Shown: in pieces, positions 1-64,000 of the stretch
How positions within the stretch are numbered: the first letter of the stretch is position 1
Layout: each line of letters opens with the position of its first letter
Virus record (IMG/VR): IMGVR_UViG_3300045988_170943
Location: 256,001-320,000 of that record
Length of the DNA stretch: 64,000 bases
From: a virus
Reading direction: 5' to 3' (one strand)
Translations under genes and position numbers: made by a program
The notes under the pieces: model-generated
What the model was told of the DNA's origin: nothing
Database searches by the model: none
The model's input: the letters and a program-made list of their open reading frames with translations, nothing else

Positions 1-1704
1 ATTGACAGCATCCCCACAACGATCCTGTTCGTTCTACTGATCACCATGGCTCTGCTCATGTACCGTAAGGAGATCATTGACCTACTAGGCAAGGTCAACG
101 CCAAGGGCGAGGAACTGTCTTCCCAAATGAGTGACAGGCTGGGCCGCACCATGCGGGGTGCCGGTAGTGGCACCACACGTATGCTCAGTGCCGGTGTCGG
201 TGGCGCGGTCGGCGCGAAGATGGCCGGTGGCACCATGAGGTCCGGGTTCGCTGACGCAGCCAAACGTGACCTTAAGCGCAGCGGCGGCTTCGTCGGTAAC
301 GTCGCCCGCCAGGTTGACCGCGAGAATGTCGCCAACCGCGGCAAACTCAAGAACAAGGAGCAGGAGGCCAAACAGCAGGAGCGTGACGCCCAGCAGGCAG
401 CGAAGAACTGGCAGGACGCATCCAGAGGCGCCTCTAAGGAGATCGCCAGCCAGGAGTCCAGGAAGGCCGCCGACCAGAAGACCATTGACCGGCTGGAGGG
501 CGAGAAGTTCAAGAAGACCCACGCGACCTTCATCGCCCGTAAGGACCTGATCACGGACGCTGAACTACACCTGGAGCGTGTCAACAACAACCCCGAAGCC
601 ACCATGGATGAGCGGGAGTCCGCAATCTCCAGGCTTGAGCAGGTGCGCGCATTCGTCGAGTTCGAGAACCTTGGTGAGCGTATCGGTGCTTTGGAGAAGC
701 AAAAGTCAGCCATCAGTGACCCAGCGCAACGTAAAGCCTTCCAGAACCGTATCAACGGACACTACACCAGGATGGACGAGTTGCAAGAACCGTTCGAGGA
801 GATCGACGGCCGCACCTTTGATGACCTCAGGGGTCAGGTTGCTTTCAACGCTGACAAGGTGGCCGCCAGAGCCAAGTTCGGGTCTGAGCAGCAAGCCGCT
901 CTTGACAAGGCATACCGCGACCAGGATGAAGCGGACCGCAACATTGACAAGGCGACGGCTGAGCGCGACCTCTACGATCAGCGCGCAGCAGGAGCACACC
1001 GGGAGGCCGCTGAAGCCGGACAACGTGGACGCATGTACGGTGAGATCAACGACCGTAACGCTGCGGCAGCGGGTAGGACCGTCACAGCCAAGAGTATTGA
1101 CAAAGCCGACAAGAAGGTAGCGAAAGCACGCCAGGAGAAAGGCTTCGTATCCAAGGAAACCGCTAAGAAGGACCTGAAGGCTGAACACAAGCGTAACCGT
1201 GGTAAAACCAAGGTGACCGCAGACGTCCATATCTATGGTGATCAGGACACTGATTTGGACGGCAAGGGGGCGAAGTACGATGCTGACGGCACCGCCATAG
1301 CACCACCAAAACGCTCACGCAGACGACGTGCTGACAGCAGCAGGAGGCCATCATCACCGTCTCCCGTAACTCCGCCAAGCGCATCAACACCCGAACTGCC
1401 CGCACTGGATCTACCGCCTATCAGTGGCACAAGTGAGTCAGAATCACAGTCCAAGCCAACGACTGAGGACAAGCCTACCAGGAGGCAGAGGAGCGTGCCG
1501 TCGCCGGACAGGATGCCTGACTCACCCCCTACCCCGAAGCCAACACCGGAGAGGAAACCAGAACCCACCCCGACGCCACCGCCTGCACCCCAGGAAAAGC
1601 CAGTAGCAGACACAAGAACCAGAGAAGAGGTGAACCCACCAATGCGTAGACCACGGCCACCACGACCGAATCTTCCCCCAAGAAAGCCTCGTGACACCAA
1701 GTAA
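1..1704 (+). CDS. 5'-partial hypothetical protein: N-terminal hydrophobic segment, long K/E/R/A-rich coiled-coil region, Pro/Thr/Ser-rich basic C-terminal tail
   Basis: The ORF track starts it at 46, but the same frame is open back to nt 1 (IDSIPTTILFVLLIT precedes the Met), so the gene begins upstream of the window. The composition is charged and coiled-coil; the tail is PTPKPTPERKPEPTPTPPPAP. Confidence 0.45.
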   Translation: MDSIPTTILFVLLITMALLMYRKEIIDLLGKVNAKGEELSSQMSDRLGRTMRGAGSGTTRMLSAGVGGAVGAKMAGGTMRSGFADAAKRDLKRSGGFVGNVARQVDRENVANRGKLKNKEQEAKQQERDAQQAAKNWQDASRGASKEIASQESRKAADQKTIDRLEGEKFKKTHATFIARKDLITDAELHLERVNNNPEATMDERESAISRLEQVRAFVEFENLGERIGALEKQKSAISDPAQRKAFQNRINGHYTRMDELQEPFEEIDGRTFDDLRGQVAFNADKVAARAKFGSEQQAALDKAYRDQDEADRNIDKATAERDLYDQRAAGAHREAAEAGQRGRMYGEINDRNAAAAGRTVTAKSIDKADKKVAKARQEKGFVSKETAKKDLKAEHKRNRGKTKVTADVHIYGDQDTDLDGKGAKYDADGTAIAPPKRSRRRRADSSRRPSSPSPVTPPSASTPELPALDLPPISGTSESESQSKPTTEDKPTRRQRSVPSPDRMPDSPPTPKPTPERKPEPTPTPPPAPQEKPVADTRTREEVNPPMRRPRPPRPNLPPRKPRDTK

Positions 1705-1760
1705 ACCAAGACCCCTATTAGCAGCCGGAGAATAGCCGCCACCAGGAGAAGAAACCCAAC

Positions 1761-3665
1761 ATGAGTGACAACTGGGAAGCCCCCAAGACTACCGACCCGG
1801 AGTTCGGCTATGAGCCTGATGCTGTAGCCGACAGCGAGGTGTACCCAGATGAAACTCAGTATCTCGACGGTGGCGGCATCCCCGGCCGCGATATGCCCGA
1901 GATCCGTTCTGCCCCAACGTTCATGCCTGGGACGAGCCGCAACATTGACCCCAGGGCTGAGCAGAACTCCGATCTAGAAAAGGGCAGTGACTCACCAAAG
2001 GGAGACGGTAGCCACCCCAGCAACCCAGGGGGCCAGAGGGGCAAGTCACACGGAAACAACGGAGACCCCAACAGCAAGCCCCCAGTAGGTACCCCTAGTG
2101 ATGGAGGTTCCAGCGAAGGAGACGGAGAAGGTAAAAGCGGCGACGACCCTAAGTCAGGTGGAGGCAAGGGCCGCGGTGGCGTCAAAGGTGTAGCCGGGAA
2201 CCTCGCAAAGAGTGCAGCCGCCCATGCCGTACCAGAGAAGGCGGCAGAGACAGCGGCAAAAGCCGCAGAGACCGCGCGGCGTGTCCAGTCGGCAGTCCAC
2301 ACAGTCGTCCACTCTGTGCAGGGCGCTGTCGCTGTCGTCATAAACCCTGTCTCATGGATCATCCTAGCGGCAGCCGTCATTATCACCGTGGTGTCTCTCG
2401 CCGTGACCTCATCCATGATGGTGATCGGCCGTAATGAGAACGCAGACGGGTGCTTCGGTATCGGCGGTGACGCGAAAAGCGGGCGAGGCATCCTTGGTAT
2501 CGGGTCAGCGATTCAGGGCGCCAAAGACAAGGTAGACCAGGAGGGAGAGGACTGGACCCAGCGAGGCAACCAGGCTGGTTCGTGGCTCATGTCCCAGAAG
2601 TGGGAATTCCTGGGAGGTAAGGGCATGTCCCGCGAGCAGGCCGCTGGCATCCTCGGTAACTTCATCCAGGAGTCCGGCCTGAAGTATGCTCGCGCCGAGA
2701 TGAAAGGCCCAAACGCTGACGGCTCACTAGACCATATGTCAAATGAGCAGGCGGATGCCTTCACAAAGGACAACGCACCGGCTGGTCTTGGTCTGGCTCA
2801 GTGGACGTGGAACCCTGGGCGCGCTAAGACCCTCCTGGACCTGGCGAAGAGCATGGGGAAAAACTGGTACGATGCCGAGGTCCAGTTGACCATGATCAAG
2901 AACGAGGTTGACTCCTCTTACGGGCAGCGTCTCCTCGCGGCAGGCTTCAACGACCAGGGTAAGTCTGAGAAGGATCTGGCACTCATCTTCCACGATGTCT
3001 ATGAGGGCTCCGCAGACGGTGCTCAGGGACTCAAGGAGCGTCAGGACAGTGCCAGCGAGTTCCTGTCAAAGTTCACCGGGTCCGCGGGTCTCCCCAGCAG
3101 TGACGGCGGCGGGTCATGCAGCCGCGGTGGAGGTACAGCAGTAGGTGGAGGCAAAGACAACATCGTCAAGTTCGCCATCTCTATCGCCTACCCCACCAAA
3201 GAGGAGTCGAAGTGCCCTGAGCCTCGTGGATACTCCTGTGCCCCTCAGGCGTACAAAGACGCTAAGCACAAGATGGAAGGGCAGACTGGTGCTGACCCAC
3301 TGGACCTGTGGGCCGACTGCGGTCGTTTCGCCGCCACCGTCGTAAAAAACACGGTTGACCCAGAGTTCCCGTGGGGGCCGACAGGAGAACAGTACAGGTA
3401 CGCCTCATCATCCCCGAAGTGGCAGGCCTATAATGACTACAGCCAGCGCCAGCCAGGCGACATCTTCATCACGAAACCCGAGTATGTGGGCCACATCTTC
3501 GTGTACCTGGGACAAGTTGATGGCGTGGAGAAGATCGCTGAGGCTTCCATGGAAGAGCGCGTGGGTGGCGTTGGAGAGTTCTACCTGAACTCCTCCCTCA
3601 CTGAGGACTACGCAGTAGGTGGTGCACACAGGCAATTCACGGGATTCCACTACGTGGGCAGCTAA
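1761..3665 (+). CDS. Membrane-anchored bifunctional peptidoglycan hydrolase (lysozyme-like glycosidase region plus C-terminal CHAP/NlpC-P60-like Cys-His peptidase), VirB1/PrgK-like
   Basis: A single TM segment (VINPVSWIILAAAVIITVVSLAV) follows an acidic, Gly-rich N-terminus. The central region (GNFIQESGLKY ... LGLAQWTWNPGR) resembles phage/T4SS lysozyme-like domains. The C-terminus carries Cys and His in CHAP-like context (DLWADCGRFAA ... YVGHIFVYLG). Confidence 0.55.
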   Translation: MSDNWEAPKTTDPEFGYEPDAVADSEVYPDETQYLDGGGIPGRDMPEIRSAPTFMPGTSRNIDPRAEQNSDLEKGSDSPKGDGSHPSNPGGQRGKSHGNNGDPNSKPPVGTPSDGGSSEGDGEGKSGDDPKSGGGKGRGGVKGVAGNLAKSAAAHAVPEKAAETAAKAAETARRVQSAVHTVVHSVQGAVAVVINPVSWIILAAAVIITVVSLAVTSSMMVIGRNENADGCFGIGGDAKSGRGILGIGSAIQGAKDKVDQEGEDWTQRGNQAGSWLMSQKWEFLGGKGMSREQAAGILGNFIQESGLKYARAEMKGPNADGSLDHMSNEQADAFTKDNAPAGLGLAQWTWNPGRAKTLLDLAKSMGKNWYDAEVQLTMIKNEVDSSYGQRLLAAGFNDQGKSEKDLALIFHDVYEGSADGAQGLKERQDSASEFLSKFTGSAGLPSSDGGGSCSRGGGTAVGGGKDNIVKFAISIAYPTKEESKCPEPRGYSCAPQAYKDAKHKMEGQTGADPLDLWADCGRFAATVVKNTVDPEFPWGPTGEQYRYASSSPKWQAYNDYSQRQPGDIFITKPEYVGHIFVYLGQVDGVEKIAEASMEERVGGVGEFYLNSSLTEDYAVGGAHRQFTGFHYVGS

Positions 3666-3754
3666 CAGGGGCAGGATATACTGTCGAAAAAGAAGCCACG
3701 CCTTTGTGGGACAGTTGCACGCACTTTTTACGAACGACCCAGGGGGATTCACGC

Positions 3755-4654
3755 ATGACAACAGAGAACTACGACACTGAGGGTGAGAACTTCGAGGAAC
3801 CTACCCTGAAAGAACGCATTGTCCGAACTGGGCTCATGGTTGTGCTCGTGGTGGCTGTAGCGGCAGGTGCTGTTACTGCCGTGAACTGGTGGGGAGCCCG
3901 AAATGAGCAGAACAAGGAGCCCGCATCGGTTGCCATGTCGGACACAGAAAAGACGAAGGTTGCCACAACTGCTGAACTGTTCCTCAGCAAGACCGGAAAC
4001 TTCGGGGTCGTCTCCGGTACCGTGGACCAACAGGGTGACAATGTGATCACTGTCGCTAACACTGTCTCCACCGCTCCAGAGAAATACCCGTCACTGTTCA
4101 TCACCAGGCAGATGGCGTACCGTAACGCCCTCCCCGTCATCGCTAAGGGGGCTCCCGCCTACATGGATGGTGTGTCAACCAGCAAGTGGTCCAACGAAAC
4201 CGACCTAGGGTACCTGATGGGATTCGAGTTGAAGGACTCTAAGGTGCAGCCCGCAGACAAGGCGTCATACATCACCTTGAATGGTAAAAGGGTCCTGGCG
4301 GTGAAAGCCAAGGGTACGTTCTCCAGCCGTGTCACTATGCGCGTCCAGAACGGCAATGATGTCGATTGGGATGGAACCTACACGGTACAGTCCAGGGGCT
4401 TCTCCGACCAGACGGTGGAGTTCACTCTCGTTCAGGTTGATGGCACATGGCTGGTGTTCTCCGTGGACAAGTTAGAGCACCCATTCCTGCTGGCTAACTG
4501 GAAGAACCCCATCTACGCGGGGTACGACTTGAAGGACTACAAGGTGACCTCCAGTATTCAGACGACTCGCGGCCTGGGCGGTAAAGGACAGCCGAACCAG
4601 AACTCGTCCCTGACACCAGAGCAGGCACAGAACATCACCCCACAGGGGAAGTAA
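3755..4654 (+). CDS. Hypothetical membrane-anchored (type II) protein
   Basis: Long ORF. ATG at 3755 is preceded by a GGGGGA RBS; the track start at 3704 is less likely. One TM helix (LMVVLVVAVAAGAVTAV) is followed by a ~250-aa exported domain. Confidence 0.4.
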   Translation: MTTENYDTEGENFEEPTLKERIVRTGLMVVLVVAVAAGAVTAVNWWGARNEQNKEPASVAMSDTEKTKVATTAELFLSKTGNFGVVSGTVDQQGDNVITVANTVSTAPEKYPSLFITRQMAYRNALPVIAKGAPAYMDGVSTSKWSNETDLGYLMGFELKDSKVQPADKASYITLNGKRVLAVKAKGTFSSRVTMRVQNGNDVDWDGTYTVQSRGFSDQTVEFTLVQVDGTWLVFSVDKLEHPFLLANWKNPIYAGYDLKDYKVTSSIQTTRGLGGKGQPNQNSSLTPEQAQNITPQGK

Positions 4655-4718
4655 CCAGAAAACCTATACCCCCACACACAGGGCACCACCATTCAGAAGC
4701 AACGAAGAGAGTTCACTT

Positions 4719-5540
4719 ATGGGGAAGCACGCGGCAGAGAACACACCACAACTACCAGCAGATGAGGGAAACTGGGAGCGGGATATGGACTCTGTGCTCG
4801 CCAGCATCGACACTCACACGGGCGGAGCAACCAACAGCGACACGAACCCCCAAGACGCCACACCCCCTGTAAACGCCAACGGCAGTGCCCCCAAGAAGAC
4901 AGCCCCGCCACTGGAGTTGGAAGCGGAAACCGCAATAGGCACTGATACTGCTACTGCCTATGAGGTTGATCTTGGCGACACGAGAAGCCACAGTGACGAG
5001 ACTGTAGCCAACCTGGGTGAAGAAGACGATACTGGCGACCTCAGCAACGACACCGCCAGTGTCGTGGATACCTACTTTGATGACGATGAGGAGTTCCTGG
5101 CTGGTGACGACAAGGTGCTAACCGAGGAGCAGGACATGGCCCTGTTCAAACAGTCCGGGAAGGTCGTCAAGTGGCGGGTGGAGAACCTGTACCGACCTAA
5201 CGGCGATTTTCGACGCGGCAACCTCGTTCGAGCCAACCCTCCAGTGCTCATCATCTCCGATAGTGATGGCAACGAGGTCGAGTTCATGGTCACCAGGGAG
5301 TTCGCCGCATCCATGAGGTCCGTGATGGGTGATGCTGAGATCGCACACATGTCCAGCACTCTGCCGCCGTGGGCCACACCAACCAGGAGACCGGGCGTAG
5401 CCAATACGTCAACATGGAAGGAGCGATGCGCCGAGTGGGCGAAGGAGCACAAGGTGAAGGCCACAGGATTGATCCTGCTGGCTATCTACATGCTGGCATC
5501 AATGGTCTCCCCATTTATCATGCGATATTTCGGCAGTTAA
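4719..5540 (+). CDS. Hypothetical acidic protein with C-terminal transmembrane helix
   Basis: 273-aa ORF with an acidic N-terminal half and a C-terminal hydrophobic helix (TGLILLAIYMLASMVSPFIM). Confidence 0.4.
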   Translation: MGKHAAENTPQLPADEGNWERDMDSVLASIDTHTGGATNSDTNPQDATPPVNANGSAPKKTAPPLELEAETAIGTDTATAYEVDLGDTRSHSDETVANLGEEDDTGDLSNDTASVVDTYFDDDEEFLAGDDKVLTEEQDMALFKQSGKVVKWRVENLYRPNGDFRRGNLVRANPPVLIISDSDGNEVEFMVTREFAASMRSVMGDAEIAHMSSTLPPWATPTRRPGVANTSTWKERCAEWAKEHKVKATGLILLAIYMLASMVSPFIMRYFGS

Positions 5541-5571
5541 CAGTCAGGTTCAATCACTGAAGGAATCTAGC

Positions 5572-6120
5572 ATGGCGGCTGGTCCAGGTGGCAAGAAAGT
5601 TCGCGTATCGACAGGTGTTCTCACCAGGATGCTGTCAACGGCCGCAGTCAGGTGGGTGGGCGTCGCGCTCGCTATCCTTGGCGTCGTCTACCTGTGTTTC
5701 GCAGCCACTCTGCTGCGCGTCGTTCTACTTCGGGACAACAGTGTCGTACCAGTGAAGAACCTGACGTTCGAGGGCGGTATAGCGCCAGTCGGGTCGAAGG
5801 TGCTCGTCGATCCTGGCAACCATGATGGTGGTATCCTTGACCACTTGAAACAGTCTCTCACCCCATCCAGGCAGGCCAGTGTCGTCACCATTGAGGCTGG
5901 CCCCATCGGCAGACTCCAGTACGCTGACCCGATCCTCACCGTCGATGGGAAGGCTGTGACAAAAATCCACAGCGAAGGCTACAGGGCTATCACTGAGGGC
6001 AGGGACGGCAAGTTCCTCAGAGATGAGTACGTAGTCCGCTGTGTTCAGGGTAACTGCACCCCAGGCGAGGTGTTCATCGTCCCGAAGGAGAAAGTCATCG
6101 GCCAGACCCTCCAGCAATAA
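5572..6120 (+). CDS. Hypothetical membrane-anchored protein
   Basis: 182-aa ORF with an N-terminal TM (VGVALAILGVVYLCFAATLL). An RBS-like GAAGGAAT lies upstream. Confidence 0.4.
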   Translation: MAAGPGGKKVRVSTGVLTRMLSTAAVRWVGVALAILGVVYLCFAATLLRVVLLRDNSVVPVKNLTFEGGIAPVGSKVLVDPGNHDGGILDHLKQSLTPSRQASVVTIEAGPIGRLQYADPILTVDGKAVTKIHSEGYRAITEGRDGKFLRDEYVVRCVQGNCTPGEVFIVPKEKVIGQTLQQ

Positions 6121-6227
6121 TAGTGCACCCCGACCGGCCAACAACTCACGGAAGAGCCAGTCAGCCAAGGGGACACTCGCCCAACACTATCTAGAGTGAA
6201 AGACACGAAAAGGGGACATGAGGACAC

Positions 6228-6512
6228 ATGCCAGGACCATTCGACGAGTTAGTCGGTAGCCGGATGACAGACCCGGATGAACGACAGGCCAAGGAGATCA
6301 CCCGCAGCAAGACAAGAAAAGGGCGACTTCACCATAGAGGGTCCGTGTCCGAGCAGTCCGCGGGCCTGTACCTTGGTGCACTCAGGATGATCCTGTTTGT
6401 TCTAGTGGTTGCGGCTGCGCTCTGGGCAGCGAAGTACGGGATCGAGACCTATATAGGGCACCCGATCAACTGGCACGATGCAACACTAGCACCCGTCCCT
6501 GTGGTGAGATAA
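6228..6512 (+). CDS. Small membrane protein
   Basis: 94 aa with a central TM (MILFVLVVAAALWAA). There is an AAAAGGGGA RBS upstream and a TAATG stop/start overlap with the next gene. Confidence 0.35.
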   Translation: MPGPFDELVGSRMTDPDERQAKEITRSKTRKGRLHHRGSVSEQSAGLYLGALRMILFVLVVAAALWAAKYGIETYIGHPINWHDATLAPVPVVR

Positions 6513-6976
6513 TGGGACACACAGGCATCCAGCAGATCGTAGCCCTCAGAGAAGGCCAAGGAGATAAGACAGCCCTCAGTCGGGAACTCGTGCACATACT
6601 AAAATGCGGGGATCCGCGAGCGCTCAACTCACTGGCCGTATCGATCCTCAGGGGGGTCCAGCCCAAGTGCTTACCTGTGGGTGACATCCTGAAAACCCCC
6701 ATGAGTACGATCCGTTGCACCACATACCAGGCCCCAGGTGGTGACACGTATGTCGCTCTCGGAGTCGCATACCTACAGGACTACAGGAACCCCGACCCCA
6801 CCTTGGACACAACCATCCTGGACGCTACTGTGAACTATGTGCAGTCAGTGAACCTCGACCAGGTGATCACCGACATCACCATCAACAACCACCAGCACAC
6901 CATCCACCCCGCCACACCCAACATCACAGACAGTGGCAGTACGCGCGGGCGACAGCGAGAGGAGGGCACCAAGTGA
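6512..6976 (+). CDS. Hypothetical protein
   Basis: 154-aa ORF with a TAATG overlap to the upstream gene and a GTGA overlap to the downstream gene, indicating an operon. Confidence 0.35.
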   Translation: MGHTGIQQIVALREGQGDKTALSRELVHILKCGDPRALNSLAVSILRGVQPKCLPVGDILKTPMSTIRCTTYQAPGGDTYVALGVAYLQDYRNPDPTLDTTILDATVNYVQSVNLDQVITDITINNHQHTIHPATPNITDSGSTRGRQREEGTK

Positions 6977-7380
6977 GCGACCCCACGGTCAAAAATGGAC
7001 TGCCCTACACGGTGCCAGACGACCGGCCCTCCTACCCCATCCCCAAGGCAGACATAACTGGGTTCACCGTCCCCGCTGAACTTATCGCCCGCCAGTACAC
7101 CCCCAAGGACCGCGACACCATAATCGCAATCCACCACGAGTTAACCAAGCATGGTGCAGTCGATAACCACTCCACATTCACCGACCCTGCCGCCAGCACC
7201 ATCAGCCTCGTCAACAAAATCCTGGACGAAGCGAACCAGGCGGCACAATTCGAGAGAGACATACACCCTCACCTGTACGACCAAGACACCATGAGCGTCC
7301 TTGACTCAATGGACAAGGATTACCAGGGCGACGAGAACCCCCTCATAGACGGCCTTGACGAACACGGCAACCCATGGTGA
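6973..7380 (+). CDS. Hypothetical protein
   Basis: 135-aa ORF starting at a GTG that overlaps the upstream stop. Confidence 0.35.
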   Translation: MSDPTVKNGLPYTVPDDRPSYPIPKADITGFTVPAELIARQYTPKDRDTIIAIHHELTKHGAVDNHSTFTDPAASTISLVNKILDEANQAAQFERDIHPHLYDQDTMSVLDSMDKDYQGDENPLIDGLDEHGNPW

Positions 7381-7435
7381 CCTGTGTCACACTGCAAACA
7401 AGACCGTCACACTCATATAAGCATATCACAAACAG

Positions 7436-7465
7436 TTGACAATCGCCACCCCAATAGTGTAGTGT
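7436..7465 (+). promoter_or_regulatory. Candidate promoter (TTGACA -35, 18-nt spacer, TAGTGT -10) in the 270-bp non-coding gap upstream of the sigma-factor gene
   Basis: TTGACA at 7436-7441 and TAnnnT-type TAGTGT at 7460-7465. The gap is AT-richer than its surroundings. Confidence 0.3.
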
Positions 7466-7649
7466 ACACCACAGATCGCTCCGGGTAGGAGAGCAGCCTC
7501 AAAGGTCAGCGGTCAACACTCGTCGTTAGGGTACTGCTGGTTGCGTTCACACCTAGCCTGTTGCTGGCTAACGTGTCGATATTTGGCGGGCACTTTAACA
7601 CGGGTGTAGCCATAATTGACAAAAATACGAGGCTTAGCAACAACAAGAG

Positions 7650-8600
7650 GTGACAATGGCTACCTACCAGTACCTTACCCGCGAGCAGGAACTAGCCTAT
7701 GGGCGCCAGGTCCAGGCCATGCTGAAGGTGAAGAAGGATGCCGAAGGTGAAGGCATCGACCTGGAAAAGTTACAGCAAGGTCCAGTCAACAAGATCAAGG
7801 ACCCAGAACTCAGGAAGATACGCACCATCCTAGATGACGGGAACCGTGCAGCAGAAGCACTCATCGAAGCGAACACTGGACTCGTCATCGACAGGGCCAA
7901 GAGATTCAAGGAAGCATACCCTTCCGCACCTGACCTCGAAGACATCATCCAGGACGGGAAAGCCGGGCTAGTGCGGGCAGTGTGGAAGTACGACCCCAGC
8001 CGCGGACTGAAGTTCTCCACAATGGCTGTCCCATGGATCTTCCAGTCCATCAGCAGGTCAGCGAACCAGGTCAGCCGCCCTATCAGGCTACCAGAGAACC
8101 GTGTCGATCAGTTGTCCAAGATCATGCGCATGCGTAAGGATTACGCCGACACCGGAATGCGCATGAAGGAGATCGATCAGGAGATCATGCAGAAACTTGG
8201 CCTGTCCAAGGAAGTGTTCGACTCCATCGTCCACGCTTCTGTCCCACTGGTGTCACTGAATGTGGAGATCAGGGATGGCGACACTCATAAGGAACTGGGA
8301 GACCTCATCAACCTCGGCCAGGAGCCATCCGTGGAGGAGCGATTCGAGCAGACTGCGATGAGCCGGGAACTCACCTCTGCGATCCTCTCACTGGGGGACA
8401 TGAACGCAGACATCATCGCCGCAGCATTCGGCATTCACCTCCCTGGCCGGGCGCTAATGCGACCCAAGGATGCGAAGACTAAGTGGCACATATCCAACAA
8501 GACGTATGCGATGCGACTTAAGGCAGCAGTTGAGGCACTAAGGCAGGTGCTCTCATCTAAGGGGCTCACATACTTGGACCTGGCCGCTGCCGCCCAGTAG
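7650..8600 (+). CDS. Sigma-70 family RNA polymerase sigma factor
   Basis: Region 2 signature DGKAGLVRAVWKYDPSRGLKFSTMAVPWIFQSISRS and C-terminal HTH-like regions. GAGGTGA RBS upstream. Confidence 0.7.
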   Translation: MTMATYQYLTREQELAYGRQVQAMLKVKKDAEGEGIDLEKLQQGPVNKIKDPELRKIRTILDDGNRAAEALIEANTGLVIDRAKRFKEAYPSAPDLEDIIQDGKAGLVRAVWKYDPSRGLKFSTMAVPWIFQSISRSANQVSRPIRLPENRVDQLSKIMRMRKDYADTGMRMKEIDQEIMQKLGLSKEVFDSIVHASVPLVSLNVEIRDGDTHKELGDLINLGQEPSVEERFEQTAMSRELTSAILSLGDMNADIIAAAFGIHLPGRALMRPKDAKTKWHISNKTYAMRLKAAVEALRQVLSSKGLTYLDLAAAAQ

Positions 8601-8679
8601 CACAAGCCGAACCTACATTCCTCCACTCCGCCACGGCGTGAACAATGACCAGTGGAGAGAGTGAGGAACCACCTGCCGT

Positions 8680-8730
8680 AATGGTTGGGGCTAAAGCATG
8701 TCGGTAAGATGATGCATAGCCCCAACCATT
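8680..8730 (+). terminator. Perfect 14-bp inverted repeat hairpin (AATGGTTGGGGCTA / TAGCCCCAACCATT, 23-nt loop) downstream of the sigma-factor gene
   Basis: Read directly from the sequence. It has no U-tract, as is common for Actinobacterial intrinsic terminators. Confidence 0.45.
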
Positions 8731-8804
8731 CACGTATTGGCGCCCCCACCACAGAAGAATAAACAGAAGAAGGGCTCCAATACTACATGACACCGAGGTA
8801 GGTA

Positions 8805-9095
8805 ATGGCTAAGAAGAAGAACAGGCGCACCCCCATTTACATCGGGTTCCATGTGCCGTCACACACATCCACGGAACATGCACTCGCCACCATAAGTGGC
8901 GCCACCAAGATGCTACTGGACGACGGAACCTGGAAAACCATGGGTATCAACGAAGGAGACGAGATAGTAGTAGCCTTCACCACCCCCACCAGTGCGCACG
9001 CCCCCGAGTTCTTCCAGTCGCTCCAGTCCCTACTGTCCGTCACCCAAGACTTCACCCCACACTTCACCCAGTGGACCAAGGAGGACACCCAGTGA
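8805..9095 (+). CDS. Hypothetical protein
   Basis: 96-aa ORF with an AGGTAGGTAA RBS upstream. Confidence 0.3.
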   Translation: MAKKKNRRTPIYIGFHVPSHTSTEHALATISGATKMLLDDGTWKTMGINEGDEIVVAFTTPTSAHAPEFFQSLQSLLSVTQDFTPHFTQWTKEDTQ

Positions 9096-10366
9096 TCGGT
9101 GACGCCATCTACACCCGTGAAGAGTTCCTAAAACAGCCCGTAGACTTCCGTATCGGCGGGATCATCAGTGACGGCCAGTGGTACAGTTTCCCGAAGTGGA
9201 AGATGATGAGCAACTGCACCGAAGAGGAACTGTCCGCATGGATCGAAGAGCACATGCTTGACGGAAGTCTCCTCCAGTCCCCAACGGGCGCGAAGTCGTA
9301 CCGACTACGCCTGGATGCGATGCTTGACTGGTACAATGACCACGACCTTGAGTTCCCCGGCCAACTCACCAAGTTCATCTACCCGCCCAGGGTGTGGGAC
9401 GGCATGACGGAGGTTGATGGATTCCTTAAAGCCCCGCTACGTACCATCGGTATAGTTTCCTTCAACTGCTCCAACAGCACGGCAGAGAGGATCACTGAAG
9501 AACTCCGAGGTATTGCCAGAGTCCGTGAGGTTGAGCCAGGCAGGTGGAAAGCATTCTGCCTGAACGCCCAGTATGTTCGCAGTATTGTCGCCAGCATCCT
9601 GGATGAGGTGGACGACCCTGGTAAGAAGATCCACACGATGACGGCCGCAAAACGCCGGGAGATGCAGGACTTCACTGACGAGTTCAATCGGGGCATGCTT
9701 GCTTTCTATGTCTCATACTCTAAAGAGAACACGCTGAAGAGCCTCATGGAGACCATCAGGATTTTCATCCCGAACGAGGAAGACCAGAACTCACAGATCA
9801 CCGAGTGGGTTATTCTCGCTATTCAAAAGTTCGATGAGTCCGCGTCCGTCCCATTCAGCGGCTACCTAGACGCAGTACTGAAACGGTGGCCCTTTGACCT
9901 GCCGCAAGCGCACCTGGGGAAGGAACTGAGCACCTTCCAACGCAACCGCTCACGCGCTATCAAGGCTCTCAAGAAGCGTTTCAAGGGCCGGGAAATGTTC
10001 ACTAGCAGCGAGTTAGCAGAAGAGATGGACATATCCATGGCTAAGTTCGCCGACCTAGATGAGAAGCACAACGTGTGGCTTCGCACAAAGAGGGCCACGG
10101 AACTGAATTGGGAAGGACGCTCTGACGAGAAAGAGGCAGACCAGCACTCCAACATCATGATGGGTGGCGTCGGCACAATCCCCTCAGACATCACCCTAGC
10201 CCACAAACTATCTGTCGCGGTAGTTTCGTCCGCTATTGATACTGGAAGGTTCGACGACGCCTACACGCTGATCAGTCAGATCGACGTCAGAGACATTGAC
10301 ATGAAACAGGTGGAGTCTCTGTCACCAGAGTTCGTGAAGGCGCTCGGGTCGAAACTCGCAATCTAA
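9071..10366 (+). CDS. Hypothetical protein whose C-terminal half looks like a divergent sigma-70 region 2-4 (possible additional sigma-like factor)
   Basis: KFDESASVPFSGYLDAVLKRW resembles the sigma region 2.3/2.4 pattern FDPSRGxxFSTYAxxWI. TSSELAEEMDISMAKFADL is HTH-like. The N-terminal 240 aa are unassigned. Confidence 0.35.
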   Translation: MDQGGHPVIGDAIYTREEFLKQPVDFRIGGIISDGQWYSFPKWKMMSNCTEEELSAWIEEHMLDGSLLQSPTGAKSYRLRLDAMLDWYNDHDLEFPGQLTKFIYPPRVWDGMTEVDGFLKAPLRTIGIVSFNCSNSTAERITEELRGIARVREVEPGRWKAFCLNAQYVRSIVASILDEVDDPGKKIHTMTAAKRREMQDFTDEFNRGMLAFYVSYSKENTLKSLMETIRIFIPNEEDQNSQITEWVILAIQKFDESASVPFSGYLDAVLKRWPFDLPQAHLGKELSTFQRNRSRAIKALKKRFKGREMFTSSELAEEMDISMAKFADLDEKHNVWLRTKRATELNWEGRSDEKEADQHSNIMMGGVGTIPSDITLAHKLSVAVVSSAIDTGRFDDAYTLISQIDVRDIDMKQVESLSPEFVKALGSKLAI

Positions 10367-10393
10367 CCTCATTGAGTATCCAGGAGACGGCAC

Positions 10394-10903
10394 ATGCCCA
10401 GACTAACCCAGCAGGAGAGAGACTTCATCCAGGAGTCCCTAGGCCACACGACCAGTGCCCCCAAGAACAATCTAGACGAGGACACAGCCACTACTAGGGA
10501 TGCGGAAGGTGCGGGCAGCGAAGTGACATCCAGCCAAGAGGATGACAGGGCTCGCACCAGCCGGAGGCACCGCAACCTGGAACGCAACGTGAGATTCTGG
10601 GCAAACCCCATATTCTGGATGTCCCTCATCATGGTGGCAGCGTCCTTATTCACTGGTGCCGTCACCTGGCTGGACTACCGGGCCAGAACATACCTAGGTG
10701 ACTCTATCGACTGGCTGGTGCAGCAGGGCCTATCGGAGGACTTCATCAAGATCACGAACCAGGCTGGTATGGGGTGGCTCCCAGACTTCATCCGGTTCTA
10801 CCCGTACAGGTGGACTGCTGTCGGGGCCGTGTGGGTTATTGCTGTTGCCATCATTCTCATCATCATGTTCATCGACTACCAGCGACACAAGGAGGACAAG
10901 TGA
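10394..10903 (+). CDS. Membrane protein (3 predicted TM helices)
   Basis: 169 aa with an acidic N-terminus, then IFWMSLIMVAASLFTGAVTWL and WTAVGAVWVIAVAIILIIMFI. Confidence 0.45.
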   Translation: MPRLTQQERDFIQESLGHTTSAPKNNLDEDTATTRDAEGAGSEVTSSQEDDRARTSRRHRNLERNVRFWANPIFWMSLIMVAASLFTGAVTWLDYRARTYLGDSIDWLVQQGLSEDFIKITNQAGMGWLPDFIRFYPYRWTAVGAVWVIAVAIILIIMFIDYQRHKEDK

Positions 10904-11676
10904 CCAGCAGGCCCAAAGGCGACCGGGACAAGACCTCCAAGAATAGTGGCGCTAGCAGCAAGAGCAAAGGACACACAACAAAGGAAACAACCATTAGGGA
11001 GGCTAGCAAGTCAACCGTGAGGATCCCCAGGTCGCTCGCGTTCATCCGTACCCGAAACGGGGCCATAATCACCTCCCTAGCGGCCGTCATTCTCGCACTC
11101 TCCATACTGCTGACCATCAGTATCACGAACAGTGGTCAGATCATTCCTGCCAGCAAGGAAGAGCAAACCACCAGCACAACCACCACTAGGGGGCTGTCTG
11201 GTCGCACTGCCGACGAGGACAAGGCGGACGCTGTTGCAACCGCAGCGACCCTCCTCAACGCCGCCAACAAGCACACTGGCGACCAGACAGCAGACCAGAG
11301 AGTCCAGGCCCTAGAGCAGTCAGGCGACCACAGTAGCCTCGCGGACCTGACCACCATGGATGCCCTCACCAGGTACACACCCGAGTTCGACGAAGCCCTG
11401 AAAACCACCACCAGACAGTCACTCATTAAGGCGTCCTCACTGCTAGACGACAACAACGACGGCAAGATCGAGGTCAGGGGCAACAAGCCCCACCAGTACG
11501 TGTACCTTGACCAGCAGGCAGGGGTAGCCTATATCCCCCTCCAGGTGTTCTCCGAACACGCCCCAGCGTTCTCCCTAGAGATGGTGTACGTCGATGGGCA
11601 GTGGAGGTTCGCCCCATACACCCTCCTAGACGCCATCAGACTGTCAGCAGCCCTAGGGGGCACACAACAGCACTAG
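10900..11676 (+). CDS. Hypothetical membrane-anchored protein (start uncertain)
   Basis: The ORF track starts at 10774, inside the previous gene. A GTG at 10900 overlaps the upstream TGA. One TM (IITSLAAVILALSILLTISI). Confidence 0.3.
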   Translation: MTSRPKGDRDKTSKNSGASSKSKGHTTKETTIREASKSTVRIPRSLAFIRTRNGAIITSLAAVILALSILLTISITNSGQIIPASKEEQTTSTTTTRGLSGRTADEDKADAVATAATLLNAANKHTGDQTADQRVQALEQSGDHSSLADLTTMDALTRYTPEFDEALKTTTRQSLIKASSLLDDNNDGKIEVRGNKPHQYVYLDQQAGVAYIPLQVFSEHAPAFSLEMVYVDGQWRFAPYTLLDAIRLSAALGGTQQH

Positions 11677-11797
11677 TATCCACACAATCACCAGGGGCAC
11701 CTACAACGAGTTCACAGGCAACTTGGGGTGCCCCTGTGTACGTGTCGGTAACATGAACATGCCCCCGCACATACTATAGGTGTTTAGAGAACCCCGC

Positions 11798-14101
11798 ATG
11801 AGCATTAGCCTGAGAAGCGTTGAACTGTCCAACATCCGCCACCACAAGCACTTCATGTTCAAGCCCGCTGACACTGGAGTCACCACCATACGTGGGGCCA
11901 CCGGGGCAGGTAAGTCCAGCATCGTTGACTCTGTAGCCTGGACCCTGTTCGGAACCAAGCCGCGAGGGGTCACAAAAAACAGTGCCATCATGCGAGATCA
12001 GGCCATCTGGGGGGAGGATAAGTTCTACGCCCGCATCACCCTCAACGTGGACGACACTGTGATGATGGTGGAGCGACGCATCGTTTCCAAGACCGGGACC
12101 GTCGAGTGCGACGTATGGGAGACACCCCAAAACACGTACACTGGTGACGACAGTGCGTTCACTGACGACACACACAAGGCCGGGGCGTCCGTCACCAGTG
12201 CTGAATCCTACATTAGGTCCAGGATCAAGATGGATGCGAAAGGGTTCCTCGCCGCCGTCCTCGTCCAGCAGAAGCAGGTAGACTCCCTTGTCACGGCCAG
12301 CCCCACGGAGCGGGCACAGGTCATTGAGAAACTGACCGGAATCTCCGCCGTTACCCTCGCCCTAAAGAAAGCCAGAGAGGTCAGCAGCGAGCACAAGAAA
12401 ACACTCGCCTCAACAAACGTTGACGAAAAGCGGTCCGTTGAACTACACCAGCAGGCAGACGCCCTCAACAAGGAGATCACCGCCCTCACTGACTCCCTCT
12501 CCAAACAGGAGAAAAGATGCCAGGACGCCAGAACCAAGCACAAGGAGGCAGAGCAGGAGTATACGCACCTGAGTGACCTGTATGAGCAACAGGAAACCAA
12601 GGTACGCAAGGTCAACGAGAACACCGCCCTCATCAAGTCTCTACAAGCCGACCTGGCGGACATCATCAACCAGAAGAAGGACCTCAAATCCACCATGCGG
12701 GCAGCGGCGGGGGCATCAGTTCCACCAGCGGCCAAAGTCTGGCAGGAGATGATCGACACCCAGTCGTCCTTGTCCGCTGCACGGTCCAGGCATGCCGACC
12801 TCGCCAACAGTATCGCCACCTGGGAGTCCGAGGCCCAGCAAGTCAGTGACACCATGACCACGACAGGTGTCACCACCATACAAGACGCCGAACAGGCCAA
12901 GGCAGAGCACACCGCCAAGGTAGAAGACCTTAAAGCCCAGTCTCACCAGCATGTCGCCGACGGGAAAGCCCTGGAGACCGAGATCACCAAACTACGTAAA
13001 GCCATCACCGCCCTCACCGATGGGGAAGGCACATGCCCCACCTGCCTCCAGAAGGTTGACGCCATCAACACCGTCCTGGCGAAACTTAACCAGGAAGTCT
13101 CCGACGCGGAACAGAAGATCGAACACTACCGTGACCTATACCGGCAGACCGCGACAGCCATCAAGGAGGAGACCAGTCAAGTAGAAGCCCTGAACGAAGC
13201 CATTAAGGCTGTCCACGACCAGGAGGCCCTGACTCAACAAATCAGCCAAGCGAGGACACAGGTCGCCTCTCTGGCTGGACAGGTGAGAGCACTGGAGGCA
13301 CAGGTAGAGTCCACCCGCAAGGTACTCGCCACAGCCGAGGAGAACGAGACCCAGAAAACCAGGTACGACGAACTGGCGGCCAGGGGCCTACACATCTCAG
13401 ACCGGATTGAAGCCCTGGAGAAGGAACTCGACGACATCAAAACCACCACCAGCGGAGGCCCTAACGTCACCCTGAAAAAACTCGCCACACTCAGAGGTAA
13501 GGTAGACACGATGGCAACCAAGGCTCACGAGGCCGACATGAGACGACTCGAAACCCAGTCGCAGATCAACGTCGCTCAGGAACGATCCAGGTCTATCCAG
13601 GTGCAAGCCCAGCAGGTTGACGCTGAGATCGCCAAGTACAAGGACATGCTCACCCAGGTGGAGGAGGCAGTCACCACCACCAATGTCGTCGAAAGGTTCC
13701 GCGAGACCCGCATCGAGGACTCTGTGCCAGTCATCGAGGAGTACGCATCTGACCTGATCTCTAGGTTTACGTCAGGGAAGTTCGTGCGCCTAGAGATGGA
13801 TAAGAAGTTCAACGCCACTGTGGTCCTCGCCGACGGCCGCAGACGCCCAGTAGGAATGCTGTCCGGCGGAGAGATGTCAGCAGCAGCCATCGCCCTCAGA
13901 GTCGCCATCTCCATGCTACTCAACCAAGGCACCAGCCAGAACCTCATCATCCTCGACGAGGTTCTAGTCTCCCAGGACTACACCCGCGCTGAAGCCATCA
14001 TCGAGACTATCCGAGAGATCTGCAAAGGCCAGATCGTCCTCATTGCCCACAACGACTCCATTGACGCACACAGCGACAAAGTGGTCGAAATAACCCCGTA
14101 A
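11798..14101 (+). CDS. SbcC/Rad50-family SMC-like ATPase with CxxC zinc hook
   Basis: N-terminal Walker A GATGAGKSSIVDSVAWTLFG. About 500 aa of heptad-rich coiled coil with a central hook GEGTCPTCLQKVD. C-terminal ABC signature LSGGEMSAAAIALRVAISMLL and Walker B LIILDEVLVSQD. The second Met, at 11798, aligns better with SbcC N-termini than the track start at 11780. Confidence 0.65.
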   Translation: MSISLRSVELSNIRHHKHFMFKPADTGVTTIRGATGAGKSSIVDSVAWTLFGTKPRGVTKNSAIMRDQAIWGEDKFYARITLNVDDTVMMVERRIVSKTGTVECDVWETPQNTYTGDDSAFTDDTHKAGASVTSAESYIRSRIKMDAKGFLAAVLVQQKQVDSLVTASPTERAQVIEKLTGISAVTLALKKAREVSSEHKKTLASTNVDEKRSVELHQQADALNKEITALTDSLSKQEKRCQDARTKHKEAEQEYTHLSDLYEQQETKVRKVNENTALIKSLQADLADIINQKKDLKSTMRAAAGASVPPAAKVWQEMIDTQSSLSAARSRHADLANSIATWESEAQQVSDTMTTTGVTTIQDAEQAKAEHTAKVEDLKAQSHQHVADGKALETEITKLRKAITALTDGEGTCPTCLQKVDAINTVLAKLNQEVSDAEQKIEHYRDLYRQTATAIKEETSQVEALNEAIKAVHDQEALTQQISQARTQVASLAGQVRALEAQVESTRKVLATAEENETQKTRYDELAARGLHISDRIEALEKELDDIKTTTSGGPNVTLKKLATLRGKVDTMATKAHEADMRRLETQSQINVAQERSRSIQVQAQQVDAEIAKYKDMLTQVEEAVTTTNVVERFRETRIEDSVPVIEEYASDLISRFTSGKFVRLEMDKKFNATVVLADGRRRPVGMLSGGEMSAAAIALRVAISMLLNQGTSQNLIILDEVLVSQDYTRAEAIIETIREICKGQIVLIAHNDSIDAHSDKVVEITP

Positions 14102-14159
14102 CCAAAACTGGGGATGGTGATATTCGCCCATGATTCCAACATTTTAAGGGAGTAGACAC

Positions 14160-15404
14160 ATGAGCCTGTCACCACAGTGGCGCAACGTCATGGAGGCACT
14201 GTCCGACCCAGCCGTCTCCGAGGTGACAGCAAACGGGCCAGACTCATTCTTCGTATCCAGGGGCGGCACCCGCTACCACATGAAAGACGTCACCTTCAAA
14301 GACGTCGATGACTACATGCAGCAGATCGGCGAAAACCTCATCCCACTGGTCCGATCAGCACACGACTGGGACCCAAACGGCATCCTCTACGAAGGCTACC
14401 TGAGCGCCCGCATCCATGGAAAAAAGGTCGCGGGCCGGTGCACCATCGTCCTCCCCCCAGCCTGCCTGACCGCCCAGATCTGCATCACTAACCGTGTCGC
14501 CTCCCTCACCACCCTGGAAGACATCGCCAGCACCGGGTCCATGAGCACCGAGATGCTGGACTTCATCAAGGCGGCCGTAGACAGCGACCTCACCATCGCC
14601 GTCAGCGGATCCACAGGTGCCGGGAAGACCACCCTCATGGAAGCCTGCACGAAACGGTTCTCCAACACGTCAAGAATCGGTGTCGCTGAGGACATGCCCG
14701 AACTACACCTTGTCCAACCGAACGTCTCCTACCTTAACTCCGTACCCTGGAAACCCGGAATGAAGGAAGAAGAATCCGTGTCCCTGACCTGGGTCGTCCA
14801 ACAGTACCAGCGACTCAGGGTCGATAAGGTGATCGTTGGTGAGGTTCGCGGCAAGGAGTTCGCCGACTTCCTCATCGCCGCGAACTCCGGTCTGGGCGGC
14901 TCCATGATCACCCTCCACGCCGAAGATCCCCAGAACTGCCTAAACAAGATGACCGAGTTCGCGCTCGCCGGTGCACCAGGCAGGCCCATCAAGTCCATCA
15001 ACTCATCCATAGCGAACACCATCGACATCATCATCCAAATGGTCAAGACCCAGGACAAACGCAGACGGGTCTCACACATCCAGCAAGTCACCAGAACCGT
15101 GTCCGACGGCCCGGACGCCAAGATCGTCAGCGCACCCCTCTATTTGTGGGACAAGGAAACAGACACGTTCAGTAAGGCCGGGAACATAGAGGACGCCCTC
15201 AGGCAGAAGATGACAGCCCACGGCATCGACGTCCAAAGGTTCCTCACCTCAGAGATCGGCGCCAGATACCCCTCCCACGGCACAGTCGGCGGCATCACCC
15301 CACACAACAACACCATGCCTGCACCCACACCGGCCCCCGCAATGGGGACACCCGACACGAGTAGCACACAGCCCTTTCCAAGAGTCAGGCGCAGAACCAT
15401 ATGA
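14160..15404 (+). CDS. VirB11/TadA/CpaF-family secretion ATPase
   Basis: Walker A AVSGSTGAGKTTLMEA, Asp box, Walker B VIVGEVRGKEF and His box SMITLHAEDP. AAGGGAG RBS upstream. Confidence 0.7.
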   Translation: MSLSPQWRNVMEALSDPAVSEVTANGPDSFFVSRGGTRYHMKDVTFKDVDDYMQQIGENLIPLVRSAHDWDPNGILYEGYLSARIHGKKVAGRCTIVLPPACLTAQICITNRVASLTTLEDIASTGSMSTEMLDFIKAAVDSDLTIAVSGSTGAGKTTLMEACTKRFSNTSRIGVAEDMPELHLVQPNVSYLNSVPWKPGMKEEESVSLTWVVQQYQRLRVDKVIVGEVRGKEFADFLIAANSGLGGSMITLHAEDPQNCLNKMTEFALAGAPGRPIKSINSSIANTIDIIIQMVKTQDKRRRVSHIQQVTRTVSDGPDAKIVSAPLYLWDKETDTFSKAGNIEDALRQKMTAHGIDVQRFLTSEIGARYPSHGTVGGITPHNNTMPAPTPAPAMGTPDTSSTQPFPRVRRRTI

Positions 15405-16498
15405 CAGCACCAGTGGTAGCGTACGCAGATGACTATAGGCTCACCGTCGAGAGCCTGAGATTCTACGTACCCGCATTCCACCAAGGGGAAGAAGCCGAAC
15501 GCATACTCGTCGAATCAGGTGACACACTCCACCCACAGGAACGCAACCGCCTGGAGGTGCAGGCTCGCCTCAAAACCTTAGCCGTAGCGAAGATCGAGTC
15601 CATGTGCAAGCCTCTCATCGTGAGGGAGATCAACAAACTCATCAATGGCTCCCACCTCAGAGGCAACGACGACCTGTTTAACATCCTCTACGAGACCGGC
15701 GTCAAAGTCGGCATGATCAAGGGCCTAAGGCACTTCGACGTCAACAAGATCCAGGCCGGAGCCACAAACTACCTATTCCAGTGGATCGTCACCTATGCCA
15801 GGAAAGAGTTAGCAACCCATGAGGCCACCTTCGGTATCGCCCCATCCAGGTTCCAGAAACTCAAGAAAGTGTCCGCCGTCCGCAAGAAGATAACAGAACA
15901 GTTAGGTAGGTACGCCACCAACCAGGAAGTACTAGACTACTTCCATTCCGGGAAGGCCGACATCAAGACAATGGCCGGGAGACTCAACGCCCCCAACAAA
16001 GGGTACGCCTCCAACAAGGCAATCACCATGGACCTTGTTCAGGAGCAGGAGAAGTTCGAGAAGACCATGGCCTATGTGCAACTCCTCGACCCCCTGGAAG
16101 ACTACCAGCGACAGTTAGACCAGGCCGTCCACCCACCTAAGCCCTTCAACGAGACCATCTTCGGGGCCTTCAACGACACCCACCCCATGACCGACCAGGC
16201 TGTCGCCGTCCTCATGAGTGAACTGGGCAACTACACAGACATGACCCCACAGGTGAGACACGAACTGGACGCCATGACCAAGAAAGAGTACCGGGCCACC
16301 CTCAAACGCATCACAGAGATGGCTACCGACCCACACGGCCCTTTCCAGGCGTTCATCCGCGCTAACGCCGCCACCCTGGACGCCGGATGGGACTACATGG
16401 TGGGCGAGGAAAACAACAGCACTACAGACAAGGTGCGTGCACGATACACGGCAGCACTGTTCCCGCACGGACTGGAAACACGCACAGGAGAACACTAA
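15401..16498 (+). CDS. Divergent sigma-70-like factor
   Basis: FDVNKIQAGATNYLFQWIVTYARKEL matches the sigma region 2 pattern. The ATG overlaps the TGA of the upstream ATPase gene (ATGA). Confidence 0.4.
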   Translation: MTAPVVAYADDYRLTVESLRFYVPAFHQGEEAERILVESGDTLHPQERNRLEVQARLKTLAVAKIESMCKPLIVREINKLINGSHLRGNDDLFNILYETGVKVGMIKGLRHFDVNKIQAGATNYLFQWIVTYARKELATHEATFGIAPSRFQKLKKVSAVRKKITEQLGRYATNQEVLDYFHSGKADIKTMAGRLNAPNKGYASNKAITMDLVQEQEKFEKTMAYVQLLDPLEDYQRQLDQAVHPPKPFNETIFGAFNDTHPMTDQAVAVLMSELGNYTDMTPQVRHELDAMTKKEYRATLKRITEMATDPHGPFQAFIRANAATLDAGWDYMVGEENNSTTDKVRARYTAALFPHGLETRTGEH

Positions 16499-16863
16499 TG
16501 ATTGACATACTCAACCTGGACTACAACATGAAAGCCGTCATCGGGTGGTCGGCACTGGCAGTCATTGCGGCACTCACCATCCTGTTCCTCGCCCACTTCG
16601 TGTGGCTAGTCATGTCACAACGCAAGGACGACACCCTGGCCCTACCGGAACTGACCCTGGGCGGCGACGACAAGAAGAAAGAGCAGCAGACTGAGCCCAC
16701 GGCCACCCCCGCTGGTCCGGCACCCGCGTTCACGATTAGCGCCCCAGACGACGGCGACCTGCTACTGGAGGAGGCTAGGGCGGCCGCAGCCGAGATCGCC
16801 GCAGAAGGCGAAAACGGGGCAACAAGGCAGGTCAAGAGCCGTTTCTCACTACGCAAAAACTGA
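16498..16863 (+). CDS. Small membrane protein
   Basis: TAATG overlap with the upstream gene and a TM helix VIGWSALAVIAALTILFLAHFVWLV. The track start at 16387 lies inside the previous gene and is less likely. Confidence 0.4.
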   Translation: MIDILNLDYNMKAVIGWSALAVIAALTILFLAHFVWLVMSQRKDDTLALPELTLGGDDKKKEQQTEPTATPAGPAPAFTISAPDDGDLLLEEARAAAAEIAAEGENGATRQVKSRFSLRKN

Positions 16864-16910
16864 TATTTACCTAAAAGTTTCCTGTGTTTTCTGTTTGGAT
16901 GGAGTGATTT

Positions 16911-17201
16911 ATGACAGACACACTAAACAAGCCTGAGATCATTACCAGGGTCGCATCAGCAACAGGCGATTCAAAGGCCACAGTAGAACGAGTCCTCACA
17001 TCCTTGGAGGAGGTAGTCACAGACTCCCTGTGTGAAGGCCGCGACGTCAAGATCAGTGGATTCCTCGCGTTCTCCACAGTTACCAGACCCGCACGCACCA
17101 CCAAGAACCCCAAGACAGGTGAGGATGTCAACGTGCCAGCCCGCAAGGCCCTCCGAATCCGGCCACTGTCCAGACTAAAGAGAACTATCCGCGCATCCTG
17201 A
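16911..17201 (+). CDS. HU/IHF-family nucleoid-associated DNA-binding protein
   Basis: 96 aa. The N-terminus (KPEIITRVASATGDSKATVERVLTSLEEVVTDSL) and arm region (GFLAFSTVTRPARTTKNPKTGEDVNVPARKALRIRP) are typical of the HU fold. GGATGGAGTG RBS upstream. Confidence 0.75.
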   Translation: MTDTLNKPEIITRVASATGDSKATVERVLTSLEEVVTDSLCEGRDVKISGFLAFSTVTRPARTTKNPKTGEDVNVPARKALRIRPLSRLKRTIRAS

Positions 17202-17243
17202 ACACAAAACGAAGGAAAGCCACGAGCCCGCAACACAGTCATT

Positions 17244-17288
17244 CAGGGTGGGTCCAAGACCAAGAAACCAGGTCAAGGTCCCGCCCTG
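17244..17288 (+). terminator. Imperfect 12-bp hairpin downstream of the HU gene
   Basis: CAGGGTGGGTCC ... GGTCCCGCCCTG, with one mismatch and one wobble pair. Confidence 0.3.
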
Positions 17289-17351
17289 AAACACACATAA
17301 ACAACACAGCAAGGTAGAATCACCATCAGAGATTAAACACCACACAAACAC

Positions 17352-17861
17352 ATGGGGGCAGGCGTGGCAGTCACAAAACCAGCACCAGAAAACACTCTCC
17401 TCGTCAGAATCGACCTTGGGGTGAGCATGAAACACGATCTGGAGGCTGCGGCAGAAAAATCACTCCGCATCGCCCAACAAAAATGGGGCCTGAACCTACC
17501 CTCCGCAGACATTGACAGGATCCTGCACCACAGCAGAGCCCAGTTGCTCCGCCATGTCAGTGACGACGCCCGCACCGAGTGGGACGGCGGCAGAGTCGTC
17601 AACGTCATCGTCACCGCACCCAAGTCCGGAGAAGTCCTACTCCCTGACCCCAAGATGTCAACAGACCTCAAAACCACCCTCCTGAAGACGAAGCAAGGGT
17701 GGGAGATCAACGAAGAGGAGAACGACAACGCCGTCCGAGTCACAGAGTTCGCTGAGCACTACCGGTCACGCATTCTCACTATGCAGGACACCGCCATCTT
17801 CTACGGGGTCGGCTCATACTCCACCTACAGCGACAGTAGAAACTACAGGGCACCCCAGTGA
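17352..17861 (+). CDS. Hypothetical protein
   Basis: 169-aa ORF with no recognisable motif. Confidence 0.35.
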   Translation: MGAGVAVTKPAPENTLLVRIDLGVSMKHDLEAAAEKSLRIAQQKWGLNLPSADIDRILHHSRAQLLRHVSDDARTEWDGGRVVNVIVTAPKSGEVLLPDPKMSTDLKTTLLKTKQGWEINEEENDNAVRVTEFAEHYRSRILTMQDTAIFYGVGSYSTYSDSRNYRAPQ

Positions 17862-17915
17862 TATTCGCATTATCTGCCTAATGCCCCTGCCACACGTGAG
17901 ACAAGGACCCCGAGA

Positions 17916-18455
17916 ATGACCTCCAGGCTCACCTACTCGTCACTACCAACCGAGATAAAGAAGATAGCCAACGAGTCCCTAGGCCTGGGCGTCCTCAAGT
18001 CACTGTTCAGTTACGCAAAAACCTACCATCTCATCATCAAAATCAGTGACGGAATCTTCATCGGCTTCGCCCTCTACCACTACCATACCAAAACCATGAG
18101 GGACGGCAGTACCTACACGACCGGCATCATCGACTGCGTGTGCGTCGCCACCCCCTACAGGCAGGAAGGGTTTGGCACACTCCTCACATTCAGCACCCTA
18201 AGGAAGATGAACGCCTATGGGGTGGATCGCATAGAGATCCTACTGAAGAAACCTACCCCAGAAGACAAGGACAACGAACCCGGTGTGCCACTCATCGGCA
18301 GCGAGGACCTACTTGTCGCCCTCGGGTTCCGCAAAGTAAAAACCTACCGGAACAACTACACACAAATCTCCCGGCAATACGGGTATGACTGCATCATGTG
18401 CAACAACCGCCCCGACACGTGCCTGGGGATCCTTTACGCAATAGACTCCAACTAG
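17916..18455 (+). CDS. GNAT-family N-acetyltransferase
   Basis: Motif A-like CVCVATPYRQEGFGTLLTFSTLRKM (Q/RxxGxG/A) at a GNAT-typical size of 179 aa. Confidence 0.5.
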   Translation: MTSRLTYSSLPTEIKKIANESLGLGVLKSLFSYAKTYHLIIKISDGIFIGFALYHYHTKTMRDGSTYTTGIIDCVCVATPYRQEGFGTLLTFSTLRKMNAYGVDRIEILLKKPTPEDKDNEPGVPLIGSEDLLVALGFRKVKTYRNNYTQISRQYGYDCIMCNNRPDTCLGILYAIDSN

Positions 18456-18577
18456 AACCAGGCCAGTAATACAGTAGGATAGTCCCAGCAAAAACGCATG
18501 ATACTGGGGAACAAAAACTAGCGGCAGCGATATTTTTCCCCTGAGTTCTCAAAGACCCACAAGGGGAAACGGCCGTA

Positions 18578-21500
18578 ATGAATCTAGCATTTCTGACAGG
18601 AAACGCACCCACGCCAGGGACACACTACCTTACAGGTGACGTCCAAGTGACCACCTGCAAGAGGAGCGCCCTGAAAGCCGTCACCCTTACCGCCGTCACC
18701 GTCATCATGCTCATTGGCCTCATCACACAGGCCATCACAGGTGGAGCAAGCAACCCGCTCACCAACAACCAGAACACCACGGCCGGAACCACTGCGCTAG
18801 CCGATGACGAATCCGACGCCAAGAAAGAAATCAAGGGCTTATCCGACAGTTACATCCAGAAGGACGAGGACGGAAAACCCAGCCTGTTCAACACCATCAA
18901 CAAGGCTGACGGGGAAGACTCACCAAACGACTTCGGCTACATTATGCGCCGACTATTCTCCACCGGATACATCAACCATGCCGGGGACGCAACCAACGAC
19001 GGCCGACAGGACAACTGCTACGTATCCCAATCTGGCACCCCCTACTACCACAACTGCGACGTACCCAACTTCATGACCGAGGCGTTACAGTCATTCATGG
19101 ACCCGTTCATCACCACCGGGCCACAGAACGCCGAGATCCGTAAAGCCAAAGGCGGGCTACTGTGGGTGTTTGACGGGATCCCCGACTCAGAGACCCTACC
19201 TGACGCCGGACCGGCTGTTGACGAGAACGCCCGGTCTGCTAAGTACACTGGCCTCGAAATCTTCGGATACAACCTCAACTACACCACCTACTTGGGCGAG
19301 TGGGACAACATCAAAGTGATGACCGCCGCCAGATCCCTGTCCAACTTCGGGTTCATGGACAGTCTCAAACTCGGCGCCACCGCCGTCATCAAAGGTGTCG
19401 CCAACGGTGTAGGCAACGCAGCATCCGGGTTTGTCAACAGGATCAGCACTGGTAACATCCTGGGCGCTGTCGGTGGACTTTGGTCCGACTTTGTGGGAGG
19501 ATCCTCGGCCGCAGTCGTCAAAGTCGTCATGGACACGTCCGACCAGAATGTCTTCAACAACTGGGCATGGTACCGGGTCGGCTACGGGTCTACACTTTAT
19601 AATGCCCGCGAACTCACCGCCGAAGAGACAGCCGCACAAGCAAAACGCGCCCTGTACAACATGATCCTCGGATCCCAACCGGACGCGGCCACGGCACCCC
19701 AGGAACTCAAAGACCTTAAGAAACCGGCTGCACCTGCCGATGAGACCTCCAAGTGCGTTATCCGCGTCAACGGGAAAGCCACAGAGCAGAAGAACGCCTC
19801 CGACAACGGTATCACAGAAGGCGACTGCAAACTTCAGGCGAACACGGCAGCCCCAGACGGAAAAGCCCACAAGGTTAACACCCCCAATGACCTGAAGAAA
19901 GACGGCGACTACGCCTGGAAGAAAGACGGCACCAGCAAACGCCAGACCCTCAAGGAATGGGTCGCCGCCAACCAGGCCACCTTCAACACCGCCAAGAAGT
20001 ACGGCATGTCCATCAACACTGATGGGGACGAGTCCAAGCGTGACGAAGTAGCCCAGAAAATCCTCTCCGAGTGGGACCGCGAGTATTCCAAGGCTCTCCA
20101 AAACTCCACCGCCAAAGAGGCAGAAGCCAAAAACAGCGAATGGGTGAACCAGTTACTCGGCACCGCAGCATTCGCCGCGCACATCCTGTCCAACCCGTCC
20201 CAAAGTTACAATGCTCCGTGGTCCCGGTTCGCCTGCACCAACGCGGACGGCACCGACATGCATGAAGACAACGGCACCCTCGTCATGCTCATGGACTCTG
20301 ACGGCAACATGAACCCCAAATGCTCCGGGGTGCGTCCACCTATCCAGGACGGGCTCTTCGGTAACGGCTACACAGGCGACGCCAAGAACCAGGTTGGTAC
20401 AGACACGCGCCGAGCGCGCCTCAACACCAACGTGCTCGCAAATCTGATCCCCCTCGACTCAGCATTCGACAGTGTGGCAGCGTTCTGGCTAGGTGTCGCC
20501 ACCACCTCCACCATGGTATCCAACGAGGTCATGTCCTGGGCATTCAGCCCACTCCTGTCCCAACTCGGGATCACAGACATCGTGGTCAACACCATCAAGT
20601 TCATGCGAGACAGCATCTTCTTCCCACTCGCAGCGATCATGGTGGCGTTCGGCGCATTCATGGCCCTGTGGAACCTCGCCAGGAAAGGCAACGCGAAAGA
20701 AACCATCATCACACTGTGCCTCATCATCGCAACCTTCGCAACCGGGGTAGCCCTCCTACAATCACCAGGCCGCACCGTCAAAGCCATAGACACCATCCCC
20801 TCCATGGTTGAACAAACCATTGTTGGGTACATATTCTCCGCCAACAATGAGCCAGTAGACCAGTTGTGCACGGCATCAGGAACTGTGTCAACCAAGGCAG
20901 GCACCGGCCTAGAAGATGAGCAACTACCATTCACCCCATCTGAAGGCACCAGGTCTCTCATGTGCGAGAACTGGCGAACCTTCGCGTTCAACCCATGGGT
21001 GTACGGCCAGTGGGGGACAGGCTACCACAACCTGTACGCCAACGGCAGCGGCAAGGACGGGGCGTGGGACAACAAGAACAGCAGTATTGTCGGTGACGCC
21101 GCAGTCCCCCTAGGTAACAACATCAGCGAAAAGAACTGGGGACTCTACCAGTTGCGTGCCACCACATCCGGCACCGCCTACTACACGGACCAGTCCAACC
21201 CGACAGGCCGCATCAACCGGGACTTCTACAGGATCGTTGACGCCCAGGCAGGCCCCAGCAACGCAGCCAACTCCTACCCACGGTACTTCAACACGTGGAG
21301 CGGAACCAACCTAGCCCCGCGTGCTGGAACAGCCATGCTCGGCGGCATCATTGGTGTACTCGGAGCATACACCGTCATCGTCTACTCTGTGACTAAAGTG
21401 CAGGTCACGTTCATCGTCACCATGCTGCTGCTCATCATGCCGCTCATGCTGCTCATGGGGATCCTCCCATACTTTGGGACTGGGAAACTACGCCGTTACT

Positions 21501-22717
21501 TCGGCACCATCGGTGGACTCATGGTGCAGCGCGTCTTCATCGCCTTGTTCCTCGCCGTCATGTTCCGCATCCTCGCCGGGGTGGGCACGGCATCCTCCAG
21601 TTACCCCAACCTGGCCTTGTTCACAGCCGCGATCTGCGTGTTCTTCCTCATGATCCGTAAGGAAGTTGAGGAGATGATCTTCCGTAGCGTCGCCAGCAAG
21701 TTCGGAGGCTCCATGGCCGACGCCTTCCGCCGTGACCCAAGTGGGTTCATCAGAGGGCAGATCGGGCGTGGCGGCCAAGGAGGATTCATCTCCAACAAGG
21801 CCGAGATAGCGAAGTCCACGGTCGTTGGTGCTGCTGCCGGTGCTACCGCCGCGAAACTCACTGGCGGCAGCGGTCTACGCGCAGCCCTCGACAGTGTACG
21901 AACCAACACCACTAACCTTCGCAACCAGCAGAGGAGACGCGGATACAGGACACTGGACACGCTCTCAAGGGGTGCCCAGGCTGGTAAACAGGCCGGTAGA
22001 CGGCAGTTGGCTGACGACCAGTACGCGACCGACATCAAACGTGAAGCATACCGTGACACAAAGGTATGGAAGGACTACGAGTCTGCCGCACGCGCCTATG
22101 ACGCCCTACCCACCAAGGAGGAGCGGAACATACGGACCGGGAAGATGGAGACGTTCAAGTACGACCCAGCAACCGGGAAACGCATGGAGAAACCGGAGGC
22201 CCCAACATTCGAGTCTGCGTCCAAGGACCTCAACATCACGATCCCTGGACGCAAGTTGAAGAAACTCGCCGACCGGAGACGCAAGGCCGACGACCTGGAG
22301 ATGGGCGGCAAGCCGGGCCAGAGGGTAGCCCCAGTTAAAAACCGTGCGAAAGACACGGAAGCACTGGTACATCGCACAGAGAAGAGAGTCCAAGACGCCT
22401 CTGACCCGAGTAAGGTTGCAGAACGTCGGCGTAAGGATGCTCGAAAGGATAAGCATCGTGAACGCATCGACGGGACGAGAGGCGTCCGTAAGATCACCAG
22501 GGAGTTCGACAAGAAGTACCAGTCCAGCAAGAATGAGGAGTACAGGGTGCGCATGAGGACCAGCCTGCATGAACTCATGGACGCAGCCGCAGCATACGAC
22601 CCTGAGAAGGATCAGGACAACACGGGCCTACCGGACTATATGGACCCTGTTGAGGGCGACATCTATGGGCCGGAACTGCCCTCCTATCATGAAAAGGATG
22701 AGGAGGAAGAGGAATGA
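18578..22717 (+). CDS. Giant polytopic membrane protein (1379 aa), VirB6/TrbL-like topology, with K/R/E-rich cytoplasmic tail
   Basis: Signal-anchor, then a ~570-aa extracytoplasmic domain, then a cluster of at least 7 TM helices (e.g. VTFIVTMLLLIMPLMLLMGILPYF) containing a conserved loop (NPWVYGQWGTGYHNLYANG ... NWGLYQL ... DFYRIVDA), then a ~280-aa charged tail. Paralogous to the next gene. Confidence 0.6.
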   Translation: MNLAFLTGNAPTPGTHYLTGDVQVTTCKRSALKAVTLTAVTVIMLIGLITQAITGGASNPLTNNQNTTAGTTALADDESDAKKEIKGLSDSYIQKDEDGKPSLFNTINKADGEDSPNDFGYIMRRLFSTGYINHAGDATNDGRQDNCYVSQSGTPYYHNCDVPNFMTEALQSFMDPFITTGPQNAEIRKAKGGLLWVFDGIPDSETLPDAGPAVDENARSAKYTGLEIFGYNLNYTTYLGEWDNIKVMTAARSLSNFGFMDSLKLGATAVIKGVANGVGNAASGFVNRISTGNILGAVGGLWSDFVGGSSAAVVKVVMDTSDQNVFNNWAWYRVGYGSTLYNARELTAEETAAQAKRALYNMILGSQPDAATAPQELKDLKKPAAPADETSKCVIRVNGKATEQKNASDNGITEGDCKLQANTAAPDGKAHKVNTPNDLKKDGDYAWKKDGTSKRQTLKEWVAANQATFNTAKKYGMSINTDGDESKRDEVAQKILSEWDREYSKALQNSTAKEAEAKNSEWVNQLLGTAAFAAHILSNPSQSYNAPWSRFACTNADGTDMHEDNGTLVMLMDSDGNMNPKCSGVRPPIQDGLFGNGYTGDAKNQVGTDTRRARLNTNVLANLIPLDSAFDSVAAFWLGVATTSTMVSNEVMSWAFSPLLSQLGITDIVVNTIKFMRDSIFFPLAAIMVAFGAFMALWNLARKGNAKETIITLCLIIATFATGVALLQSPGRTVKAIDTIPSMVEQTIVGYIFSANNEPVDQLCTASGTVSTKAGTGLEDEQLPFTPSEGTRSLMCENWRTFAFNPWVYGQWGTGYHNLYANGSGKDGAWDNKNSSIVGDAAVPLGNNISEKNWGLYQLRATTSGTAYYTDQSNPTGRINRDFYRIVDAQAGPSNAANSYPRYFNTWSGTNLAPRAGTAMLGGIIGVLGAYTVIVYSVTKVQVTFIVTMLLLIMPLMLLMGILPYFGTGKLRRYFGTIGGLMVQRVFIALFLAVMFRILAGVGTASSSYPNLALFTAAICVFFLMIRKEVEEMIFRSVASKFGGSMADAFRRDPSGFIRGQIGRGGQGGFISNKAEIAKSTVVGAAAGATAAKLTGGSGLRAALDSVRTNTTNLRNQQRRRGYRTLDTLSRGAQAGKQAGRRQLADDQYATDIKREAYRDTKVWKDYESAARAYDALPTKEERNIRTGKMETFKYDPATGKRMEKPEAPTFESASKDLNITIPGRKLKKLADRRRKADDLEMGGKPGQRVAPVKNRAKDTEALVHRTEKRVQDASDPSKVAERRRKDARKDKHRERIDGTRGVRKITREFDKKYQSSKNEEYRVRMRTSLHELMDAAAAYDPEKDQDNTGLPDYMDPVEGDIYGPELPSYHEKDEEEEE

Positions 22718-22759
22718 GTCATTGCGTCCCGCGCCTACTGGAGTGCGGGACGCAATGAC
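22718..22759 (+). terminator. Perfect 15-bp inverted repeat hairpin immediately after the stop codon (GTCATTGCGTCCCGC / GCGGGACGCAATGAC, 12-nt loop)
   Basis: Read directly from the sequence. It is the strongest hairpin in the window. Confidence 0.5.
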
Positions 22760-22906
22760 TCAACCATGCAACTAGGGACAGAAAAAGGAATCTAGAGGAA
22801 AACTGTCAGAGGCACTGTGGTTCCCCCACTCCGCCCCTATTGTGGCGCTACTTGCAGGGATATTTCAACGTTAGTCACTTTACGTCGATCATGAGGATGT
22901 TTCTAC

Positions 22907-25900
22907 ATGATTCTCAGGCATATGCAGCCGCAAGGGGCATCCTACATGACCCCGAACGGTGCGGGTAGGGCACATGACGGTGCCGGGCACAAGCGCACCA
23001 TTGTCGCCACCGTCATGGTAATGCTGTCTGTCCTCATGCTCACCTTCGCTGGCCTGTCCACTGCTGTCAACGTGCGTGAGAAGCAACAGGTGCAGGCTGG
23101 GGACTGGACTCAGTGGCTCATGTGTGAAGTACTACCAGAGTCAGCGAAGGAACTCTACCAGTTCAGCCAGTCGAAGGACCTCCAGTTCCATCTTCGCTCA
23201 AAGTCAGCAATCACTGGTGGAATTGATGACGTGGACGGTGGCCTGAACTGGATGCTGTCTGGCAGTAGCGGCACAGACTTCAAGAAGGTCAATGAGGAGA
23301 TCCTGGGGTTCAGTCTCGACCCAGAAAGTGACGGGCAGTCTCAACCGAACCAGCAGTCAGGTAGCCAGCAAGACCAGAAGCAGGCTGGAGATCAGAAGAG
23401 CGGGGACGGGAAGACTCCCACTGGTGGCAAATACGTCAACCCATACGACCGGTTTGGTGTCGCTGGGATGAAGTTCAGTGCCTACCAGGGTGAGTGGAAG
23501 TACTTCGTTATCGATGCCTGCAAAAAGGACGGGGAGCCGAACGACCCGAAAGCCGGGCTGTTCTATGACAGTCGCCTGGAACCGCGTAGCGGCTGGGAAG
23601 ACATTGGGAACTCCAAGGATGTGCGCACCCAGCAGTTCCAGGCTAACCCATCCGCACCTATTCTCGCCACGGCCCTGAACAGTGTCGCCAACGGGCTATT
23701 CAACATCACGAAACTTATCGTCAGTGTCACTATCGCATTTGTTGGGTTCTCATTCTCTGACATCGTACACACCATGGGGCTCGATAACGTTATCGGCGGC
23801 CAGTCGGGCATGTTCAAGAACCTGTTCAATGGTGTGTTCATGCCACTGGTTGTCTTCGCGTTCCTCACGACCGGGGGCTATCTCATCTACAATGGGGTCT
23901 ACAAGGGGCGTTACCGTGAGTCATTCAACTCGGTAGCAAGATCGTTCCTGATCTTCGCTATCGCCATTGTTGTCGGCATGCACCCGGCACAGGCAATGAC
24001 ACTACCGAACAAAGCCATCGTATGGTTCCAGTCCGTGGTCGTCCTGAGCCTCAACAGTCAGATCGCGGGCGGAGACGACATGTGTGCAACTGACATCGGC
24101 CAAGTCAACTCCAAGATCATCGAGTCTCAGGGGAAGAGTGAGCAAGGGGTCCTGGATGAGGCCGCCCAGAACATCCGGTCAGTGGTCAGTTGCCGAATGT
24201 GGCAGGTCCTCCTCCTCAAACCATGGGCGGAAGGACAATTCGGCACCGACATCAATAACCTGTGGGCCAACGGCAACAAGCCAGGGTGGGCGCCAGAGAA
24301 CGCACAGGAACTCGGCAACAGTAACAACGACATGGTTGGCAGCGCGGAAGTCCCCCTGGGTGAAGGCAAAAGCATCCACAACTGGGGCATATACCAGATC
24401 TCCACGCAGACCAACGCGCACTGGGTCACATCCGGTAACGGCACCAGGGTGAAACCAATCAACGGTGTTGCTGGGGACTGGTACCGGATTGTTGACGCTC
24501 TTGCTAACTATGATGAGGAGGACGCCAAGGAGAAGCCATCCGACAACGCTGAAGAGATTACGTACAAGGTCCCTAAGGAGTCCAATAAGGTCAGTCCTTA
24601 CTGGGATGCGTGGGTGGGGAATAGCGTCGCCAGCAGGTACACGTCCGCCTTGTCCTCCATCCTGGTAGCCGCCCTGGTGTGCGCATCTATGGCCCTGTTT
24701 GCCGGGTGGGCGTCCGTGTACACGATAGGTCTGGCTATACTCCTTGGTTTCGCGCCCCTGTTCATGCTTCTGGCCTGTTGGGCAGGTAGAGGCTGGGAGA
24801 TTTTCAAAGGGTGGGCAGAACTCACAGTTAAGACCGGGCTCAGTCGCATCGTGGTTGGGATACTGCTTGTCTTCAACATTCTCATTGTCAACAACATCCT
24901 AAATATGGCGAACACCCTGTCCTGGGGGAAGATGATCACCCTTCTGATGATCCTTACCGTCATCATGTTCAAGGGGCGTGAGAAGATCACTGAGATGTTC
25001 GCTGCCGTCCAGTTCGGTGGCGTGAACATGGCCTCCACGGCCAGCAGAGTCACCGACCGAACCAAGAACATTGTTATGGCGCCAGTTAAGACATCTGGTC
25101 GTTTCGCAACCAGCGCCGTGGGTGGCGGTGTTGGGGCGAGGCGCGAGGGCGGGTCGTTCATGCGTGGCATGGGTGCTGGCGCGGTCCAGGAGTTTAAAAA
25201 CATGACCTACCGGTCCGGGATGCTCAGGGACGCGAGAACAACCTATGACACGCACGCCGCTGCCGCCGGGAAGAAAGGCGTCCTCGTGTCTGAGATGAAC
25301 TGTGCCGTATGTGGTAAGCCACTCGACTATGAGCAGAATCAGTACGGCACCCAACAGTTCATTGGCGGCCGCGACCGGAACGGTAACCTCGTGTGCCGCG
25401 AGTGCCTTGAAGACGGCATGGGTGACGATGTTCAGGAGGTCACATTCAACCGTCCGACCGCTGCACAGAGGCGCGACGCCAGCAAGAGCAAGGACGCACA
25501 ACGCAAGAAGATCCGAGAGAGTTACAACAAGCGGTTCACTGACGACACAGCCGGTCGAACTGTAGCCGAGAATACGGCCAGCGGAATCCATGACATGCGC
25601 AACGAGGACTTGAACACCATTGCGGGCAGGGAGAATCGTGCAGAGAACGAGGCTAAGTTGCGTGCCGCCATGAGTATGGTCCACCAAGACGTTTATGCTC
25701 ACAAGTCCGCCAAAGATTACAGTCGAGACAAAAAGAAAGACCCCAGGACGATAACCACCACAAAACTCCCCAAGGAGATCGACGGGATCGTAGACAAGGA
25801 CGCCCTCCAGGAAGCGTGGATGAAACAGGACTACAACTATGTGATCATGACCTATGTGTCAGCCTGGATTGTCTGGTATCAGCAGAACACAGGCGTCAAG

Positions 25901-26068
25901 TACAGTGCCGACATCAACTCCACCTACTATGCTGTCAAGAACAAGAACCTGGAGGCATTCGACAAGGCCGAGTACCATCGCATCATGGATGAGGGTAAAA
26001 CAAGACGAGCCGACGCTAAGGCAAAGAACCAGGCCCCAAGTGGCGGCGGCAGTGAGGATAAGGAATGA
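22907..26068 (+). CDS. Giant polytopic membrane protein (1053 aa), paralog of the preceding gene, with C-terminal zinc-ribbon-containing charged tail
   Basis: It shares the PWAEGQFGTDINNLWANG ... NWGIYQI ... DWYRIVDA motifs with the 1379-aa protein and has multiple TM helices. The tail contains CAVCGKPL ... LVCRECLED (CxxC ... CxxC). Confidence 0.6.
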   Translation: MILRHMQPQGASYMTPNGAGRAHDGAGHKRTIVATVMVMLSVLMLTFAGLSTAVNVREKQQVQAGDWTQWLMCEVLPESAKELYQFSQSKDLQFHLRSKSAITGGIDDVDGGLNWMLSGSSGTDFKKVNEEILGFSLDPESDGQSQPNQQSGSQQDQKQAGDQKSGDGKTPTGGKYVNPYDRFGVAGMKFSAYQGEWKYFVIDACKKDGEPNDPKAGLFYDSRLEPRSGWEDIGNSKDVRTQQFQANPSAPILATALNSVANGLFNITKLIVSVTIAFVGFSFSDIVHTMGLDNVIGGQSGMFKNLFNGVFMPLVVFAFLTTGGYLIYNGVYKGRYRESFNSVARSFLIFAIAIVVGMHPAQAMTLPNKAIVWFQSVVVLSLNSQIAGGDDMCATDIGQVNSKIIESQGKSEQGVLDEAAQNIRSVVSCRMWQVLLLKPWAEGQFGTDINNLWANGNKPGWAPENAQELGNSNNDMVGSAEVPLGEGKSIHNWGIYQISTQTNAHWVTSGNGTRVKPINGVAGDWYRIVDALANYDEEDAKEKPSDNAEEITYKVPKESNKVSPYWDAWVGNSVASRYTSALSSILVAALVCASMALFAGWASVYTIGLAILLGFAPLFMLLACWAGRGWEIFKGWAELTVKTGLSRIVVGILLVFNILIVNNILNMANTLSWGKMITLLMILTVIMFKGREKITEMFAAVQFGGVNMASTASRVTDRTKNIVMAPVKTSGRFATSAVGGGVGARREGGSFMRGMGAGAVQEFKNMTYRSGMLRDARTTYDTHAAAAGKKGVLVSEMNCAVCGKPLDYEQNQYGTQQFIGGRDRNGNLVCRECLEDGMGDDVQEVTFNRPTAAQRRDASKSKDAQRKKIRESYNKRFTDDTAGRTVAENTASGIHDMRNEDLNTIAGRENRAENEAKLRAAMSMVHQDVYAHKSAKDYSRDKKKDPRTITTTKLPKEIDGIVDKDALQEAWMKQDYNYVIMTYVSAWIVWYQQNTGVKYSADINSTYYAVKNKNLEAFDKAEYHRIMDEGKTRRADAKAKNQAPSGGGSEDKE

Positions 26069-26358
26069 CGCCAGCGGACGTGTGGGTTATTGAACAAGTC
26101 GCCTACCTGGACTACTTCATGGAGGCACACAGGCTGATGACTGAGGCGGGCCATGAGGCGGCGATCCTCTACCCTGAGGAGATTATAGGTCTCGTAGACT
26201 TCGACGCCATAGAACGGTTCTGGAAGATCGGCGACTACAATGAGGTCAGGTACCGTTACACCATGGGCTGGATCCAGTACATTCAGGATGTGACCGGGGT
26301 ACGCACAGAAATGACCTGGAAAGAAATACAGGATGCGGCCGCAGAAAAAATAGGTTGA
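26065..26358 (+). CDS. Hypothetical protein
   Basis: 97-aa ORF with an ATGA overlap to the upstream gene. Confidence 0.35.
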   Translation: MTPADVWVIEQVAYLDYFMEAHRLMTEAGHEAAILYPEEIIGLVDFDAIERFWKIGDYNEVRYRYTMGWIQYIQDVTGVRTEMTWKEIQDAAAEKIG

Positions 26359-26405
26359 CCGATATTGCCGCATGATCCCAAGGTTTTCCGTGTAAAGGGC
26401 AGGTT

Positions 26406-27413
26406 ATGGGCCTCTTCTCAGATATGCTGAACCGATTCCGCAACGCTGGTGGTAGTGAAACAACCAGCACCCAGATAAAGCAGGATGTCAGTCACTCACA
26501 GGATGAGGTGGACTATGAGGATGAGCCCACTATTAGCACCGCACACAGCGTCTTCTCCATTGACGACAACGACCAAGACAATGCGATCAACACGCTCAAC
26601 AGCCGCTACCGCGAGACCAACAGCGGCCCAGTACTGAAGGCCAGGGAAGGGAAGATTCAAGACGTCCTTGAGGTGATGCGCATCCCGGAGACGTTCGACC
26701 TGGAGCCGTTCGTTCTGCTGCCTGAGGACTTGGACGAAGTTGACTTCAGCGTCATGGTCCCTAAGGGGTACGGGTACGACCGGTCTGAGGTTGACTCACT
26801 GTTCGCCCGAGTCAAGGACACAATCTCCGAGTACCTAAGACTGCTGAAACTACGCAACGAGCATATCGCGCAACTCGCCTCCACTGTGGACAGGCTGCAA
26901 GTCGATGCCTACAATGCCCGCTACGACGCGGAAATAGCCAACGGGATCAACATAATGCCCACCCAGTCCATGGCAGATCTGGAGAACGAGGTCATGGAAC
27001 TACGCCTTCTCGTGAAGAAACTCAGCGAGGAGAATGAGCGCCTACAGTCAGGTCGGTCCGCTGAAGGCTACGAGCAGATTGTAGACGAGCGACTGAGCGA
27101 TCAGGTGTCTGTCCTGTCGCGCGAGAACGAGGATCTGAGGGATGAGAACACTGCCCTCAGAGAGAAACTGTCCACACTACAGGATGAGGCAATGAACACG
27201 GCGCACTCACCTGAAGGTGTCACCACCCTACTGCACGCGGGACTGCCTGACCTGGGTGAACCGGAAGACATGGAGATGCTTGAGTCTAACGCCACCTTCG
27301 CGCAACCAGAGGAGAGCCTGGCTGATTTCCTGGACGAGCAGAGTTACTACACGGCCAGCACCGAGGACGACGGGGAGGGCGACAGCCTCCTGGACTCCTT
27401 CTACCAGGACTAG
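26406..27413 (+). CDS. DivIVA-domain coiled-coil protein, acidic
   Basis: FSVMVPKGYGYDRSEVDSLFARVKDTISEYLRLLKLRNEHIAQL matches the DivIVA N-terminal domain pattern F...RGYd..EVD.FLd.v. It is followed by heptad coiled coil and an acidic tail. Confidence 0.45.
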   Translation: MGLFSDMLNRFRNAGGSETTSTQIKQDVSHSQDEVDYEDEPTISTAHSVFSIDDNDQDNAINTLNSRYRETNSGPVLKAREGKIQDVLEVMRIPETFDLEPFVLLPEDLDEVDFSVMVPKGYGYDRSEVDSLFARVKDTISEYLRLLKLRNEHIAQLASTVDRLQVDAYNARYDAEIANGINIMPTQSMADLENEVMELRLLVKKLSEENERLQSGRSAEGYEQIVDERLSDQVSVLSRENEDLRDENTALREKLSTLQDEAMNTAHSPEGVTTLLHAGLPDLGEPEDMEMLESNATFAQPEESLADFLDEQSYYTASTEDDGEGDSLLDSFYQD

Positions 27414-27523
27414 CAGCACCATCACGCCCTCAGCCCATCTTGCGGCTGACCCTACCAGTTATTACTGACTCCCCCACACCCTGCATCTACACCTGTTGAC
27501 CCAGTTACCTTAGAAAGCCGCGC

Positions 27524-28063
27524 ATGTTCTCTGACGCCCTGACTGTCCTGTCATTCGAGTTCCCCGCCCTGCTGGTAGCCCTACTAGCAGCCAGGTACCT
27601 CCGCGTCGGCATGCTCAACTACGCTGGCATCGTCATCATCCTGGCGACAGTCAAGGCAGGCATGGCTTACGCCTCCGGCAACCAGGACACAGCCATGTGG
27701 GTCGGGGTAGTCGCACTGGTTTCACTAGTCCTATCCGTCATCCTCGCCGGAGCCATGGGATCAAGGATGAGTGTTGACAACCACAAGTCTCTCCTGGGTG
27801 CTATGTCACTGTTTCCGTGGTATCTGGGCCTACCTTACAGTGTCGTCTACATCATGCTGTCCATGGGGATTCTTGCTGCCGTTACCACCATAACCGCGAG
27901 ACGGGCGTTTTCATCCGTCGGCCACAGGGTCATGAAACCAGAACGTGCCCGCAAGGAAATGACCGAGGACGACTACAATAAGGTAATGACAAAAGCCAGG
28001 GTCATTTTTGCTATGCCAATAGCAGTGAGCGCTTTCGTTACAATTGGAGCACTTTCTATGTAA
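27524..28063 (+). CDS. Polytopic membrane protein (4-5 TM helices)
   Basis: 179 aa, almost entirely hydrophobic helices. Confidence 0.5.
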   Translation: MFSDALTVLSFEFPALLVALLAARYLRVGMLNYAGIVIILATVKAGMAYASGNQDTAMWVGVVALVSLVLSVILAGAMGSRMSVDNHKSLLGAMSLFPWYLGLPYSVVYIMLSMGILAAVTTITARRAFSSVGHRVMKPERARKEMTEDDYNKVMTKARVIFAMPIAVSAFVTIGALSM

Positions 28064-28086
28064 CCCAATCGTGCCAGCCACTAAAT

Positions 28087-28121
28087 AAAACCCCGTGCCA
28101 GCAGGTGCGGGGTTTTCGATA
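28087..28121 (+). terminator. Rho-independent terminator (AAAACCCCGTGC / GTGCGGGGTTTT stem followed by a T-tract)
   Basis: GC-rich stem and TTTT run read directly, 25 nt after the stop codon. Confidence 0.6.
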
Positions 28122-28171
28122 TTCAGACAGATTTCAAGCAATTCATAGGATACTGACAGCAGGGCCACGCA

Positions 28172-29239
28172 ATGAGCACCAACAAGGACACCGCATTCAC
28201 CTCCAGTAGTGAGTCAACAGACGACATGCTGGAGGCAATCAGTGTGACCGGCGACAGCACAGACGACGACAGCATCATCGCCAGCGAGAAGAAAAACGAG
28301 CGTCGCCGCCTCATCTACGTGTCCATCGGTGGAGCGGTAGCCATCGCCCTCATCATCGGCGGAATATTCCTCGTTCCCACTGTCAAAGGCGGGAAGGTTC
28401 CACCCGCCAGCACCGTCACAGCCACCACCAGCACCAAGGCTAAGGCAAGTAGCGCTATCCCGTCCGGTGCCCCAGGAGCAGACCAGAACTTCGCAAAAAC
28501 CAACCAGATCCCCTTCGAGCACGAAAACTGGCAGGCAGACGACTACAAGACCCAGACCAACAACGAAGGGAACACCCAGAAGTTCCTTGAAACCATCCGC
28601 ACCAGCATCGAGGCAGGAAAACTCGACAACGGTACCCTAGCCCTCGCATCCAGTACACTCCCCTCAGAAGCGGCCGGTTACACATCCGACCAGGACAAAG
28701 TAACACTAGAAGATGGCTCCCTCAACCCCATGTACGCCTACTGGACGAAGGAACTGTTCGAGACAGAGGTCGGCACCACCCTGGAACGCCTACTCAACCC
28801 CACATTCGGGGGCTGGGAAAACTACCAGTACCCAGAGTACCAGGCAAACACCCAGTTCGACACCTCCATCATCAGCGACATGTTCACCCCCAACTGGCTA
28901 GAAACCAACACAGGGAAACCCTACAACGAGTACGTGCCAGTCATGGCCGACTGGGGCTCAGACAACTATGGGGGCGGCTACAACCTCACCGACGTCGCAC
29001 GCTGGTACGGTCGAATCCAAACCAGCAGCATCGACTTCAACTACAACGAGGAAACCCAACAGTACACGGCCGTCTATACTGCCAACGTCAAATACACGGC
29101 GTGGACCAAGGACCAGAAAACAGTTGAGAGGACCGGGACGCTCACCCTCAACCTCGTACCAGCAGCGTCCCAACAAAACAGTAACGGATCAAGTCACAGG
29201 GTCCTGATCGAATCAGCAACCCTGAAGGTGGACAACTGA
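28172..29239 (+). CDS. Type II membrane-anchored extracytoplasmic protein
   Basis: Acidic cytoplasmic N-terminus, a TM helix LIYVSIGGAVAIALIIGGIFLV, and a ~280-aa exported domain. Confidence 0.45.
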   Translation: MSTNKDTAFTSSSESTDDMLEAISVTGDSTDDDSIIASEKKNERRRLIYVSIGGAVAIALIIGGIFLVPTVKGGKVPPASTVTATTSTKAKASSAIPSGAPGADQNFAKTNQIPFEHENWQADDYKTQTNNEGNTQKFLETIRTSIEAGKLDNGTLALASSTLPSEAAGYTSDQDKVTLEDGSLNPMYAYWTKELFETEVGTTLERLLNPTFGGWENYQYPEYQANTQFDTSIISDMFTPNWLETNTGKPYNEYVPVMADWGSDNYGGGYNLTDVARWYGRIQTSSIDFNYNEETQQYTAVYTANVKYTAWTKDQKTVERTGTLTLNLVPAASQQNSNGSSHRVLIESATLKVDN

Positions 29240-29240
29240 G

Positions 29241-31340
29241 ATGAGAAAAAGTAGACTTTTCAGCAGAACAGGCCTCATCAGCCTACTTGCTGCCGCCCTC
29301 ACCGCGCTAGGCGTCTCGTCTCCAGCGCTCGCGTTAGACAACTCCGGCGGCATCGGCGGTGGCGCGGGCGGAGGCACCGTCTCCTATGCATACTGGGCTG
29401 CCGCCACCGGCTCCAACGCCTTCCAGGTATTCCAGAGCAAAGCCGCCCAGGGCCGCGACTTCGAAAGCAAGTTGCGTGCATCCGGCGCAGACATCAACAT
29501 CTGCAAACGCTCAAACGTCATCTGGTGGGTTCACACCAACAACCAGGGCGGATTCTGGGTCAACAACTGGAACGGATACACGCACGGCCCACACAACAGC
29601 GTCTCCTACACCATCAACTCCCCATGGACATTCTCAGGCAGGCCCCCAACAGGGGCCGAGTACAACCAGTTCCGCGCATGGGACCGCAACAAGAACGGCA
29701 ACAAGGTTGACAACCGCCCAGGGTACACAGTCATCTGTGGCGGCGCGTTCCTCCAACCCGACCAGCACCGCAGCCACGTCGAGTGGGACCACAAGTCCCA
29801 AGGCGAGAAGGCCAGCGTGTCCGGCACCTATGCCTATGTCACCAGCGTCACCCCAGTCAAGGTAGAGGGGCAGTACCCCGGCGGAGGCGACTACGAGTCC
29901 CAGTCCGCTAGCGTGAAAACCAACTTCGGTAAGTGGTACGACATCCTGGGTAAGGACGTCGGGAAGATGACCGTAGCCCAAGCACAGGCGAAAGCCAACG
30001 AACTTACGCGCCAGGACCAGGGGAACGCACAGTCCGCCGTCACCCTGAGTGCGAAGAACCAGGCCGCGTTCGCCAAGGGCGGCATCCTCAACGTATCTGA
30101 GCACAAGGTGACCGCGAAGATCGACTTCCAACGGACCCGCACCGACACGATGAAGCGGACCTGCTCAGAGAAACGCACCTGGAACTCATACTGGGGCACC
30201 TGGAACCCATGGCAGCCCAACGGCTGTACCAAGTGGGAGAAGGCTGGCACCTCATGGACTCCAACAGCAGTCGCTAAGGCCACACAGACCCCACAAAACG
30301 TGGGCTTCTACCAGATGCTCAGCGTGCACTGCAACAAGGAGGCATTCGACGCCCTCATCAGCGGTACCACGGCCCAGGTCGTCAGCCAGGGAGACCCCGA
30401 GCACGGCATCTCCGCTGTCGCACAGACACAGAGGTACGACAAGCAGCCCACGCACCCTGACTTCGGTGACAAGTCCAACCCGAACGCTGCGGCGGCCGCA
30501 ACCGGCACCTATGGGTTCTACGACAAGGAGTGCCCATACGACTGCACCCCATCAGCAGACCCATCACAGGGCGCAAGCAAGGCCAACGATGCCATCAACA
30601 ACCACGGCACCTCAGGAGCAACCTCCATCGGCCTGAACGGGGCATCAGCAGACAACGGGAAGACCGAAACCAACTCCTTCGAGTTCTTCCGCGACAACAA
30701 CCCACGCGGAATCCGACTGGACACATGGTACCCGAAGAGCAATGACACCGTGAGATACAACGGACACGCAGCCCTCACAACCACAGTATCACGCTGGGTG
30801 GAAGGCACCCCGGACATCACTGGGGCTAACGGCGGCAAGTTCACACTCACCGCCAAAGGCAACAGCAACCAGAAGGTCAACGTGTTCAACGGCAAGGGCG
30901 CACAGGCCGTCACCCAACGCAACTGGTCCAAGGGCACCTTCAGCAACAGCACAGGAAGCGTCATCGACGGGTTCTACAACCAGTTCGACGCTAACGCATC
31001 CTGGGCGTCCGAAGAAGGTAAACCACAGGTCCTTAACTTCAAGTGGGAGTACGCCCCAGACGTCGTAACCCGGTTCCCCGTCACCCTCGGGTTCAACCGG
31101 GCAGGAGGAACCAGCACACCTCACACAACCGACATGGTAGACAAGGTCACCCCCATCGAGGGTAAGTGCTACGCTTCCTTCGGAACCGACCAAGCCAGGG
31201 ACACTCGCACACTGTTCCGTGACAACACCGGTACCGGCACAAAGAACACGATTGACGGCACAATCATCGACGGGACAGAGAACCCGAGTTGGGTCGCCAC
31301 GAACATAGTCATCAACTTCGTGAGGTCCACAACCGAGTGA
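29241..31340 (+). CDS. Secreted protein with cleavable signal peptide (699 aa), Gly/Asn/Thr-rich
   Basis: MRKSRLFSRTGLISLLAAALTALGVSSPALA is a classic Sec signal with an AxA cleavage site. The start is immediately after the upstream stop. Confidence 0.5.
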   Translation: MRKSRLFSRTGLISLLAAALTALGVSSPALALDNSGGIGGGAGGGTVSYAYWAAATGSNAFQVFQSKAAQGRDFESKLRASGADINICKRSNVIWWVHTNNQGGFWVNNWNGYTHGPHNSVSYTINSPWTFSGRPPTGAEYNQFRAWDRNKNGNKVDNRPGYTVICGGAFLQPDQHRSHVEWDHKSQGEKASVSGTYAYVTSVTPVKVEGQYPGGGDYESQSASVKTNFGKWYDILGKDVGKMTVAQAQAKANELTRQDQGNAQSAVTLSAKNQAAFAKGGILNVSEHKVTAKIDFQRTRTDTMKRTCSEKRTWNSYWGTWNPWQPNGCTKWEKAGTSWTPTAVAKATQTPQNVGFYQMLSVHCNKEAFDALISGTTAQVVSQGDPEHGISAVAQTQRYDKQPTHPDFGDKSNPNAAAAATGTYGFYDKECPYDCTPSADPSQGASKANDAINNHGTSGATSIGLNGASADNGKTETNSFEFFRDNNPRGIRLDTWYPKSNDTVRYNGHAALTTTVSRWVEGTPDITGANGGKFTLTAKGNSNQKVNVFNGKGAQAVTQRNWSKGTFSNSTGSVIDGFYNQFDANASWASEEGKPQVLNFKWEYAPDVVTRFPVTLGFNRAGGTSTPHTTDMVDKVTPIEGKCYASFGTDQARDTRTLFRDNTGTGTKNTIDGTIIDGTENPSWVATNIVINFVRSTTE

Positions 31341-31398
31341 GGCATCAGGTTTGTTCTGACAAGGTGATATAGTACCTTAAAGGAACAAAACCGGCAGT

Positions 31399-31438
31399 GG
31401 GGCTGGAGACATTACCAGAAATGGTGGTCTCCAGCCCC
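31399..31438 (+). terminator. Perfect 12-bp hairpin (GGGGCTGGAGAC / GTCTCCAGCCCC, 16-nt loop)
   Basis: Read directly from the sequence, 59 nt after the stop of the secreted-protein gene. Confidence 0.5.
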
Positions 31439-31503
31439 TAACTTCACGCCCAGCCCTAAACCCTTCAACCCGCCCCCTGAGAGACAACCACCGTAAGCAT
31501 GCT

Positions 31504-32577
31504 ATGGGACACAAAATAGCCTCCATCATCAAGAACTCCAACATCAACATCATCAAGACCCTTGGTGCCGCACTGGCGGCAGTCACCGTCGCCCTGATCT
31601 CCTCGCATCTCGCCGGATACGTGAACAGTCTCGTCCTCGTCGGGGCCGCCTCCGTCATCACCGCTCTTGCCTCCGAGGCCTACCGGATGATCTTGTCAGC
31701 AACCACCAGGACTGTGGCCGCAACAGCCCGCAAAACAGCACAAGTCATTAAGGACCAACCACAGGACCTTGAGGACACCCAGGAGATCCCCACCGTCAGC
31801 GACAGCCAGGGGGACACAGACGCAACCCCCAATGAGACCACTGTCCTGGACACGACCAGCCCAAAAGAGGCAATCAATCCCACTCCACGGGCAAGTCAAG
31901 ACATCACGAAAGAGTCGCCTGCTAGCGAGAAAGCGGCCGCGGCCATTGTCTCCAAGATGTCAACATGGGTCACAAGAGCGAACCCCAGAACCGTGAAGAC
32001 ATGCTTCCGGTGGGCCATCATGTTCCTCTCTATGACACTCATCGCCGTCGGAGCCAGTTACCTCATGGGCGGCAAGGACACGGAACGTATCGTCTACCGT
32101 GATGTTGTGAAAGACTCCCCTACATCTGCCGCACCCAGCACCCTGTCCAGCACTACGGAGAACACTCAGGGCGCCAACAGTACCACCCCTAGCGCGGGCA
32201 GCAGTCAAGACAACGCCACGCCGCCCAGCCAGGCCGAGCAGGTCACCCCCACCACAGAGCCAGACAGTGGCAGCAAGTCCATCACCCAACAAGGCACCCA
32301 AGAGAAAGAAAACCCCCACCCAGGAGACAGCAGCAGCAACTCAGGGGCCAGCAGGCAGAAGCAAGCCCCCAACACCTACACCCAGCAGAACCAGGAACAA
32401 GTCAACCCGGACAGTCAGGCGAACAGAGACGGCACCAGTCATCAAGACAACCACAAGAAACAGGAAGATGACAACCAAGAAAGCCAGGCCAACCAGGATG
32501 CAGGCAGCGGTGATCAGAATCCAGCCAACCAGGCAGGCCAAGGTACCGAAGAAGTAAACAACAACACAGGCGACTGA
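31504..32577 (+). CDS. Membrane protein with Q/N/D/S-rich low-complexity extracytoplasmic region
   Basis: Two TM helices (TLGAALAAVTVALISSHLAG; WAIMFLSMTLIAVGASYL) and a long compositionally biased tail. Confidence 0.4.
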   Translation: MGHKIASIIKNSNINIIKTLGAALAAVTVALISSHLAGYVNSLVLVGAASVITALASEAYRMILSATTRTVAATARKTAQVIKDQPQDLEDTQEIPTVSDSQGDTDATPNETTVLDTTSPKEAINPTPRASQDITKESPASEKAAAAIVSKMSTWVTRANPRTVKTCFRWAIMFLSMTLIAVGASYLMGGKDTERIVYRDVVKDSPTSAAPSTLSSTTENTQGANSTTPSAGSSQDNATPPSQAEQVTPTTEPDSGSKSITQQGTQEKENPHPGDSSSNSGASRQKQAPNTYTQQNQEQVNPDSQANRDGTSHQDNHKKQEDDNQESQANQDAGSGDQNPANQAGQGTEEVNNNTGD

Positions 32578-32631
32578 GAAAATGTTACACTGAGGGTTAG
32601 AACACTTACCTGAAACCCCTAGGGAGACCAC

Positions 32632-34329
32632 GTGAGGACCAGCAGGCAGACACGCAAGTACTCAGAGTACAGAGACGACCCAGACGTCCGGGTACCTGTA
32701 GTCCGCTGGCTCATGGACAAATGGCTTATGTATGCGGCCTTCACCATGGCGGCAATCGTCATGGTTGCTGTCACCACCAGCCAAGGCAACGCATCCTACC
32801 GGGCCATCACAGCCGCCCCCCAAAAAAACAGCCCCTACCAGGACATCCAGGCCGTTGACTCCCCAGGGATGCGATGGGCGAAAACACTCGTCGCAGAAAA
32901 CCCCGACAACATCAAGGACTGGACACCCGGAACATCCAGCACCCCCAAGCACCCACTACCCAATGACACCTGCAAACAGGAGCAGGTACCCAGCACCGTC
33001 CTAGCCGCCTATGACGCTACCGGCAAAGACGTCACTGTCACCGTCCAGGTCTACGGGGCCGGGCAGGCAGCCAAACAGTTCACCACCTACAAGGATGGTG
33101 CATGGGCCAACTGCCTACAGAATATGGAGCAGGTGGCAAACGCCAAGGATAACGGCGTCAACGCATACAAGTTCGACGGCGGGTTCCTCATCACAGCAGG
33201 TGACGCCACCCTAGGAGCAGCAGTCAAGGACACAGGGCTACGGGACCGGCTACTCGCCCACTATGTTGCGCGTGTCCCTGCCACCCTCAACGACTCCCAG
33301 TGCGCAGCCCTTATCTCCACAGACCAGGACGCCACCCGCTCGTTCTACTACACCCCAAGCGCCTACAGTGGATACAAGCGAACCCAGGTGGTCCACACCA
33401 AGGTCACCATCAAAGGCAATGCCACCCCTATCGCACAGCAGTTGAAGGACATCGCTGACACTGACGCTGAGCAGCCGGAAGGTCCACTACCACAGGGATT
33501 CCCTGAACTCCCCAAGGAGATACAGAAGCCCACACACCCAAACATTGTGAACGACGTGGACGACTTCATTACACACGCAACCTACCCCATCAAGGACACC
33601 TCTGGCCCAGGCTGCGGATGGGCATGGTCGTCCCAGAAGTCCCCCACATATGATGAGCAGAATCTCGCTAAGACCCAGAACGAGGCCGTCACCAAGGCTC
33701 AAAACGAGGCGGATCAGCGGGCCACAGACTACATGAAGAACCGGCACTACTACTCCGGGTCTATGGTCACCTACCTAGCACAGGCGGACTCCTGGAACCG
33801 GTACGTCTCCCAAGTGGATGCTGTACACGAGAAGTGGACTTGGCTCACCACCCAAAGAGGCCTCATCGAGTCATCCTGGCGAGGATATGTCGATGAGCAC
33901 AACTCGTGGTTCACTTTCGACGACCGCAAACAGGCCGCCAAAACCACCTATGACCGTGAGGTCCTAACCTGCAACACTGCCAACGAGGAACTGAAGAAGT
34001 GGCAGACCCAGTACGGCGACGCCTGGAAACGGAAGCAAGAGGAGGCCACCCAGAGAGGACTACCAGCACCGTCCGCGTCACCCACACCATCGGCCAGCCC
34101 TAACCCCACACCAGGTACCGTCATGCCAGCCCCCACACCCGCCCCGGCAGCGACACCCACACCCACGCCTGGAGGATCCAGTGGCGACATCCCGGCACCC
34201 CCACCGGGATGCACCACGCCACCAGTGAAACCAGAGATCCTGGATCAGCAGAAGCCAGCCGAGCCGCAGCCCCCAACGATCCCCGATGGCGTGACTATCC
34301 CAGCCTCCTGGCCCCAGCCCAGTAAGTAA
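32632..34329 (+). CDS. Membrane-anchored extracellular protein with Pro/Thr/Ala-rich C-terminal linker
   Basis: N-terminal TM (LMYAAFTMAAIVMVAVTT), a 500-aa exported domain and a C-terminal PTPSASPNPTPGTVMPAPTPAPAATPTPTP repeat. Confidence 0.45.
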   Translation: MRTSRQTRKYSEYRDDPDVRVPVVRWLMDKWLMYAAFTMAAIVMVAVTTSQGNASYRAITAAPQKNSPYQDIQAVDSPGMRWAKTLVAENPDNIKDWTPGTSSTPKHPLPNDTCKQEQVPSTVLAAYDATGKDVTVTVQVYGAGQAAKQFTTYKDGAWANCLQNMEQVANAKDNGVNAYKFDGGFLITAGDATLGAAVKDTGLRDRLLAHYVARVPATLNDSQCAALISTDQDATRSFYYTPSAYSGYKRTQVVHTKVTIKGNATPIAQQLKDIADTDAEQPEGPLPQGFPELPKEIQKPTHPNIVNDVDDFITHATYPIKDTSGPGCGWAWSSQKSPTYDEQNLAKTQNEAVTKAQNEADQRATDYMKNRHYYSGSMVTYLAQADSWNRYVSQVDAVHEKWTWLTTQRGLIESSWRGYVDEHNSWFTFDDRKQAAKTTYDREVLTCNTANEELKKWQTQYGDAWKRKQEEATQRGLPAPSASPTPSASPNPTPGTVMPAPTPAPAATPTPTPGGSSGDIPAPPPGCTTPPVKPEILDQQKPAEPQPPTIPDGVTIPASWPQPSK

Positions 34330-34346
34330 CGAAACGCATACAACTA

Positions 34347-34375
34347 TGGCGTCTATCACAGGGGGCTGGTATAAT
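34347..34375 (+). promoter_or_regulatory. Candidate promoter with extended -10 (TGgTATAAT) upstream of ssb
   Basis: TATAAT at 34370-34375 is preceded by TGG. The -35 is weak (TGGCGT). Confidence 0.35.
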
Positions 34376-34480
34376 ATGTGCAGACTTAATGCCCAGGCAC
34401 TTTCCCCGACCTGGGTGAAGTCATGCTCAAGCCATACATTGAGCAAAACACTAGAACAATAACACAACAAGGAGAAACGT

Positions 34481-34999
34481 ATGGCTTTCGGTCGCAACAG
34501 GATTGACTTCACAGGTCGGGTCACCAAGGACCCGGAACTACGGACCACCCCAAGTGGCAAGCAGGTCTGGAACTTCACCCTGGCCGACACGGTTCAACGT
34601 AAGGATCAGGCATCTGGTAAGTATGTCGATGACTACACCATCTTTATGCCCTGCCAGGTGTGGAACCGACCCGCAGAGAACGCTGCCGCATCATGCCGCA
34701 AAGGCGAATACATCACTGTTATTGGTTCGCTTAAGAAGTCTCCTGACTACCAGGATAAGCAAACTGGTGAGATGAAGGAGGGGCGACTCTATATCTCTGT
34801 GGACGAGTTCTGCCTGAACCTCCAGTTTGACCCAGCGCACTCGGAGCGTCAGCCTGGTCAGGGCAGTAGTGGCTACCAGCAGAAGAGCGGCGGTGGAAAT
34901 GGTTACCAGGGCGCCCCGCAGCAGCAGTTCCAGCAGCCCCAGCCCCCAGCGAGTGGTTTCGGGTTCGGTGGAAACTATGATGAAACCCCACCGTTCTGA
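34481..34999 (+). CDS. ssb: Single-stranded DNA-binding protein (SSB)
   Basis: OB-fold N-terminus (GRNRIDFTGRVTKDPELRTTPSGKQVWNFTLA ... IFMPCQVWNR), a Gly/Gln-rich linker and an acidic C-terminal tip DETPPF. AAGGAGA RBS upstream. Confidence 0.8.
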   Translation: MAFGRNRIDFTGRVTKDPELRTTPSGKQVWNFTLADTVQRKDQASGKYVDDYTIFMPCQVWNRPAENAAASCRKGEYITVIGSLKKSPDYQDKQTGEMKEGRLYISVDEFCLNLQFDPAHSERQPGQGSSGYQQKSGGGNGYQGAPQQQFQQPQPPASGFGFGGNYDETPPF

Positions 35000-35028
35000 T
35001 CCCACGATCTGAGCGTGCAAGAATGCAG

Positions 35029-35069
35029 TAGGTGGTCCAGGGAGTTCGTTCTCACCTGGGCCACCTACT
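35029..35069 (+). terminator. 14-bp hairpin (GTAGGTGGTCCAGG / CCTGGGCCACCTAC, one G-U pair) downstream of ssb
   Basis: Read directly from the sequence. Confidence 0.5.
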
Positions 35070-35218
35070 ACTCTGTCCGACCAAACCCTGGAGACCACAG
35101 ATGTTCCCACGTGATTGGTATTCGACAATAGTGCAATACACATGAGGCGATATGATTGATACACTAATGGACGACAATACGCCCACAGGGTTTAACGAGT
35201 TAGGGGACAGGAGTCGGC

Positions 35219-36088
35219 GTGGAAATTTACGTGGACAAGGTGCTGCCGAAGTGGCTTGCAAACAGGGTTGCCCCCACCCCAAAACTTGATGCGAATGACG
35301 AGGACCAGGTACCACCGCCCCCACCACCAACAGATGTTGACAAGATTGAGGCTGGGGAGGAAGTAGCCGTTCCCAGATTCACGGACATCTTCAAGGAGAC
35401 TGGCGACCCCACTCTAAAAAGCGCAACCAGGTTCACCGACTACCTGAGCGTCGAGGAGAACAAACGCAAAGCCACTCGGGCTGCCATCATAGCCCTGCTC
35501 GTCCTCCTGTTCGCCGGAATCATCTTCATCGGATACCTGGCATCCCGCCCCGCCAAACCCACCCCCAAGCCCGCAACCACAGCAACCGCCACACAGCCCC
35601 CCATTGACGCTCAGTGGGACGCTGGAACTATCGAGAACCCGATCACCAAGGCTCTACCAGATCACCCCACACCCACCGCCTCAGGGGTGCGCACAGACGT
35701 CACCGACACGGCCATCACCTTCAGTAGCGGCTACACCCTAAATCTTAAGGACGCAAAAGCCACCAGCGGGCAGGAAGCATGCACTGTCACACAGCCCACC
35801 GACTTCTGTTACTCTGGAACCATCACAGCAGGTAAGGTTGAAGGTCGGATTTACACACTCAGGGACACAGTACACTCACGCTTGTTCGACGGGGCGGCAG
35901 GATGGAAGGCCGCCACCAAGGAGAACGCCATCCTTGCCGGAACCCTCAACATCATCACAGACTCCACCGGTAGCCGAACGCCAGCCGTCGTCATAGGCGC
36001 CGGAGATGGGGCAGGAGTCATGATAACCACCAACAGTGATCAGGCCGCACAGGCCATCATGAACGCTATCACAGTCACCAAGATGTGA
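35219..36088 (+). CDS. Membrane-anchored extracytoplasmic protein
   Basis: Pro-rich N-terminus, a TM helix AIIALLVLLFAGIIFIGYL and a 200-aa exported domain. Confidence 0.4.
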   Translation: MEIYVDKVLPKWLANRVAPTPKLDANDEDQVPPPPPPTDVDKIEAGEEVAVPRFTDIFKETGDPTLKSATRFTDYLSVEENKRKATRAAIIALLVLLFAGIIFIGYLASRPAKPTPKPATTATATQPPIDAQWDAGTIENPITKALPDHPTPTASGVRTDVTDTAITFSSGYTLNLKDAKATSGQEACTVTQPTDFCYSGTITAGKVEGRIYTLRDTVHSRLFDGAAGWKAATKENAILAGTLNIITDSTGSRTPAVVIGAGDGAGVMITTNSDQAAQAIMNAITVTKM

Positions 36089-36186
36089 CACGGGGTGCCA
36101 GCCACACCACTCGTCACGCAGTAACTAAACGCATACCGCACTACCACCAAAGAACACGCGCAATCGCCAGGCATTAAGGAGCACGC

Positions 36187-37260
36187 ATGTACACAACAGT
36201 AGGCGCCCTAGCGGCAGGCTACATCATCGGCATGCCCACTCTCATGGCCTTGTTCCTATTCGCCCACAACCGGCTCGTCACCGAGAAGAAGATAGAGCGA
36301 GCCACCCTCAAGAAAAAGAAGGGCACCCTTAAAGACTCCAGCAAAGACCCATCCAACATCGTCCCCCTGTCCGTCACTATCTGGGAACGACTCAACTTCC
36401 TCCTCAAAGAGGACACGCGACTACTAAGGTCAGGAAGCAAGAAGGACGACAACCAGGACGGCAAGGACGAGAAGGTGCCAGAGAGCGGCATCACCAACAA
36501 GCAAGCGTTTTTCGGGATCCTCACTGCTGGACTCATCATGTTCGTCTCACCTGCATTCGGTGCCACATGGTGGATGCTCGCCGCCGGAGGATTCACATTC
36601 TACAGTGCTATCGGGTTCGCCTCATCCACCGCAAAACCCATCATGGAGGCCCGCAAGAAAGCCATCACCAAGATGGTCAACATCGCCAAGTCCAAACTCG
36701 GCAACACGGAAACCAACCCCAGTGAGATCGTCACCGTCCTAGAATGGGATCAACTTGTCAAACCACTAAGGCTTACGTTCACGATCCCGCACACGTTCAA
36801 CGGGGAAATGGGAGAAGACGCATTCCTCCGACAGTTCAACCAGGGGTTCGGGCAGGTGCGCACATTCGTCCCAGACAACCGCGACCCACAGAAACCAGGC
36901 TGGGACTACGACCAGGACATTCTCACCCTGTACGCCGTACCCCCACTACCAGTCATCGCACCATTCAGCGAGCACTACGTCATCGGGGAAGCAATCGCCA
37001 AGTCATTCATCCCCATCGGACTGGGTATCGACGGTGGCCTGGAACTACCAAACCCTGAGACCGGGGAGATTGAGCACGTCATCGGGTTCGACCTAGCCGG
37101 TGAGCAGAAAGCCCTCGCAGACAAGTACGGAATCAAGGTCGCAGAAAACATCTCTGGCGCATCCCCACAGGGCCTCGTCGCCGGACCCACAGGTGGAGGC
37201 AAGTCACTGTCCATCGACACTCCCGTCCTTGTTCGTGTCCCTAAGAAACCGGTTGCGTGA
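36187..37260 (+). CDS. Polytopic membrane protein
   Basis: 357 aa with at least 3 TM helices (e.g. FFGILTAGLIMFVSPAFGATWWMLAAGGFTFYSAIGF). Confidence 0.45.
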   Translation: MYTTVGALAAGYIIGMPTLMALFLFAHNRLVTEKKIERATLKKKKGTLKDSSKDPSNIVPLSVTIWERLNFLLKEDTRLLRSGSKKDDNQDGKDEKVPESGITNKQAFFGILTAGLIMFVSPAFGATWWMLAAGGFTFYSAIGFASSTAKPIMEARKKAITKMVNIAKSKLGNTETNPSEIVTVLEWDQLVKPLRLTFTIPHTFNGEMGEDAFLRQFNQGFGQVRTFVPDNRDPQKPGWDYDQDILTLYAVPPLPVIAPFSEHYVIGEAIAKSFIPIGLGIDGGLELPNPETGEIEHVIGFDLAGEQKALADKYGIKVAENISGASPQGLVAGPTGGGKSLSIDTPVLVRVPKKPVA

Positions 37261-37296
37261 CACGTTTTCAGGCGATATAATGCCAGTAGGCCGCAA

Positions 37297-37572
37297 TTGG
37301 TGACAAACAGCACGAAGGAAACAGACATGCCCACATACGAGGAACGCCTAGCATCCATGAAGGCACAGCGTCAGGAAAACGGTGGAGTAAAAGGCCTCTA
37401 CCACGCCAACATCAACGTACTCGACCGAAACACTCTTGAGGACGCTATGAAGCATCCAGAGAACTACCCGAACCTCACTGTCCGCGTCAGTGGCTATGCC
37501 GTCAACTTCGTCAAACTAACCCATGAGCAACAGTTAGACGTCCTCCGCCGCACCTTCCACTCCCAGGCCTGA
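37297..37572 (+). CDS. grcA: Autonomous glycyl-radical cofactor (GrcA/YfiD-like; stand-alone pyruvate-formate-lyase C-terminal glycyl-radical domain)
   Basis: [48 protein letters not shown] aligns almost residue-for-residue with the GrcA/PflB C-terminus, including the RVSGYAV glycyl-radical motif. At 91 aa it is a stand-alone domain. Confidence 0.75.
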
Positions 37573-37685
37573 ACCTAACCACACCTCAAGACCGGAACGC
37601 TCCTGCATCTTGGTGGACACCCGAACAAGCCCCATGAGTGCCCAAAGGCGGCAGTATCCTACCGTATCCTCTGAATGACAAACGT

Positions 37686-37725
37686 GAAGCATGCCAGCAC
37701 TGAAATCAATCAGGCGGCATGCTTC
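37686..37725 (+). terminator. Perfect 10-bp hairpin (GAAGCATGCC / GGCATGCTTC) between the grcA-like gene and the activase gene
   Basis: Read directly. It overlaps the track's ATG at 37719, which argues against that start. Confidence 0.3.
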
Positions 37726-37832
37726 GTCATCTCACCAGGGGTACCCTGCTCAGGTTCCTCTACCACCACAAGGACGCTCCGCACCCTAGACGCAACCGCC
37801 CTATTCGCGCACAGGAAGTGAACCCACCTAAC

Positions 37833-38351
37833 ATGACCAGGTACATCGGGTACAGTAGATTCGACATCGCCAACGGCCCTGGCATTCGCGTATCCATCTT
37901 CCTGTCCGGGTGCTCATTCAAATGCAAAGGGTGCTGGTCCGCCACCGCCCAGAACCCACGCATGGGAGACCTCTTCACGACAGACATCATCAGAATGGTG
38001 CTCGACGACTGTGCGCAAACAGGCATCGCCGGGCTCTCCATCCTTGGTGGTGAACCCTTCGAGAACACTGACGCCACCAGGGAACTCGTGCGAGCATTCC
38101 GGGCCAAGTTCGGGAACACTAAAACTATCTGGGTCTGGTCAGGGTTCTACCTGCACGAGATACTAGCAGACTCCAGAAAGGTAGCCATCCTCAAAGACGT
38201 GGACGTACTCGTTGACGGCAGATTTATCCTGGAACAGCGAGACACCAGCCTCAGGTTCCGTGGGTCACGCAACCAGTCAGTGCTTGACGCCCCACGATCC
38301 ATCCGGGCCAGTGAAGCCGTCTGGTGGGAAGGAATCAAACCCGGCCAGTGA
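37833..38351 (+). CDS. nrdG: NrdG-like glycyl-radical enzyme activating protein (radical SAM)
   Basis: From the internal Met, YIGYSRFDIANGPGIRVSIFLSGCSFKCKGCWS matches the NrdG N-terminus (DIVNGPGTR ... SGC...C.GC.N) with a CxxxCxxC cluster. GGAAG RBS upstream. The track start at 37719 would add an atypical 38-aa leader. Confidence 0.65.
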   Translation: MTRYIGYSRFDIANGPGIRVSIFLSGCSFKCKGCWSATAQNPRMGDLFTTDIIRMVLDDCAQTGIAGLSILGGEPFENTDATRELVRAFRAKFGNTKTIWVWSGFYLHEILADSRKVAILKDVDVLVDGRFILEQRDTSLRFRGSRNQSVLDAPRSIRASEAVWWEGIKPGQ

Positions 38352-38597
38352 AGCACGCTAGAACTGCAAAACTCGGGTTAGAAACCATCACAGGCAACCC
38401 CAAAGACTACCCGCGTAATCAGGGAGAGAACGGATCATGGCAAAGAAGTATGTTCACCTCAGCCCGAAGACGAATCAAATGGAGGAATGTGTAGGCCCAG
38501 ACAGGTGCAAATACAGGAACCAGAACGTCCCGCACGCTGAGGCTGGAGACACCGCCCGCATCGCCGACATCATGGCAAAGGCACACTCCAACGGGAC

Positions 38598-39752
38598 ATG
38601 TTCGGCACCTCAAGCACAAACAACAAGGACAAAGACTCTGAAGCACTAGCAAGGGTTAAGAAGATCAGGAAAGACCGCGGAGTCAGCACCCCCACAGAAG
38701 GGCACCTGGCAGAAGGACTGGACCGCAACGGAGACTTCAAAGTCAGTTTCCCGCCAACCAGTATCGGCTCCCAGTTCTCCATCGACACCTTTGAAGGGGA
38801 AACCCAGTACACCGTCACAGGACCCAAGGGGTACGACCAGATAGTCGCTGAAGACAGCACCGGCGAGAAACGCATCTTCAACCGTTCAGACTACGGCCCA
38901 TACGTCATAACCAGTGTCCTGAACACGGTGGCTGCACACAATGAAGCCATCCAGGGTGCGCGAGGGTACAGGCTACGTCAGGCCAAGAGCCTCAGAGACA
39001 GTCAGCGCACGTACATGAAAAAGGCGATCAGGGACGCAAGTTTCGATGAAGGTGGCGCAGCACATGGTGGCCTCAACGCCAACAGCATCAAATACGACCC
39101 GAACACTGACACCATAACAATGCATGTCTCCAGGGACGACCACCCCAGGAGGGCGGCAGCCGTCGTGACAGTAGACCGCGCTGGTGACGCCGTGATCAAG
39201 AACGCTATCGACGGCACGCTAGAAAGCGTCCTCAAGAAGAAGGGCGTCAGACAGGAAATGCGTCGCATGTACGAGAGAGAAAGGGATGTGGCTGTCGCCC
39301 AGAACCGGTACGACCGGCTCCCCTATGTGCGCATGACAAACTACCCCGCCCACATCGACGAGTTCATTGACAGCGATGTCGAGTCATTCAGACGTGAGAA
39401 GGAAAACCGCCTCAACATCGCTAAAGCCCGAGTCCGGGACGTCCTCACCGACGAAGACAGTATGAGCACATTCAAGATAGGTAAGGACAACAAGGGTATC
39501 TTTGTCGTAAAGACAGACAAGGTGACAGGAGACACGGCCAGCGGATATATCCAGGTCGGAGAAGACGGAAGATTCAACGGCCTGGAAGAGTACAACAAGG
39601 ATCACAAGGCCACCAAAAAACTACTCACCTCAAGCCTGAGCAGGGTAGCCCCAGCGGACCTGAAAGAACTCGCTGACTCCTACAACGCACCAGACGTCAC
39701 CAAGGAAGACCTCGAAAGGTACTACCCACCAAAGAGGACCAGCAAGAAGTGA
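38598..39752 (+). CDS. Hypothetical protein (384 aa)
   Basis: Long ORF with no recognisable motif. Its 5' end overlaps an alternative small ORF at 38437-38649. Confidence 0.35.
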   Translation: MFGTSSTNNKDKDSEALARVKKIRKDRGVSTPTEGHLAEGLDRNGDFKVSFPPTSIGSQFSIDTFEGETQYTVTGPKGYDQIVAEDSTGEKRIFNRSDYGPYVITSVLNTVAAHNEAIQGARGYRLRQAKSLRDSQRTYMKKAIRDASFDEGGAAHGGLNANSIKYDPNTDTITMHVSRDDHPRRAAAVVTVDRAGDAVIKNAIDGTLESVLKKKGVRQEMRRMYERERDVAVAQNRYDRLPYVRMTNYPAHIDEFIDSDVESFRREKENRLNIAKARVRDVLTDEDSMSTFKIGKDNKGIFVVKTDKVTGDTASGYIQVGEDGRFNGLEEYNKDHKATKKLLTSSLSRVAPADLKELADSYNAPDVTKEDLERYYPPKRTSKK

Positions 39753-39891
39753 CCCCAGCCCCTTCACAGGCAGCAACAACCGGCGCACGTACAGAATCCA
39801 TTACGTGCGTCGGTTGTTTACATGTTTGCGTGCTTTAGAAAAACAGGCGTATACACAATCTCCACCCAACCTTCCCCCTTAGGAGGGAACC

Positions 39892-41187
39892 ATGAGCGAA
39901 CAGGCACAACCAGTCAGATACCATGCGACCCCAACAGGGCAGGTTCGCGAGTGTCACGCAACAAAGCGCCGCTGCCCACGAAATCCTCTCCTGCACGGTG
40001 ACACCAAGGAAGAGGTTGAGGCGATCATCCGTGAGGGCCTAGAGACGAAGCACGGCCCGTTCGCCCAGATCTACCGTCCACGCCGCCGCCGCGGCATGGT
40101 TGAACTACAGCCGGGCGAGATCTTCCGTAACAACCACGTGATCACGGAGCAGGAAGCCAAGGTAGTTGAAGACCTGGCGAAGAAGACCAGGAAGTCAACA
40201 CGCCAGCGGTTCCACCGCGACCGCTACGACCTGAAGGGCGGAGACCCAAAGATCGCAGAAGAGCGCCTGAACAAGGCCCGCGAGTACGCCGACAAGCAAA
40301 ACAACCCTCACCTGCTTCAGGAAGTCCGAGAGGCTGACACTGTTCTAGCGAGCGGCAAGTTCTCCAAGGGCGAAGGAGAAAACGCTGAAGAGTTCACATC
40401 GGACGACTACCTCAATGACTACGTGAAGCAAAAGCGAGTCAAGGAAGAGCGGGAGAAACTGGAGGAGAAGATCAAAGACTTCGCCTCCAGGGACGACGTT
40501 GAGCCCAAACGCTACGAGATTGAGAACGATGACAACAAGGTCATTGTTGACATCAAGGACGGACAAGTAGATGAGGACTTCCTGGCAACTCTCCCAAAGC
40601 CTCTCCAGAGGAAACTCACCAAACCTGAACTCAAGGTTGACATAAACAAGGCCCGCGAGCACCTTTCCAAGGAGCAGTTGGCTGACATCACCACAAAGTC
40701 CTCCAAGATTGACGTCATCATTGGACGAGAGCGCATTGTCGGCCAGTACGTCGTTGAGGCTGACACAGAACTAGAGGGAGAGACCAACAAGGAGAAACTA
40801 GAGTCAGGCATGGAGAACCTGTCCCAGGTTTACTCCGACGCTAAGGCATCCTTCGGTGAGACCCAACGCGACATCAAGAAACGCAAGGACAAGATGAACT
40901 CAGCAATGAAGGATGTTGTCCGAGACGAGAACAAGACCGGTAACCCGACCTACATTCCTGCACGCGCCAAAGGCAACGGCCTGATCGCCACCAACACCAT
41001 GCGAGTTAACCAGAATGCCGCAGTCGCCAACCTATCCAAGGATGAACTGAAGAAGGTCTCAGTGGTAGAACGGAAGGCTAATGAGAGCCTGGCAAGGACA
41101 TGCCTAGAGGCAGGCGACATCACCCAGGAACAGTTCGACAAATTGTTTGGTAAAAGAAAGGTGACTGTCACTGTCCGGGAGAAGTAA
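39892..41187 (+). CDS. Hypothetical highly charged (K/E/R/D-rich) protein
   Basis: 431 aa with a GGAGGGAACC RBS upstream. CHATKRRCPRN is a possible small Cys pair. Otherwise mixed-charge helical. Confidence 0.4.
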   Translation: MSEQAQPVRYHATPTGQVRECHATKRRCPRNPLLHGDTKEEVEAIIREGLETKHGPFAQIYRPRRRRGMVELQPGEIFRNNHVITEQEAKVVEDLAKKTRKSTRQRFHRDRYDLKGGDPKIAEERLNKAREYADKQNNPHLLQEVREADTVLASGKFSKGEGENAEEFTSDDYLNDYVKQKRVKEEREKLEEKIKDFASRDDVEPKRYEIENDDNKVIVDIKDGQVDEDFLATLPKPLQRKLTKPELKVDINKAREHLSKEQLADITTKSSKIDVIIGRERIVGQYVVEADTELEGETNKEKLESGMENLSQVYSDAKASFGETQRDIKKRKDKMNSAMKDVVRDENKTGNPTYIPARAKGNGLIATNTMRVNQNAAVANLSKDELKKVSVVERKANESLARTCLEAGDITQEQFDKLFGKRKVTVTVREK

Positions 41188-41203
41188 GAACAAATCCAGG
41201 CAA

Positions 41204-41533
41204 GTGACAAAACCAGACAACCAACAAGGAGAGGTCACCATCATGGCAACTTTCACCGAGACCCTAGTAGACATGTACGTGGACGCCTGGCCGAACCAGG
41301 TGGACAAGGTTGACTCAGAGACCATCGTGTCCCTGAACGGCAACAACACGGAGGTCGTCTTCGAGGCATACCACGACACGGACACATCCGTCGAGTCTGT
41401 GACCGTATACGCTGACGGTATCGACATGGGGACGTTCGACATGCGGTCTGATAAGGAGCAGCAGGAGATGACTGACCTCCTCCTGGACACCCTCGAAATT
41501 GAGGGCGTGGACGACGGTGAGGGGGACGAGTAA
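41204..41533 (+). CDS. Small, very acidic protein (109 aa)
   Basis: About 25% Asp/Glu with a C-terminal EGVDDGEGDE. AGGAGAGG RBS upstream. Confidence 0.4.
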   Translation: MTKPDNQQGEVTIMATFTETLVDMYVDAWPNQVDKVDSETIVSLNGNNTEVVFEAYHDTDTSVESVTVYADGIDMGTFDMRSDKEQQEMTDLLLDTLEIEGVDDGEGDE

Positions 41534-41765
41534 CCTTCAACCTAGTCCTTCTGGTGAGGCCCGCAAGCCAAGGCGAGATAGAGAACCCTAGTTGTTTCTT
41601 CATCGCTCATGGTTTGCGGGCCTCACTGATCATGCCCACCCCAGTACTCTGTTTGACAAAATCTAGGGTAGCATGGCAGTATACGACAGGTACCTCCCGC
41701 ACCACTTTCCGGTACAGATCTTGTTGTAAACCAGTAGTTGTGAAACTAAATGAAGGGATACGGCT

Positions 41766-42509
41766 TTGAGTCAACCAGTCACCCCCACCGATCAGACCGC
41801 AGAAGACCCAGGTGACCTCACCCAGCACATGGGCGCCCACTCGGGTAAGGTCCTCCAAGAGGACGACAACTACACCTATGAGTTGAGGTGTTTCGGCGAC
41901 CTTCAGGAAGGGGATGAGGTTGTAACCACTGGTGGAGAGTGGCAGCAGGTCGCCAGAGCCTACCCTGAGCACATACCAGTGTCCATGTATGAGGTCGAGG
42001 TGGGTGGTACCGTCATGCAGGTGTCTGGGAACCACCTGTTCTATGTGGAGTCCGACCTGGACCGTCAGTTGCACGCCAGCAGACTCAAGACGTCCGCGAA
42101 GACGATCCAGAAGCACTTGTCTCAGAAGGTGTTGGACGACCTGTGGGAGATCGTCAACGATGACAGCGGCTACGAGATCGAGATGCTTCTATCTGATATG
42201 GTGAACCTCCTGGAAGTGTCAGGGAACCTTGAAGTTGAGAACATCATCACCAGGGTCGCTGAGAGCATCGGCCCTATCAGTGAGGTCAACGTGGTCCCAG
42301 AGGACGTTGAGACCGGCCGTCGCGGCAGCGGAAGAAAGGTCGCCGGGTACGATGGGAGACGGTTCGCGCAGCAATTTCTGTCCCTGACCGGGATCCGCAA
42401 GTACCGAAAAAGGTGGCCTGTCATTGTCGGCAGGGTCGTCACCACTGAGGAGATGCTGAACCTTATGGAGTCGTTCAACGTACACCTACCAAACCCACCC
42501 AAACACTAG
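41766..42509 (+). CDS. Hint (intein/hedgehog-like) domain-containing protein, free-standing
   Basis: CFGDLQEGDEVVTTGGEWQQVARAY matches intein block A (Cys then xxGDxVxT). QVSGNHLFYV matches block B (TxNHxF). No terminal HN-Cys/Ser/Thr junction is visible. Confidence 0.4.
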   Translation: MSQPVTPTDQTAEDPGDLTQHMGAHSGKVLQEDDNYTYELRCFGDLQEGDEVVTTGGEWQQVARAYPEHIPVSMYEVEVGGTVMQVSGNHLFYVESDLDRQLHASRLKTSAKTIQKHLSQKVLDDLWEIVNDDSGYEIEMLLSDMVNLLEVSGNLEVENIITRVAESIGPISEVNVVPEDVETGRRGSGRKVAGYDGRRFAQQFLSLTGIRKYRKRWPVIVGRVVTTEEMLNLMESFNVHLPNPPKH

Positions 42510-42617
42510 CACCACCCTAATACGGCTGTCTCACGACAAGGCCCGCACACACTAAAGGCCACTCCGCCGCCCTACTCCAGCAGCAACCCCTAGACCTGGG
42601 GCACTGACAGTAGTCCC

Positions 42618-43361
42618 ATGGGGAATAACCTGACGCGAGCCAATATTCCTACTATACAAGAGACTTTCATGAATCCCAACAAACCTAGGAGAACACCTAT
42701 GAGTGCACTCACCAGCACGGCAGGGGCCATAGATTCATCCTTCACCCCGGTCTACAAGCGAGTCATAGGTTGGGTAGCCGCACAGATGGCTGTCGCCTCT
42801 CTAACTGCTCTCATCCTTGGGCCTATGATCCCTCCAACAATGATCATGGGGATCAACCTGGCTGTTGTTGCTGGCTTGATCGTCATGTCGTTTGTGCGCG
42901 TATCACCGCGTGTCGCGCCACTGATCGCCTTGATCGTACCGGCAGCGATAGGTCTGATCGTTTACGTGAGCGTCAGTCACTATTTAAACGCCGGTATGGG
43001 CGACATCGTGATCATGGCGGCCGCCTCAACCATGGTGATCTTCACTACCCTAGCGGTCATGGCTTGGCGGAGTGAACGCAGCATCGAACGCTGGTCAGGG
43101 AAGATGTTCGCCATCCTTCTGGGGCTGATCGCGCTGGGCGTCCTGAACATCTTCCTCAAGATGACGATGCTGTCGCTTATCATCTCGGGTGCGGGTGCTG
43201 TCCTGTTCTCCCTATATATCTTCATGGACATTCAGCGTATCAGAGACCTCCGACAGGATGACAACGCGACTGCGAGCATGTATGCACTCAATGTCTTCCT
43301 TGACATCGTGAACTTGTTCCTGAACCTCCTGAACATTCTGGGAATCCTCAGCCGACGATAA
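42618..43361 (+). CDS. Bax-inhibitor-1/YccA (TMBIM) family membrane protein
   Basis: Seven predicted TM helices and the characteristic C-terminal signature ALNVFLDIVNLFLNLLNILGI (cf. YLDIINLFLxLLRIL). The true start may be an internal Met (42669 or 42699). Confidence 0.55.
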   Translation: MGNNLTRANIPTIQETFMNPNKPRRTPMSALTSTAGAIDSSFTPVYKRVIGWVAAQMAVASLTALILGPMIPPTMIMGINLAVVAGLIVMSFVRVSPRVAPLIALIVPAAIGLIVYVSVSHYLNAGMGDIVIMAAASTMVIFTTLAVMAWRSERSIERWSGKMFAILLGLIALGVLNIFLKMTMLSLIISGAGAVLFSLYIFMDIQRIRDLRQDDNATASMYALNVFLDIVNLFLNLLNILGILSRR

Positions 43362-43716
43362 GGTGGCAACCCAGGAGCCCTAGCAGAAGGGCTTCATCAC
43401 CAAGGGGTGCTGGCAGGTCCCAGGGCAAGAGGACTGGTCGGCACCCCAGTTCTATGCCCACATGACCCCCAGTGCGAGCAGGAGAGAAAGGAGGTCAGAT
43501 AACTGGGCTTGAATAGGAACATCATCATGGGTGAGCCCAGCATCACACTAGCGGCCACCCAGTCAACTATGATAATATGACCACGCCCCACAGTATGCAC
43601 ACAAGAGCGTCAGCATGAACTGGGGCAGGTAAGGCGGAACCCAGCAGACAGGAGCCTGGGACGCCTTACCAGACTTTACTGTCCACAGAAGGAAAACAGG
43701 ACAAAGGGCACAACCG

Positions 43717-44268
43717 ATGAACGGCATAACGGAACTAGAGAAGATGGTTTCTCGCACACAGGCCATCGTGGTTAACTCCGCGATGGAGGTAATGAGCGTG
43801 GTCCCATGGGATCGCGCCATGACACTGGTCGTGTCGAACGCGGCATACACGCTGATCCCGCGTTCAGATGGCACCCTCGTGCGCAGCCAGTTTCTCGCGC
43901 TACCTAAGCCTCTGGTTGTGTCCCTGAACAAGTATGTCCCAAAGCACCGCACCCCGCAACGCACCAACGACAGTGTTGTGACGAACGAGATGGTTCATGA
44001 GCGGGACCAGTACACGTGCCAGTACTGCGGCGTGCACGTCACTCGTAGTGAGGCCACAGTGGACCACATTCTCCCTAGGTCCAGGGGTGGACGATCCACG
44101 TGGGGGAACCTGTGCACGGCCTGCAAGCGGTGCAACAACCGGAAGGCTGACCGCACCCCACAGGAGGCCGGAATGGCTATGCCGGTCATCCCGGACTGGG
44201 GTGCAGTCAACAAGGGTAAGGCCCTCCAGGATGCCCTCTACGAGATCATCTCAGATTCCTGGAAATAG
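43717..44268 (+). CDS. HNH endonuclease
   Basis: CQYCGVHVTRSEATVDHILPRSRGGRSTWGNLCTACKRCNNRKADR gives the CxxC ... H ... N ... CxxC HNH core. Confidence 0.65.
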   Translation: MNGITELEKMVSRTQAIVVNSAMEVMSVVPWDRAMTLVVSNAAYTLIPRSDGTLVRSQFLALPKPLVVSLNKYVPKHRTPQRTNDSVVTNEMVHERDQYTCQYCGVHVTRSEATVDHILPRSRGGRSTWGNLCTACKRCNNRKADRTPQEAGMAMPVIPDWGAVNKGKALQDALYEIISDSWK

Positions 44269-44476
44269 GGGCGAGATAGAGGTAGGGGAGCAGGTGCACG
44301 CCCTCAAGGCGTCATGATCTACCTGCCTCTACACGCCCCATGATTGACCCTAAACACACACCCTAAAATGGGGTTCACACGGCCCAGGCAGATCACCTCA
44401 ACATGGTCGCTGCCTGGGCCGTAGCCATGAACACCCTTGACAAACCCCACATACTCCCCTACAATACTCCCCAGAT

Positions 44477-47338
44477 ATGTCAACCAAACGAGACGGAGAA
44501 CACATGAGAGAACACGACCCCAAGGTACTTGTGTCTCCGCCTCGCGCGTCCAGGATTCTTCGCCCGCTCATCAATGCCACCGAAGAGAAGGACATTGAGC
44601 ACGCATGGCGGACCCTTCTGGAGGACGGCCTCAAGAAAGCCGTGAAACAGGACGGCGGAACAATCGGCGACGGGTTCGTGTCCACCATCGGTGACGTCAA
44701 GACTGACGGATACATGACCGTCACCACCCCCACAGGCAATTACGGTGTGTTGCTGGAGACGAAGATCAGGAAGGCTCTCACTGGCCCCACCAACACGGAC
44801 ACCAGGGCCAAGATCCTCACCCAGGTCACATACTATGTCCACAATCTCTCAGCGGAGGCTAAACCATCACCGAAAGTCATTATCGTCGCTGATGAGGACG
44901 AGGTGTTTCTCCTGGATGGGGACCTACTGACACCACTCGCTAACCAGACGTGGGATGATGACCCTAAATGGGAAGCAACCCCGTCCAGGGGCTATGACGT
45001 CAACACAGGGCTCTACAACCACCTGAGGAACCTTCAAACCGTGGCTGCCATGCCAGTCTATGAGGTCACCAACCCAAGCGAGGGTGTGGTCCTGAATGCA
45101 GACACGTTCATCAAGGCTGTTCACACCATGGGACAAGGCGGCACCTGTGAGATCATGCGCCATAAGGTTACTGTACGGGACCTGGAGAAAGAGTTTCAAC
45201 GGTTCCACCTGAGCGTGTTCTCAGGTGTCACGGGCCGGGGCGCCTCCAAAAGGCAGATGGCCGTGTTCACCAAGACAATTCTCGGTGATGACACCATTAA
45301 GGTGAAGGACTCTCGCCGCAACACCTGCACTATCACCACGAGTGACGGGAAGACCCTGACTGTGAACGCCATGGATGGGTTCAACGCCTTGGAGTACGAG
45401 ACGTGGCGGCAGGAGCATGCTTGTGGTGCATACACCCCCCAGGAGCGACAGGACATCACCTCCATCTGCGACCGGCTACTGGAGGATGCGGAGCGGCGCT
45501 GGACCGGAGAGTTTTGGACTCCTGAGATCTGGGCTGACCGTATGCGCATCATGGTAGCAGACCACCTAGGAGAGGACTGGACCAGCAAGTACGTCATCTG
45601 GGACCCTGCCTGTGGCTCCAAGAACCTCACCCAAGGGGCAACTTTCGGGCAGCAACAGAAGAATGAGAACCTATACCTTTCAACCCTGTTCAGTGAGGAA
45701 CTGAGTATCGCTGAGGGCATCAACCTGGGCGCGACGGTCTTCCAGCACGACTTCCTCAACGACCCACTGGAGCCCCCTGCAAGCCCCACAGAGCCCACAG
45801 GGGTACCCCAGGCAGGTTACGACACGTGCAGTATGCCACAGCCTAGCACGAGCCTCCAGAACAGCCCACAGGGTGCGACGGCAGGGTTACCGGCGGGCCT
45901 CCTGAATGCACTCAAAGCCAACAAGCCTATCATCATCATCGGTAACCCTCCCTATGGGACCAGCGGAGACCCCAGGAGCAGCAACAAAACCGGGGTAGCC
46001 GACACCACCACCCGCCGCTCCATGATTCACGCCAACGCCGGAGGTCACGCCGCACAAGAACTCTACGCCCAGTTCTACTACCGTGCCGCCCAGATCGCAA
46101 GACACTACGGGTACACCAGCGACTTCCACATCGTTTTCTTCTCCAAGGTGTTCATGACCTCACCCGCACACGAGAAGTTCCTGACCAACCTCACCAGCGA
46201 CTTCACCTACCGAGGCGGGTTCATGCTCAACTCCGGCGAGTTCAACGGGGCCAGCCGGAAGTTCCCCATCATCTGCTCCCACTGGGCACTCGACACTACA
46301 CCAAGCCATGAGCCACAGGTAAGTTTCGATGTGCAAGTCCTCAAGACACAGAAAACCAGGACCGACGTCACAATCACTGACGCGGGAACCAGAACCATCC
46401 GACACGTACAAGATCACGAACGCCTGTCCAAGATGATTCCCGCCCCCACCGGCGACCACATGGAATACGGCACCTACCCTGTAACCAGCAACGGCTTCCA
46501 TGACACCAACAGCACCAGCCCCATACGGGGAAGGTGGGCGCATGGGGCACTCGGATACCTCCAGAAACGCGACAGCGTGGGCGGATCCTACCTCCGAACC
46601 TCCATGCTCACCACAGCCCGCAGACACGGGGATGGCATCATTGTTGACCCAGGGAACTTCACTGAGGCGTGCATGATAATGGGCGTACTCAAGGCCGCGT
46701 TCCTGCACATCCGCGCCAACAAGGAACTCTGGGTGCGAGACAAAGACATCTTCACCCGCCTGCCTGAGCAGTGGACCCGCACCCCCGGCTACAAGACCTT
46801 CCAAACAGACGCAGTGATCTACTCCCTGTTCACAACCGGTAGTTACCAAACCTCACTCGGCAACTACCAGTCACAAGACCAGCAGTGGGACATCCGAAAC
46901 CAGTTCTTCCCTCTCACCAGCCATTTCATGCAGGACATTGCCAGCCGCAACCTCGACGACGGCGGCCACGAAATCCTCCAAGCCATGCAGGAAGACCACC
47001 AGGACCGGTACGCCGCCACATGGATCCAAAAGCAGGAGAAGGCAGGCCACCTCACTTCTGAAGCCAAGGATCTTCTGAACACGTGGTCCAAGATCATCGA
47101 AGCGTCCTTCAAGTACCGGATCATCTACGCCAACACACCCAGAAGAACCGAACAGGGGCTAGAACGCTGGGACGCCGGGTTCATGCAGATTCACCGAATG
47201 TGCCGCAGCGACGACAGGTTCCTCCTCGACGCCAAGATCGACAAGAAGTTACAGGCGCTCTGGGATGACTTCGACCAACAGTATGCCGCAATGGGAGAAA
47301 GAATCTGGGACACGTATACCCAACATGCAGGGTTCTAA
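44477..47338 (+). CDS. Single-polypeptide Type IIG/IIL (MmeI/Eco57I-like) restriction-modification enzyme or gamma-class N6-adenine methyltransferase
   Basis: N-terminal candidate PD-ExK (GDVKTDGY ... VLLETKIRK). MTase motif I VIWDPACGSKNLTQ (cf. DPACGSG) and motif IV IIIGNPPYG. A ~350-aa C-terminal region could be the target-recognition domain. Length 953 aa. Confidence 0.55.
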   Translation: MSTKRDGEHMREHDPKVLVSPPRASRILRPLINATEEKDIEHAWRTLLEDGLKKAVKQDGGTIGDGFVSTIGDVKTDGYMTVTTPTGNYGVLLETKIRKALTGPTNTDTRAKILTQVTYYVHNLSAEAKPSPKVIIVADEDEVFLLDGDLLTPLANQTWDDDPKWEATPSRGYDVNTGLYNHLRNLQTVAAMPVYEVTNPSEGVVLNADTFIKAVHTMGQGGTCEIMRHKVTVRDLEKEFQRFHLSVFSGVTGRGASKRQMAVFTKTILGDDTIKVKDSRRNTCTITTSDGKTLTVNAMDGFNALEYETWRQEHACGAYTPQERQDITSICDRLLEDAERRWTGEFWTPEIWADRMRIMVADHLGEDWTSKYVIWDPACGSKNLTQGATFGQQQKNENLYLSTLFSEELSIAEGINLGATVFQHDFLNDPLEPPASPTEPTGVPQAGYDTCSMPQPSTSLQNSPQGATAGLPAGLLNALKANKPIIIIGNPPYGTSGDPRSSNKTGVADTTTRRSMIHANAGGHAAQELYAQFYYRAAQIARHYGYTSDFHIVFFSKVFMTSPAHEKFLTNLTSDFTYRGGFMLNSGEFNGASRKFPIICSHWALDTTPSHEPQVSFDVQVLKTQKTRTDVTITDAGTRTIRHVQDHERLSKMIPAPTGDHMEYGTYPVTSNGFHDTNSTSPIRGRWAHGALGYLQKRDSVGGSYLRTSMLTTARRHGDGIIVDPGNFTEACMIMGVLKAAFLHIRANKELWVRDKDIFTRLPEQWTRTPGYKTFQTDAVIYSLFTTGSYQTSLGNYQSQDQQWDIRNQFFPLTSHFMQDIASRNLDDGGHEILQAMQEDHQDRYAATWIQKQEKAGHLTSEAKDLLNTWSKIIEASFKYRIIYANTPRRTEQGLERWDAGFMQIHRMCRSDDRFLLDAKIDKKLQALWDDFDQQYAAMGERIWDTYTQHAGF

Positions 47339-47418
47339 TCCCATCAGCCGCACCCTCTTCCTGCCTGCAACCACAAGTCGCCTCTAATCGGCTTTACTGG
47401 CGCACATCACACCACACG

Positions 47419-47457
47419 TACCAGAGGGGGCCTTGACTCAACTAGGCCCCACTGGTA
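47419..47457 (+). terminator. 12-13-bp hairpin (TACCAGAGGGGGCC / GGCCCCACTGGTA) downstream of the RM gene
   Basis: Read directly from the sequence. Confidence 0.45.
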
Positions 47458-47508
47458 CCATCTGGAGCAGATTGCCAGCAATAGGGCACCCAAGAAAGGA
47501 ACACTGGG

Positions 47509-49758
47509 GTGAGCGATAGCGCGAAGGGCCGTCAGATCAGCGACGTTGAGGCGTGGTCTATCGAACAGCGGGCATACGACATTCTCACAGGGCGTCGTAT
47601 CCGGCCACTGAACAAGTACGAGCAGAAGGTGTACGCGGACATCATCACCCGAGCCACATCTGACGGTTGGTTTCCGTCATTCAAGATGGGGTTCGCAGTG
47701 CTGGTGCCATTCATGGACGCTACTGCTCGAACCGCGTATGTTGATCAGTATGGCAGACTTGGACTGTCGTATGAACTGATTTACGCTCTTCCTTTCGAGG
47801 AGCAGGTGACCATCATTGTGCATGAGGTAATGCACATGCTCAGCAACCACATTACCCGCGGCAAGGCACTAGGTTTTGCGGACCTCCTGGACTGCAACAT
47901 CGTGAGCGACCTGGAAGTTAACACGGCCCTTGAGCGGTCCCCCAAGGCAGTACTCACGACAGGGATCCTTCCACAGAACTACAATCTTCCAGTCATGAAG
48001 ACCATGGAATGGTACTTCAAAAACTGGAACGACGACTTGACGGAACTGAAAGAACGTCAGCAGGAGGACCCCACCAATGGTCTCCCAAAGCCCCGCATGT
48101 CGCCGCTACCTAGCCAGGATGGCAGTAATGATCCCAAGGAGGATAGCGGCCAGCAGCCCAACCAGGACGCGGGCGACAACCCAGGGGGTGATTCTCAAAG
48201 CCAGGACAATAGTCAGGGTGATGGCGACAGTCCCCAGGAAGACGACTGCAACCAGGGTGATGACCCTGACAGCAATGAAGACACCCAGGCGAAACCTGAC
48301 AGCCAAGACAGAGCCCCTACCCAAGAGGGCTCTCAGGATGACACCAGCGGCGACCCCACAGACACCAGTGCCAACAGTAGCGAAGATTCCAACAACCGCC
48401 AGGACACCCCGAGTAACGACAGTGACTCGCAAGAACAGGGAGACAACCAGAGATCTGACTCTCAGGCCAGCAACAACCCGCAACAGGACGATTCTGAGCA
48501 GGGGCAGTGTAGTACACCTGACGGAGCCCAGGGCGAGGACAGTACCGGTTCCACTGGCAACAGTGGTGGAAACCAGCAGGGCTCATCTTCTGGCTCTAGC
48601 GGCCTTAACGAGGCGGGAAACTCTGACACAGCCACAGGAGACAACCCCAACAGGAACAGTCACTCTGACCCCAATGCGAGGGGAGACAGTCCTGGCGGAA
48701 ACTCTAGCAGCAACACCCTAGGCGGGAATGGTAGCAGTCCTAGCAGTGCGGACAGCGACAGTGGTCCAGTGACACCGCAGATTCCCATGTCACCCGAGTT
48801 CCCCAACGATCAGGACCAGGGGGCCAGTAACGGTTCCCGACTGGCCGCCAACCTTGACCAGATTCCAGGCGCACTAGGGGACGTTCTAAGGAACTACAAG
48901 CAGGAGATCCTTGAACGTCGGCTCAAACAGGCACCCAACCGCACCCACATGTGCGACAACCCCAGTGAAGCACGCGAAAGCGAGGCTGACGATGCGGGGA
49001 TCTACCGACAGAGCGTGTCCGCACAGAATAACGCCCGCGACAACGTTCGAGCCGAGTTGAAGAATGAGATCGCCTCCGGTAAGGCCGCCGGTAACGGGAC
49101 AGCAAACTTCGTTACCGCAATGGTGAACCTCATGGCCCCACCGAAGGTGGCCTGGCAGGACATTTTCAGGAGAAAAACCAGCCGCGTTGTTGGTGACCTC
49201 GTGGTTGGTAAGAACGTCAAGACCTACACGCGCACAGACCGCCGTTATGGGGGCGGTAGGGGGCAGGCTATCTTCCCCGGCAAGAAGAACATCGCTATCA
49301 AGGTGACAGTTGGGGTTGATCAGTCCGGTTCCATTGACGGTGACGACAATCGTCGCATGCTGGGAGAGGTCGCCGGAATCCTCAAGGAAGCAACAAAGGC
49401 GACACACGACGGTATCAAGTTCTTCACCGTGGACACCGAGGTGAAGAACATTCAACCAGTCAAGCGGCTCGAAGACCTTAAACTGATCGGTGGTGGCGGC
49501 ACAAGGATGGGGGCGGCCTTCGAGTACGTCAACAGCCTCCCCCCGAGGGATCGTCCTGACCTGTTCGTTCTTGCCACTGACGGATTCCTGCTCGACGAAG
49601 ACTGGGAGAACATCTATAGGCATGTGACAAGAACCCACAATGGGCGACTCCTGTACCGGACAGTCATCCTTGTCACCAACAAGGAGCGCTACGACGCATG
49701 CCCCATTAAGGTGAAGAACGCTACTACGGTCATCTGTATCGACGACGGGGATGAGTGA
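47509..49758 (+). CDS. Zn-metallopeptidase (HExxH) plus C-terminal von Willebrand A (MIDAS) domain protein, MoxR-partner type, with a ~230-aa acidic disordered linker
   Basis: N-terminal IIVHEVMHMLSNH. C-terminal VGVDQSGSIDGDD (DxSGS MIDAS) and GGGGTRMGAAFEYV. The central D/S/Q/N/G-rich low-complexity region spans about nt 48100-48780. GTG start. Confidence 0.6.
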   Translation: MSDSAKGRQISDVEAWSIEQRAYDILTGRRIRPLNKYEQKVYADIITRATSDGWFPSFKMGFAVLVPFMDATARTAYVDQYGRLGLSYELIYALPFEEQVTIIVHEVMHMLSNHITRGKALGFADLLDCNIVSDLEVNTALERSPKAVLTTGILPQNYNLPVMKTMEWYFKNWNDDLTELKERQQEDPTNGLPKPRMSPLPSQDGSNDPKEDSGQQPNQDAGDNPGGDSQSQDNSQGDGDSPQEDDCNQGDDPDSNEDTQAKPDSQDRAPTQEGSQDDTSGDPTDTSANSSEDSNNRQDTPSNDSDSQEQGDNQRSDSQASNNPQQDDSEQGQCSTPDGAQGEDSTGSTGNSGGNQQGSSSGSSGLNEAGNSDTATGDNPNRNSHSDPNARGDSPGGNSSSNTLGGNGSSPSSADSDSGPVTPQIPMSPEFPNDQDQGASNGSRLAANLDQIPGALGDVLRNYKQEILERRLKQAPNRTHMCDNPSEARESEADDAGIYRQSVSAQNNARDNVRAELKNEIASGKAAGNGTANFVTAMVNLMAPPKVAWQDIFRRKTSRVVGDLVVGKNVKTYTRTDRRYGGGRGQAIFPGKKNIAIKVTVGVDQSGSIDGDDNRRMLGEVAGILKEATKATHDGIKFFTVDTEVKNIQPVKRLEDLKLIGGGGTRMGAAFEYVNSLPPRDRPDLFVLATDGFLLDEDWENIYRHVTRTHNGRLLYRTVILVTNKERYDACPIKVKNATTVICIDDGDE

Positions 49759-49848
49759 CCTCAACACTATAGGGGCACCTGCTCACACACGCGGTTTCGG
49801 TAACCTGTCCTCGTACCAGGAAACCAACAAGCGTGAGCAGGTGCCCCT

Positions 49849-51006
49849 ATGCCAAGACAAGCCATCGCCGACAAGACCCTAAATAAGGTCGCAGAACTAG
49901 AGAAGTTCATGAAGTCCCTAAACAAGAACAGTAAGTTCAGGGGGTACAGCGACTCTGATCTTGTCACCAAGTTGGGTGCCAACCCTCCAAAGGTTGAGAC
50001 CATCTCCACTGGCAGCCTCACCCTAGATCAGGCTCTCGGTGGCGGCTTCGGTAAGGGTAGGCTGATCGAAATCTACGGCCCAGAAAGTTCCGGTAAGACA
50101 TCCGTAGCCCTCACCGCTATCGGCAACGTCCAACGGGAGGGCGGCACAGCACTATTCGTGGACGTCGAGTATGCTCTCGATCCCGTATACGCACGCAAAC
50201 TCGGTGTAGACACAAGCACCCTGTTCCTCGCCCAACCAGACACAGCCGAGATGGCGCTGGACCTCATCGAAGAGGTCGCCGGTTCAGGGAGCGCAGACAT
50301 CATCGTCCTAGACTCTATTGCCGCACTCACCCCAAAGGCCGAATTGGAAGGCAGCGCTGAAGACGTGACAGTCGGCCTTATTGCCCGCCTCCTGTCCAAG
50401 CAACTACGCAAACTTGTCGCTATCGCATCAAGGAATAAGAGCACCATCATCTTCATCAACCAGACGCGAGACAAGATCGGCGGATTCTCACCATACGGCA
50501 CCCCACAGACAACCCCCGGCGGCAAGGCTCCCAAGTACTACGCCACCCAGAGGATCAAAGTAGCCCGGGTTGGGAAACCAGACCTCTTCAAGGAAGGCCC
50601 CAACAAGGGGCTGCCCCGAAGCGTCAGAGTCAAGTACACTGTCGAGAAGAACAAGATCGCCCCACCGTTCCGCACCGCAGAAAGCGTCCTGGAATGGAGC
50701 CGCGGCATCAACCAGGCCGCAGAACTGTTCAACGTCGGCAAGGACTACGGCATCCTCGAAGGTGGCAGTGGCGGGCGATACAACCTTCCTGACACAGACT
50801 TCAAACTCCCAGTCGGTGCAGACAAGATTATCCACGAGATCGAAACCAACAAAGAACTCTTCGCCACACTGGAAGAAAGAGTCAGAGACGCCATCGAGAA
50901 GTCATTCAACGAGGAGGTCACCCCGATCCAGGAAGACGATCCCAGTGTTGAGGATGAGCCGCTAGAAGACCTCGAACCGGAAGAGACAGCAAACGCAGAA
51001 TGGTGA
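49849..51006 (+). CDS. recA: RecA-family recombinase (divergent)
   Basis: LDQALGGGFGKGRLIEIYGPESSGKTSVAL ... VDVEYALDPVYARKLGVDTSTLFLAQPDTAEMAL ... IIVLDSIAALTPKAELEG ... FINQTRDKIG matches the RecA core throughout. It has an acidic C-terminal tail. Confidence 0.8.
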   Translation: MPRQAIADKTLNKVAELEKFMKSLNKNSKFRGYSDSDLVTKLGANPPKVETISTGSLTLDQALGGGFGKGRLIEIYGPESSGKTSVALTAIGNVQREGGTALFVDVEYALDPVYARKLGVDTSTLFLAQPDTAEMALDLIEEVAGSGSADIIVLDSIAALTPKAELEGSAEDVTVGLIARLLSKQLRKLVAIASRNKSTIIFINQTRDKIGGFSPYGTPQTTPGGKAPKYYATQRIKVARVGKPDLFKEGPNKGLPRSVRVKYTVEKNKIAPPFRTAESVLEWSRGINQAAELFNVGKDYGILEGGSGGRYNLPDTDFKLPVGADKIIHEIETNKELFATLEERVRDAIEKSFNEEVTPIQEDDPSVEDEPLEDLEPEETANAEW

Positions 51007-51037
51007 CAATAGTCACCACAGGAAACTGAACATCCTA

Positions 51038-51079
51038 CATGGTGGGCACCTAGGAACATTGACCTGGGTGCCCACCATG
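51038..51079 (+). terminator. Perfect 13-bp hairpin (CATGGTGGGCACC / GGTGCCCACCATG, 16-nt loop) between recA and the MoxR-like gene
   Basis: Read directly from the sequence. The loop contains TTGACC. Confidence 0.45.
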
Positions 51080-51131
51080 TGCTATCGTGCCACCTAAGCG
51101 AAGGCAATGCCACACAAGAAAGGAACTTAAC

Positions 51132-52502
51132 GTGGCGGCAGAAGCAAAGGTCCAGGATGCAGACAACAAGGGGATCTGGTGGATTCACGGCGCACAAGAA
51201 GCCCCCGACAAATTCAACGGGCCACTAGACACATTTGAGGACATGGCTCCCAGCGAAATGATGCTGCGAGCATGCATCCTGTCACGTAACGTCGCCGCCC
51301 TAGTCTCAGACCCCGGCATGACAAAGACAGCCACAGTACGATCCATTACACGCGAAATGGGGTACGGACTTGTAACAATTATTGGCGCCCAAAAGGAAGC
51401 CCCAGACATCTCAGGATTCCCCACCAGGGGAACCTACAAGATTACCCTCACAAGCGAGGACGGCAGTACAGAGACCATGGAAGTCCCTGTCACAGAATAC
51501 GCGCCACAGAAATGGCAACACTTCGTCATCGAGAACAAGAAGGTCATCATCTTCCTGGATGAGTTCTCCAACACACACCCGTCCACTCGCGCTGGCATGC
51601 TGTCCTTCATCCAAGACCGCGAGTTCCCCGACGGCACCCCCTTCCCGAACGAAACAGTCATCGTGCTTGCGATGAACCCGACCGAGAGCGCACCCGACGG
51701 CTACGAGTTGGACCCAGCCACACGCAACCGGATCACGTTCATTGAGTGGAAGCCAGATAACGTCAAATGGCGTAAGGGGATGCTCAGCAAGTGGGGGACC
51801 GTCAACCCTCTTAGCAACAACGGCCTATGGCGCAAGGCAATTGTCAACTTCCTTGAGGAAAACCCTGGTCTTATCCACAAGATGCCGACAGAAAACTTCA
51901 ACAACGAGAACTCATCCGAGGTGGTCTACGGCCTAGACGCCTCCGACCCGTCATCTCGGATGGTAGCAAACGGACCCTGGCCGTCCCACCGCACCTGGGA
52001 CTTCCTAGGGGACATTCTAGGTACATCGTTCAAGTACGGAAGCCCCAAGAACCGTTATGTACGCGACCTCCTTGTTCGTGGAACTGTCGGGCCTGAGGCT
52101 GCCGACAAGTTCATTGAGTGGATAAGCCGCAACGGGGTCCTGGATGTCGCCAAGCACCTGAACGATCCTGACTCGTTCAGCCTCCAGCACTGGGCCGACC
52201 TGAAACAGGATGACTGGATGTACATTGTCCAGTCTGGCATCGATAAGAACTACCTGACACAGGCCAATGTCGCAAATGTCGTGCGTCTCTTCGAGATCGC
52301 AGTCGCCACGAAGTGTGAGGCATTCGTGTCGTTCGCTGTCGATGACCTATCCAAGATCCTTTCAACAGTGAGCATGGAGGAGGGGGAGAAAAAGGACCTC
52401 CTGTCCAACCGTATCCACAATACTCTTTGTGACCTTTATGGCGGAGAAAGCCGCCCCACAGAGTACGTTTCACCAAAACGTAAGGTGCGGGGCGAGCAGT
52501 AA
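51132..52502 (+). CDS. MoxR-like AAA+ ATPase
   Basis: Walker A DPGMTKTATV, Walker B VIIFLDEFSN, sensor VLAMNPTE. A GTG at 51132 is preceded by AAAGGAA; the track's GTG at 51087 is an alternative start. Confidence 0.6.
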   Translation: MAAEAKVQDADNKGIWWIHGAQEAPDKFNGPLDTFEDMAPSEMMLRACILSRNVAALVSDPGMTKTATVRSITREMGYGLVTIIGAQKEAPDISGFPTRGTYKITLTSEDGSTETMEVPVTEYAPQKWQHFVIENKKVIIFLDEFSNTHPSTRAGMLSFIQDREFPDGTPFPNETVIVLAMNPTESAPDGYELDPATRNRITFIEWKPDNVKWRKGMLSKWGTVNPLSNNGLWRKAIVNFLEENPGLIHKMPTENFNNENSSEVVYGLDASDPSSRMVANGPWPSHRTWDFLGDILGTSFKYGSPKNRYVRDLLVRGTVGPEAADKFIEWISRNGVLDVAKHLNDPDSFSLQHWADLKQDDWMYIVQSGIDKNYLTQANVANVVRLFEIAVATKCEAFVSFAVDDLSKILSTVSMEEGEKKDLLSNRIHNTLCDLYGGESRPTEYVSPKRKVRGEQ

Positions 52503-52762
52503 AATCTCCGCCCGTTTAAAGGCGTGCGCACAAACTGTGTACACCATGCTGGGCCGTAACCAGGGTAGGCTCTTTCCTTTCTTCCTCCCTGTGGTTACGG
52601 CCCAGCCCCTTCCTATTCCGCTACGAGAGCCTGGGGCGGGTGCTGCGACCTCCTGGACTGTAGGTGCGATGTGGGCCGGGTAGAATGGTGCTGCCCACCG
52701 CAAGTCAGCATTACCATCCGCCGCATAGGGGTGGGGTGCGAGAAGGAACAGAGGACATCCAC

Positions 52763-54226
52763 ATGTCAGACAGGAACGGCCTGTATCTGAGGGCACAGCG
52801 CAGCCTCGTGTCTGCCCTCCTGTTTGACGGCAGTGACGTAAACCGGGCACTGGAGTTCGTGTCCCCGGACGACTTCAATGATTCTGCCCTGAGCGAGATA
52901 ATGGAGTCTATAGCGAATGTTGCTCGCCGTGATGACATGGTGTCTGAGATAACAGTCAGCGAGGACCTTGAAGCCAGAGGAAAACTGGATAGCGTTGGTG
53001 GCGTGAAGACCATCTACGCGCTGCGTGTTCAAGGTGAACGGGCTCTTATGGAGGGTGTGATCACCACCTATGCGGCTGTCGTCCGGGAGTTCTCCAGCAA
53101 GAACTCGATCATGCGGCTTCTGCGTGACGCTGAAGCCATGTTTCAGGAGGACTCAGGTGTCACCGCCCGCGACGCTATCGCGACCCTCCAGGGACAGTTG
53201 AGCAATGAGGTACTGAAACTCACGGATGACGCAACCACCACGGAAGTGTCCGAGTACATCACCTCATACGAAGACATTCTCGCTGAGCGACTACAGATCA
53301 CGGAGGAGAACTCCCAGTACGCTGATGGCCTCCAGGGTATCCCGTCAATGGTGCCATCCCTAGACAAGTACACTGGCGGCTTCAAGGGCGGGGAGATGAT
53401 CGTAGTTGGGGCCAGGACTGGTATTGGTAAGTCCGTGTTCGCGGTCATGCAGGCTGTAGCGACCGCTCAGACCGGGAAGACCTGCCTATTTTTCTCTATG
53501 GAGATGAACCATGCGGAAATCATTGACCGCATGGTAGCGAACGTTTCCGGCGTTGATCAAAGTCGCCTGAAACAGGGGCGCGTCAACCCTGAGGAGATGA
53601 AGTCCGTGAGGGAGGCGATGAAGAAACTTGAAGACATGAACATCATCATCGACACGGACTCAGCCACCACCCTGGACAGTATCAGGTCGAAGGCGCAGAG
53701 GCAGGCTCAGACCAGTATCGGACTGGACATGATCATCATTGACTACCTGCAACTCATGTCCATGCCCGGCAAGTACAGCAACAGGCAGGAAGAAGTTGCG
53801 GCCCTGTCACACCAGATCAAGCAACTCGCCGCCTCCCTGAACGTACCCATCATGGTCCTGGTTCAGATGAACCCGAAGGATGAGCGAGGCAAAGACGGCG
53901 AAGAGATAATGCCGCACCATGATGATGTGCGCGAGTCCAGAGCCATCAGCCATGACAGCAACATGTTCATCATTCTTCACCGCAACACGAAGACCGACAA
54001 CACTGCGGACCGGACTCTCATCATCCTGAGCAAGAACCGTGGTGGCGCAGCCGGAAAGATTGTCGCCTGCCACTCCGACCTTAGTGTTGCCATGTTCCGA
54101 GAAATCAAGAAGGAAGAGGACGTCACCAAGGACAACCTGGACGCTATGGATAGTGACTTCGAGGAGTTCCTAGGTGACGGCGAGACCCTGGACGGCGACA
54201 TCGATCCAGGCGACATCGACTGGTAG
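52763..54226 (+). CDS. dnaB: DnaB-family replicative DNA helicase
   Basis: The N-terminal domain (LRAQRSLVSALLFDGSDV ... FNDSALSEIMESI) and RecA-like core (GGFKGGEMIVVGARTGIGKSVFAVMQA ... LFFSMEM ... IIIDYLQLM) match DnaB. ATG at 52763 with a GAAGGAACAGAGGA RBS. Confidence 0.75.
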   Translation: MSDRNGLYLRAQRSLVSALLFDGSDVNRALEFVSPDDFNDSALSEIMESIANVARRDDMVSEITVSEDLEARGKLDSVGGVKTIYALRVQGERALMEGVITTYAAVVREFSSKNSIMRLLRDAEAMFQEDSGVTARDAIATLQGQLSNEVLKLTDDATTTEVSEYITSYEDILAERLQITEENSQYADGLQGIPSMVPSLDKYTGGFKGGEMIVVGARTGIGKSVFAVMQAVATAQTGKTCLFFSMEMNHAEIIDRMVANVSGVDQSRLKQGRVNPEEMKSVREAMKKLEDMNIIIDTDSATTLDSIRSKAQRQAQTSIGLDMIIIDYLQLMSMPGKYSNRQEEVAALSHQIKQLAASLNVPIMVLVQMNPKDERGKDGEEIMPHHDDVRESRAISHDSNMFIILHRNTKTDNTADRTLIILSKNRGGAAGKIVACHSDLSVAMFREIKKEEDVTKDNLDAMDSDFEEFLGDGETLDGDIDPGDIDW

Positions 54227-54268
54227 AATCAGCAAAAGAGCAAGGATACAGGGGAGAAAGGGCGAACT

Positions 54269-54670
54269 ATGGGGACTACCTCAGCCAGACGGCACCCACT
54301 CATGCTGGGGGAGCAGCCACTACTCGCACTCGATGAGGACGCAGACAACAGTGGCTCTGCTGACGACACCTACCTGACAGAGGAACAGCAGGCTACCCGG
54401 TTCATGAGCCGCTGGCAGGAGAAGGTGGACCCACTGATCAGGTACAAGGACTACTTTGAATCCTCAGCCAAGACCAGTGGTCACATCTTTAAGGAGATCC
54501 GACGATTCTACCTGCAACTCGTCGTCAACGGCAACTGGTCAGACGGAAAGTTCGTCGCTGTCGTCGGCAAGATCATGTCGGACAACCAGCACACGGTCAA
54601 CACTCCAACCCTGGATGTTGTAGGCAGGCAGTACGACCGTGAACAGATCAAGACACAAAGACGTCGCTGA
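54269..54670 (+). CDS. Hypothetical protein
   Basis: 133-aa ORF between dnaB and the loader-like gene. Confidence 0.3.
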   Translation: MGTTSARRHPLMLGEQPLLALDEDADNSGSADDTYLTEEQQATRFMSRWQEKVDPLIRYKDYFESSAKTSGHIFKEIRRFYLQLVVNGNWSDGKFVAVVGKIMSDNQHTVNTPTLDVVGRQYDREQIKTQRRR

Positions 54671-54697
54671 GCAAAGCAACAGCCCAAGAAAGGGGGT

Positions 54698-55570
54698 GTG
54701 ACCCGAACCATCATGGTAACCACATTTAACGACCACATGTCCATGAGCAGCGATCTCGTTGACGTGCCAGTCAGCCGCACAGCCGTCAACCACAACACAG
54801 CCGATTATGAGCGGTTTCGCAAGCACATGGCTGACACAGAAGCCAAGTACCGTGCAGCCGAACGCAAGGAGCGGATCAAAGCCATTCAGCAGAACCTTGA
54901 CATGTGGGACCAGCAGACCCCATCTAGGTGGCGTGGCGCATCCCTGACCAAGATGCCCACCTCAGAGGCAGCACTGATCCTCACCAAGATCAAGAATGGC
55001 CCCAAGGGCGGTAGCGTCCTCATTACTGGCCCAGCAGGTGGCACACGCACCATGCTCGCGTATGCCACTGTCAGGAAGATGCTCGCCCAGGGTGTAGCAA
55101 CCCCCAGCCAAGTATGCATCCTCAGTGAGGATCGCATACTGTCATTCGGTAACGCCGGGTTCAGCGGCCGAGACAGACTCAACGCAGCCCTAGATCCGCA
55201 GTACAGGCTGTACCTCATCGATGGCGCTGGATCTAAGGTCACCTACACAGATCGTGAGGCAGCAGCCTATGAAGAGATCTTGGACCACATCTACAGTCGG
55301 GACCTCATCACCGTCATCACCTCCCCGACCAGTATTGTGGAGTTCGCCCGCAAGTTCAGCGAGACCTTTGAGGCCCGTATCATGGACCTCGTGGGCGACC
55401 GCACCATCACCCTACCCGATGTCAGCGACGCCCGCCCCATGAGCGACAGCAGTAGCGGAGACCAAGCGCGGCCAGTCGGGAGATCTAACACAATCTCCCA
55501 GAGCGACAACCTCCGTCAACCTCCGCCACGAGAGCAGTCAAATAGCAGGTTCGACAACTTCGGGTTCTGA
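54698..55570 (+). CDS. DnaC/IstB-like AAA+ protein with degenerate Walker A (possible helicase loader)
   Basis: KGGSVLITGPAGGTRTMLAYATV has a P-loop with R in place of the invariant K. LYLIDGAG is Walker B-like. It sits right after dnaB. Confidence 0.35.
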   Translation: MTRTIMVTTFNDHMSMSSDLVDVPVSRTAVNHNTADYERFRKHMADTEAKYRAAERKERIKAIQQNLDMWDQQTPSRWRGASLTKMPTSEAALILTKIKNGPKGGSVLITGPAGGTRTMLAYATVRKMLAQGVATPSQVCILSEDRILSFGNAGFSGRDRLNAALDPQYRLYLIDGAGSKVTYTDREAAAYEEILDHIYSRDLITVITSPTSIVEFARKFSETFEARIMDLVGDRTITLPDVSDARPMSDSSSGDQARPVGRSNTISQSDNLRQPPPREQSNSRFDNFGF

Positions 55571-55649
55571 GGTAAGGTCGGCAACACATGAACAGAACCC
55601 GAAGGTTTGACAACTGTGTAAAGTTTCTATTCTGCAACACCAGCGACCA

Positions 55650-55678
55650 TTGAGATCACTTGTGCTGCACGGTATAAT
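55650..55678 (+). promoter_or_regulatory. Near-consensus sigma-70-type promoter: TTGAGA - 17 nt - TATAAT
   Basis: TTGAGA at 55650-55655 and TATAAT at 55673-55678 with an exact 17-nt spacer. An AGGTG RBS lies 6 nt before the ATG at 55729. Confidence 0.5.
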
Positions 55679-55728
55679 CGACGGCAGATTGTACCTTAAT
55701 TCCACCACACCGATTGCAGGTGCCTCTT

Positions 55729-58083
55729 ATGTTCGAGACCTACCACAGGATGAAGAACACAGTCGATGTGTCGTTCGACGACTTCTTCACTGACTCCCCG
55801 GTCCACGTCACCAAAGGTGAACCTAAACCCAGGCGAACCCTGTCAATGGTCGCAAAGAACCTGGGTGTCTTCATGCTCGTCGCGGCCCTGTGCGGGACCC
55901 TCACCTCAGTGTGGCCGATCCTCGCGCTCAGCCAGGGGGTACAAGCCGCAGAACCAATCGCTGAGTACTGGAAGTCCCTGCCAGAGAACCTGGAAGACAT
56001 CGAGATCGGGCAGAAGAACACGCTACTCGACATCAACGGCACCCCATACGCTGAAGTATGGTCAGAGAACAGAACCACCCTCACCTCACTGGACCAGGTG
56101 AGCGACTACGCAAAAAAGGGCTTGATCGCAACCGAAGACAAGGACTTCTACAAGCACAAGGGCTTCAGCCTGAAAGGTACAGCGCGAGCAGCAATGTCCA
56201 GTTCCGGTGGAGGATCCGGCATCACCCAACAGTTAGTGAAAAACCTCCAGTTCTTCAACCTAGCCGGTCGAGACAAGAAAGACCAGGCCGTCGAAGCCAC
56301 CATCGGCCGCAAGGTACGCGAACTCAAACTGGCACTAGGCTACGAGAAGAAGCACACCAAGAACGAAATCCTGCTCACCTATTTCAACACCGTAGCGTTC
56401 GGCGGCCCCAACACGTACAGCATCGAGACCGCCGCCCAATACTACTTCGGGAAGCCAGCCAAGGACCTCGACCTGGCAGAGTCAGCAGTCCTCGTCGGAA
56501 GCGTCCAGAACCCCAGTCGCTTCAACCTAGACAACACCGAGGACAGCAAGACCAACTACAAGGCCCGCCAAAAAGATGTGCTCGACAGGATGGTCACAGA
56601 GGGTTACATCACCCAAGCCGACGCAGATAAGGCATATGGTGAGGAACTGAACCTCGTCTACAAGTCAACCTCCAACGGCAACTGCACCTCCAGCAGATAC
56701 CCCTACTACTGCGAGTATGTCATGGGCTACCTGTCCAAGTCACCGAAACTAGGGGAGACACAGGAAGAGCGAGACGCCATCCTCCGCAAGGGCGGCCTCC
56801 AGATACACACCTACCTAGACCCCAACGCTATGGGGATCGTGGACGCGCAACTCAAACAGGACTACGGAACAGACAACCACCTGGCCGCCCCTACCGCTGT
56901 CGTCCAACCAGGCACAGGAGGCGTACTCGCAATGGGATCCAACCGCGACTACGGGACCGGCCCAGGACAGACCACCGTCAACCTGCCCTTACATGCCACT
57001 GGCACCGGGTCCGTCTACAAAATGATCACACTCGCTGCCGCACTCCACGAAGGCTATACCGAGTCCGACCTAGCGTTCTCATCCCGATGCCCCCTCGTCG
57101 ATTCACGCTACGACACCCCAGACGGCGGAATCACCAACTCCGACTCCTGCTCCCTCCAGGGAGGTTACATGGACTACCGGACCGCCACAGCCCTATCCTC
57201 CAACACATGGTTCAGCGAGTTGGAGATCAAGGTCGGTGTCGAGAAGGTCAAGGAGTTCAGCGCCAGTGTCGGACTGTCCGCACCCGACAACATCACCTCC
57301 CGGTCCCTGGCCTACACGCTGGGTGTCACAGAGAACTCAGAGGTAGCGATGGCGGCAGCATTCGCAACATTCTCCAACGGCGGCATCTACTGCCCTCCCA
57401 GCCCCGTCTCTACGTTCTCTTACGCAGACGGCACCTCACCCGTTGTCCCAGACACCTATGACCCCAAGACAGACTCCTGCCGCCGTGTCCTGTCAGAGAA
57501 GGACAGCGGCGTGGTCCTCAAGGCTATGCGAGCCAACGTCAGCGGCGAGATCCCCAACGCTTTCGGGAACAAGTTCAACACATCAGGGTACACGACCGTA
57601 GCCAAGTCTGGCACCAACCAACTTTACAACTCCACGTGGGCTGTCTTGTCCGGCAACTTCAGTGTCTTCAGCAACATCTATGACCCTGTAGACTTCACTG
57701 AGGGCATGGACCCAACAACATACCGTGGCAGCCAGTACCGGTGGTGGGACCACGTGATCGGATACACGGGCCGCGACATCATGACCTCACTGCTGAACAC
57801 GGAAGGATACAAGCCCCTAAAGTTTGACAGCAGTGACGACACCATGACCGAGGTGTCCGTTGAGTCCAGGGACTTCGTAACCATCCCCTCCGTGATTGGT
57901 ATGGAACCGGCGCAAGCGATGGCGACGCTCAACTCGCTAGGGTTCCCTGCCCACCTGAGTAAGGAGAAGAAGCCAGCACCAGACGGTTACCAGTCTGGGG
58001 TGATTGTTGAGCAGAACCTCACCCCTGGCACCCAGTTGCCGGTCGGAAGTAAGAAGGAGATCATCATCTACCAGTCCAAGTAG
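55729..58083 (+). CDS. Class A penicillin-binding protein (GT51 transglycosylase + transpeptidase) with C-terminal PASTA domain, PonA2-like
   Basis: N-terminal TM helix. GT51 motifs ATEDKDFYKHKGFS and GGSGITQQLVKN. Transpeptidase motifs SVYK (SxxK), SSN (SxN) and KSG (KTG-like). A C-terminal ~70-aa PASTA fold (VTIPSVIGMEPAQAMATLNSLGF ... PGTQLPVGSKKEIIIYQSK). Confidence 0.7.
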   Translation: MFETYHRMKNTVDVSFDDFFTDSPVHVTKGEPKPRRTLSMVAKNLGVFMLVAALCGTLTSVWPILALSQGVQAAEPIAEYWKSLPENLEDIEIGQKNTLLDINGTPYAEVWSENRTTLTSLDQVSDYAKKGLIATEDKDFYKHKGFSLKGTARAAMSSSGGGSGITQQLVKNLQFFNLAGRDKKDQAVEATIGRKVRELKLALGYEKKHTKNEILLTYFNTVAFGGPNTYSIETAAQYYFGKPAKDLDLAESAVLVGSVQNPSRFNLDNTEDSKTNYKARQKDVLDRMVTEGYITQADADKAYGEELNLVYKSTSNGNCTSSRYPYYCEYVMGYLSKSPKLGETQEERDAILRKGGLQIHTYLDPNAMGIVDAQLKQDYGTDNHLAAPTAVVQPGTGGVLAMGSNRDYGTGPGQTTVNLPLHATGTGSVYKMITLAAALHEGYTESDLAFSSRCPLVDSRYDTPDGGITNSDSCSLQGGYMDYRTATALSSNTWFSELEIKVGVEKVKEFSASVGLSAPDNITSRSLAYTLGVTENSEVAMAAAFATFSNGGIYCPPSPVSTFSYADGTSPVVPDTYDPKTDSCRRVLSEKDSGVVLKAMRANVSGEIPNAFGNKFNTSGYTTVAKSGTNQLYNSTWAVLSGNFSVFSNIYDPVDFTEGMDPTTYRGSQYRWWDHVIGYTGRDIMTSLLNTEGYKPLKFDSSDDTMTEVSVESRDFVTIPSVIGMEPAQAMATLNSLGFPAHLSKEKKPAPDGYQSGVIVEQNLTPGTQLPVGSKKEIIIYQSK

Positions 58084-58271
58084 GCGGGTGAGAACTGCCT
58101 TAATCGGGCGGGGCATATAGACCTATTTTGTGACCCCGTGGCGGAGATTAGTGCTATCTGAGCGTAAGCCCCGCCACTGCGAGCGACGGTTTCGGTATCA
58201 TCCCCTATAGGCAGAAAAGAGGCGCCTCTCACCTAAGAGAGGTCGATGACGCAAACCGGAAGAGGTAGCCG

Positions 58272-59087
58272 ATGTCAAGCACGGTAGAGGAAGCGACCAC
58301 GGGCCTGGAACGCATGGAGCAGGCTGTCCGGGCGGCCCGGGATGCACGTGCGGCACTGAAGAAGGACCTGGAATCCGTGAAAGCGGAGATACAGGCACTC
58401 ACAGCCCTACAAGCACGCATTCAGGCATCATTGGACGCCACCTTAGCATTCACCTCCTCCGGCCCCAGTCAGCCCACCACAGCAGGCCCAGAAGAGACAG
58501 AACCAACTAAGGCTGTCGCACAGGAGGACACGCCACCTGAGTCCACCACGCCCCAGGGCACTCCGACAGGCATCGGCACACCCAGCCATGAGACAACACC
58601 TGTGGACGCATCTCTGGACACGTCCACCCAGCCAGGCCGAGCAGGCCACAGCCACATTGAGGGAGTGGGCTCTCCAGACACGCACAGCGGCGGCAGGCAG
58701 GCCGACAACAAGGATGCATCCACCAACACCCCAGATGCAGGCCCAGACCTGACACCATGGGAGGATGAGGCATACCTGAGTGACTACGGGCAGAACGATC
58801 AGGTGGAACGAACCCAGTGGCCATCCAGCCTAAAGACAGCAGACGAGATCTTCGACACCAGCAACCAGGAGATCCCAGAAGACAGCACTGCTGTGAGCAA
58901 AGAGCCCCAGGTGCCCACCAACACCACCTCAAAACCCAGCGACACAAGCCGGGGTAGAAAAGCGCGCACAGGCACCCAGAAGAAACCCGCCACCCATAAA
59001 ACCAGCACTAAGAAAAAGAGTGAGCCGCCCCCAATCGGTGACGGCATAGGAGATAACTTCACCATCGACTTCGGTGTCCCACTATGA
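58272..59087 (+). CDS. Hypothetical protein: N-terminal coiled coil, Pro/Thr/Ser-rich acidic remainder
   Basis: 271-aa ORF of low complexity. Confidence 0.35.
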   Translation: MSSTVEEATTGLERMEQAVRAARDARAALKKDLESVKAEIQALTALQARIQASLDATLAFTSSGPSQPTTAGPEETEPTKAVAQEDTPPESTTPQGTPTGIGTPSHETTPVDASLDTSTQPGRAGHSHIEGVGSPDTHSGGRQADNKDASTNTPDAGPDLTPWEDEAYLSDYGQNDQVERTQWPSSLKTADEIFDTSNQEIPEDSTAVSKEPQVPTNTTSKPSDTSRGRKARTGTQKKPATHKTSTKKKSEPPPIGDGIGDNFTIDFGVPL

Positions 59088-59109
59088 CATAGGCGAGAGG
59101 GAGTAGCCA

Positions 59110-60270
59110 GTGAAGATAATCACAGAAGCCAGCAAGTTCACCAACACCATCAAATGGGTGGGACTCGGCCTTGACAGGAAGACCAACGGTACCCGGATCA
59201 TCCTCGACGCCCACAGTGACGGACGCTGCTACCTGTCTTACCACAGCGGCAGCGTGTACACATCCGCCCCACTAGAAGTCCTAACCATCGACTTCCAGGA
59301 CGAAAACCCCAGCCAGGACAGCGTACAGGTCACCTTAGACGGAGTGTTTCTTCAACGTCTCGCCCAAGGACTACCCAAGACCGGTGACATCACTCTGATC
59401 AGCAGGCGAGATGAACCCATGAAGGTCACCTCCAAGACCGGCCGGTTCACCGCCCCCACCTACAACGCCCGCAAAAAGCCCACCCCCAACACGTCATGCG
59501 TCGGAGAGGTAGACGCAGCAGAGTTCTTCAGCACCATATCCAGGGCCGCCAGAGTGTGTGACAACCGTGAGAACATTAGGCACAAGTTCGTCAACACCGT
59601 GGACCTATCACTCAACCCAGACACAGGCACCATCCGAGTATTCTCCTTCGACACCTATGTGATGGCCGAAACCACCATGAGATATACACCCACCAGTCAG
59701 CCACAAAACCAGGGGTACGTGCTCATACCATCCCAGTACGCCTCCATGATCCGCCCAGACAAGGACATGACCGGTGCTGTCAAGATACTGGAAGAAATAG
59801 GGGCCAACGGGAAGACCTACCGGGTAGGGTTCGAGTTCGACGACGGCAGGCGGATCCTCATGCCACTCAAGGACGTCCTCAGGTGCCCGAACGTTGACGC
59901 CATGGTAGAGGAATGCAGAAGAGGAGTACAAGCCCAGGTTATCGTCTCCACCGCGGCAGTCACCTCAGCAATAAAGAACGTGTCTGCCCTCACAGCCAAC
60001 AAAACCGACATCAGCGTCACCGGCCAGGACATCACCCTCACCGTATCCTGTGACGACAACAGCATCACAGTGCCACTCACAGGCGGATCATTCGAGACCC
60101 CCATAGAAGCCCTGTTCTCACGGGAAGTCATCACCAAGGGCCTGTCACCTATCACCACGAAAGATGTTCAGGTCAGTTTCAGTACGGACGCGGTGATCCT
60201 AGAACCTATCGGGGCCAGCATTGACACCACAGTCATTTTCACCATGAAACGGTACAGGGGAGAGTCATGA
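59110..60270 (+). CDS. DNA polymerase III beta sliding-clamp-like protein
   Basis: At 386 aa it has three-domain clamp length. The N-terminus MKIITEASKFTNTIKWVGLGLDRK ... IILDAHSDGRCYLS follows the DnaN pattern (MKF.i.r..L...l..v...i..k...piL.n.ll.a.dg.l.l). GTG start with a GAGGGAG RBS, located next to dnaB. Confidence 0.45.
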   Translation: MKIITEASKFTNTIKWVGLGLDRKTNGTRIILDAHSDGRCYLSYHSGSVYTSAPLEVLTIDFQDENPSQDSVQVTLDGVFLQRLAQGLPKTGDITLISRRDEPMKVTSKTGRFTAPTYNARKKPTPNTSCVGEVDAAEFFSTISRAARVCDNRENIRHKFVNTVDLSLNPDTGTIRVFSFDTYVMAETTMRYTPTSQPQNQGYVLIPSQYASMIRPDKDMTGAVKILEEIGANGKTYRVGFEFDDGRRILMPLKDVLRCPNVDAMVEECRRGVQAQVIVSTAAVTSAIKNVSALTANKTDISVTGQDITLTVSCDDNSITVPLTGGSFETPIEALFSREVITKGLSPITTKDVQVSFSTDAVILEPIGASIDTTVIFTMKRYRGES

Positions 60271-60962
60271 CCATACACTTGTTGACGGCAGTATTCGGTG
60301 GCGTATCATCACTGATCCTACTGTTCGTGACTATGCTGTACTCCCCGGGCTGGGTTGACAGGGGCCGCTGGCAATTAGTGAACGTGCTAGCCTTCGTGAC
60401 ATCTACTGTATCCAGCATCTTCACATCCGCGATGCTCCCTTCTGGTGATGTTACGCACTGGCTCACGGCCGTGGCCGGGGGCGTGTCAGTAGGAACAACC
60501 GTGTTCGTCACCACCCAGTGCGCCTACACGGACTTCACCTACCGGAAGGGTGACAGGTGGACTCTGCGTGCAGCGATAGCGATGAACGCTGCCACAGGTG
60601 GGGTCAGCCTGTTCCTGGAGCCCGCGCGCACTCAGGGTGAGCGGTGGTTGTTCGTCCTCCTGGTGCTTCTGTCACTGGTGCTGTTTCTGATCCCGTCCCT
60701 GGGTAAGTCGGATGCCCGCGCCACTCTCTTAAGTGTTCTGGCGACTTACCCGATGGTGGGGGTCCTGGGCGTCCAGTGGGGCCTGATCGTCCTGGCGCTG
60801 GTTCTGGGGGTGTATGGGGTGTCCTCATCGGTGCGGATGATGTGGGGCGTGAAAGGTACATTGAGGGGTGTATTCCGGGAGAAGATGAGTATTCCCATGG
60901 TCCCACTCATCACTGGATCATTCCTGATTGCAGAGATATGTGCAGCACTGGCCCAACAGTAG
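60267..60962 (+). CDS. Polytopic membrane protein (about 6 TM helices)
   Basis: 231 aa, highly hydrophobic, with an ATGA overlap to the upstream gene. Confidence 0.45.
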   Translation: MTIHLLTAVFGGVSSLILLFVTMLYSPGWVDRGRWQLVNVLAFVTSTVSSIFTSAMLPSGDVTHWLTAVAGGVSVGTTVFVTTQCAYTDFTYRKGDRWTLRAAIAMNAATGGVSLFLEPARTQGERWLFVLLVLLSLVLFLIPSLGKSDARATLLSVLATYPMVGVLGVQWGLIVLALVLGVYGVSSSVRMMWGVKGTLRGVFREKMSIPMVPLITGSFLIAEICAALAQQ

Positions 60963-61020
60963 GCGGCGATATTCTGGTGAGTTTAATCACGGCCCTCCCT
61001 GGCAGGAGAAAGGCACACAA

Positions 61021-61980
61021 ATGAGCGACATCCTGGATTCTATCGACGAACTTGATGACATTGAGGACGGCGACCTCGACGTTGAAGACACTCACCCTAT
61101 CTCCATTGTCACGGGAGTCAACGATGACGACGGTGATAACTACTTCAATGAAGATGATGATGAGGAGGAAGACCTCGCCGCCGAGATGAGCAGTATCCTG
61201 GACGCCGAGGACACTCAGGCATCAGAGATGGGGCAGGCTGAGGCACAGGAGATAACCAACGCCATCAAATCCGCCGCAACTGTCACCTATGCCCTACTCG
61301 CTAAGGCCCACGAAGGTAAGGCTCACCAGTCACTCGGGTACGACTCGTGGGGCGAGTACGTCAAGGCCGAGTTCGAGATGAGTCCACAACGCTCATACCA
61401 GTTGCTTGACCTGTCTAAGGCCGTCAAGATGATCGAGGCCGCCGCACCAGAAGGCACCCATATCAAACTCACAGAGGCCCAGGCCAGAGACCTGAAGCGT
61501 GAATTACCTCGAATCACTGAACGCATCCATGAAGAGACCACCGGCAAGACCCCGGAAGAGTCACGAGAGATCATCGACGACATCGTTCGTGAGGAACGTG
61601 AGGAGAAGATCCAGAAGCGAGCCGAGGACAAGGCCCACAAGAGCCGAGAACAGGAAATGGACGAGGCCCGCGACGAAGGCTATCGTGCAGGCCTGGAGTC
61701 CGCCGCTGACGCCATCCTAGAGGCCGACGCAGAAAGGCAGGCTGTCAACGAGCCAGACGGTGGGCTCATGGACGTGGAGGTCGAAGGGGACATCAATCAG
61801 GCTGGCCGTGCAGAATACATGAAATTAGTTCAGGCGCTCGTCATGAACAGCAATATGGGTGACCCACAGGACATTGTTGACGCCATCCCGGAGAACAACT
61901 TTGAGGACATCTACGACCGGGTGATAGACACTGCTGGCCTATGGAACCGTATCGCCAACTACATGGACCTCAGGCGTTAA
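61021..61980 (+). CDS. Acidic protein with putative ParB/KorB-type helix-turn-helix
   Basis: HQSLGYDSWGEYVKAEFEMSPQRSYQLLDLSKAVKM resembles ParB-family HTH segments. An extremely acidic N-terminus (DDDGDNYFNEDDDEEED) and a K/E/R-rich middle. ATG at 61021 with a GGAGAAAGG RBS; the track start at 60928 overlaps the upstream gene. Confidence 0.3.
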   Translation: MSDILDSIDELDDIEDGDLDVEDTHPISIVTGVNDDDGDNYFNEDDDEEEDLAAEMSSILDAEDTQASEMGQAEAQEITNAIKSAATVTYALLAKAHEGKAHQSLGYDSWGEYVKAEFEMSPQRSYQLLDLSKAVKMIEAAAPEGTHIKLTEAQARDLKRELPRITERIHEETTGKTPEESREIIDDIVREEREEKIQKRAEDKAHKSREQEMDEARDEGYRAGLESAADAILEADAERQAVNEPDGGLMDVEVEGDINQAGRAEYMKLVQALVMNSNMGDPQDIVDAIPENNFEDIYDRVIDTAGLWNRIANYMDLRR

Positions 61981-62087
61981 AGGAGCACCAGGTCCCTGAA
62001 ACAGCCCTCAGTGCGGTGGCAGCAAGCGTCGGTAATATGTGCTCAGGAAACACCCAACCACGAGCCCTATTCTGACGGAGAGCGCCA

Positions 62088-64000
62088 ATGGATAACACAA
62101 CACCCGAAACAGCGGACACGACCTCACAGGTTGGTCCGCTGTTTACTCTCATCCAGGACTCCTCCAACTACCAGCCGGTACCCCACGAAACTCTCCCAGA
62201 GGTCATCCAGGACACTATTGGTCGCACCATGGTAGCCTTGTGCAATTCTGAGCGCGGCCGGGTCATGGTCATTGGGGATGTCAGGTCAGGTAAGACATTT
62301 TTCGTCAATCATCTTGCTCAGGCCGTCAGCGACTTCACCACGGAGAAGGAATACGCGCCTGTCTACTTCATCCGGGTTAATGAGAAGGCGCTCCCGGCCA
62401 TGATGTCTGAGGACGGCACAGTCAGCATGAGCGCCATCATTGATCATGTATGTGACGCCCTGAAGTGTGCGGATAGCCAGGTGTGCGTCGTCACCGAAAA
62501 TCCGTCTATGGCGGCGGTCCTCCAGCAGAACACCACCGATGTGAAGGTCATCCTGGAGGCGGTCACTGACACCCTGTTTAGTGACGAGGCAGAGACCGCG
62601 AAGTCGTTCATGTCGTGGGATGCTGCTGACACAGCGGACATGTTACTGACCGCAAAGGAGACAAGCCTGCTGGTTAAGGCGGCGTTCTGGGGTAAGGCCA
62701 TCGACATGTACCCGACAGACGAGGTTGATGACACTATCATCGACAGCCTCATTCGTCGTATCGTGCGCAATGACGCCATGATCCAGAAGGACGGGAAGCG
62801 GAAAGTCCTGAACGTGCCGTTCGGGCAGTGGGGAGACATTCTCACTGACGTTACTGGCACCGTAGTCATGTCCAAATCGAAGCGCATCCGTGAAGCCGAT
62901 GGCAGTATCTCCGTCAAGGGGCTCACTAAGTACATCATCAAGCAGAACCGTGACATCCTTGAGAACAGTGAGGACGAGGGACTGGTCGCGCTCGCTGCAC
63001 TCTTTGGTGGCGACACCGACAGCAGTCAAGACGTGAAGAAGAGAAAGAAGCGCAAGCCACTGAAGTTCAACAGCCTCAAAAACCTCAAGACAGCCCTCTC
63101 TGGCAGCATCATCGGGCAGGAGAAGGCGCTGGATGCGATCACCCGACAGGTCACAGTACCCATGTCTGGAATGTCCCGCGAAGGTAAGCCGTTGCGGTCT
63201 CTCATGTTCTGTGGCCCTACCGGCACGGGGAAGACTGAGACCGCTAAGGTTATCGCCAAGCATCTCCTGAAGAAGGGGGAGATGAACCTTGTGCGCATCG
63301 ACATGTCTGAGTTCGCTGAGAAGCACGAGTACACGAAACTGCTCGGCGCACCCCCAGGGTACGTGGGGTATGAGACCGGCGGGGTCCTTACCCGTGCGGT
63401 GGCAGCGAACCCTCGGTCTGTAGTTCTCCTGGACGAGGTAGAGAAGGCCCACCCGGACATCTGGAACCAGTTCCTCCAGATCCTTGACGCCGGGCGCATG
63501 ACAGACAGTAACGGGCAGGTCGTAGACTTCACACAGACAATAATCATCATGACCTCCAACCTTGGTGCCGCCGAGATGTCCCGCACCAGAGCAGGCTTCG
63601 TCACCATGGACTCGGGTCAGGCATACACGGATCGGGAGCGGAACGCCACTAACGCAGTTATGAGGTCTGTGGAGAAGACCATGCTCCCGGAACTCATCAA
63701 CCGGATAGACGAGATCATCGTGTTCAGCGAAATCCGACCTGAGGCAGCCCGCGAGATCGCCGTGAAGGAGATCAAGAGAATCCGGGACACCCACAGCACT
63801 AGCGTCCGCACCATTATGGACGCACCCCATGATATTGTCGATGAAATCTTAAAAAAGTCGAACATCAGCAAGTATGGGGTCCGCGAGATTCAGAGAACCG
63901 TTGAGAAGATGATCGTGAACCCACTCGCTACGGCTATCGCAACCCACCCTGACGGCAACACATTCACGTTTGAGATGTCTCAGGACGGTCAGGTCATTGT
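62088..64000 (+). CDS. ClpA/ClpB-like AAA+ ATPase, 3'-partial, with atypical or degenerate first nucleotide-binding domain
   Basis: Not in the ORF track because it has no stop inside the window. The frame is open from 62088 to the window end. A canonical Clp D2 is present: IIGQEKALDAITRQV ... SLMFCGPTGTGKTETAKVIA ... GAPPGYVGYETGGVLTRAV ... VVLLDEVEKAHPDIWNQFLQILDAGRMTD ... IIIMTSNLG. The N-terminal P-loop GDVRSGKTFFVNHL is atypical. Confidence 0.65.
   Translation, partial: MDNTTPETADTTSQVGPLFTLIQDSSNYQPVPHETLPEVIQDTIGRTMVALCNSERGRVMVIGDVRSGKTFFVNHLAQAVSDFTTEKEYAPVYFIRVNEKALPAMMSEDGTVSMSAIIDHVCDALKCADSQVCVVTENPSMAAVLQQNTTDVKVILEAVTDTLFSDEAETAKSFMSWDAADTADMLLTAKETSLLVKAAFWGKAIDMYPTDEVDDTIIDSLIRRIVRNDAMIQKDGKRKVLNVPFGQWGDILTDVTGTVVMSKSKRIREADGSISVKGLTKYIIKQNRDILENSEDEGLVALAALFGGDTDSSQDVKKRKKRKPLKFNSLKNLKTALSGSIIGQEKALDAITRQVTVPMSGMSREGKPLRSLMFCGPTGTGKTETAKVIAKHLLKKGEMNLVRIDMSEFAEKHEYTKLLGAPPGYVGYETGGVLTRAVAANPRSVVLLDEVEKAHPDIWNQFLQILDAGRMTDSNGQVVDFTQTIIIMTSNLGAAEMSRTRAGFVTMDSGQAYTDRERNATNAVMRSVEKTMLPELINRIDEIIVFSEIRPEAAREIAVKEIKRIRDTHSTSVRTIMDAPHDIVDEILKKSNISKYGVREIQRTVEKMIVNPLATAIATHPDGNTFTFEMSQDGQVI

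Follow-up and report, generated by a model that had tools for sequence, protein, structure and literature searches.

The window, i.e., the whole analysed stretch of 64,000 nucleotides, corresponds to positions ~184,834-248,833 of the 418,686-bp contig k119_16908 (ERZ27262911) from a human oral metagenome. More than 20 further assemblies contain near-identical copies, as do IMG/VR contigs of 394,300 bp, and a 408,666-bp JGI contig also bears the window sequence. One sample carrying the element is named human.oral.metagenome PRJEB6997, and the IMG identifiers 7000000xxx presumably stand for Human Microbiome Project samples. A greedy ORF map, together with a re-count using public gene-call starts, yields 54 genes, exclusively on the + strand, with 93% of the sequence coding (Table 1). 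The original prediction counted fifty-five genes; the co-directional arrangement with operon-style overlaps is confirmed, exactly seven junctions overlapping by 4 nt (at 6973, 9092, 10900, 15401, 26065, 41766, and 60267). Long ORFs on the - strand were rejected, as each overlaps a better + strand gene; a 395-aa ORF (62643-63830), for instance, sits within the 646-aa AAA/ClpB-like gene that leaves the window end. Equally, the ORF 46-1704 is not a complete gene, but merely the C-terminus of the 1143-aa protein begun upstream. No tRNA is present in the window or in 13 loci, and more than 60% of the genes belong to no known family.

Table 1. Position, strand, and supporting evidence of the features in the window.
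Feature	Position	Strand	Evidence
C-terminal 552 aa of a 1143-aa coiled-coil, Pro-rich protein, start upstream of window	1..1704	+	gene call L013 6513-9944
Cell-wall hydrolase, one TM, Phage_lysozyme2 muramidase domain	1761..3665	+	PF18013 E 2e-27; PHROG endolysin
Seven small proteins, single predicted TM in 5/7	3704..7380	+	TM scan; no Pfam or PHROGs match
Sigma-70-family factor	7650..8600	+	Sigma70_r2 E 4e-9; PHROG_351 sigma factor E 1e-34
SMC/Rad50/SbcC-like coiled-coil ATPase	11780..14101	+	AAA_23, SMC_N, SbcC_Walker_B
Secretion ATPase, CpaF/TadA-VirB11 family	14160..15404	+	T2SSE E 5e-27
Second sigma-like protein, weak; 4-nt overlap with ATPase gene	15401..16498	+	RpoD regions 2-3 E 0.0025; no Pfam
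HU-like DNA-binding protein	16911..17201	+	PHROG_379 E 4.5e-24
Pair of paralogous, polytopic giant membrane proteins (1379 and 1053 aa)	18578..26068	+	TM scan, paralogy
Eight conserved proteins of no known family, 6/8 membrane or secreted; family backbone	26065..34329	+	TM scan
Single-strand DNA-binding protein (SSB)	34481..34999	+	PF00436 E 1e-19
N-fragment of membrane-anchored FtsK/TcpA-like DNA translocase	36187..37260	+	ends mid Walker A
Cargo cassette: GrcA-like autonomous glycyl-radical protein and radical-SAM activase	37297..38351	+	Gly_radical E 1e-17; Fer4_12 E 9e-43
Free-standing middle piece of split intein	41766..42509	+	Hint strands N2 to block B, plus inserted domain
Bax1-I/YccA-family membrane protein and HNH endonuclease	42618..44268	+	PF01027 E 6.5e-32; HNH E 3e-15
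953-aa protein, weak Eco57I-type methylase motif	44477..47338	+	PF07669 E 0.0014, below cutoff
DUF2201 metallopeptidase/VWA protein, RecA, MoxR-type AAA ATPase	47509..52502	+	domain searches
DnaB helicase, 133-aa protein, DnaC-like loader	52664..55570	+	DnaB_C E 1e-59; PHROG_3277 loader E 3.6e-5
Class A penicillin-binding protein (PBP): transglycosylase, transpeptidase, PASTA domains; family core gene	55729..58083	+	domain search
Sliding clamp, DnaN-like	59110..60270	+	PHROG_947 processivity factor E 4e-14, full length
231-aa membrane protein with 5 TM segments; acidic protein of 350 aa; both conserved in the family	60267..61980	+	
AAA/ClpB-like ATPase, 646 aa, leaves window end	62088..64000	+	AAA, AAA_2, AAA_5; L003 11822-13762

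The HMM search upholds RecA, DnaB, SSB, the T2SSE ATPase, sigma-70 region 2, and the lysozyme domain, and the predicted HU and Clp-like ATPase are likewise recovered. Concerning the two or three sigma-like factors that had been proposed, the first is well matched and the second weakly, whereas for the third candidate (9092-10366) no support was found; the element itself encodes at least one sigma factor. The SMC-like ATPase is matched over its full length by an LmuB-type SMC model (E 1.6e-37), and no Lamassu partner genes were seen. For seven of the eight backbone proteins at 26065..34329, one or more lineages of 37-43% GC possess orthologues (~24-56% identity), arranged in the same order, and none of the eight has a PHROGs or Pfam family beyond weak coiled-coil matches. 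The order DUF2201/VWA-RecA-MoxR is retained in a 727-kb relative and in IMG/VR relatives, and both the Bax1-I/YccA protein and the HNH endonuclease are kept in distant lineages. The loci of the 37-43% GC lineages revealed neither the GrcA-like protein nor its activase, and the 953-aa protein, for which PADLOC gives no match, is lineage-specific, being missing from the other lineages.

Several genes of the window resemble components of a conjugation apparatus. The two giants are paralogous (24% identity over 485 aa, E 2e-28), and in the TM scan, each combines an N-terminal TM segment with an extensive external domain and a set of 6-7 TM segments. The family match is weak: NF046089 (CD3337/EF1877; E 2e-7 and 6e-10) and TrbL (E 4.6e-4) all remain below the curated cutoffs, and the giants are regarded as candidate VirB6/TcpH-like channel proteins. 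To this CD3337/EF1877 group of 'mobilome membrane proteins', the 1143-aa protein also shows a weak match (E 1.7e-4, below the NF046089 cutoff). In the hydrolase, described beforehand as a VirB1-like lysozyme+CHAP enzyme, the lysozyme domain stands, whereas the C-terminal part is visible by eye only, as a Cys...His motif of NlpC/CHAP type without a confirming HMM or PDB match; with its TM segment near residue ~197, its architecture resembles, as we take it, that of CwlT of Gram-positive conjugative elements. Judged from their position only, the seven small proteins downstream are candidate mating-channel accessory proteins. The supposed VirB11-family ATPase, in turn, is better termed CpaF/TadA-like, as it lies nearer to CpaF (E 5e-33) than to VirB11 (7e-20) among PDB entries. 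It is one of two CpaF-type ATPases of the element, the other (E 2.6e-51) being situated in the flanks, where a complete Tad-like cluster with TadE-like pseudopilins and TadB/C-like platform proteins is found.

The original prediction reported no VirB4, VirD4, or relaxase gene. The first two exist outside the window, whereas no relaxase or oriT was found in the ~159 kb sampled, a NikA/MbpA-like protein being a faint match only. Situated ~11-13 kb upstream of the window are a VirD4-type coupling protein (TrwB_AAD_bind 30.8 bits, cutoff 20.5; TraG-D_C 29.2 bits, cutoff 22; TraD E 4e-18, with a Walker A motif) and a TcpC/VirB8-like protein (TcpC domain 46 bits, cutoff 27). The coupling protein reaches at most 24% identity to any PLSDB plasmid and has no match among 50,697 phage records. 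VirB4 is encoded by two genes ~143 kb apart, the N-half ~7-8 kb upstream of the window and the ATPase half ~134 kb away in the downstream direction; their counterparts in an 847-aa Nocardiopsis plasmid ATPase are residues 19-413 (E 3e-30) and 448-813 (E 5e-57), respectively, and the gene of that ATPase adjoins 'conjugal transfer protein' genes. Homologues of the ATPase half occur in 865 plasmid records, mostly Gram-positive. The element carries a type IV secretion set of Gram-positive type consisting of VirB4, VirD4-type, and TcpC/VirB8-like proteins, VirB6-like giants, a CwlT-like hydrolase, and an FtsK/TcpA-like translocase, and the presence of the first three outside the window tips the balance towards a conjugative, plasmid-like element.

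Beside these, the element encodes the greater part of a replisome (DnaB, a DnaC-like loader, DnaG, a Pol III alpha fragment, clamp, clamp loader, SSB, gyrase A/B), recombination and repair genes (RecA, RadA, RecG, the SMC/Rad50-like ATPase), and nucleotide-supply genes (RNRs of classes I and III, a ThyX-like protein, a dNMP kinase). The window and its flanks contain an RNR with intein, PhoH, and HNH; further out lie the ThyX-like protein and the dNMP kinase, NAD salvage genes, NrdD, inteins, and fractured genes. RecA (domain match E 1e-82) is at most 47% identical to any entry of the phage collection and has no close relative across 185,579 GTDB species genomes, in agreement with the prediction that the replication and recombination genes are divergent copies. 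The presumed hybrid of phage-like and conjugation-like content is likewise upheld, genes of both kinds being present.

This gene content, the IMG/VR filing of the family as viral, the PHROGs matches for sigma factor, clamp, loader, and MoxR-like ATPase, and the large fraction of genes without a family would also suit a huge (jumbo or mega) phage or phage-plasmid, in which the sigma genes and those for replication and nucleotide metabolism would serve a lytic or pseudolysogenic cycle and the secretion and pilus genes would be accessory. As ~159 kb of ~394-419 kb (~40%) were read, with part of the flank ORFs scanned against the family libraries, virion genes could lie in the remaining ~60%. However, no structural phage family (PHROGs, Pfam) is matched by the scanned window proteins, in line with the original observation, and no capsid, portal, terminase, tail, or baseplate gene was seen in the ~159 kb. 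Megablast of the window against the 50,697 phage records is empty (as are DNA searches of plasmid collections), and the coupling protein matches no phage record, whereas the VirB4 half matches the 865 plasmid records. To our knowledge, a conserved set of VirB4, VirD4, TcpC, VirB6-like, and CwlT-like proteins is not known from phages. A phage or phage-plasmid is considered an unlikely alternative.

That the window belongs to a large mobile or extrachromosomal element and not to a host chromosome, as predicted, is supported: the ~159 kb read revealed no ribosomal gene, 129 kb, window included, match no Rfam family, and GTDB contains a 5.2-kb fragment only. An integrative conjugative element or genomic island, the long contigs then being chromosome pieces, would explain why the T4SS genes are of ICE/conjugative-transposon type (TcpC, CD3337/EF1877 family, CwlT-like hydrolase). 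Yet contigs of the window's lineage (GC 56-57%) consistently measure 363-419 kb, neither a host-like flank nor an integrase was seen in the parts read, the element possesses a near-complete replisome and gyrase of its own, and the GTDB genomes lack it save for a single 5.2-kb family fragment in an Actinomyces MAG (one CONCOCT bin), such that this explanation is very improbable. The single-copy 'cellular' genes (RecA, DnaB, SSB, RecG, RadA, gyrase, Pol III, sigma, HU, ClpB-like, PBP) and family contigs as long as 670-727 kb could also point to the chromosome of an unrecognised ultra-small cell, e.g., an episymbiont with a 0.4-0.7 Mb genome. However, tRNA, rRNA, ribosomal protein, aminoacyl-tRNA synthetase, and RNA polymerase core genes were not encountered in the ~159 kb, the family is absent from GTDB apart from the one fragment, most genes are orphans, and a conjugation apparatus is present; such a cell is extremely unlikely.

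Judged from backbone synteny, which is kept, class A PBP included, across lineages of 36-62% GC with contigs of up to 727 kb, the element is a member of a large, deep, undescribed family, of which IMG/VR lists 27 loci as viral contigs. Family homologues of the PBP (44-99% identity) derive almost all from raw metagenomes; it is at most 39% identical to any cellular PBP found in GTDB, the closest cellular relative being that of Luteococcus (33%). The nearest named cellular NadE homologues (49-55% identity) are almost all from Actinomycetota. Taken with the encoded PASTA and G5 domains and with the Actinomyces bin of the one GTDB fragment, on which the link to this genus depends, all counted as host hints, these similarities suggest that the host is most likely a Gram-positive, high-GC mouth bacterium, Actinomyces or a related actinomycete.

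The window thus probably represents the conserved-backbone part of a ~400-kb extrachromosomal, conjugative plasmid-like element analogous to Inocles. Such an element would replicate autonomously, its own sigma factors may redirect the host RNA polymerase, and it would spread by conjugation, its hydrolase opening a channel in the peptidoglycan. Its class A PBP, signal peptidases, and Rpf/NlpC-like enzymes may reshape or reinforce the host wall, and, across more than 150 kb, the genes would run in nearly one direction because, as described for Inocles, they are co-oriented with replication within a single replichore.

The FtsK-like translocase appears to be split at its P-loop by a natural intein encoded in three separate genes. 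The N-fragment reads ...GPTGGGK, directly followed by 18 aa of intein block A (SLSIDTPVLVRVPKKPVA*), and nearly all of its 85 representative clusters have the identical end point, whereas contiguous relatives read GSGKSVLQR...IDLKRVEL...ASQRP. In the middle-piece gene, block B reads 'SGNHLFYVE'; in three other lineages, orthologues of this gene (36-39% identity) follow the FtsK N-fragment 0.9-8.4 kb further downstream, and the C-fragment is located ~78-116 kb away. A profile of the reconstituted intein matches the DnaB and gp41-1 intein structures, and the arrangement is kept in at least four deep lineages. In fractured genes (Dassa et al. 2009, PMC2677866), too, a split intein interrupts an enzyme gene at a conserved motif, and a free-standing gene lies between the halves or close to them; here, however, it is the middle of the very Hint fold that this gene encodes, and not only an endonuclease. 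Three-piece inteins reported so far are engineered only; in these, one Hint fold is divided into an N-terminal, a middle, and a C-terminal part (bioRxiv 10.1101/2023.01.30.526203), to which the present fragments correspond. Further differences are the distance of the C-fragment and the natural occurrence in deep lineages.

With jumbo and huge phages, the element shares its size, replisome parts, RNRs, ThyX-like protein, dNMP kinase, PhoH, NAD salvage, sigma factors, inteins, homing endonucleases, high orphan fraction, and IMG/VR listing. It differs from them in that the ~40% of the genome read revealed no virion or packaging gene, and in that a class A PBP and a set of conjugation genes belong to its conserved backbone.

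The Gram-positive T4SS of the Tcp, ICEBs1, and Tn916 kind, which we take as the appropriate comparison, has counterparts to the TcpC/VirB8-like protein, the TcpF-related VirB4, the VirD4-type coupling protein, the VirB6/TcpH-like proteins of the CD3337/EF1877 family, the CwlT-type membrane-anchored muramidase, and the FtsK-like translocase, which resembles TcpA. Here, however, every component is very divergent, VirB4 is divided into two genes, the FtsK-like gene is intein-split, the genes are scattered over more than 150 kb instead of forming one operon, there are additional CpaF-type ATPases and Tad-like pilus genes, and a relaxase was not found in the parts read.

The overall organization also resembles that of Inocles, giant circular plasmid-like extrachromosomal elements (293-395 kb) of oral Streptococcus, which are depleted in virome fractions relative to cell pellets and whose ORF orientation flips at origin and terminus (Kiguchi et al. 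2025, PMC12340149). There are differences: GC content is 56-57% here versus 24-32%, the host is likely an actinomycete instead of Streptococcus, neither the InoC marker (PF13814; 159 kb read) nor a sortase was seen, and there are few IS elements (one TnpB). The likeness, which rests on gene content and the published description, comprises the human mouth as habitat, comparable size, absence from isolate genomes and reference databases, mostly orphan genes, and long stretches of co-oriented genes. Inocles carry VirB4 and VirD4, conserve a class A PBP, and have a signal peptidase of the S26 family, along with gyrase, Pol III, an RpoS-like sigma factor, and a RecD-like helicase (PMC12340149); the present element shares the first four of these and also gyrase, Pol III, the helicase of RecD type, exonucleases, and an additional sigma factor.

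The uniform + strand orientation of the window, for which 55 co-directional genes had been predicted, was borne out, with a count of 54 genes covering 93% of the window, and the 4-nt start/stop overlaps, expected at no fewer than seven junctions, number exactly seven. Each of the long ORFs on the - strand overlaps a better + strand gene; the largest lies inside a 646-aa AAA/ClpB-like + strand gene that leaves the window and was rejected, as was the first ORF as a complete gene, being only part of a 1143-aa protein that enters from upstream (see table). The GC content is 0.54-0.59, and the coding strand strongly favours A over T (AT skew up to +0.36) and also C over G. No tRNA was found in the window, and no Rfam family was matched.

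Concerning gene content, searches of Pfam, PHROGs and the PDB confirmed the predicted replication and recombination genes (RecA, DnaB, SSB, a DnaC-like loader and a sliding clamp), together with an HU-like protein, an SMC/Rad50-like ATPase, a secretion ATPase, an HNH endonuclease, a Bax1-I protein, a GrcA-like glycyl-radical protein with its activase, and a class A PBP with a PASTA domain. Two or three sigma-like factors had been proposed; one sigma-70 factor is well founded, the second is weak, and the third found no support, its PDB sequence search remaining without match. In the hydrolase, read as lysozyme plus CHAP, the lysozyme domain (Phage_lysozyme2) stands and the CHAP-like domain was confirmed by neither Pfam nor PDB; PDB sequence searches with this protein and with a 711-aa protein gave no match. 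The similarity of the SMC-like ATPase to LmuB was judged generic, and PADLOC recognized no defence system among the Eco57I-like, DUF2201, MoxR and GmrSD proteins. The DUF2201 VWA/metallopeptidase and a MoxR-type AAA ATPase flank RecA, a trio kept throughout the family (relatives with the same backbone and class A PBP). The gene for a protein of 953 aa, whose Eco57I-type methylase motif is weak, is confined to the window's own lineage (the family branch of ~57% GC), no other family locus having it; possibly it is cargo with a role in restriction-modification or anti-restriction.

The flanks were read from about -48 to +81 kb and from +105 to +135 kb, counted from the window start (protein look-ups and IMG/VR scans), such that ~159 kb, or ~40% of the molecule holding the window (hereafter the element), were sampled. 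Domain calls derive from a Pfam scan or from existing annotation, several smaller flank ORFs lying outside the scan. The upstream order is NAPRTase, NadE, PncA and NrtR (NAD salvage), a dNMP kinase (- strand), GyrB, a HATPase protein, a ThyX-like protein, an S26 signal peptidase, an exonuclease, DnaG, a VirD4-type coupling protein (817 aa), a 615-aa TcpC-domain protein, a 105-aa TM protein, a protein matching the N-half of TcpF/VirB4, a secreted GmrSD-type nuclease, a faint NikA-like protein, two TadE-like proteins, a PIN-PhoH protein and the 1143-aa protein. Downstream follow RecG, class I RNR, a second S26 peptidase, a PIF1/RecD-like helicase, PASTA, G5-NlpC/P60 and G5-SLT proteins, a truncated DnaE, a clamp loader, NrdD, an FtsK C-fragment, an intein-bearing PD-(D/E)XK nuclease, then TnpB, YdjM and GyrA (- strand), and finally RadA, a TadB-like protein, CpaF, a TadC-like protein and a VirB4-type ATPase. 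TnpB, with a Cas12f1-like TNB domain, adjoins YdjM and GyrA in a rare break in gene direction; a replichore switch at these genes (~+112 to +125 kb) was rejected because from RadA onward the genes lie again on the + strand, and all exceptions in the sampled regions are local only. The two S26 peptidase genes, which lie on opposite sides of the window, form with the PASTA, G5-NlpC/P60 and G5-SLT (Rpf-like) proteins an extensive cell-envelope toolkit.

Coordinates of features in the window, in its flanks and in family relatives (L-numbers are loci of the flanks or of relatives; kb values with a + sign are distances from the window start)
Feature	Sequence	Coordinates	Strand	Remarks
Part of 1143-aa protein	window	46-1704	+	continues upstream
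FtsK N-fragment with N-intein	window	36187-37260	+	
GrcA-like protein, activase, two unknown proteins	window	37297-41187	+	
Middle piece of putative intein	window	41766-42509	+	
953-aa protein	window	44477-47338	+	
DUF2201 VWA/metallopeptidase	window	47509-49758	+	
MoxR-type AAA ATPase	window	51087-52502	+	
Class A PBP	window	55729-58083	+	bifunctional transglycosylase/transpeptidase
Rejected ORF	window	62643-63830	-	inside ClpB-like gene
VirB4 N-half	L013	181-1536		~7-8 kb upstream of window; 451 aa
VirB4 ATPase half	L187	19452-20657		~+134 kb
S26 signal peptidase	L134	7874-8413		
S26 signal peptidase	L138	13243-13671		
RNR large subunit	L003-L011	~18.3-20.7 kb		
Truncated DnaE (Pol III alpha)	L147	845-2335		496 aa
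FtsK C-fragment with C-intein	L147	~9880-10978		= IMGVR_UViG_3300008363_000089 ~72.4-73.4 kb
TnpB	L147	14113-14958	-	
CpaF-like ATPase		~+131 kb		572 aa

The original prediction had noted the lack of VirB4 and VirD4; when the flanks were checked, both were found just outside the window, VirB4 as two genes. The coupling protein matches TrwB_AAD_bind and TraG-D_C above the Pfam cutoffs and possesses a Walker A motif and N-terminal TM segments. The TcpC domain reaches 46 bits (cutoff 27), and the VirB6-like giants have matches that are significant yet below the curated cutoffs; the Phage_lysozyme2 protein of the window is the peptidoglycan hydrolase of the set. Concerning VirB4, the N-half corresponds to residues 19-413 and the ATPase half to residues 448-813 of one 847-aa VirB4-type protein of a Nocardiopsis plasmid, which adjoins genes for 'conjugal transfer protein'; since both halves align along this single protein, VirB4 is present, encoded in two genes ~143 kb apart. 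Further support comes from NF052333 TcpF (E 5e-8) and PDB 4ag5 (E 7e-4). At the break no intein signature is visible, and a lineage in which the N-half is only 52% identical has one of almost equal length (455 aa). No relaxase family was found in the ~159 kb, the only related match, a faint one, being a NikA/MbpA-like accessory protein. The window ATPase, predicted to be of the VirB11 family, proved closer to CpaF (E 5e-33), and the second Tad-type ATPase, in the downstream flank, matches CpaF with E 2.6e-51; TadE matches PF07811, and the TadB- and TadC-like proteins were judged by sequence and position only. ATPase, pseudopilin and putative platform proteins of a Tad (tight adherence) pilus are thereby represented. 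The T2SSE ATPase and TadE had been considered as evidence against conjugation, an argument dropped once the coupling protein, TcpC and VirB4 were found.

The conserved set of VirB4, VirD4, TcpC, VirB6-like and CwlT-like proteins argues for a plasmid-like element, as do a VirB4 ATPase half that is abundant in Gram-positive plasmids and a coupling protein without match in any phage record searched. The absence of virion genes points the same way: in agreement with the original prediction, no structural phage family was matched in the window (Pfam, PHROGs), major capsid protein, portal and large terminase being found neither there nor in the Pfam-scanned flanks, and no capsid, portal, terminase or tail family was seen in the flank regions read, ~40% of the element being covered. 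A phage or phage-plasmid, to which the IMG/VR listing, the phage-like cargo and the 60% of the element left unread would still lend some weight, is considered improbable. Ribosomal genes and tRNA were likewise absent from the flank regions read, and origin from a cellular chromosome is unlikely; so is an ICE. As judged from gene content, the evidence favours a giant plasmid-like element, conjugative and self-replicating, in a Gram-positive oral host, probably an actinomycete. For a plasmid, a backbone that unites a replisome and sigma factors of its own, a PBP for wall building and conjugation machinery is unusual, and one may ask to what extent elements of this kind take control of the biology of the host cell.

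By exact protein look-ups, the window corresponds to ~184,834-248,833 of the 418,686-bp contig k119_16908 (ENA ERZ27262911), and near-identical copies of the lineage exist in more than 20 other assemblies, one record carrying the label human.oral.metagenome (PRJEB6997). The same lineage is found in IMG/VR, e.g., as a 394,300-bp contig; the IMG identifiers 7000000xxx presumably denote samples of the Human Microbiome Project. ENA and IMG/VR copies differ at the DNA level, an exact 26-mer from the ENA contig being unmatched in IMG/VR. Megablast of the first 25 kb of the window against phage and plasmid collections gave no match, and a RecA scan of GTDB revealed no close relative.

Homologues of the PBP are very numerous (44-99% identity); the best 120 come almost all from raw metagenome assemblies, on contigs of up to 727,572 bp. 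This 727-kb relative (PBP 53% identical) keeps the order DUF2201, RecA, MoxR, DnaB, two further genes, PBP ... ClpB-like ... RecG. The 27 family loci in IMG/VR range from 37 to 62% GC, with 36% in an ENA relative; window region 22.9-49.7 kb is syntenic in lineages of 37-43% GC, and the T4SS region in a 49% GC lineage. Strand skews also vary widely across the family (AT skew +0.23 to -0.28; L014, L029, L031-L041), two lineages having very strong and opposite ones (AT +0.21 and GC -0.07 in this lineage; AT -0.28 and GC +0.23 in one of 61% GC). One record, IMGVR_UViG_3300012642_000011 (437,576 bp), contains every locus twice in mirror image, with coordinates summing to ~437.5 kb (L031/L038, L177/L178), and is probably an inverted-duplicate assembly artefact of a ~219-kb sequence. 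Between the 57% and 49% GC lineages, the PBP is 80% identical, compared with 54% for RecA, 50% for DnaB, 32% for the clamp and 28% for the loader (window PBP vs L018-L027). Being far more conserved than the replication proteins, the PBP is a practical marker gene for finding the family; its high identity reflects either far stronger constraint or exchange between lineages. A GTDB scan with family-specific PBP motifs retrieved one member only, on a 5.2-kb contig binned in an 'uncultured Actinomyces sp.' MAG; no other cellular PBP that it retrieved exceeds 39% identity, the best full-length relative being from Luteococcus (33%). The nearest named cellular homologues of NadE are almost all from Actinomycetota.

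The FtsK N-fragment in the window breaks off inside Walker A (GGGK) and closes with 18 residues matching intein block A. Of 85 representative relatives, nearly all stop at this position too; a few contiguous ones run on as a normal FtsK/SpoIIIE-type ATPase (GKSVLQR...IDLKRVEL...DEAxEL...ASQRP), and one carries a long N-intein that includes block B. With a profile built on the C-terminal ATPase part, the C-fragment was located ~78 kb downstream in the same lineage and 90-116 kb away in others; its first 40 aa are a C-intein (blocks F and G, ...SHN), continued by Ser+1 and VTQR. The middle of the Hint fold, including block B, is a separate gene, whose orthologues in three further lineages follow the N-fragment at a distance of 0.9-8.4 kb. 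When the three pieces were joined in silico, the profile matched the DnaB and gp41-1 intein structures colinearly (E 1.3e-9), the middle piece covering residues 15-67 and the C piece 108-137; an AlphaFold single-sequence model of the middle piece (pLDDT 39.8) was too low for use. Blocks A, B, F and G, the terminal HN, Ser at +1 and an uninterrupted motif in intein-free homologues are thus all present. An FtsK/TcpA-like translocase is split after the Walker A lysine, with a putative intein in three genes (18-aa N, ~210-aa middle and 40-aa C piece), an arrangement kept in at least four lineages with the extein halves 78-116 kb apart. Between the N-fragment and the middle piece, the GrcA gene lies in the same frame as the ORF upstream of it, separated by one stop codon; GrcA and its radical-SAM activase were found in none of the distant-lineage loci and therefore look like lineage-specific cargo.

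According to a 2023 preprint, natural inteins are known only in one-gene or two-gene forms, three-piece inteins being engineered; 'fractured genes' are the nearest natural case (PMC2677866). If the reading holds, no intein distributed over three genes would have been known from nature before; if it is active, protein engineers would have a precedent in nature for a tool they built by hand, and essential ATPase motifs could be rebuilt from three separately encoded pieces. Two further genes bear on inteins. DnaE stops after FERFLSPGRG, and a tail of 48 aa (AVCRVTYDDG...GDEVVLEG) follows that looks like a short N-intein; no partner fragment was found. The large subunit of class I RNR, 726 aa long in part of the samples, reaches 989-1140 aa in others through one or two inteins, i.e., intein presence is polymorphic inside one lineage.

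Inocles, giant plasmid-like elements of oral Streptococcus (PMC12340149), are the closest published analogue: going by their published description, the element may be said to work like an Inocle, its membership being unproven. A wider proposal, which we hold as quite possible while still short of probable, places the window in an ancient, widespread and so far undescribed superfamily of giant extrachromosomal elements, in which a natural split intein of three pieces assembles the FtsK-like translocase. Such a superfamily would span ~200 to more than 700 kb and 36-62% GC, with its own replisome, conjugation apparatus and class A PBP as backbone; it would currently be mis-filed as viruses, and Inocles may be only its low-GC branch. 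If true, Inocle-type giants would be no Streptococcus curiosity, but one branch of a broad and deep family inhabiting also high-GC oral bacteria and other habitats, and the phage label in public catalogues would distort virome statistics and hide a major gene-flow vehicle of the oral microbiome.

Literature searches on huge or jumbo phages with PBPs and on Actinomyces megaplasmids yielded nothing relevant beyond the Inocle paper (PMC12340149). Inocles, of which 29 genomes are published and which are lost in liquid culture, are defined by a single-copy marker, InoC (~454 aa), with an N-terminal replication-relaxation domain (PF13814), which was not matched among the proteins scanned or pre-annotated in the ~159 kb (~40% of the element). 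They are closed circular replicons of ~250-395 kb in which ORF orientation switches at origin and terminus (PMC12340149); contigs of the window lineage, at 363-419 kb, are compatible with this size. As in Inocles (PMC12340149), VirB4 and VirD4 are present, here with VirB4 in two halves, as is the class A PBP, here conserved across the whole family. Niche, size, S26 peptidase, gyrase, Pol III, RecD-like helicase, an extra sigma factor, the orphan fraction and absence from isolates are likewise common to both. Despite this general similarity, Inocles have a GC content of 24-32% and a Streptococcus host, whereas the host hints obtained for the element, with its much higher GC content, point to Actinomycetota.

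What the first reader, a model, noticed from the sequence alone, without database searches (positions are those of the whole stretch)
11798..15404. Lone SbcC/Rad50-like zinc-hook ATPase with no SbcD/Mre11 partner, directly upstream of a VirB11-type secretion ATPase
The 768-aa protein has all the SMC/Rad50 hallmarks: Walker A, a long coiled coil with a central CPTC hook, an ABC signature and a Walker B. The flanking genes are membrane proteins on one side and a VirB11/TadA ATPase on the other. Neither is a phosphoesterase nuclease. Orphan Rad50-like ATPases occur in some defence systems and in plasmid segregation or DNA-processing roles. Here the pairing with a secretion ATPase and a sigma-like gene in one operon is unusual and may mark a DNA-handling step of the transfer or injection apparatus. 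It could also be an anti-defence or defence function.
Basis: partly seen in the sequence, partly recalled or inferred. Interest (0 to 1): 0.6.

Follow-up and report, generated by a model that had tools for sequence, protein, structure and literature searches.

The report
Rad50-like ATPase with distant nuclease partner
The gene encodes a genuine Rad50/SbcC-type DNA-repair ATPase on a roughly 417-kb plasmid-like element, and it is not an orphan: its Mre11/SbcD-type nuclease partner is conserved about 66 kb further along the same element, so this is most likely an ordinary DNA-end-processing machine with an unusual split gene layout.

Summary
Window 11798-14101 (+) encodes a 767-aa Rad50/SbcC-like ATPase with every catalytic motif, a central CPTC zinc hook and a ~230-residue antiparallel coiled coil. 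A VirB11/TadA-type ATPase follows at 14160-15404. No Mre11/SbcD gene lies in the 64-kb window, nor within ±10 kb of the homologue in 55 related loci.

The "lone" reading fails at the level of the element. Walking along near-identical public contigs found a 416-aa Mre11/SbcD-type nuclease with all five phosphoesterase motifs intact. It sits 65.8-67.3 kb downstream on the same strand. Thirty of 55 related contigs, from six clades (GC 31-60%), carry both genes at clade-specific spacings of 22-79 kb. No other SMC-like gene lies beside the nuclease.

The element is a ~417-kb, 57% GC, plasmid-like replicon with Gram-positive-type transfer genes. It resembles the recently described "Inocle" giant elements and is filed as viral in IMG/VR. 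The Rad50-like gene always sits upstream of two giant VirB6-like membrane proteins. The secretion ATPase is missing from that position in three clades, so a functional link to it is weak.

Best reading: a split Mre11-Rad50/SbcCD pair that maintains a giant replicon. Interest is moderate to low.

The parts
11798..14101 (+). Rad50/SbcC-like zinc-hook ABC ATPase, 767 aa
   Evidence: Pfam AAA_23, SMC_N and SbcC_Walker_B; PHROG_77 at 4.6e-60; PDB Rad50 at 3.5e-40; AF2 model plus Foldseek Rad50 at 3e-22; family alignment A1; dN/dS 0.12-0.19
11894..11917 (+). Walker A, GATGAGKS (aa 33-40)
   Evidence: G33, G36, G38, K39 and S40 are invariant in A1
12266..12283 (+). Q-loop, QQKQVD (aa 157-162)
   Evidence: Q158-D162 are invariant in A1
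13034..13045 (+). Zinc hook, CPTC (aa 413-416), at the apex of the antiparallel coiled coil (arms aa 182-408 and 423-657)
   Evidence: C413, P414 and C416 are invariant; AF2 shows a loop between the two long helical arms; profile match to Rad50 hook structure 6zff
13859..13873 (+). ABC signature, LSGGE (aa 688-692)
   Evidence: Invariant in A1
13943..13960 (+). Walker B, LIILDE (aa 716-721), with the catalytic Glu721 retained
   Evidence: D720 and E721 are invariant. This differs from Lamassu LmuB, which has Gln at this position
14042..14056 (+). H-loop region, IAHND (H751)
   Evidence: H751 is invariant
14160..15404 (+). VirB11/TadA-type (T2SSE family) hexameric-type ATPase, 414 aa; Walker A GSTGAGKT aa 150-157
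   Evidence: Pfam T2SSE 4.7e-27, above the gathering score; NCBIfam TIGR03819 5.8e-40 and VirB11 1.4e-37, both below the curated cut-offs. It sits directly downstream of the Rad50-like gene in 7 of 10 representative clades
15401..16498 (+). Weakly sigma-70-like protein, 365 aa; its start overlaps the stop of the ATPase gene (ATGA)
   Evidence: NCBIfam sigma models at 5e-5 to 5e-3; no Pfam hit. Conserved next to the ATPase in 5 clades
10900..11676 (+). Conserved upstream single-pass membrane protein (258 aa, family F2)
   Evidence: Directly upstream of the Rad50-like gene in 7 of 10 representative clades; the two genes overlap by 4 nt in L041. Fold prediction was unusable at pLDDT 47
16911..17201 (+). 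HU-type DNA-binding protein, 96 aa
   Evidence: Pfam Bac_DNA_binding 3.8e-25; retained between the Rad50-like gene and the giant membrane proteins in 6 of 10 clades
18578..22717 (+). Giant polytopic membrane protein (1379 aa), paralogue of the next gene; VirB6/TrbL-like
   Evidence: Downstream of the Rad50-like gene in all 10 representative clades. Six of 12 family members hit Pfam TrbL, best 1e-5, all below threshold
22907..26068 (+). Giant polytopic membrane protein (1053 aa), VirB6/TrbL-like, with a C-terminal Cys-rich segment
   Evidence: Pfam TrbL 4.6e-4; family-wide TrbL signal; present in the 9 representative clades whose locus reaches this position

Best explanation
The gene encodes the ATPase subunit of an Mre11-Rad50/SbcCD-type DNA-end-processing complex. 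The complex belongs to a ~417-kb plasmid-like extrachromosomal element. The nuclease subunit is encoded about 66 kb downstream on the same strand, outside the window.

Proposed mechanism, inferred from the family: two ATPase protomers dimerise through the Zn hook and through ATP-engaged heads. They clamp DNA ends, hairpins or protein-blocked ends. ATP hydrolysis then licenses the bound Mre11/SbcD dimer to cut. This would feed recombinational repair or replication restart using the element's own RecA, SSB, RecG, DnaB and PIF1/RecD-like helicase, and so help maintain a giant, IS-bearing, low-copy replicon.

Shown here: motifs, fold, purifying selection, the presence and conservation of the unlinked nuclease gene, and the absence of any other SMC-like gene beside it.

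Inferred: physical pairing of the two proteins, their substrates and their biological role.

The position next to the VirB11/TadA-type ATPase is best read as conserved core-genome order, not as a shared machine.
For: - Every Rad50/SbcC ATPase motif and the CxxC hook are invariant across the family.
- Rad50 is the best match by sequence profile (3.5e-40) and by fold (3e-22).
- dN/dS is 0.12-0.19.
- The Mre11/SbcD-type protein (L079:17451-18698, 416 aa) scores 2.9e-23 against an SbcD/Mre11 seed HMM. The same HMM recovered the canonical sbcD of control locus L061.
- All 19 PDB profile hits of that protein are Mre11 or SbcD.
- Motifs I-V and a conserved C-terminal helical tail are invariant in 18 members.
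- Thirty of 55 Rad50-bearing IMG/VR contigs carry both genes on the same strand, at clade-specific spacings of 21.6-78.6 kb. Rad50-only contigs of those clades end before the expected distance.
- Only one Rad50-like locus was found per contig.
- No SMC-like ORF lies within ±10 kb of the nuclease in 46 of 47 loci. In the 47th (L106) it is the same Rad50-like family, 6.5 kb away.
- Identity to the window's copy falls in step for the two proteins across clades: ATPase 53/41/36/28% against nuclease 78/56/55/48%.
- The element carries RecA, SSB and DnaB inside the window. It carries RecG, PIF1-like and SNF2 helicases outside it. Relatives also carry LigA and NucS.
Against: - The two genes are never adjacent or co-oriented in an operon. 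As far as I know, that is the rule for sbcDC, mre11-rad50 and phage gp46/47.
- In the ~35% GC and ~27% GC clades the nuclease gene was not detected with two pattern sets, although those contigs have 80-190 kb of room. The ATPase may therefore work without it there, or the search missed it.
- The ATPase gene sits in a block of sigma, HU, secretion-ATPase and VirB6-like genes, not with the element's recombination genes.
- NCBIfam Rad50 and SbcC scores (about 122 and 94 bits) are far below the curated cut-offs of 700 and 478 bits.
- The nuclease gene was seen on near-identical relatives (about 97% nucleotide identity), not on the window's own contig, which could not be read beyond the window.
Confidence: 0.62

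Rival explanations
1. The Rad50-like ATPase is a DNA-handling accessory of the element's conjugative (type IV secretion-like) apparatus. It might tether or process the 0.4-Mb DNA, or relaxase-capped ends, at the VirB6-like channel, together with the VirB11/TadA-type ATPase. In this reading it works largely independently of the distant nuclease.
For: - The gene always lies between a conserved membrane protein and two giant VirB6/TrbL-like proteins, in clades spanning 26-61% GC, with short or overlapping intergenic gaps.
- This downstream block stays linked even where the upstream region is rearranged, as in L003 and L022.
- Transfer genes flank the region: TcpC, a NikA-like protein, a TadE-like protein and a cell-wall hydrolase.
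- The best NCBIfam match of the adjacent ATPase is a conjugal-transfer-associated TadA-family model.
Against: - The secretion ATPase is absent from this position in the 61%, 35% and 31% GC clades.
- The whole element is co-oriented and syntenic, so adjacency carries little functional weight.
- I know of no precedent for a Rad50-type subunit in a type IV secretion system.
- A cognate nuclease is conserved elsewhere on the element.
Confidence: 0.15
2. It is an SMC-like organiser or segregation factor for the giant replicon. It would work with the neighbouring HU protein and use hook-mediated bridging, without nuclease chemistry.
For: - An HU gene is retained nearby in 6 of 10 clades.
- Lone 'SMC family ATPase' genes of similar length occur on actinobacterial megaplasmids.
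- Weaker fold matches extend to Smc5/6, condensin and MukB.
Against: - It has a zinc hook rather than an SMC hinge.
- No kleisin-like or ScpAB/MukEF-like partner was recognised.
- Rad50 is the best match by sequence and by fold.
- The megaplasmid examples pair with MoxR-type AAA proteins and share only 23-28% local identity with this protein.
Confidence: 0.1
3. It is the sensor subunit of a Lamassu-like (LmuB) or other SMC-based defence or anti-defence system carried by the element.
For: - The PADLOC LmuB model PDLC03859 matches over the full length at 1.8e-37; weaker hits go to mad3, PbeC and DndD.
- LmuB proteins also have a Rad50-like head and a Zn hook.
Against: - LmuB proteins carry Gln in place of the Walker B Glu. 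This family keeps an invariant Asp-Glu.
- No LmuA or LmuC was recognised among the neighbours scanned.
- It is a single-copy core gene in fixed synteny across deep clades, not part of a variable defence island.
- Lamassu structures rank well below Rad50 in the fold search: 1.2e-11 against 3e-22.
Confidence: 0.05

Closest known systems
Bacterial SbcCD, archaeal Mre11-Rad50 and phage T4 gp46/gp47 DNA-end-processing complexes
   Same: - An ABC head with Walker A/B, Q-loop, signature and H-loop motifs.
- An antiparallel coiled coil with a CxxC zinc hook.
- An Mre11/SbcD-type nuclease with all five phosphoesterase motifs encoded in the same genome.
- The best hits by sequence and by fold.
   Different: - The genes are unlinked by 22-79 kb instead of forming an operon.
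- The protein is 767 aa, against 1048 aa for E. coli SbcC, so the coiled coil is shorter.
- Scores are far below the NCBIfam curated cut-offs.
- The host is a giant plasmid-like element, and the gene is embedded among sigma, HU and transfer genes.
Lamassu LmuB (DdmC) SMC-like defence sensor
   Same: A Rad50-like head, a coiled coil and a Zn hook; a PADLOC hit at 1.8e-37.
   Different: The Walker B Glu is retained. No LmuA or LmuC was recognised among the neighbours. It is a core syntenic gene. Its structural match is weaker than that to Rad50.
'Inocle' giant extrachromosomal elements of oral Streptococcus (Kiguchi et al. 2025, PMC12340149)
   Same: - Hundreds of kb in size, and absent from isolate genomes.
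- Co-oriented genes of mostly unknown function.
- A bifunctional transglycosylase/PBP, an S26 signal peptidase, sigma factors, a RecD/PIF1-like helicase, an 'exonuclease' and type IV secretion genes.
- Low-GC relatives of this Rad50-like gene sit on 244-315 kb contigs at 27-32% locus GC, close to the published Inocle sizes and GC.
   Different: - This element is 57% GC, against 24-32% for Inocles.
- The InoC marker (PF13814) was not seen in the 84 kb examined.
- No Inocle sequence was available for direct comparison, so the link is an inference.
VirB11 / TrbB / TadA (T2SSE-family) secretion ATPases
   Same: The neighbour gene matches Pfam T2SSE above threshold and has Walker A, Walker B-like and His-box-like segments.
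   Different: It scores below every NCBIfam equivalog cut-off. No TadB/C-type platform gene was recognised nearby.

Membership tests
Rad50/SbcC ATPase family | ABC-ATPase motifs: Walker A, Q-loop, signature, Walker B with catalytic Glu, H-loop | tested here: met
   All are invariant in the 21-sequence alignment A1; coordinates checked
Rad50/SbcC ATPase family | CxxC zinc hook at the apex of a long antiparallel coiled coil inserted in the head | tested here: met
   CPTC 413-416 is invariant. The AF2 model has arms 182-408 and 423-657. A profile hit reaches Rad50 hook structure 6zff
Rad50/SbcC ATPase family | Head fold closest to Rad50/SbcC among SMC-like proteins | tested here: met
   Foldseek top hit is Rad50 7zr1 at 3e-22; archaeal Rad50 heads give TMt 0.67-0.76; SbcC 7yzp scores 4e-12. 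The PDB profile search gives Rad50 at 3.5e-40
Rad50/SbcC ATPase family | Mre11/SbcD nuclease gene adjacent, in one operon | tested here: not met
   No metallophosphoesterase in the window or within ±10 kb in 55 family loci. The control locus L061 was detected at 2.5e-22
Rad50/SbcC ATPase family | Cognate Mre11/SbcD nuclease encoded in the same genome | tested here: met
   A 416-aa Mre11/SbcD-type gene lies 65.8-67.3 kb downstream in the window's clade. Thirty of 55 contigs carry both genes. This was seen on ~97%-identical relatives, not on the window's own contig
Rad50/SbcC ATPase family | Physical complex with the nuclease and ATP-dependent end or hairpin cleavage | not testable with these tools
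   Multimer prediction and biochemistry were not available
Rad50/SbcC ATPase family | Score above the curated NCBIfam equivalog or subfamily cut-offs | tested here: not met
   Rad50 PRK03918 scores 121.8 bits against a 700-bit cut-off; sbcc TIGR00618 scores 94 against 478.5
Lamassu LmuB | Walker B catalytic Glu replaced by Gln | tested here: not met
   D720-E721 are invariant; the criterion comes from bioRxiv 10.1101/2025.03.14.643221
Lamassu LmuB | Adjacent LmuA effector and LmuC | tested here: not met
   The neighbours are membrane proteins, a T2SSE ATPase and a sigma-like protein. No Lamassu (LmuA/LmuC) model matched the neighbours scanned; the T2SSE ATPase gave only weak P-loop hits to LeoBC, mad8 and LeoA (E 4e-4 to 5e-3)
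RecN | RecN-type SMC-like protein without a zinc hook, matching RecN models | tested here: not met
   No RecN model appears among the NCBIfam hits at E<=0.01, and a zinc hook is present. That RecN lacks a hook is my own knowledge
SMC/MukB condensins | Hinge dimerisation domain and kleisin partner | tested here: not met
   A hook loop of about 14 residues stands in place of a hinge. No kleisin-like neighbour was recognised
VirB11/TadA (T2SSE) ATPases (neighbour gene) | T2SSE domain above Pfam gathering score | tested here: met
   95 bits against a cut-off of 24.9. NCBIfam VirB11 scores 129 bits against a cut-off of 250, so equivalog-level membership is not met
Inocle giant extrachromosomal elements | InoC marker gene (about 454 aa, PF13814 domain) | tested here: inconclusive
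   Not found in the window or in the 20 kb of flanks scanned with Pfam. About 330 kb of the element was not examined
Inocle giant extrachromosomal elements | GC 24-32%, Streptococcus host | tested here: not met
   The window is 56.7% GC; published values are

The most novel reading that the evidence does not exclude
The ATPase and nuclease genes have stayed apart through deep divergence, and the ATPase gene is fixed at the head of the VirB6-like / VirB11-like transfer block. This layout may reflect a dedicated role in conjugative transfer or establishment of a 0.4-Mb replicon. One possibility is recognition or removal of relaxase-capped or broken ends at the transfer channel, with the ATPase expressed under the element's own sigma factors as part of the transfer programme.
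Probability: 0.1. Interest if true: 0.7.

Novelty: new member of a known kind. Interest (0 to 1): 0.33.

Why it matters
The result removes an apparent anomaly. What looked like an orphan Rad50 beside a secretion ATPase is one half of a conserved, unlinked Mre11-Rad50 pair.

Two points remain useful:
- Prokaryotic and phage Mre11-Rad50 genes are almost always in one operon. A stably split pair across six clades shows that 'orphan' calls made from a window or a short contig are unsafe on giant elements.
- The gene is a well-conserved, single-copy core marker for a large, little-studied group of giant plasmid-like elements (contigs of 0.24-0.83 Mb, locus GC 26-61%). These elements carry their own repair toolkit and are filed as viruses in IMG/VR. 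The marker could help to find and classify them.

Tried and rejected
- **Known plasmid or megaplasmid:** no DNA match in PLSDB; protein hits reach only 22-37% identity.
- **Known phage:** one weak hit, to the Moorella phage SbcC.
- **Cellular genome:** one hit, on a 3.8-kb MAG contig, among 185,579 GTDB species genomes.
- **Inocle proper:** the GC content does not fit.
- **Actinobacterial megaplasmid 'SMC family ATPase + AAA ATPase' pairs as the same system:** their AAA partner is MoxR-type (AAA_5), not T2SSE.
- **Upstream membrane protein as a VirB8/TcpC-like component:** the AF2 model reached only pLDDT 47, so no fold search was run.
- **Strand switch or replication terminus at ~62 kb:** rejected. 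The minus-strand ORFs 62444-63830 are shadows of a plus-strand ClpB-like gene that runs off the window end.
- **Promoter and terminator scan of 7-23 kb:** nothing above the shuffle expectation.
- **tRNA and Rfam searches:** nothing found.
- **Exact-protein look-ups for the two window-edge ORFs:** failed.
- **Nuclease gene in the ~35% and ~27% GC clades:** two pattern sets found nothing.
- **Literature searches** for high-GC Inocle-like elements, or for SbcC linked to VirB11, found nothing relevant.


Full report
**Observation.** The ORF at 11798-14101 (+) encodes 767 aa. An in-frame GTG lies at 11780, but all homologues begin at the ATG with MS(I/L)xL. Pfam gives AAA_23 (3.6e-15), SMC_N and SbcC_Walker_B. 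PHROGs gives the SbcC-like family phrog_77 at 4.6e-60. NCBIfam gives Rad50 (2.4e-35) and SbcC (6e-27), all far below the curated cut-offs.

A 21-sequence alignment of relatives (27-53% identity) keeps these positions invariant: Walker A (G33-S40), the Q-loop QQKQVD, the CPTC hook (413-416), LSGGE (688-692), Walker B D720-E721 and H751. A profile of that alignment hits archaeal Rad50 heads at 3.5e-40, E. coli SbcC at 2.8e-22 and a Rad50 hook structure.

An AlphaFold2 model (pLDDT 83) shows the split head, two helical arms (182-408 and 423-657) and a hook loop. Its best Foldseek match is Chaetomium Rad50 at 3e-22. Archaeal Rad50 heads give TMt 0.67-0.76, and Lamassu LmuB and Wadjet JetC score near 1e-11. 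Against four close relatives dN/dS is 0.12-0.19. The gene is real, expressed-protein-like and catalytically intact.

The next gene (14160-15404) is a T2SSE-family ATPase (Pfam 4.7e-27). It is closest to the TadA-family conjugal-transfer-associated model and to VirB11/TrbB. Its stop overlaps the start of a weakly sigma-like gene. Upstream lie two membrane proteins.

**What the window is.** All credible genes run on the + strand, GC is 57%, and A exceeds T strongly on that strand. There are no tRNAs and no Rfam matches.

The window's gene content:
- a cell-wall hydrolase and two giant VirB6/TrbL-like membrane proteins;
- three sigma-like genes and an HU gene;
- SSB, RecA and DnaB;
- an NrdG-like radical-SAM protein;
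- a MoxR AAA protein with a VWA/metallopeptidase protein;
- a class-A PBP with a PASTA domain.

Flanks read from near-identical public contigs add the following:
- upstream: TcpC, NikA-like and TadE-like proteins and a PIN-PhoH protein;
- downstream: a ClpB-like AAA protein, RecG, an intein-bearing NrdE and an S26 signal peptidase.

The exact ATPase protein sits on a 418,686-bp ENA contig, and on others of 409-418 kb. There is no DNA match in PLSDB, one weak phage hit and one hit in 185,579 GTDB species genomes. By contrast, 56 loci were found in IMG/VR, and about 100 protein clusters occur in metagenomes on contigs up to 740 kb.

Those loci fall into clades with locus GC from 26% to 61%. The size, gene content and absence from isolates match the description of 'Inocles' (PMC12340149). 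The low-GC relatives lie on 244-315 kb contigs, like the published Inocle taxa. This element's 57% GC does not fit, the InoC marker was not seen, and no Inocle sequence could be compared. The link is therefore an inference.

**Neighbourhood.** A gene-by-gene comparison shows that the Rad50-like gene is always followed, within 1-6 kb, by the two giant VirB6-like paralogues. It is usually preceded by the same single-pass membrane protein and two sigma-like genes. The T2SSE ATPase and the sigma-like gene follow it directly in 7 and 5, respectively, of 10 representative clades. They are absent from that position in the 61%, 35% and 31% GC clades. Six of 12 giant-protein family members independently hit Pfam TrbL, best 1e-5.

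**The partner.** An HMM built from three annotated SbcD/Mre11 proteins found nothing in the window or within ±10 kb in 55 family loci. It did recover the canonical sbcD of the most distant control locus at 2.5e-22. The first 10 kb on either side of the window were also negative.

A second step downstream found a 416-aa protein at 2.9e-23. Its PDB hits, both single-sequence (14) and profile (19), are exclusively Mre11 or SbcD. Precomputed Pfam calls it Metallophos. In 18 members the motifs D9/H11, D56/H59, N91/H92, H163 and H203/H205 are invariant, as is a C-terminal helical tail.

Contig coordinates place it 65.8-67.3 kb downstream of the ATPase gene, on the same strand, in four contigs of the window's clade. 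Across IMG/VR, 30 of 55 ATPase-bearing contigs carry it. The spacings by clade:

| Clade (locus GC) | Spacing |
|---|---|
| 31% | 21.6-23.3 kb |
| 60% | 53-61 kb |
| 57% and 42% | 65-67 kb |
| 47% and 36% | 73-79 kb |

ATPase-only contigs of these clades end before the expected position. In the ~35% and ~27% GC clades the nuclease gene was not detected.

No SMC-like ORF lies within ±10 kb of the nuclease gene in 46 of 47 loci. In the remaining one, the same Rad50-like family is 6.5 kb away on the opposite strand. Member lists of the two protein families share contig lengths of 379,078, 129,928 and 179,746 bp.

The nuclease's own neighbours are a PIF1/RecD-like helicase, cell-wall enzymes, a SpoU methylase and an SNF2 helicase. 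In a 52% GC relative, LigA and NucS are also present.

**Interpretation.** The simplest account is a split Mre11-Rad50/SbcCD pair that serves maintenance of a giant replicon carrying its own recombination genes.

A Lamassu-type role is disfavoured for three reasons. LmuB proteins carry Gln at the Walker B Glu position, and this family does not. No effector gene was recognised among the neighbours. The gene is also a fixed core gene, not part of a variable island.

A transfer-linked role cannot be excluded, given the invariant position upstream of the VirB6-like genes. However, adjacency means little in a fully co-oriented, syntenic element, and the secretion ATPase is not a constant neighbour.

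What remains unusual is the stable separation of the two genes. As far as I know, they form an operon in bacteria, archaea and phages.

**Limits.**
- The nuclease gene was seen on ~97%-identical relatives, not on the window's own contig.
- About 300 kb of the element was not examined.
- Pattern-based searches miss divergent copies in both directions.
- Physical pairing of the two proteins is inferred.

Noticed in passing
whole window; L003/L004, L006-L061, L178: The window belongs to a large group of giant elements: contigs of 0.24-0.83 Mb, locus GC 26-61%, all genes co-oriented and most proteins unknown. The group is almost absent from GTDB genomes and is filed as viral in IMG/VR. It resembles, but is much broader than, the published 'Inocle' elements (24-32% GC).
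   Followed up: partly
window 62076-64000 (+) versus 62444-63830 (-): The long minus-strand ORFs at the right end are shadows. The real gene is a plus-strand ClpB-like AAA_2 ATPase (650 aa) that runs off the window end, so there is no strand switch here.
   Followed up: yes
window 36187-37260 (+): This 357-aa ORF ends immediately after a P-loop (GPTGGGKS) followed by SLSIDTPVLV, which looks like an intein N-terminal block. It may be a split or interrupted VirD4/FtsK-type ATPase gene.
   Followed up: no
window 41766-42509 (+) and 43717-44268 (+): A Hint/intein-like N-terminal fragment (CFGD...VSGNHLFYV) and a free-standing HNH endonuclease lie close together. Just outside the window, NrdE carries an intein with a LAGLIDADG domain. 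In relative L035 the T2SSE ATPase is 937 aa, possibly because it too carries an intein.
   Followed up: no
window 7650-8600, 9071-10366, 15401-16498 (+): Three sigma-70-like genes lie within 9 kb. One is clearly group-1/RpoS-like (7e-45), one is weak and one is recognisable only by eye. The first two are conserved in 6 of 10 representative clades and the third in 5. This suggests the element programmes its own transcription.
   Followed up: partly
window 18578-22717 and 22907-26068 (+): Two paralogous giant polytopic membrane proteins with sub-threshold VirB6/TrbL similarity and long, charged cytoplasmic tails. The second carries a CxxC...CxxC zinc-ribbon-like segment. They are the only universal neighbours of the Rad50-like gene.
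   Followed up: partly
window 55714-58083 (+): A class-A penicillin-binding protein (transglycosylase plus transpeptidase) with a C-terminal PASTA domain. From memory, this architecture is typical of actinobacterial PonA2, which hints at an Actinomycetota host. Inocles are reported to carry a bifunctional transglycosylase too.
   Followed up: no
window 47509-49758 and 51087-52502 (+): A DUF2201 metallopeptidase/VWA protein and a MoxR-type AAA_5 ATPase flank the element's RecA gene. Relative L003 has the DUF2201 gene just upstream of the Rad50-like gene.
   Followed up: no
L106 (IMGVR_UViG_3300044557_000292, 419,707 bp): In this one lineage the Rad50-like gene lies only 6.5 kb from the Mre11/SbcD-like gene, on the opposite strand. 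Every other clade examined has a different layout.
   Followed up: no
L062 and L063 (canonical sbcDC loci used as seeds): Both canonical SbcCD loci, a Miltoncostaea plasmid and a Moorella phage, have a DHH-family phosphoesterase nearby. The plasmid locus also has a sigma-70 gene directly after sbcC.
   Followed up: no

Follow-up and report, generated by a model that had tools for sequence, protein, structure and literature searches.

A host-like glycyl-radical subunit gene inserted beside an orphan NrdG-type activase gene on a giant mobile element

Results

Genes at the locus

The window analysed here is a 64-kb stretch of DNA, considered over its whole length. Two neighbouring genes in it, grcA2 and nrdG, whose database matches far exceed chance, are carried by a giant unclassified mobile element, and both lie on the plus strand together with the following features.

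37253..37281, plus strand: promoter-like site TTGCGT-N17-TATAAT, read from the sequence, upstream of grcA2 and overlapping the stop codon of the upstream ORF
37314..37321, plus strand: ribosome-binding site of grcA2, GAAGGAAA, 5 nt upstream of ATG 37327 and largely conserved in sister contigs
37327..37572, plus strand: grcA2, encoding a stand-alone glycyl-radical domain protein of 81 aa (NF008341 and Pfam Gly_radical)
37573..37832, plus strand: non-coding spacer of 260 nt between grcA2 and nrdG, with a variable centre that contains indels, and without a counterpart in the sister elements L010 and L011
37675..37730, plus strand: strong conserved hairpin between grcA2 and nrdG, recognized by folding energy and conservation
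37813..37818, plus strand: ribosome-binding site of nrdG, AGGAAG, 14 nt upstream of ATG 37833 and invariant in sister contigs
37833..38351, plus strand: nrdG, encoding an NrdG-type radical-SAM glycyl-radical activase of 172 aa (TIGR02491 and Pfam Fer4_12)

The small ORF encodes a protein of the GrcA/PflB C-terminal radical domain type, as a preliminary description of this DNA had proposed. It scored 162.1 bits against the NCBIfam model NF008341 'GrcA2' (cut-off 145; profile positions 2–79 of 80) and matched positions 65–106 of the Pfam Gly_radical profile with E = 9.9e-18. Its best PDB match was E. coli GrcA (6OWR, E = 2.7e-20), in which residues 66–124 correspond to residues 20–78 of the element protein, followed by residues 696–756 of PflB; there was no NrdD chain among its 32 PDB matches. 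Aligned to residues 700–756 of E. coli PflB, the element GrcA2 showed 60% identity, and its loop, R53-V-S-G56-Y-A-V, is intact, with the codon of the radical glycine at 37492–37494. The ORF had been given as 91 aa long, beginning at TTG 37297. The gene itself stands, but its length probably does not: the most likely start is ATG 37327, yielding 81 aa, because homologues are 81–84 aa in length and the ribosome-binding site GAAGGAAA is located just before this codon. Values of dN/dS within the element clade were 0.04–0.05, demonstrating that grcA2 is under strong purifying selection and arguing against the pseudogene fragment that had been considered earlier. Comparison of the element gene with the chromosomal copy at locus L015 revealed 36 synonymous and 15 non-synonymous differences (dN/dS 0.056).

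The adjoining gene encodes an NrdG-like radical-SAM activase, again in agreement with the preliminary description. Its product scored 147.6 bits against the NCBIfam NrdG model TIGR02491 (equivalog cut-off 126.1) and only 35.6 bits against the PflA model TIGR02493, far below the cut-off of 231.75. It matched Pfam Fer4_12 with E = 8.7e-43, and its length is 172 aa, versus 291–301 aa for host PflA. The CX3CX2C motif, with cysteines C27, C31 and C34, is encoded at 37911–37934, and the GGEPF motif spans G72 to F76. Both were invariant in an alignment with 10 homologues, and the N-terminal NGPG.R motif was also conserved. Translation most likely starts at ATG 37833 (172 aa) rather than at 37719 (210 aa), since the homologues are 163–176 aa long and align from that methionine. 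The gene is under purifying selection (dN/dS = 0.165). Comparisons of the protein sequence indicate that NrdG belongs to an element-specific lineage without close cellular relatives: identity was 62–68% in sister elements at the same site and at most 49% outside the element lineage, where the named NrdG matches came from Firmicutes (40–48%). A close NrdG was likewise absent among the GTDB species representatives, the best of which reached 45%.

Promoter-like site, spacer and hairpin

The sequence TTGCGT-N17-TATAAT may serve as the promoter of grcA2. Its −10 hexamer and most of the remaining site were invariant in six aligned element copies; the site was missed by a consensus scanner, as its −35 hexamer agrees at only 3 of 6 positions. 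The spacer showed lower identity in the alignment than the coding sequences on either side of it, and a search for known RNAs or riboswitches in it gave no Rfam match at E values up to 1. The hairpin within the spacer has a folding energy of −26.8 kcal/mol (z = −5.25), and none of 200 shuffled sequences folded equally well. Its stem bases were invariant in the six element copies, and no T-run follows it. We regard it as a candidate terminator lacking a U-tract, or a candidate element of RNA processing or stability. Neither the consensus scan nor the alignment revealed a convincing separate promoter for nrdG, and this observation, together with the lack of a U-tract after the hairpin, suggests that grcA2 and nrdG may be co-transcribed.

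The element and its probable host

The mobile-element setting that had been proposed for these genes was borne out by the surrounding gene content. The window contains genes for a VirB11-like T2SSE ATPase, TrbL/VirB6, SSB, RecA and DnaB, and sister contigs carry TcpC and NikA-like genes immediately upstream of the window position. In the downstream flank, the sister contigs encode a class Ib NrdE with an intein about 4.6 kb beyond the window end, indicating that the element invests in nucleotide supply, as well as a RecG-like helicase, a ClpB-like ATPase and a large tRNA array. Contigs related to the element are up to 394 kb long; they include IMGVR_UViG_3300008363_000089 (394 kb), IMGVR_UViG_3300007825_000031 (248 kb), IMGVR_UViG_3300045988_187272 (201 kb) and scaffold_16 of the ENA assembly HMPC12-1_SAMN00062993 (213 kb). 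The gene next downstream of nrdG has a 1-nt frameshift in the window copy.

Assignment to a known phage or plasmid was rejected, as the phage collection yielded no DNA match to the window and the plasmid matches comprised only pflB 3' ends and one grcA3. Possible assignments of the C-terminus of the upstream ORF to an intein or FtsK, and of the ORF at 41766–42509 to a Hint domain, had no support from Pfam or PHROGs, relaxed thresholds included, and no intein C-terminal junction was found anywhere in the window. Judged solely by the similarity of grcA2 and the GC content, the element probably resides in an oral bacterium of the Actinomyces type, a high-GC Gram-positive. The RecA of the element branches deeply. 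Its best identity to cellular RecA was about 47–49%, and it was uninformative as a guide to the host because it shares no more than 59% identity with anything outside its own clade.

Search for a catalytic partner

The preliminary description reported neither an nrdD nor a pfl gene in the window, and Pfam scans, tblastn searches and a six-frame motif scan all led to the same result. Window ORFs of at least 500 aa had no match to NRDD or PFL-like families in the Pfam scans, tblastn with 10 NrdD proteins gave a best E value of about 1, and the sole glycyl-radical loop located in a plausible gene of the window was that of GrcA2. An nrdD gene or remnant just outside the window, which would have changed the meaning of the locus, was sought in sister contigs over about 10 kb before and about 35 kb after the window, and none was found there; these roughly 45 kb also yielded no pfl core gene or remnant, nor was an nrdD found in the sister elements. 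In total, the search for a partner covered about 109 kb (window and flanks, from up to five contigs) of an element of about 200–394 kb, and GrcA2 was the sole glycyl-radical substrate candidate in that sequence. The element nrdG is an orphan, with no adjoining nrdD. Among cellular loci containing relatives of the element NrdG, 77 of 80 have an nrdD upstream on the same strand, encoding an RRTCGY loop, and nrdD is also located directly beside nrdG in five viral contigs. The possibility that the locus is an ordinary nrdDG cluster with a misannotated domain was rejected, given that no nrdD was found in the window or in about 45 kb of flanking sequence, and that every domain matched by the small ORF is of the PFL type.

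Order of acquisition and origin of the two genes

The close clade comprises 11 loci (L001, L002, L006–L009 and L098–L102), in each of which grcA2 is followed by nrdG, and the adjacency, common strand and spacing are kept in every copy. In the syntenic sister elements L010 and L011, whose NrdG is 62–66% identical to that of the window, nrdG is found 53 nt and 1 nt, respectively, after the same upstream ORF, and there is no glycyl-radical motif in 20 kb and 12 kb of these elements, respectively. Because nrdG occupies the same site in L010 and L011 without grcA2, grcA2 is a later insertion beside an older orphan nrdG. The 260-nt spacer arrived together with the grcA2 insertion or later, and the insertion itself appears to have brought the promoter-like site and the conserved hairpin.

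The grcA2 gene is host-like, and was apparently copied from an Actinomycetaceae chromosome. Its product is 90–93% identical to the proteins of L014 and L015, which are chromosomal pflB-grcA2-pflA loci, and 88% identical to an Actinomyces entry in nr. At the DNA level, homology to the chromosomal copies was confined to the coding sequence (37326–37575; 75–83% identity). We found no pflB or pflA remnants around grcA2 that would mark its capture, the homology ending with the coding sequence, and the usual context of GrcA2, with a truncated pflB and pflA on either side, was not seen for the element copy. The contrast between GrcA2, which is 88–93% identical to chromosomal copies, and NrdG, which reaches at most 49% beyond the element lineage, indicates that the two genes had different origins and were separately acquired.

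A two-piece PFL in the likely hosts

Chromosomal loci of the likely hosts (L004, L005, L015, L120 and L121) have the gene order pflB-grcA2-pflA, with a pflB that encodes 696–708 aa. The PflB cores of this length align to residues 10–697 of E. coli PflB, and GrcA2 aligns to residues 700–760. The Pfam Gly_radical profile is divided between the two proteins, GrcA2 taking positions 65–106. In complete genomes of Trueperella and in Actinomyces contigs, the pflB core and grcA2 are separate cistrons, each with its own ribosome-binding site. Since the PflB core stops at about residue 697 and GrcA2 provides residues 700–760, the PFL of the likely hosts appears from its gene structure to be natively two-piece, an enzyme in which GrcA2 serves as the radical subunit and not for repair. 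Our literature search found no paper describing a natively two-piece PFL and none on 'GrcA2', and the combination of PFL, glycyl radical and Actinomyces retrieved nothing relevant.

Discussion

The element GrcA2 resembles the chromosomal GrcA2 proteins of Actinomycetaceae (NF008341) in length (81–84 aa) and in sequence (79–93% identity), with an identical N-terminal motif and RVSGYAVNF loop. Unlike the chromosomal genes, the element copy is without a pflB core or pflA, and adjoins an NrdG-type gene instead. As a stand-alone PFL-type glycyl-radical domain it is also comparable to E. coli GrcA/YfiD and phage T4 Y06I, which are validated 'spare part' cofactors. However, it scored 86.5 bits against the GrcA/YfiD model TIGR04365 (cut-off 170), and it has about 19 residues before the radical domain, whereas activation of GrcA/YfiD depends on a stretch of about 60 residues at its N-terminus. 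The two kinds of protein also differ in their partners, as GrcA/YfiD serves full-length PflB that has been cleaved by oxygen, while the GrcA2 relatives partner a PflB that is naturally without the radical domain. The 'spare part' picture put forward in the preliminary description is thus probably wrong, because the PflB core of the likely hosts has no radical domain at all. Its more general idea, in which the small protein helps the pyruvate formate-lyase of an anaerobic host when oxygen is present, is supported. The carriage of such a cofactor by a mobile element is less novel than had been suggested: stand-alone GrcA genes are found in 1,580 of 50,697 phage records, T4-like and T5-like phages included, and PFL radical domains on mobile elements are thus already known. 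GrcA was not located beside nrdG in the two regions of T4-like and T5-like phages that were inspected.

The Actinomycetaceae split matches, almost residue for residue, the engineered tPFL(1-695):truncYfiD system (Andorfer et al. 2021, PMC8683613). The latter is a laboratory construct, whereas the former is a native and conserved gene structure. In E. coli, truncation impaired rescue by YfiD, and both E. coli YfiD and T4 Y06I were activated by PFL-AE (PMC8683613). The element NrdG, for its part, is similar to the NrdG proteins of nrdDG operons in Firmicutes, E. coli and phage T4, being a small single-domain radical-SAM protein with the CX3CX2C, NGPG.R and GGEPF motifs. It differs from them in that no nrdD adjoins its gene, and in sharing at most 49% identity with any sequence outside the element lineage.

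Activase specificity is reported to follow the loop sequence, RVSGYAV being a peptide substrate of PFL-AE and the RNR loop RVCGYLG not being acted on by this enzyme (PMC13450708). The GrcA2 loop is identical to the PFL-AE substrate sequence, and the NrdDs encoded beside cellular relatives of the element NrdG have RRTCGYIG loops. In our opinion, the best explanation for the locus, and one that we hold to be probable but far from certain, is that two accessory genes were separately acquired and became neighbours by chance on a very large mobile element. The older resident would be nrdG, an orphan activase retained at its site across a diverged element family. Later, grcA2 would have been copied from an Actinomycetaceae chromosome and placed in the gap separating the upstream ORF from nrdG, in the form of a small cassette consisting of the promoter-like site, the ribosome-binding site, the coding sequence and the hairpin. 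The host PFL would be composed of a PflB core of about 700 aa, the 81-aa GrcA2 and PflA. Because RVSGYAV is the canonical PFL-AE substrate, host PflA probably radicalises the element GrcA2, which would then dock on the host PflB core, so that PFL activity would be raised, or quickly restored once oxygen had destroyed the small radical subunit. NrdG, in turn, probably activates a class III ribonucleotide reductase, most likely the host NrdD; Actinomyces is listed with both class Ib and class III RNR (PMC4009431). [quoted passage not shown] Such a link would help the element to obtain dNTPs for its replication under anaerobic conditions.

The preliminary description had treated the two genes as one module, a cofactor with its own activase. 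If they were such a matched and self-sufficient pair, NrdG would radicalise GrcA2, which would plug into the host PFL without any need for host PflA. The genes adjoin on one strand and are kept together in 11 loci, they are alike in being under purifying selection, nrdG has no clear promoter of its own, and no glycyl-radical motif other than that of GrcA2 was found in the window or the flanks. However, nrdG is older at the site and persists alone in sister elements, the two genes differ in origin, and a strong conserved hairpin lies between them. The loop is also a mismatch, as that of GrcA2 is a PFL-AE substrate and the relatives of NrdG go with RRTCGY loops. Moreover, the chromosomal grcA2 genes, whose products are 88–93% identical to that of the element, adjoin pflA, their natural activase. 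We therefore consider a matched pair improbable. NrdG might instead serve a distant nrdD of the element itself, forming a dispersed class III RNR to which grcA2 would be unrelated. Investment in nucleotide supply, as seen in the intein-containing class Ib NrdE about 4.6 kb past the window end, is consistent with this explanation, and phages may have nrdD and nrdG apart from each other, or just one of the two (PMC3653736). The roughly 109 kb searched amounts to less than half of the element. On the other hand, neither those sequences, from the window and flanks in up to five contigs, nor the sister elements contain an nrdD, and a distant partner would be atypical, since nrdD and nrdG lie side by side at 77 of the 80 cellular loci, as they do in five viral contigs. 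A dispersed reductase is accordingly a minor possibility, though one to be taken seriously.

Two further explanations concern the integrity of GrcA2. The element supplies one more copy of a subunit whose function requires binding to PflA as well as to the core, and appears to express it from its own promoter-like site. The protein could act as a decoy or modulator, competing with host GrcA2 for access to the PflB core or to PflA, and redirecting host fermentation without boosting it. This is very unlikely, as the radical glycine and the entire loop are intact, and the differences from host copies are mostly synonymous, pointing to preserved normal function rather than a dominant-negative role. 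Likewise, the lack of a catalytic partner nearby and the 1-nt frameshift in the downstream neighbour might suggest decaying leftovers, namely a stranded activase beside a pseudogene piece of what was once a larger glycyl-radical enzyme. This can hardly be credited, because no copy has a broken ORF of either gene, purifying selection acts on both, the small ORF has the full length of its family and exceeds the curated cut-off, no remnant of nrdD or pfl was found in the window or in about 45 kb of flanks, and nrdG has been retained across sister elements at 62–68% identity.

Current understanding of glycyl-radical activation stands unless NrdG acts on GrcA2. It is a long shot that the orphan NrdG has taken on the activation of the captured GrcA2, creating a portable, self-activating 'radical cartridge' for the truncated PflB core of Actinomycetaceae. 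If this were true, an NrdG-type enzyme would for the first time have been seen to act on a glycine loop of the PFL type, and a mobile element to deliver a glycyl-radical subunit together with its activase. The preferred explanation, two neighbouring genes of separate acquisition, has its own implications. Conservation of NrdG without NrdD raises the issues of activase specificity and of how an element might tap the anaerobic dNTP synthesis of its host. The presence of GrcA2 on a giant element of a probable high-GC Gram-positive host suggests that the carriage of consumable radical parts extends beyond enterobacterial phages. Finally, the apparently native two-piece PFL of Actinomycetaceae would be nature's counterpart of tPFL:truncYfiD, and may offer a clean system for studying the exchange of glycyl-radical domains, their activation, and their replacement after exposure to oxygen.

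Identity and conservation of the two genes

The preliminary description reported a small glycyl-radical cofactor beside an NrdG-type activase, and both genes are present and intact; profile matches, motifs and homologue lengths at both bear the observation out, except for the two start codons, which we have corrected. The first gene, listed as a TTG-initiated ORF of 91 aa (37297-37572), has an alternative ATG at 37327, preceded by GAAGGAAA, whose 81-aa product agrees with the 81-84 aa of its homologues. The small ORF exceeded the curated cut-off of NCBIfam NF008341, 'autonomous glycyl radical cofactor GrcA2' (162.1 bits, cut-off 145), scored below those of GrcA (86.5, cut-off 170) and GrcA3, and matched Pfam Gly_radical at profile positions 65-106 only (E = 9.9e-18). 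Its glycine loop is RVSGYAV, with the Gly56 codon at 37492-37494. The closest solved structure is E. coli GrcA (6OWR, residues 66-124, E = 2.7e-20), PflB residues 696-756 were also among the best solved relatives, and none of the 32 PDB matches was an NrdD chain.

The second gene was listed from an ATG at 37719 (210 aa). The alignment with homologues begins instead at Met 37833, which has AGGAAG 14 nt upstream and gives 172 aa. This gene passed the TIGR02491 NrdG cut-off (147.6 bits, cut-off 126.1), fell far below that of the PflA model (35.6, cut-off 231.75), and conserves the NrdG motifs CX3CX2C, NGPG.R and GGEPF. No solved structure had detectable sequence similarity to the element NrdG.

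Every copy has both genes intact, and both are under purifying selection. When the window is compared with L007, a close copy of the element, grcA2 has 17 synonymous and 3 non-synonymous differences (dN/dS 0.04); the dN/dS of nrdG was 0.165. In the same comparison, dS was about three times as high in grcA2 (37327-37569, 0.41) as in nrdG (37833-38348, 0.125); recombination with chromosomal grcA2 copies by gene conversion may be the cause, or else short-gene noise. The 438-aa ORF that follows nrdG is split in the window into 70 aa and 384 aa (ORFs 38437-38649 and 38598-39752) by a 1-nt deletion at ~38595 relative to sister contigs (aacgg-gacatg versus aacggcgacatg), either a true frameshift or a sequencing error.

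The element

The window has a G+C content of 54-59%, and its long ORFs lie almost all on the + strand. They encode conjugation-type proteins (including a tail-lysozyme-domain protein), an SMC/SbcC-like ATPase, an SSB and the following:

14160-15404, VirB11-like T2SSE ATPase (T4SS-type)
22907-26068, TrbL/VirB6-like protein (T4SS-type)
42618-43361, Bax1-I protein
43717-44268, HNH endonuclease gene (sister-contig counterparts match PF01844)
49849-51006, RecA
52664-54226, DnaB
55714-58083, class A PBP with PASTA domain

Ten large window ORFs gave no meaningful PHROG matches; the window matched nothing in the phage collection, and its plasmid matches were confined to pflB fragments. Near-identical loci were present in metagenome contigs of the human microbiome, with HMP sample codes in their record names, and in five IMG/VR entries (97-394 kb). 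The element RecA shares at most 59% identity with proteins beyond its own clade and about 47-49% with cellular RecA. The element represents a large unclassified lineage.

A host-derived gene and a two-piece pyruvate formate-lyase

The GrcA2 protein shares 88-93% identity with its chromosomal counterparts in Actinomycetaceae and 79-84% with those of Trueperella, Schaalia, Actinotignum and others. At the DNA level the resemblance to chromosomal loci (75-83%) covers the coding sequence only, and the grcA2 of the element appears to be host-derived. The gene order was pflB-grcA2-pflA in every chromosomal locus inspected (two complete genomes of Trueperella pyogenes, one Actinomyces-like metagenome contig, and two contigs with the A. 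graevenitzii protein), with PflB of 696-708 aa, GrcA2 of 81-82 aa and PflA of 291-310 aa.

Split pflB-grcA2-pflA loci in chromosomal Actinomycetaceae DNA
L015:7779-10246
L004:5884-8249
L120:3777-6249

Aligned to E. coli PflB (760 aa), the chromosomal 'PflB' covers residues 10-697 and then ends, and GrcA2 covers residues 700-756/760; the Pfam Gly_radical profile is split between the two in the same way. They are separate cistrons, each with its own RBS (in L015 with a hairpin between them); the radical glycine lies on the grcA2 cistron, and pflA comes next. Because PflB ends at 697, GrcA2 covers the remainder and the cistrons are separate, PFL in these bacteria appears to be natively two polypeptides, with GrcA2 as the radical-bearing subunit and not a spare. 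The earlier picture of the small protein as a spare part probably does not fit these chromosomal relatives, in which GrcA2 supplies the radical domain that PflB lacks. The split reproduces a docking model, tPFL(1-695):truncYfiD, put forward by Andorfer et al. (PMC8683613). In E. coli such a truncation impaired YfiD rescue (PMC8683613).

Separate acquisition of grcA2 and nrdG

Two diverged sister elements, L010 and L011, share the gene order of the window (synteny), carrying the 698-aa, 562-aa, SSB and 348-aa ORFs, then nrdG, and later Bax1-I and HNH. From their counterpart of ORF 36187-37260, just upstream of grcA2 in the window, to nrdG there are 53 nt in L010 and 1 nt in L011, and neither grcA2 nor any glycyl-radical motif was found in L010 (20 kb) or L011 (12 kb). 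Since both keep nrdG in this place without grcA2, the segment 37261-37832 (grcA2 and a 260-nt spacer) was inserted into an older orphan-nrdG locus. NrdG homologues fall into tiers: same-element copies at 95% identity, a diverged sister group at 62-68%, and all others at 49% or less, the named matches being Firmicutes NrdG (40-48%). No close NrdG was found in GTDB species representatives (best 45%). These tiers and the solitary nrdG of the sister elements argue that cofactor and activase were acquired separately, and against the module first proposed.

The insert resembles a self-contained cassette, in which a promoter-like site is followed by an RBS, the grcA2 coding sequence and a hairpin:

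37253-37281, + strand, promoter-like site TTGCGT-N17-TATAAT, overlapping the upstream stop codon and conserved in six copies
37675-37730, invariant hairpin, -26.8 kcal/mol, z = -5.25 (no shuffle equals its folding), with no U-tract on its 3' side

Rfam gave no match in the grcA2-nrdG spacer.

ORF 36187-37260 stops about 18 residues past a Walker-A-like GPTGGGK. Its tail (C-terminus ~37200-37257), which is SLSIDTPVLVRV in the window as against AMASDTLVIVRV in the L011 counterpart (8953-9999, 52% identity), resembles intein block A and has Ala after GK in the sister. The ORF may thus be half of a split gene, or an atypical split intein may be present; no HMM backs this reading, and no C-terminal partner was found in the window. 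The 247-aa ORF 41766-42509, near the HNH gene, has Hint-like sequence features (CFGDLQEGDEVV ... VSGNHLFYV), also without HMM support. In L010, a TnpB/Cas12f-like ORF (6157-7701, PF07282) lies upstream of nrdG, and a thioredoxin-reductase-like flavoprotein (12233-13003), 1.7 kb downstream of it, might bear on class III RNRs that depend on thioredoxin.

Catalytic partners and the roles of the two proteins

No window ORF of 500 aa or more matched NRDD or PFL-like families. Ten NrdD proteins that adjoin relatives of the element NrdG, in viral contigs and in other genomes, were compared by tblastn with the window as well as with 13 related element loci, and the best E was ~1. A six-frame scan of the window for the glycyl-radical loop pattern returned four matches, with a plausible gene only at GrcA2. 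The reported lack of nrdD in the window was thus upheld, and neither an nrdD nor a remnant of one appeared in ~109 kb (window, 10 kb upstream and ~35 kb downstream, from sister IMG/VR contigs). The upstream flank carries TcpC, NikA-like, GmrSD-like and PhoH/PIN genes, and the downstream flank a ClpB-like ATPase, a RecG-like helicase and the following features on sister-contig DNA:

L118:17633-20614, ~4.6 kb past the window end, large subunit of a class Ib RNR (NrdE, 994 aa) containing an intein that has a LAGLIDADG domain; nrdF not evident directly after it
L204:16208-21225 with L205:458-10381 (reverse complement), ~22-35 kb beyond the window, tRNA array (37 or more genes, most amino acids represented)

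A tRNA array of this kind would be more typical of a huge phage, and on a conjugative-type element it is unusual.

Conservation and selection at the two genes contradict both a pseudogene reading and one of GrcA2 as a decoy. That the element has an nrdD elsewhere is unlikely; the ~109 kb read compare with related contigs of 201-394 kb, and NrdD proteins with RRTCGYIG loops stand directly upstream in 77 of 80 loci of cellular NrdG relatives. Conceivably, NrdG radicalises GrcA2 and the pair is a portable radical cartridge, which would be highly interesting if true: every close copy has the two genes side by side, a separate nrdG promoter is not evident, the hairpin between them has no U-tract, and GrcA2 is the sole visible substrate. 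However, nrdG is the older of the two, and the GrcA2 loop also speaks against such activation, which we consider quite improbable. The heptapeptide RVSGYAV, identical to that loop, is accepted by E. coli PFL-AE, whereas the RNR loop RVCGYLG is rejected, and activase cross-reactivity is described as rare (PMC13450708). The RRTCGYIG loops of the NrdD proteins beside cellular NrdG relatives point the same way. In an Acutalibacteraceae MAG (L095, ~15500-15760), an 88-aa GrcA-like ORF lies ~5.5 kb downstream of an nrdDG operon, a further example of a PFL-type radical domain close to class III RNR genes.

We favor separate roles for the two proteins. Element GrcA2, expressed from its own promoter-like site, would enlarge the pool of the PFL part that oxygen destroys, and would be radicalised by host PflA, the neighbor and presumed activase of the 88-93% identical chromosomal GrcA2, as the loop accepted by PFL-AE also suggests. 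NrdG would most simply activate a class III RNR. The RNR classes listed for Actinomyces are Ib and III (PMC4009431). Given that the element has a class Ib NrdE of its own, NrdG could plausibly contribute to dNTP supply. Formate is consumed by formate-dependent class III RNR (PMC13450708), and, being made by PFL, might link the two proteins without direct interaction. The initial interpretation is partly supported: the protein identities and the lack of a nearby nrdD stand, a cofactor paired with its own activase is not supported, and 'spare part' is probably a misnomer.

Precedents and significance

Stand-alone GrcA genes occur in 1,580 of 50,697 phage records, mainly of T4-like and T5-like phages, where, unlike in the element, they are not beside nrdG in the two regions inspected. 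With phage GrcA widespread, T4 Y06I experimentally validated (PMC8683613), and curated families in existence for GrcA2 as well as NrdG, a mobile element with an auxiliary GrcA is of an already known kind. Two features are unusual: the GrcA2 is of the type that matches a split host PFL, and an orphan NrdG is conserved. In a 2026 glycyl-radical enzyme review, YfiD and Y06I are the only spare parts named (PMC13450708); the name GrcA2 appeared in no paper that we found, and the native PFL split is not described in the papers searched. The more interesting by-product lies outside the window, in an Actinomycetaceae PFL that appears to be natively split and is apparently unstudied.
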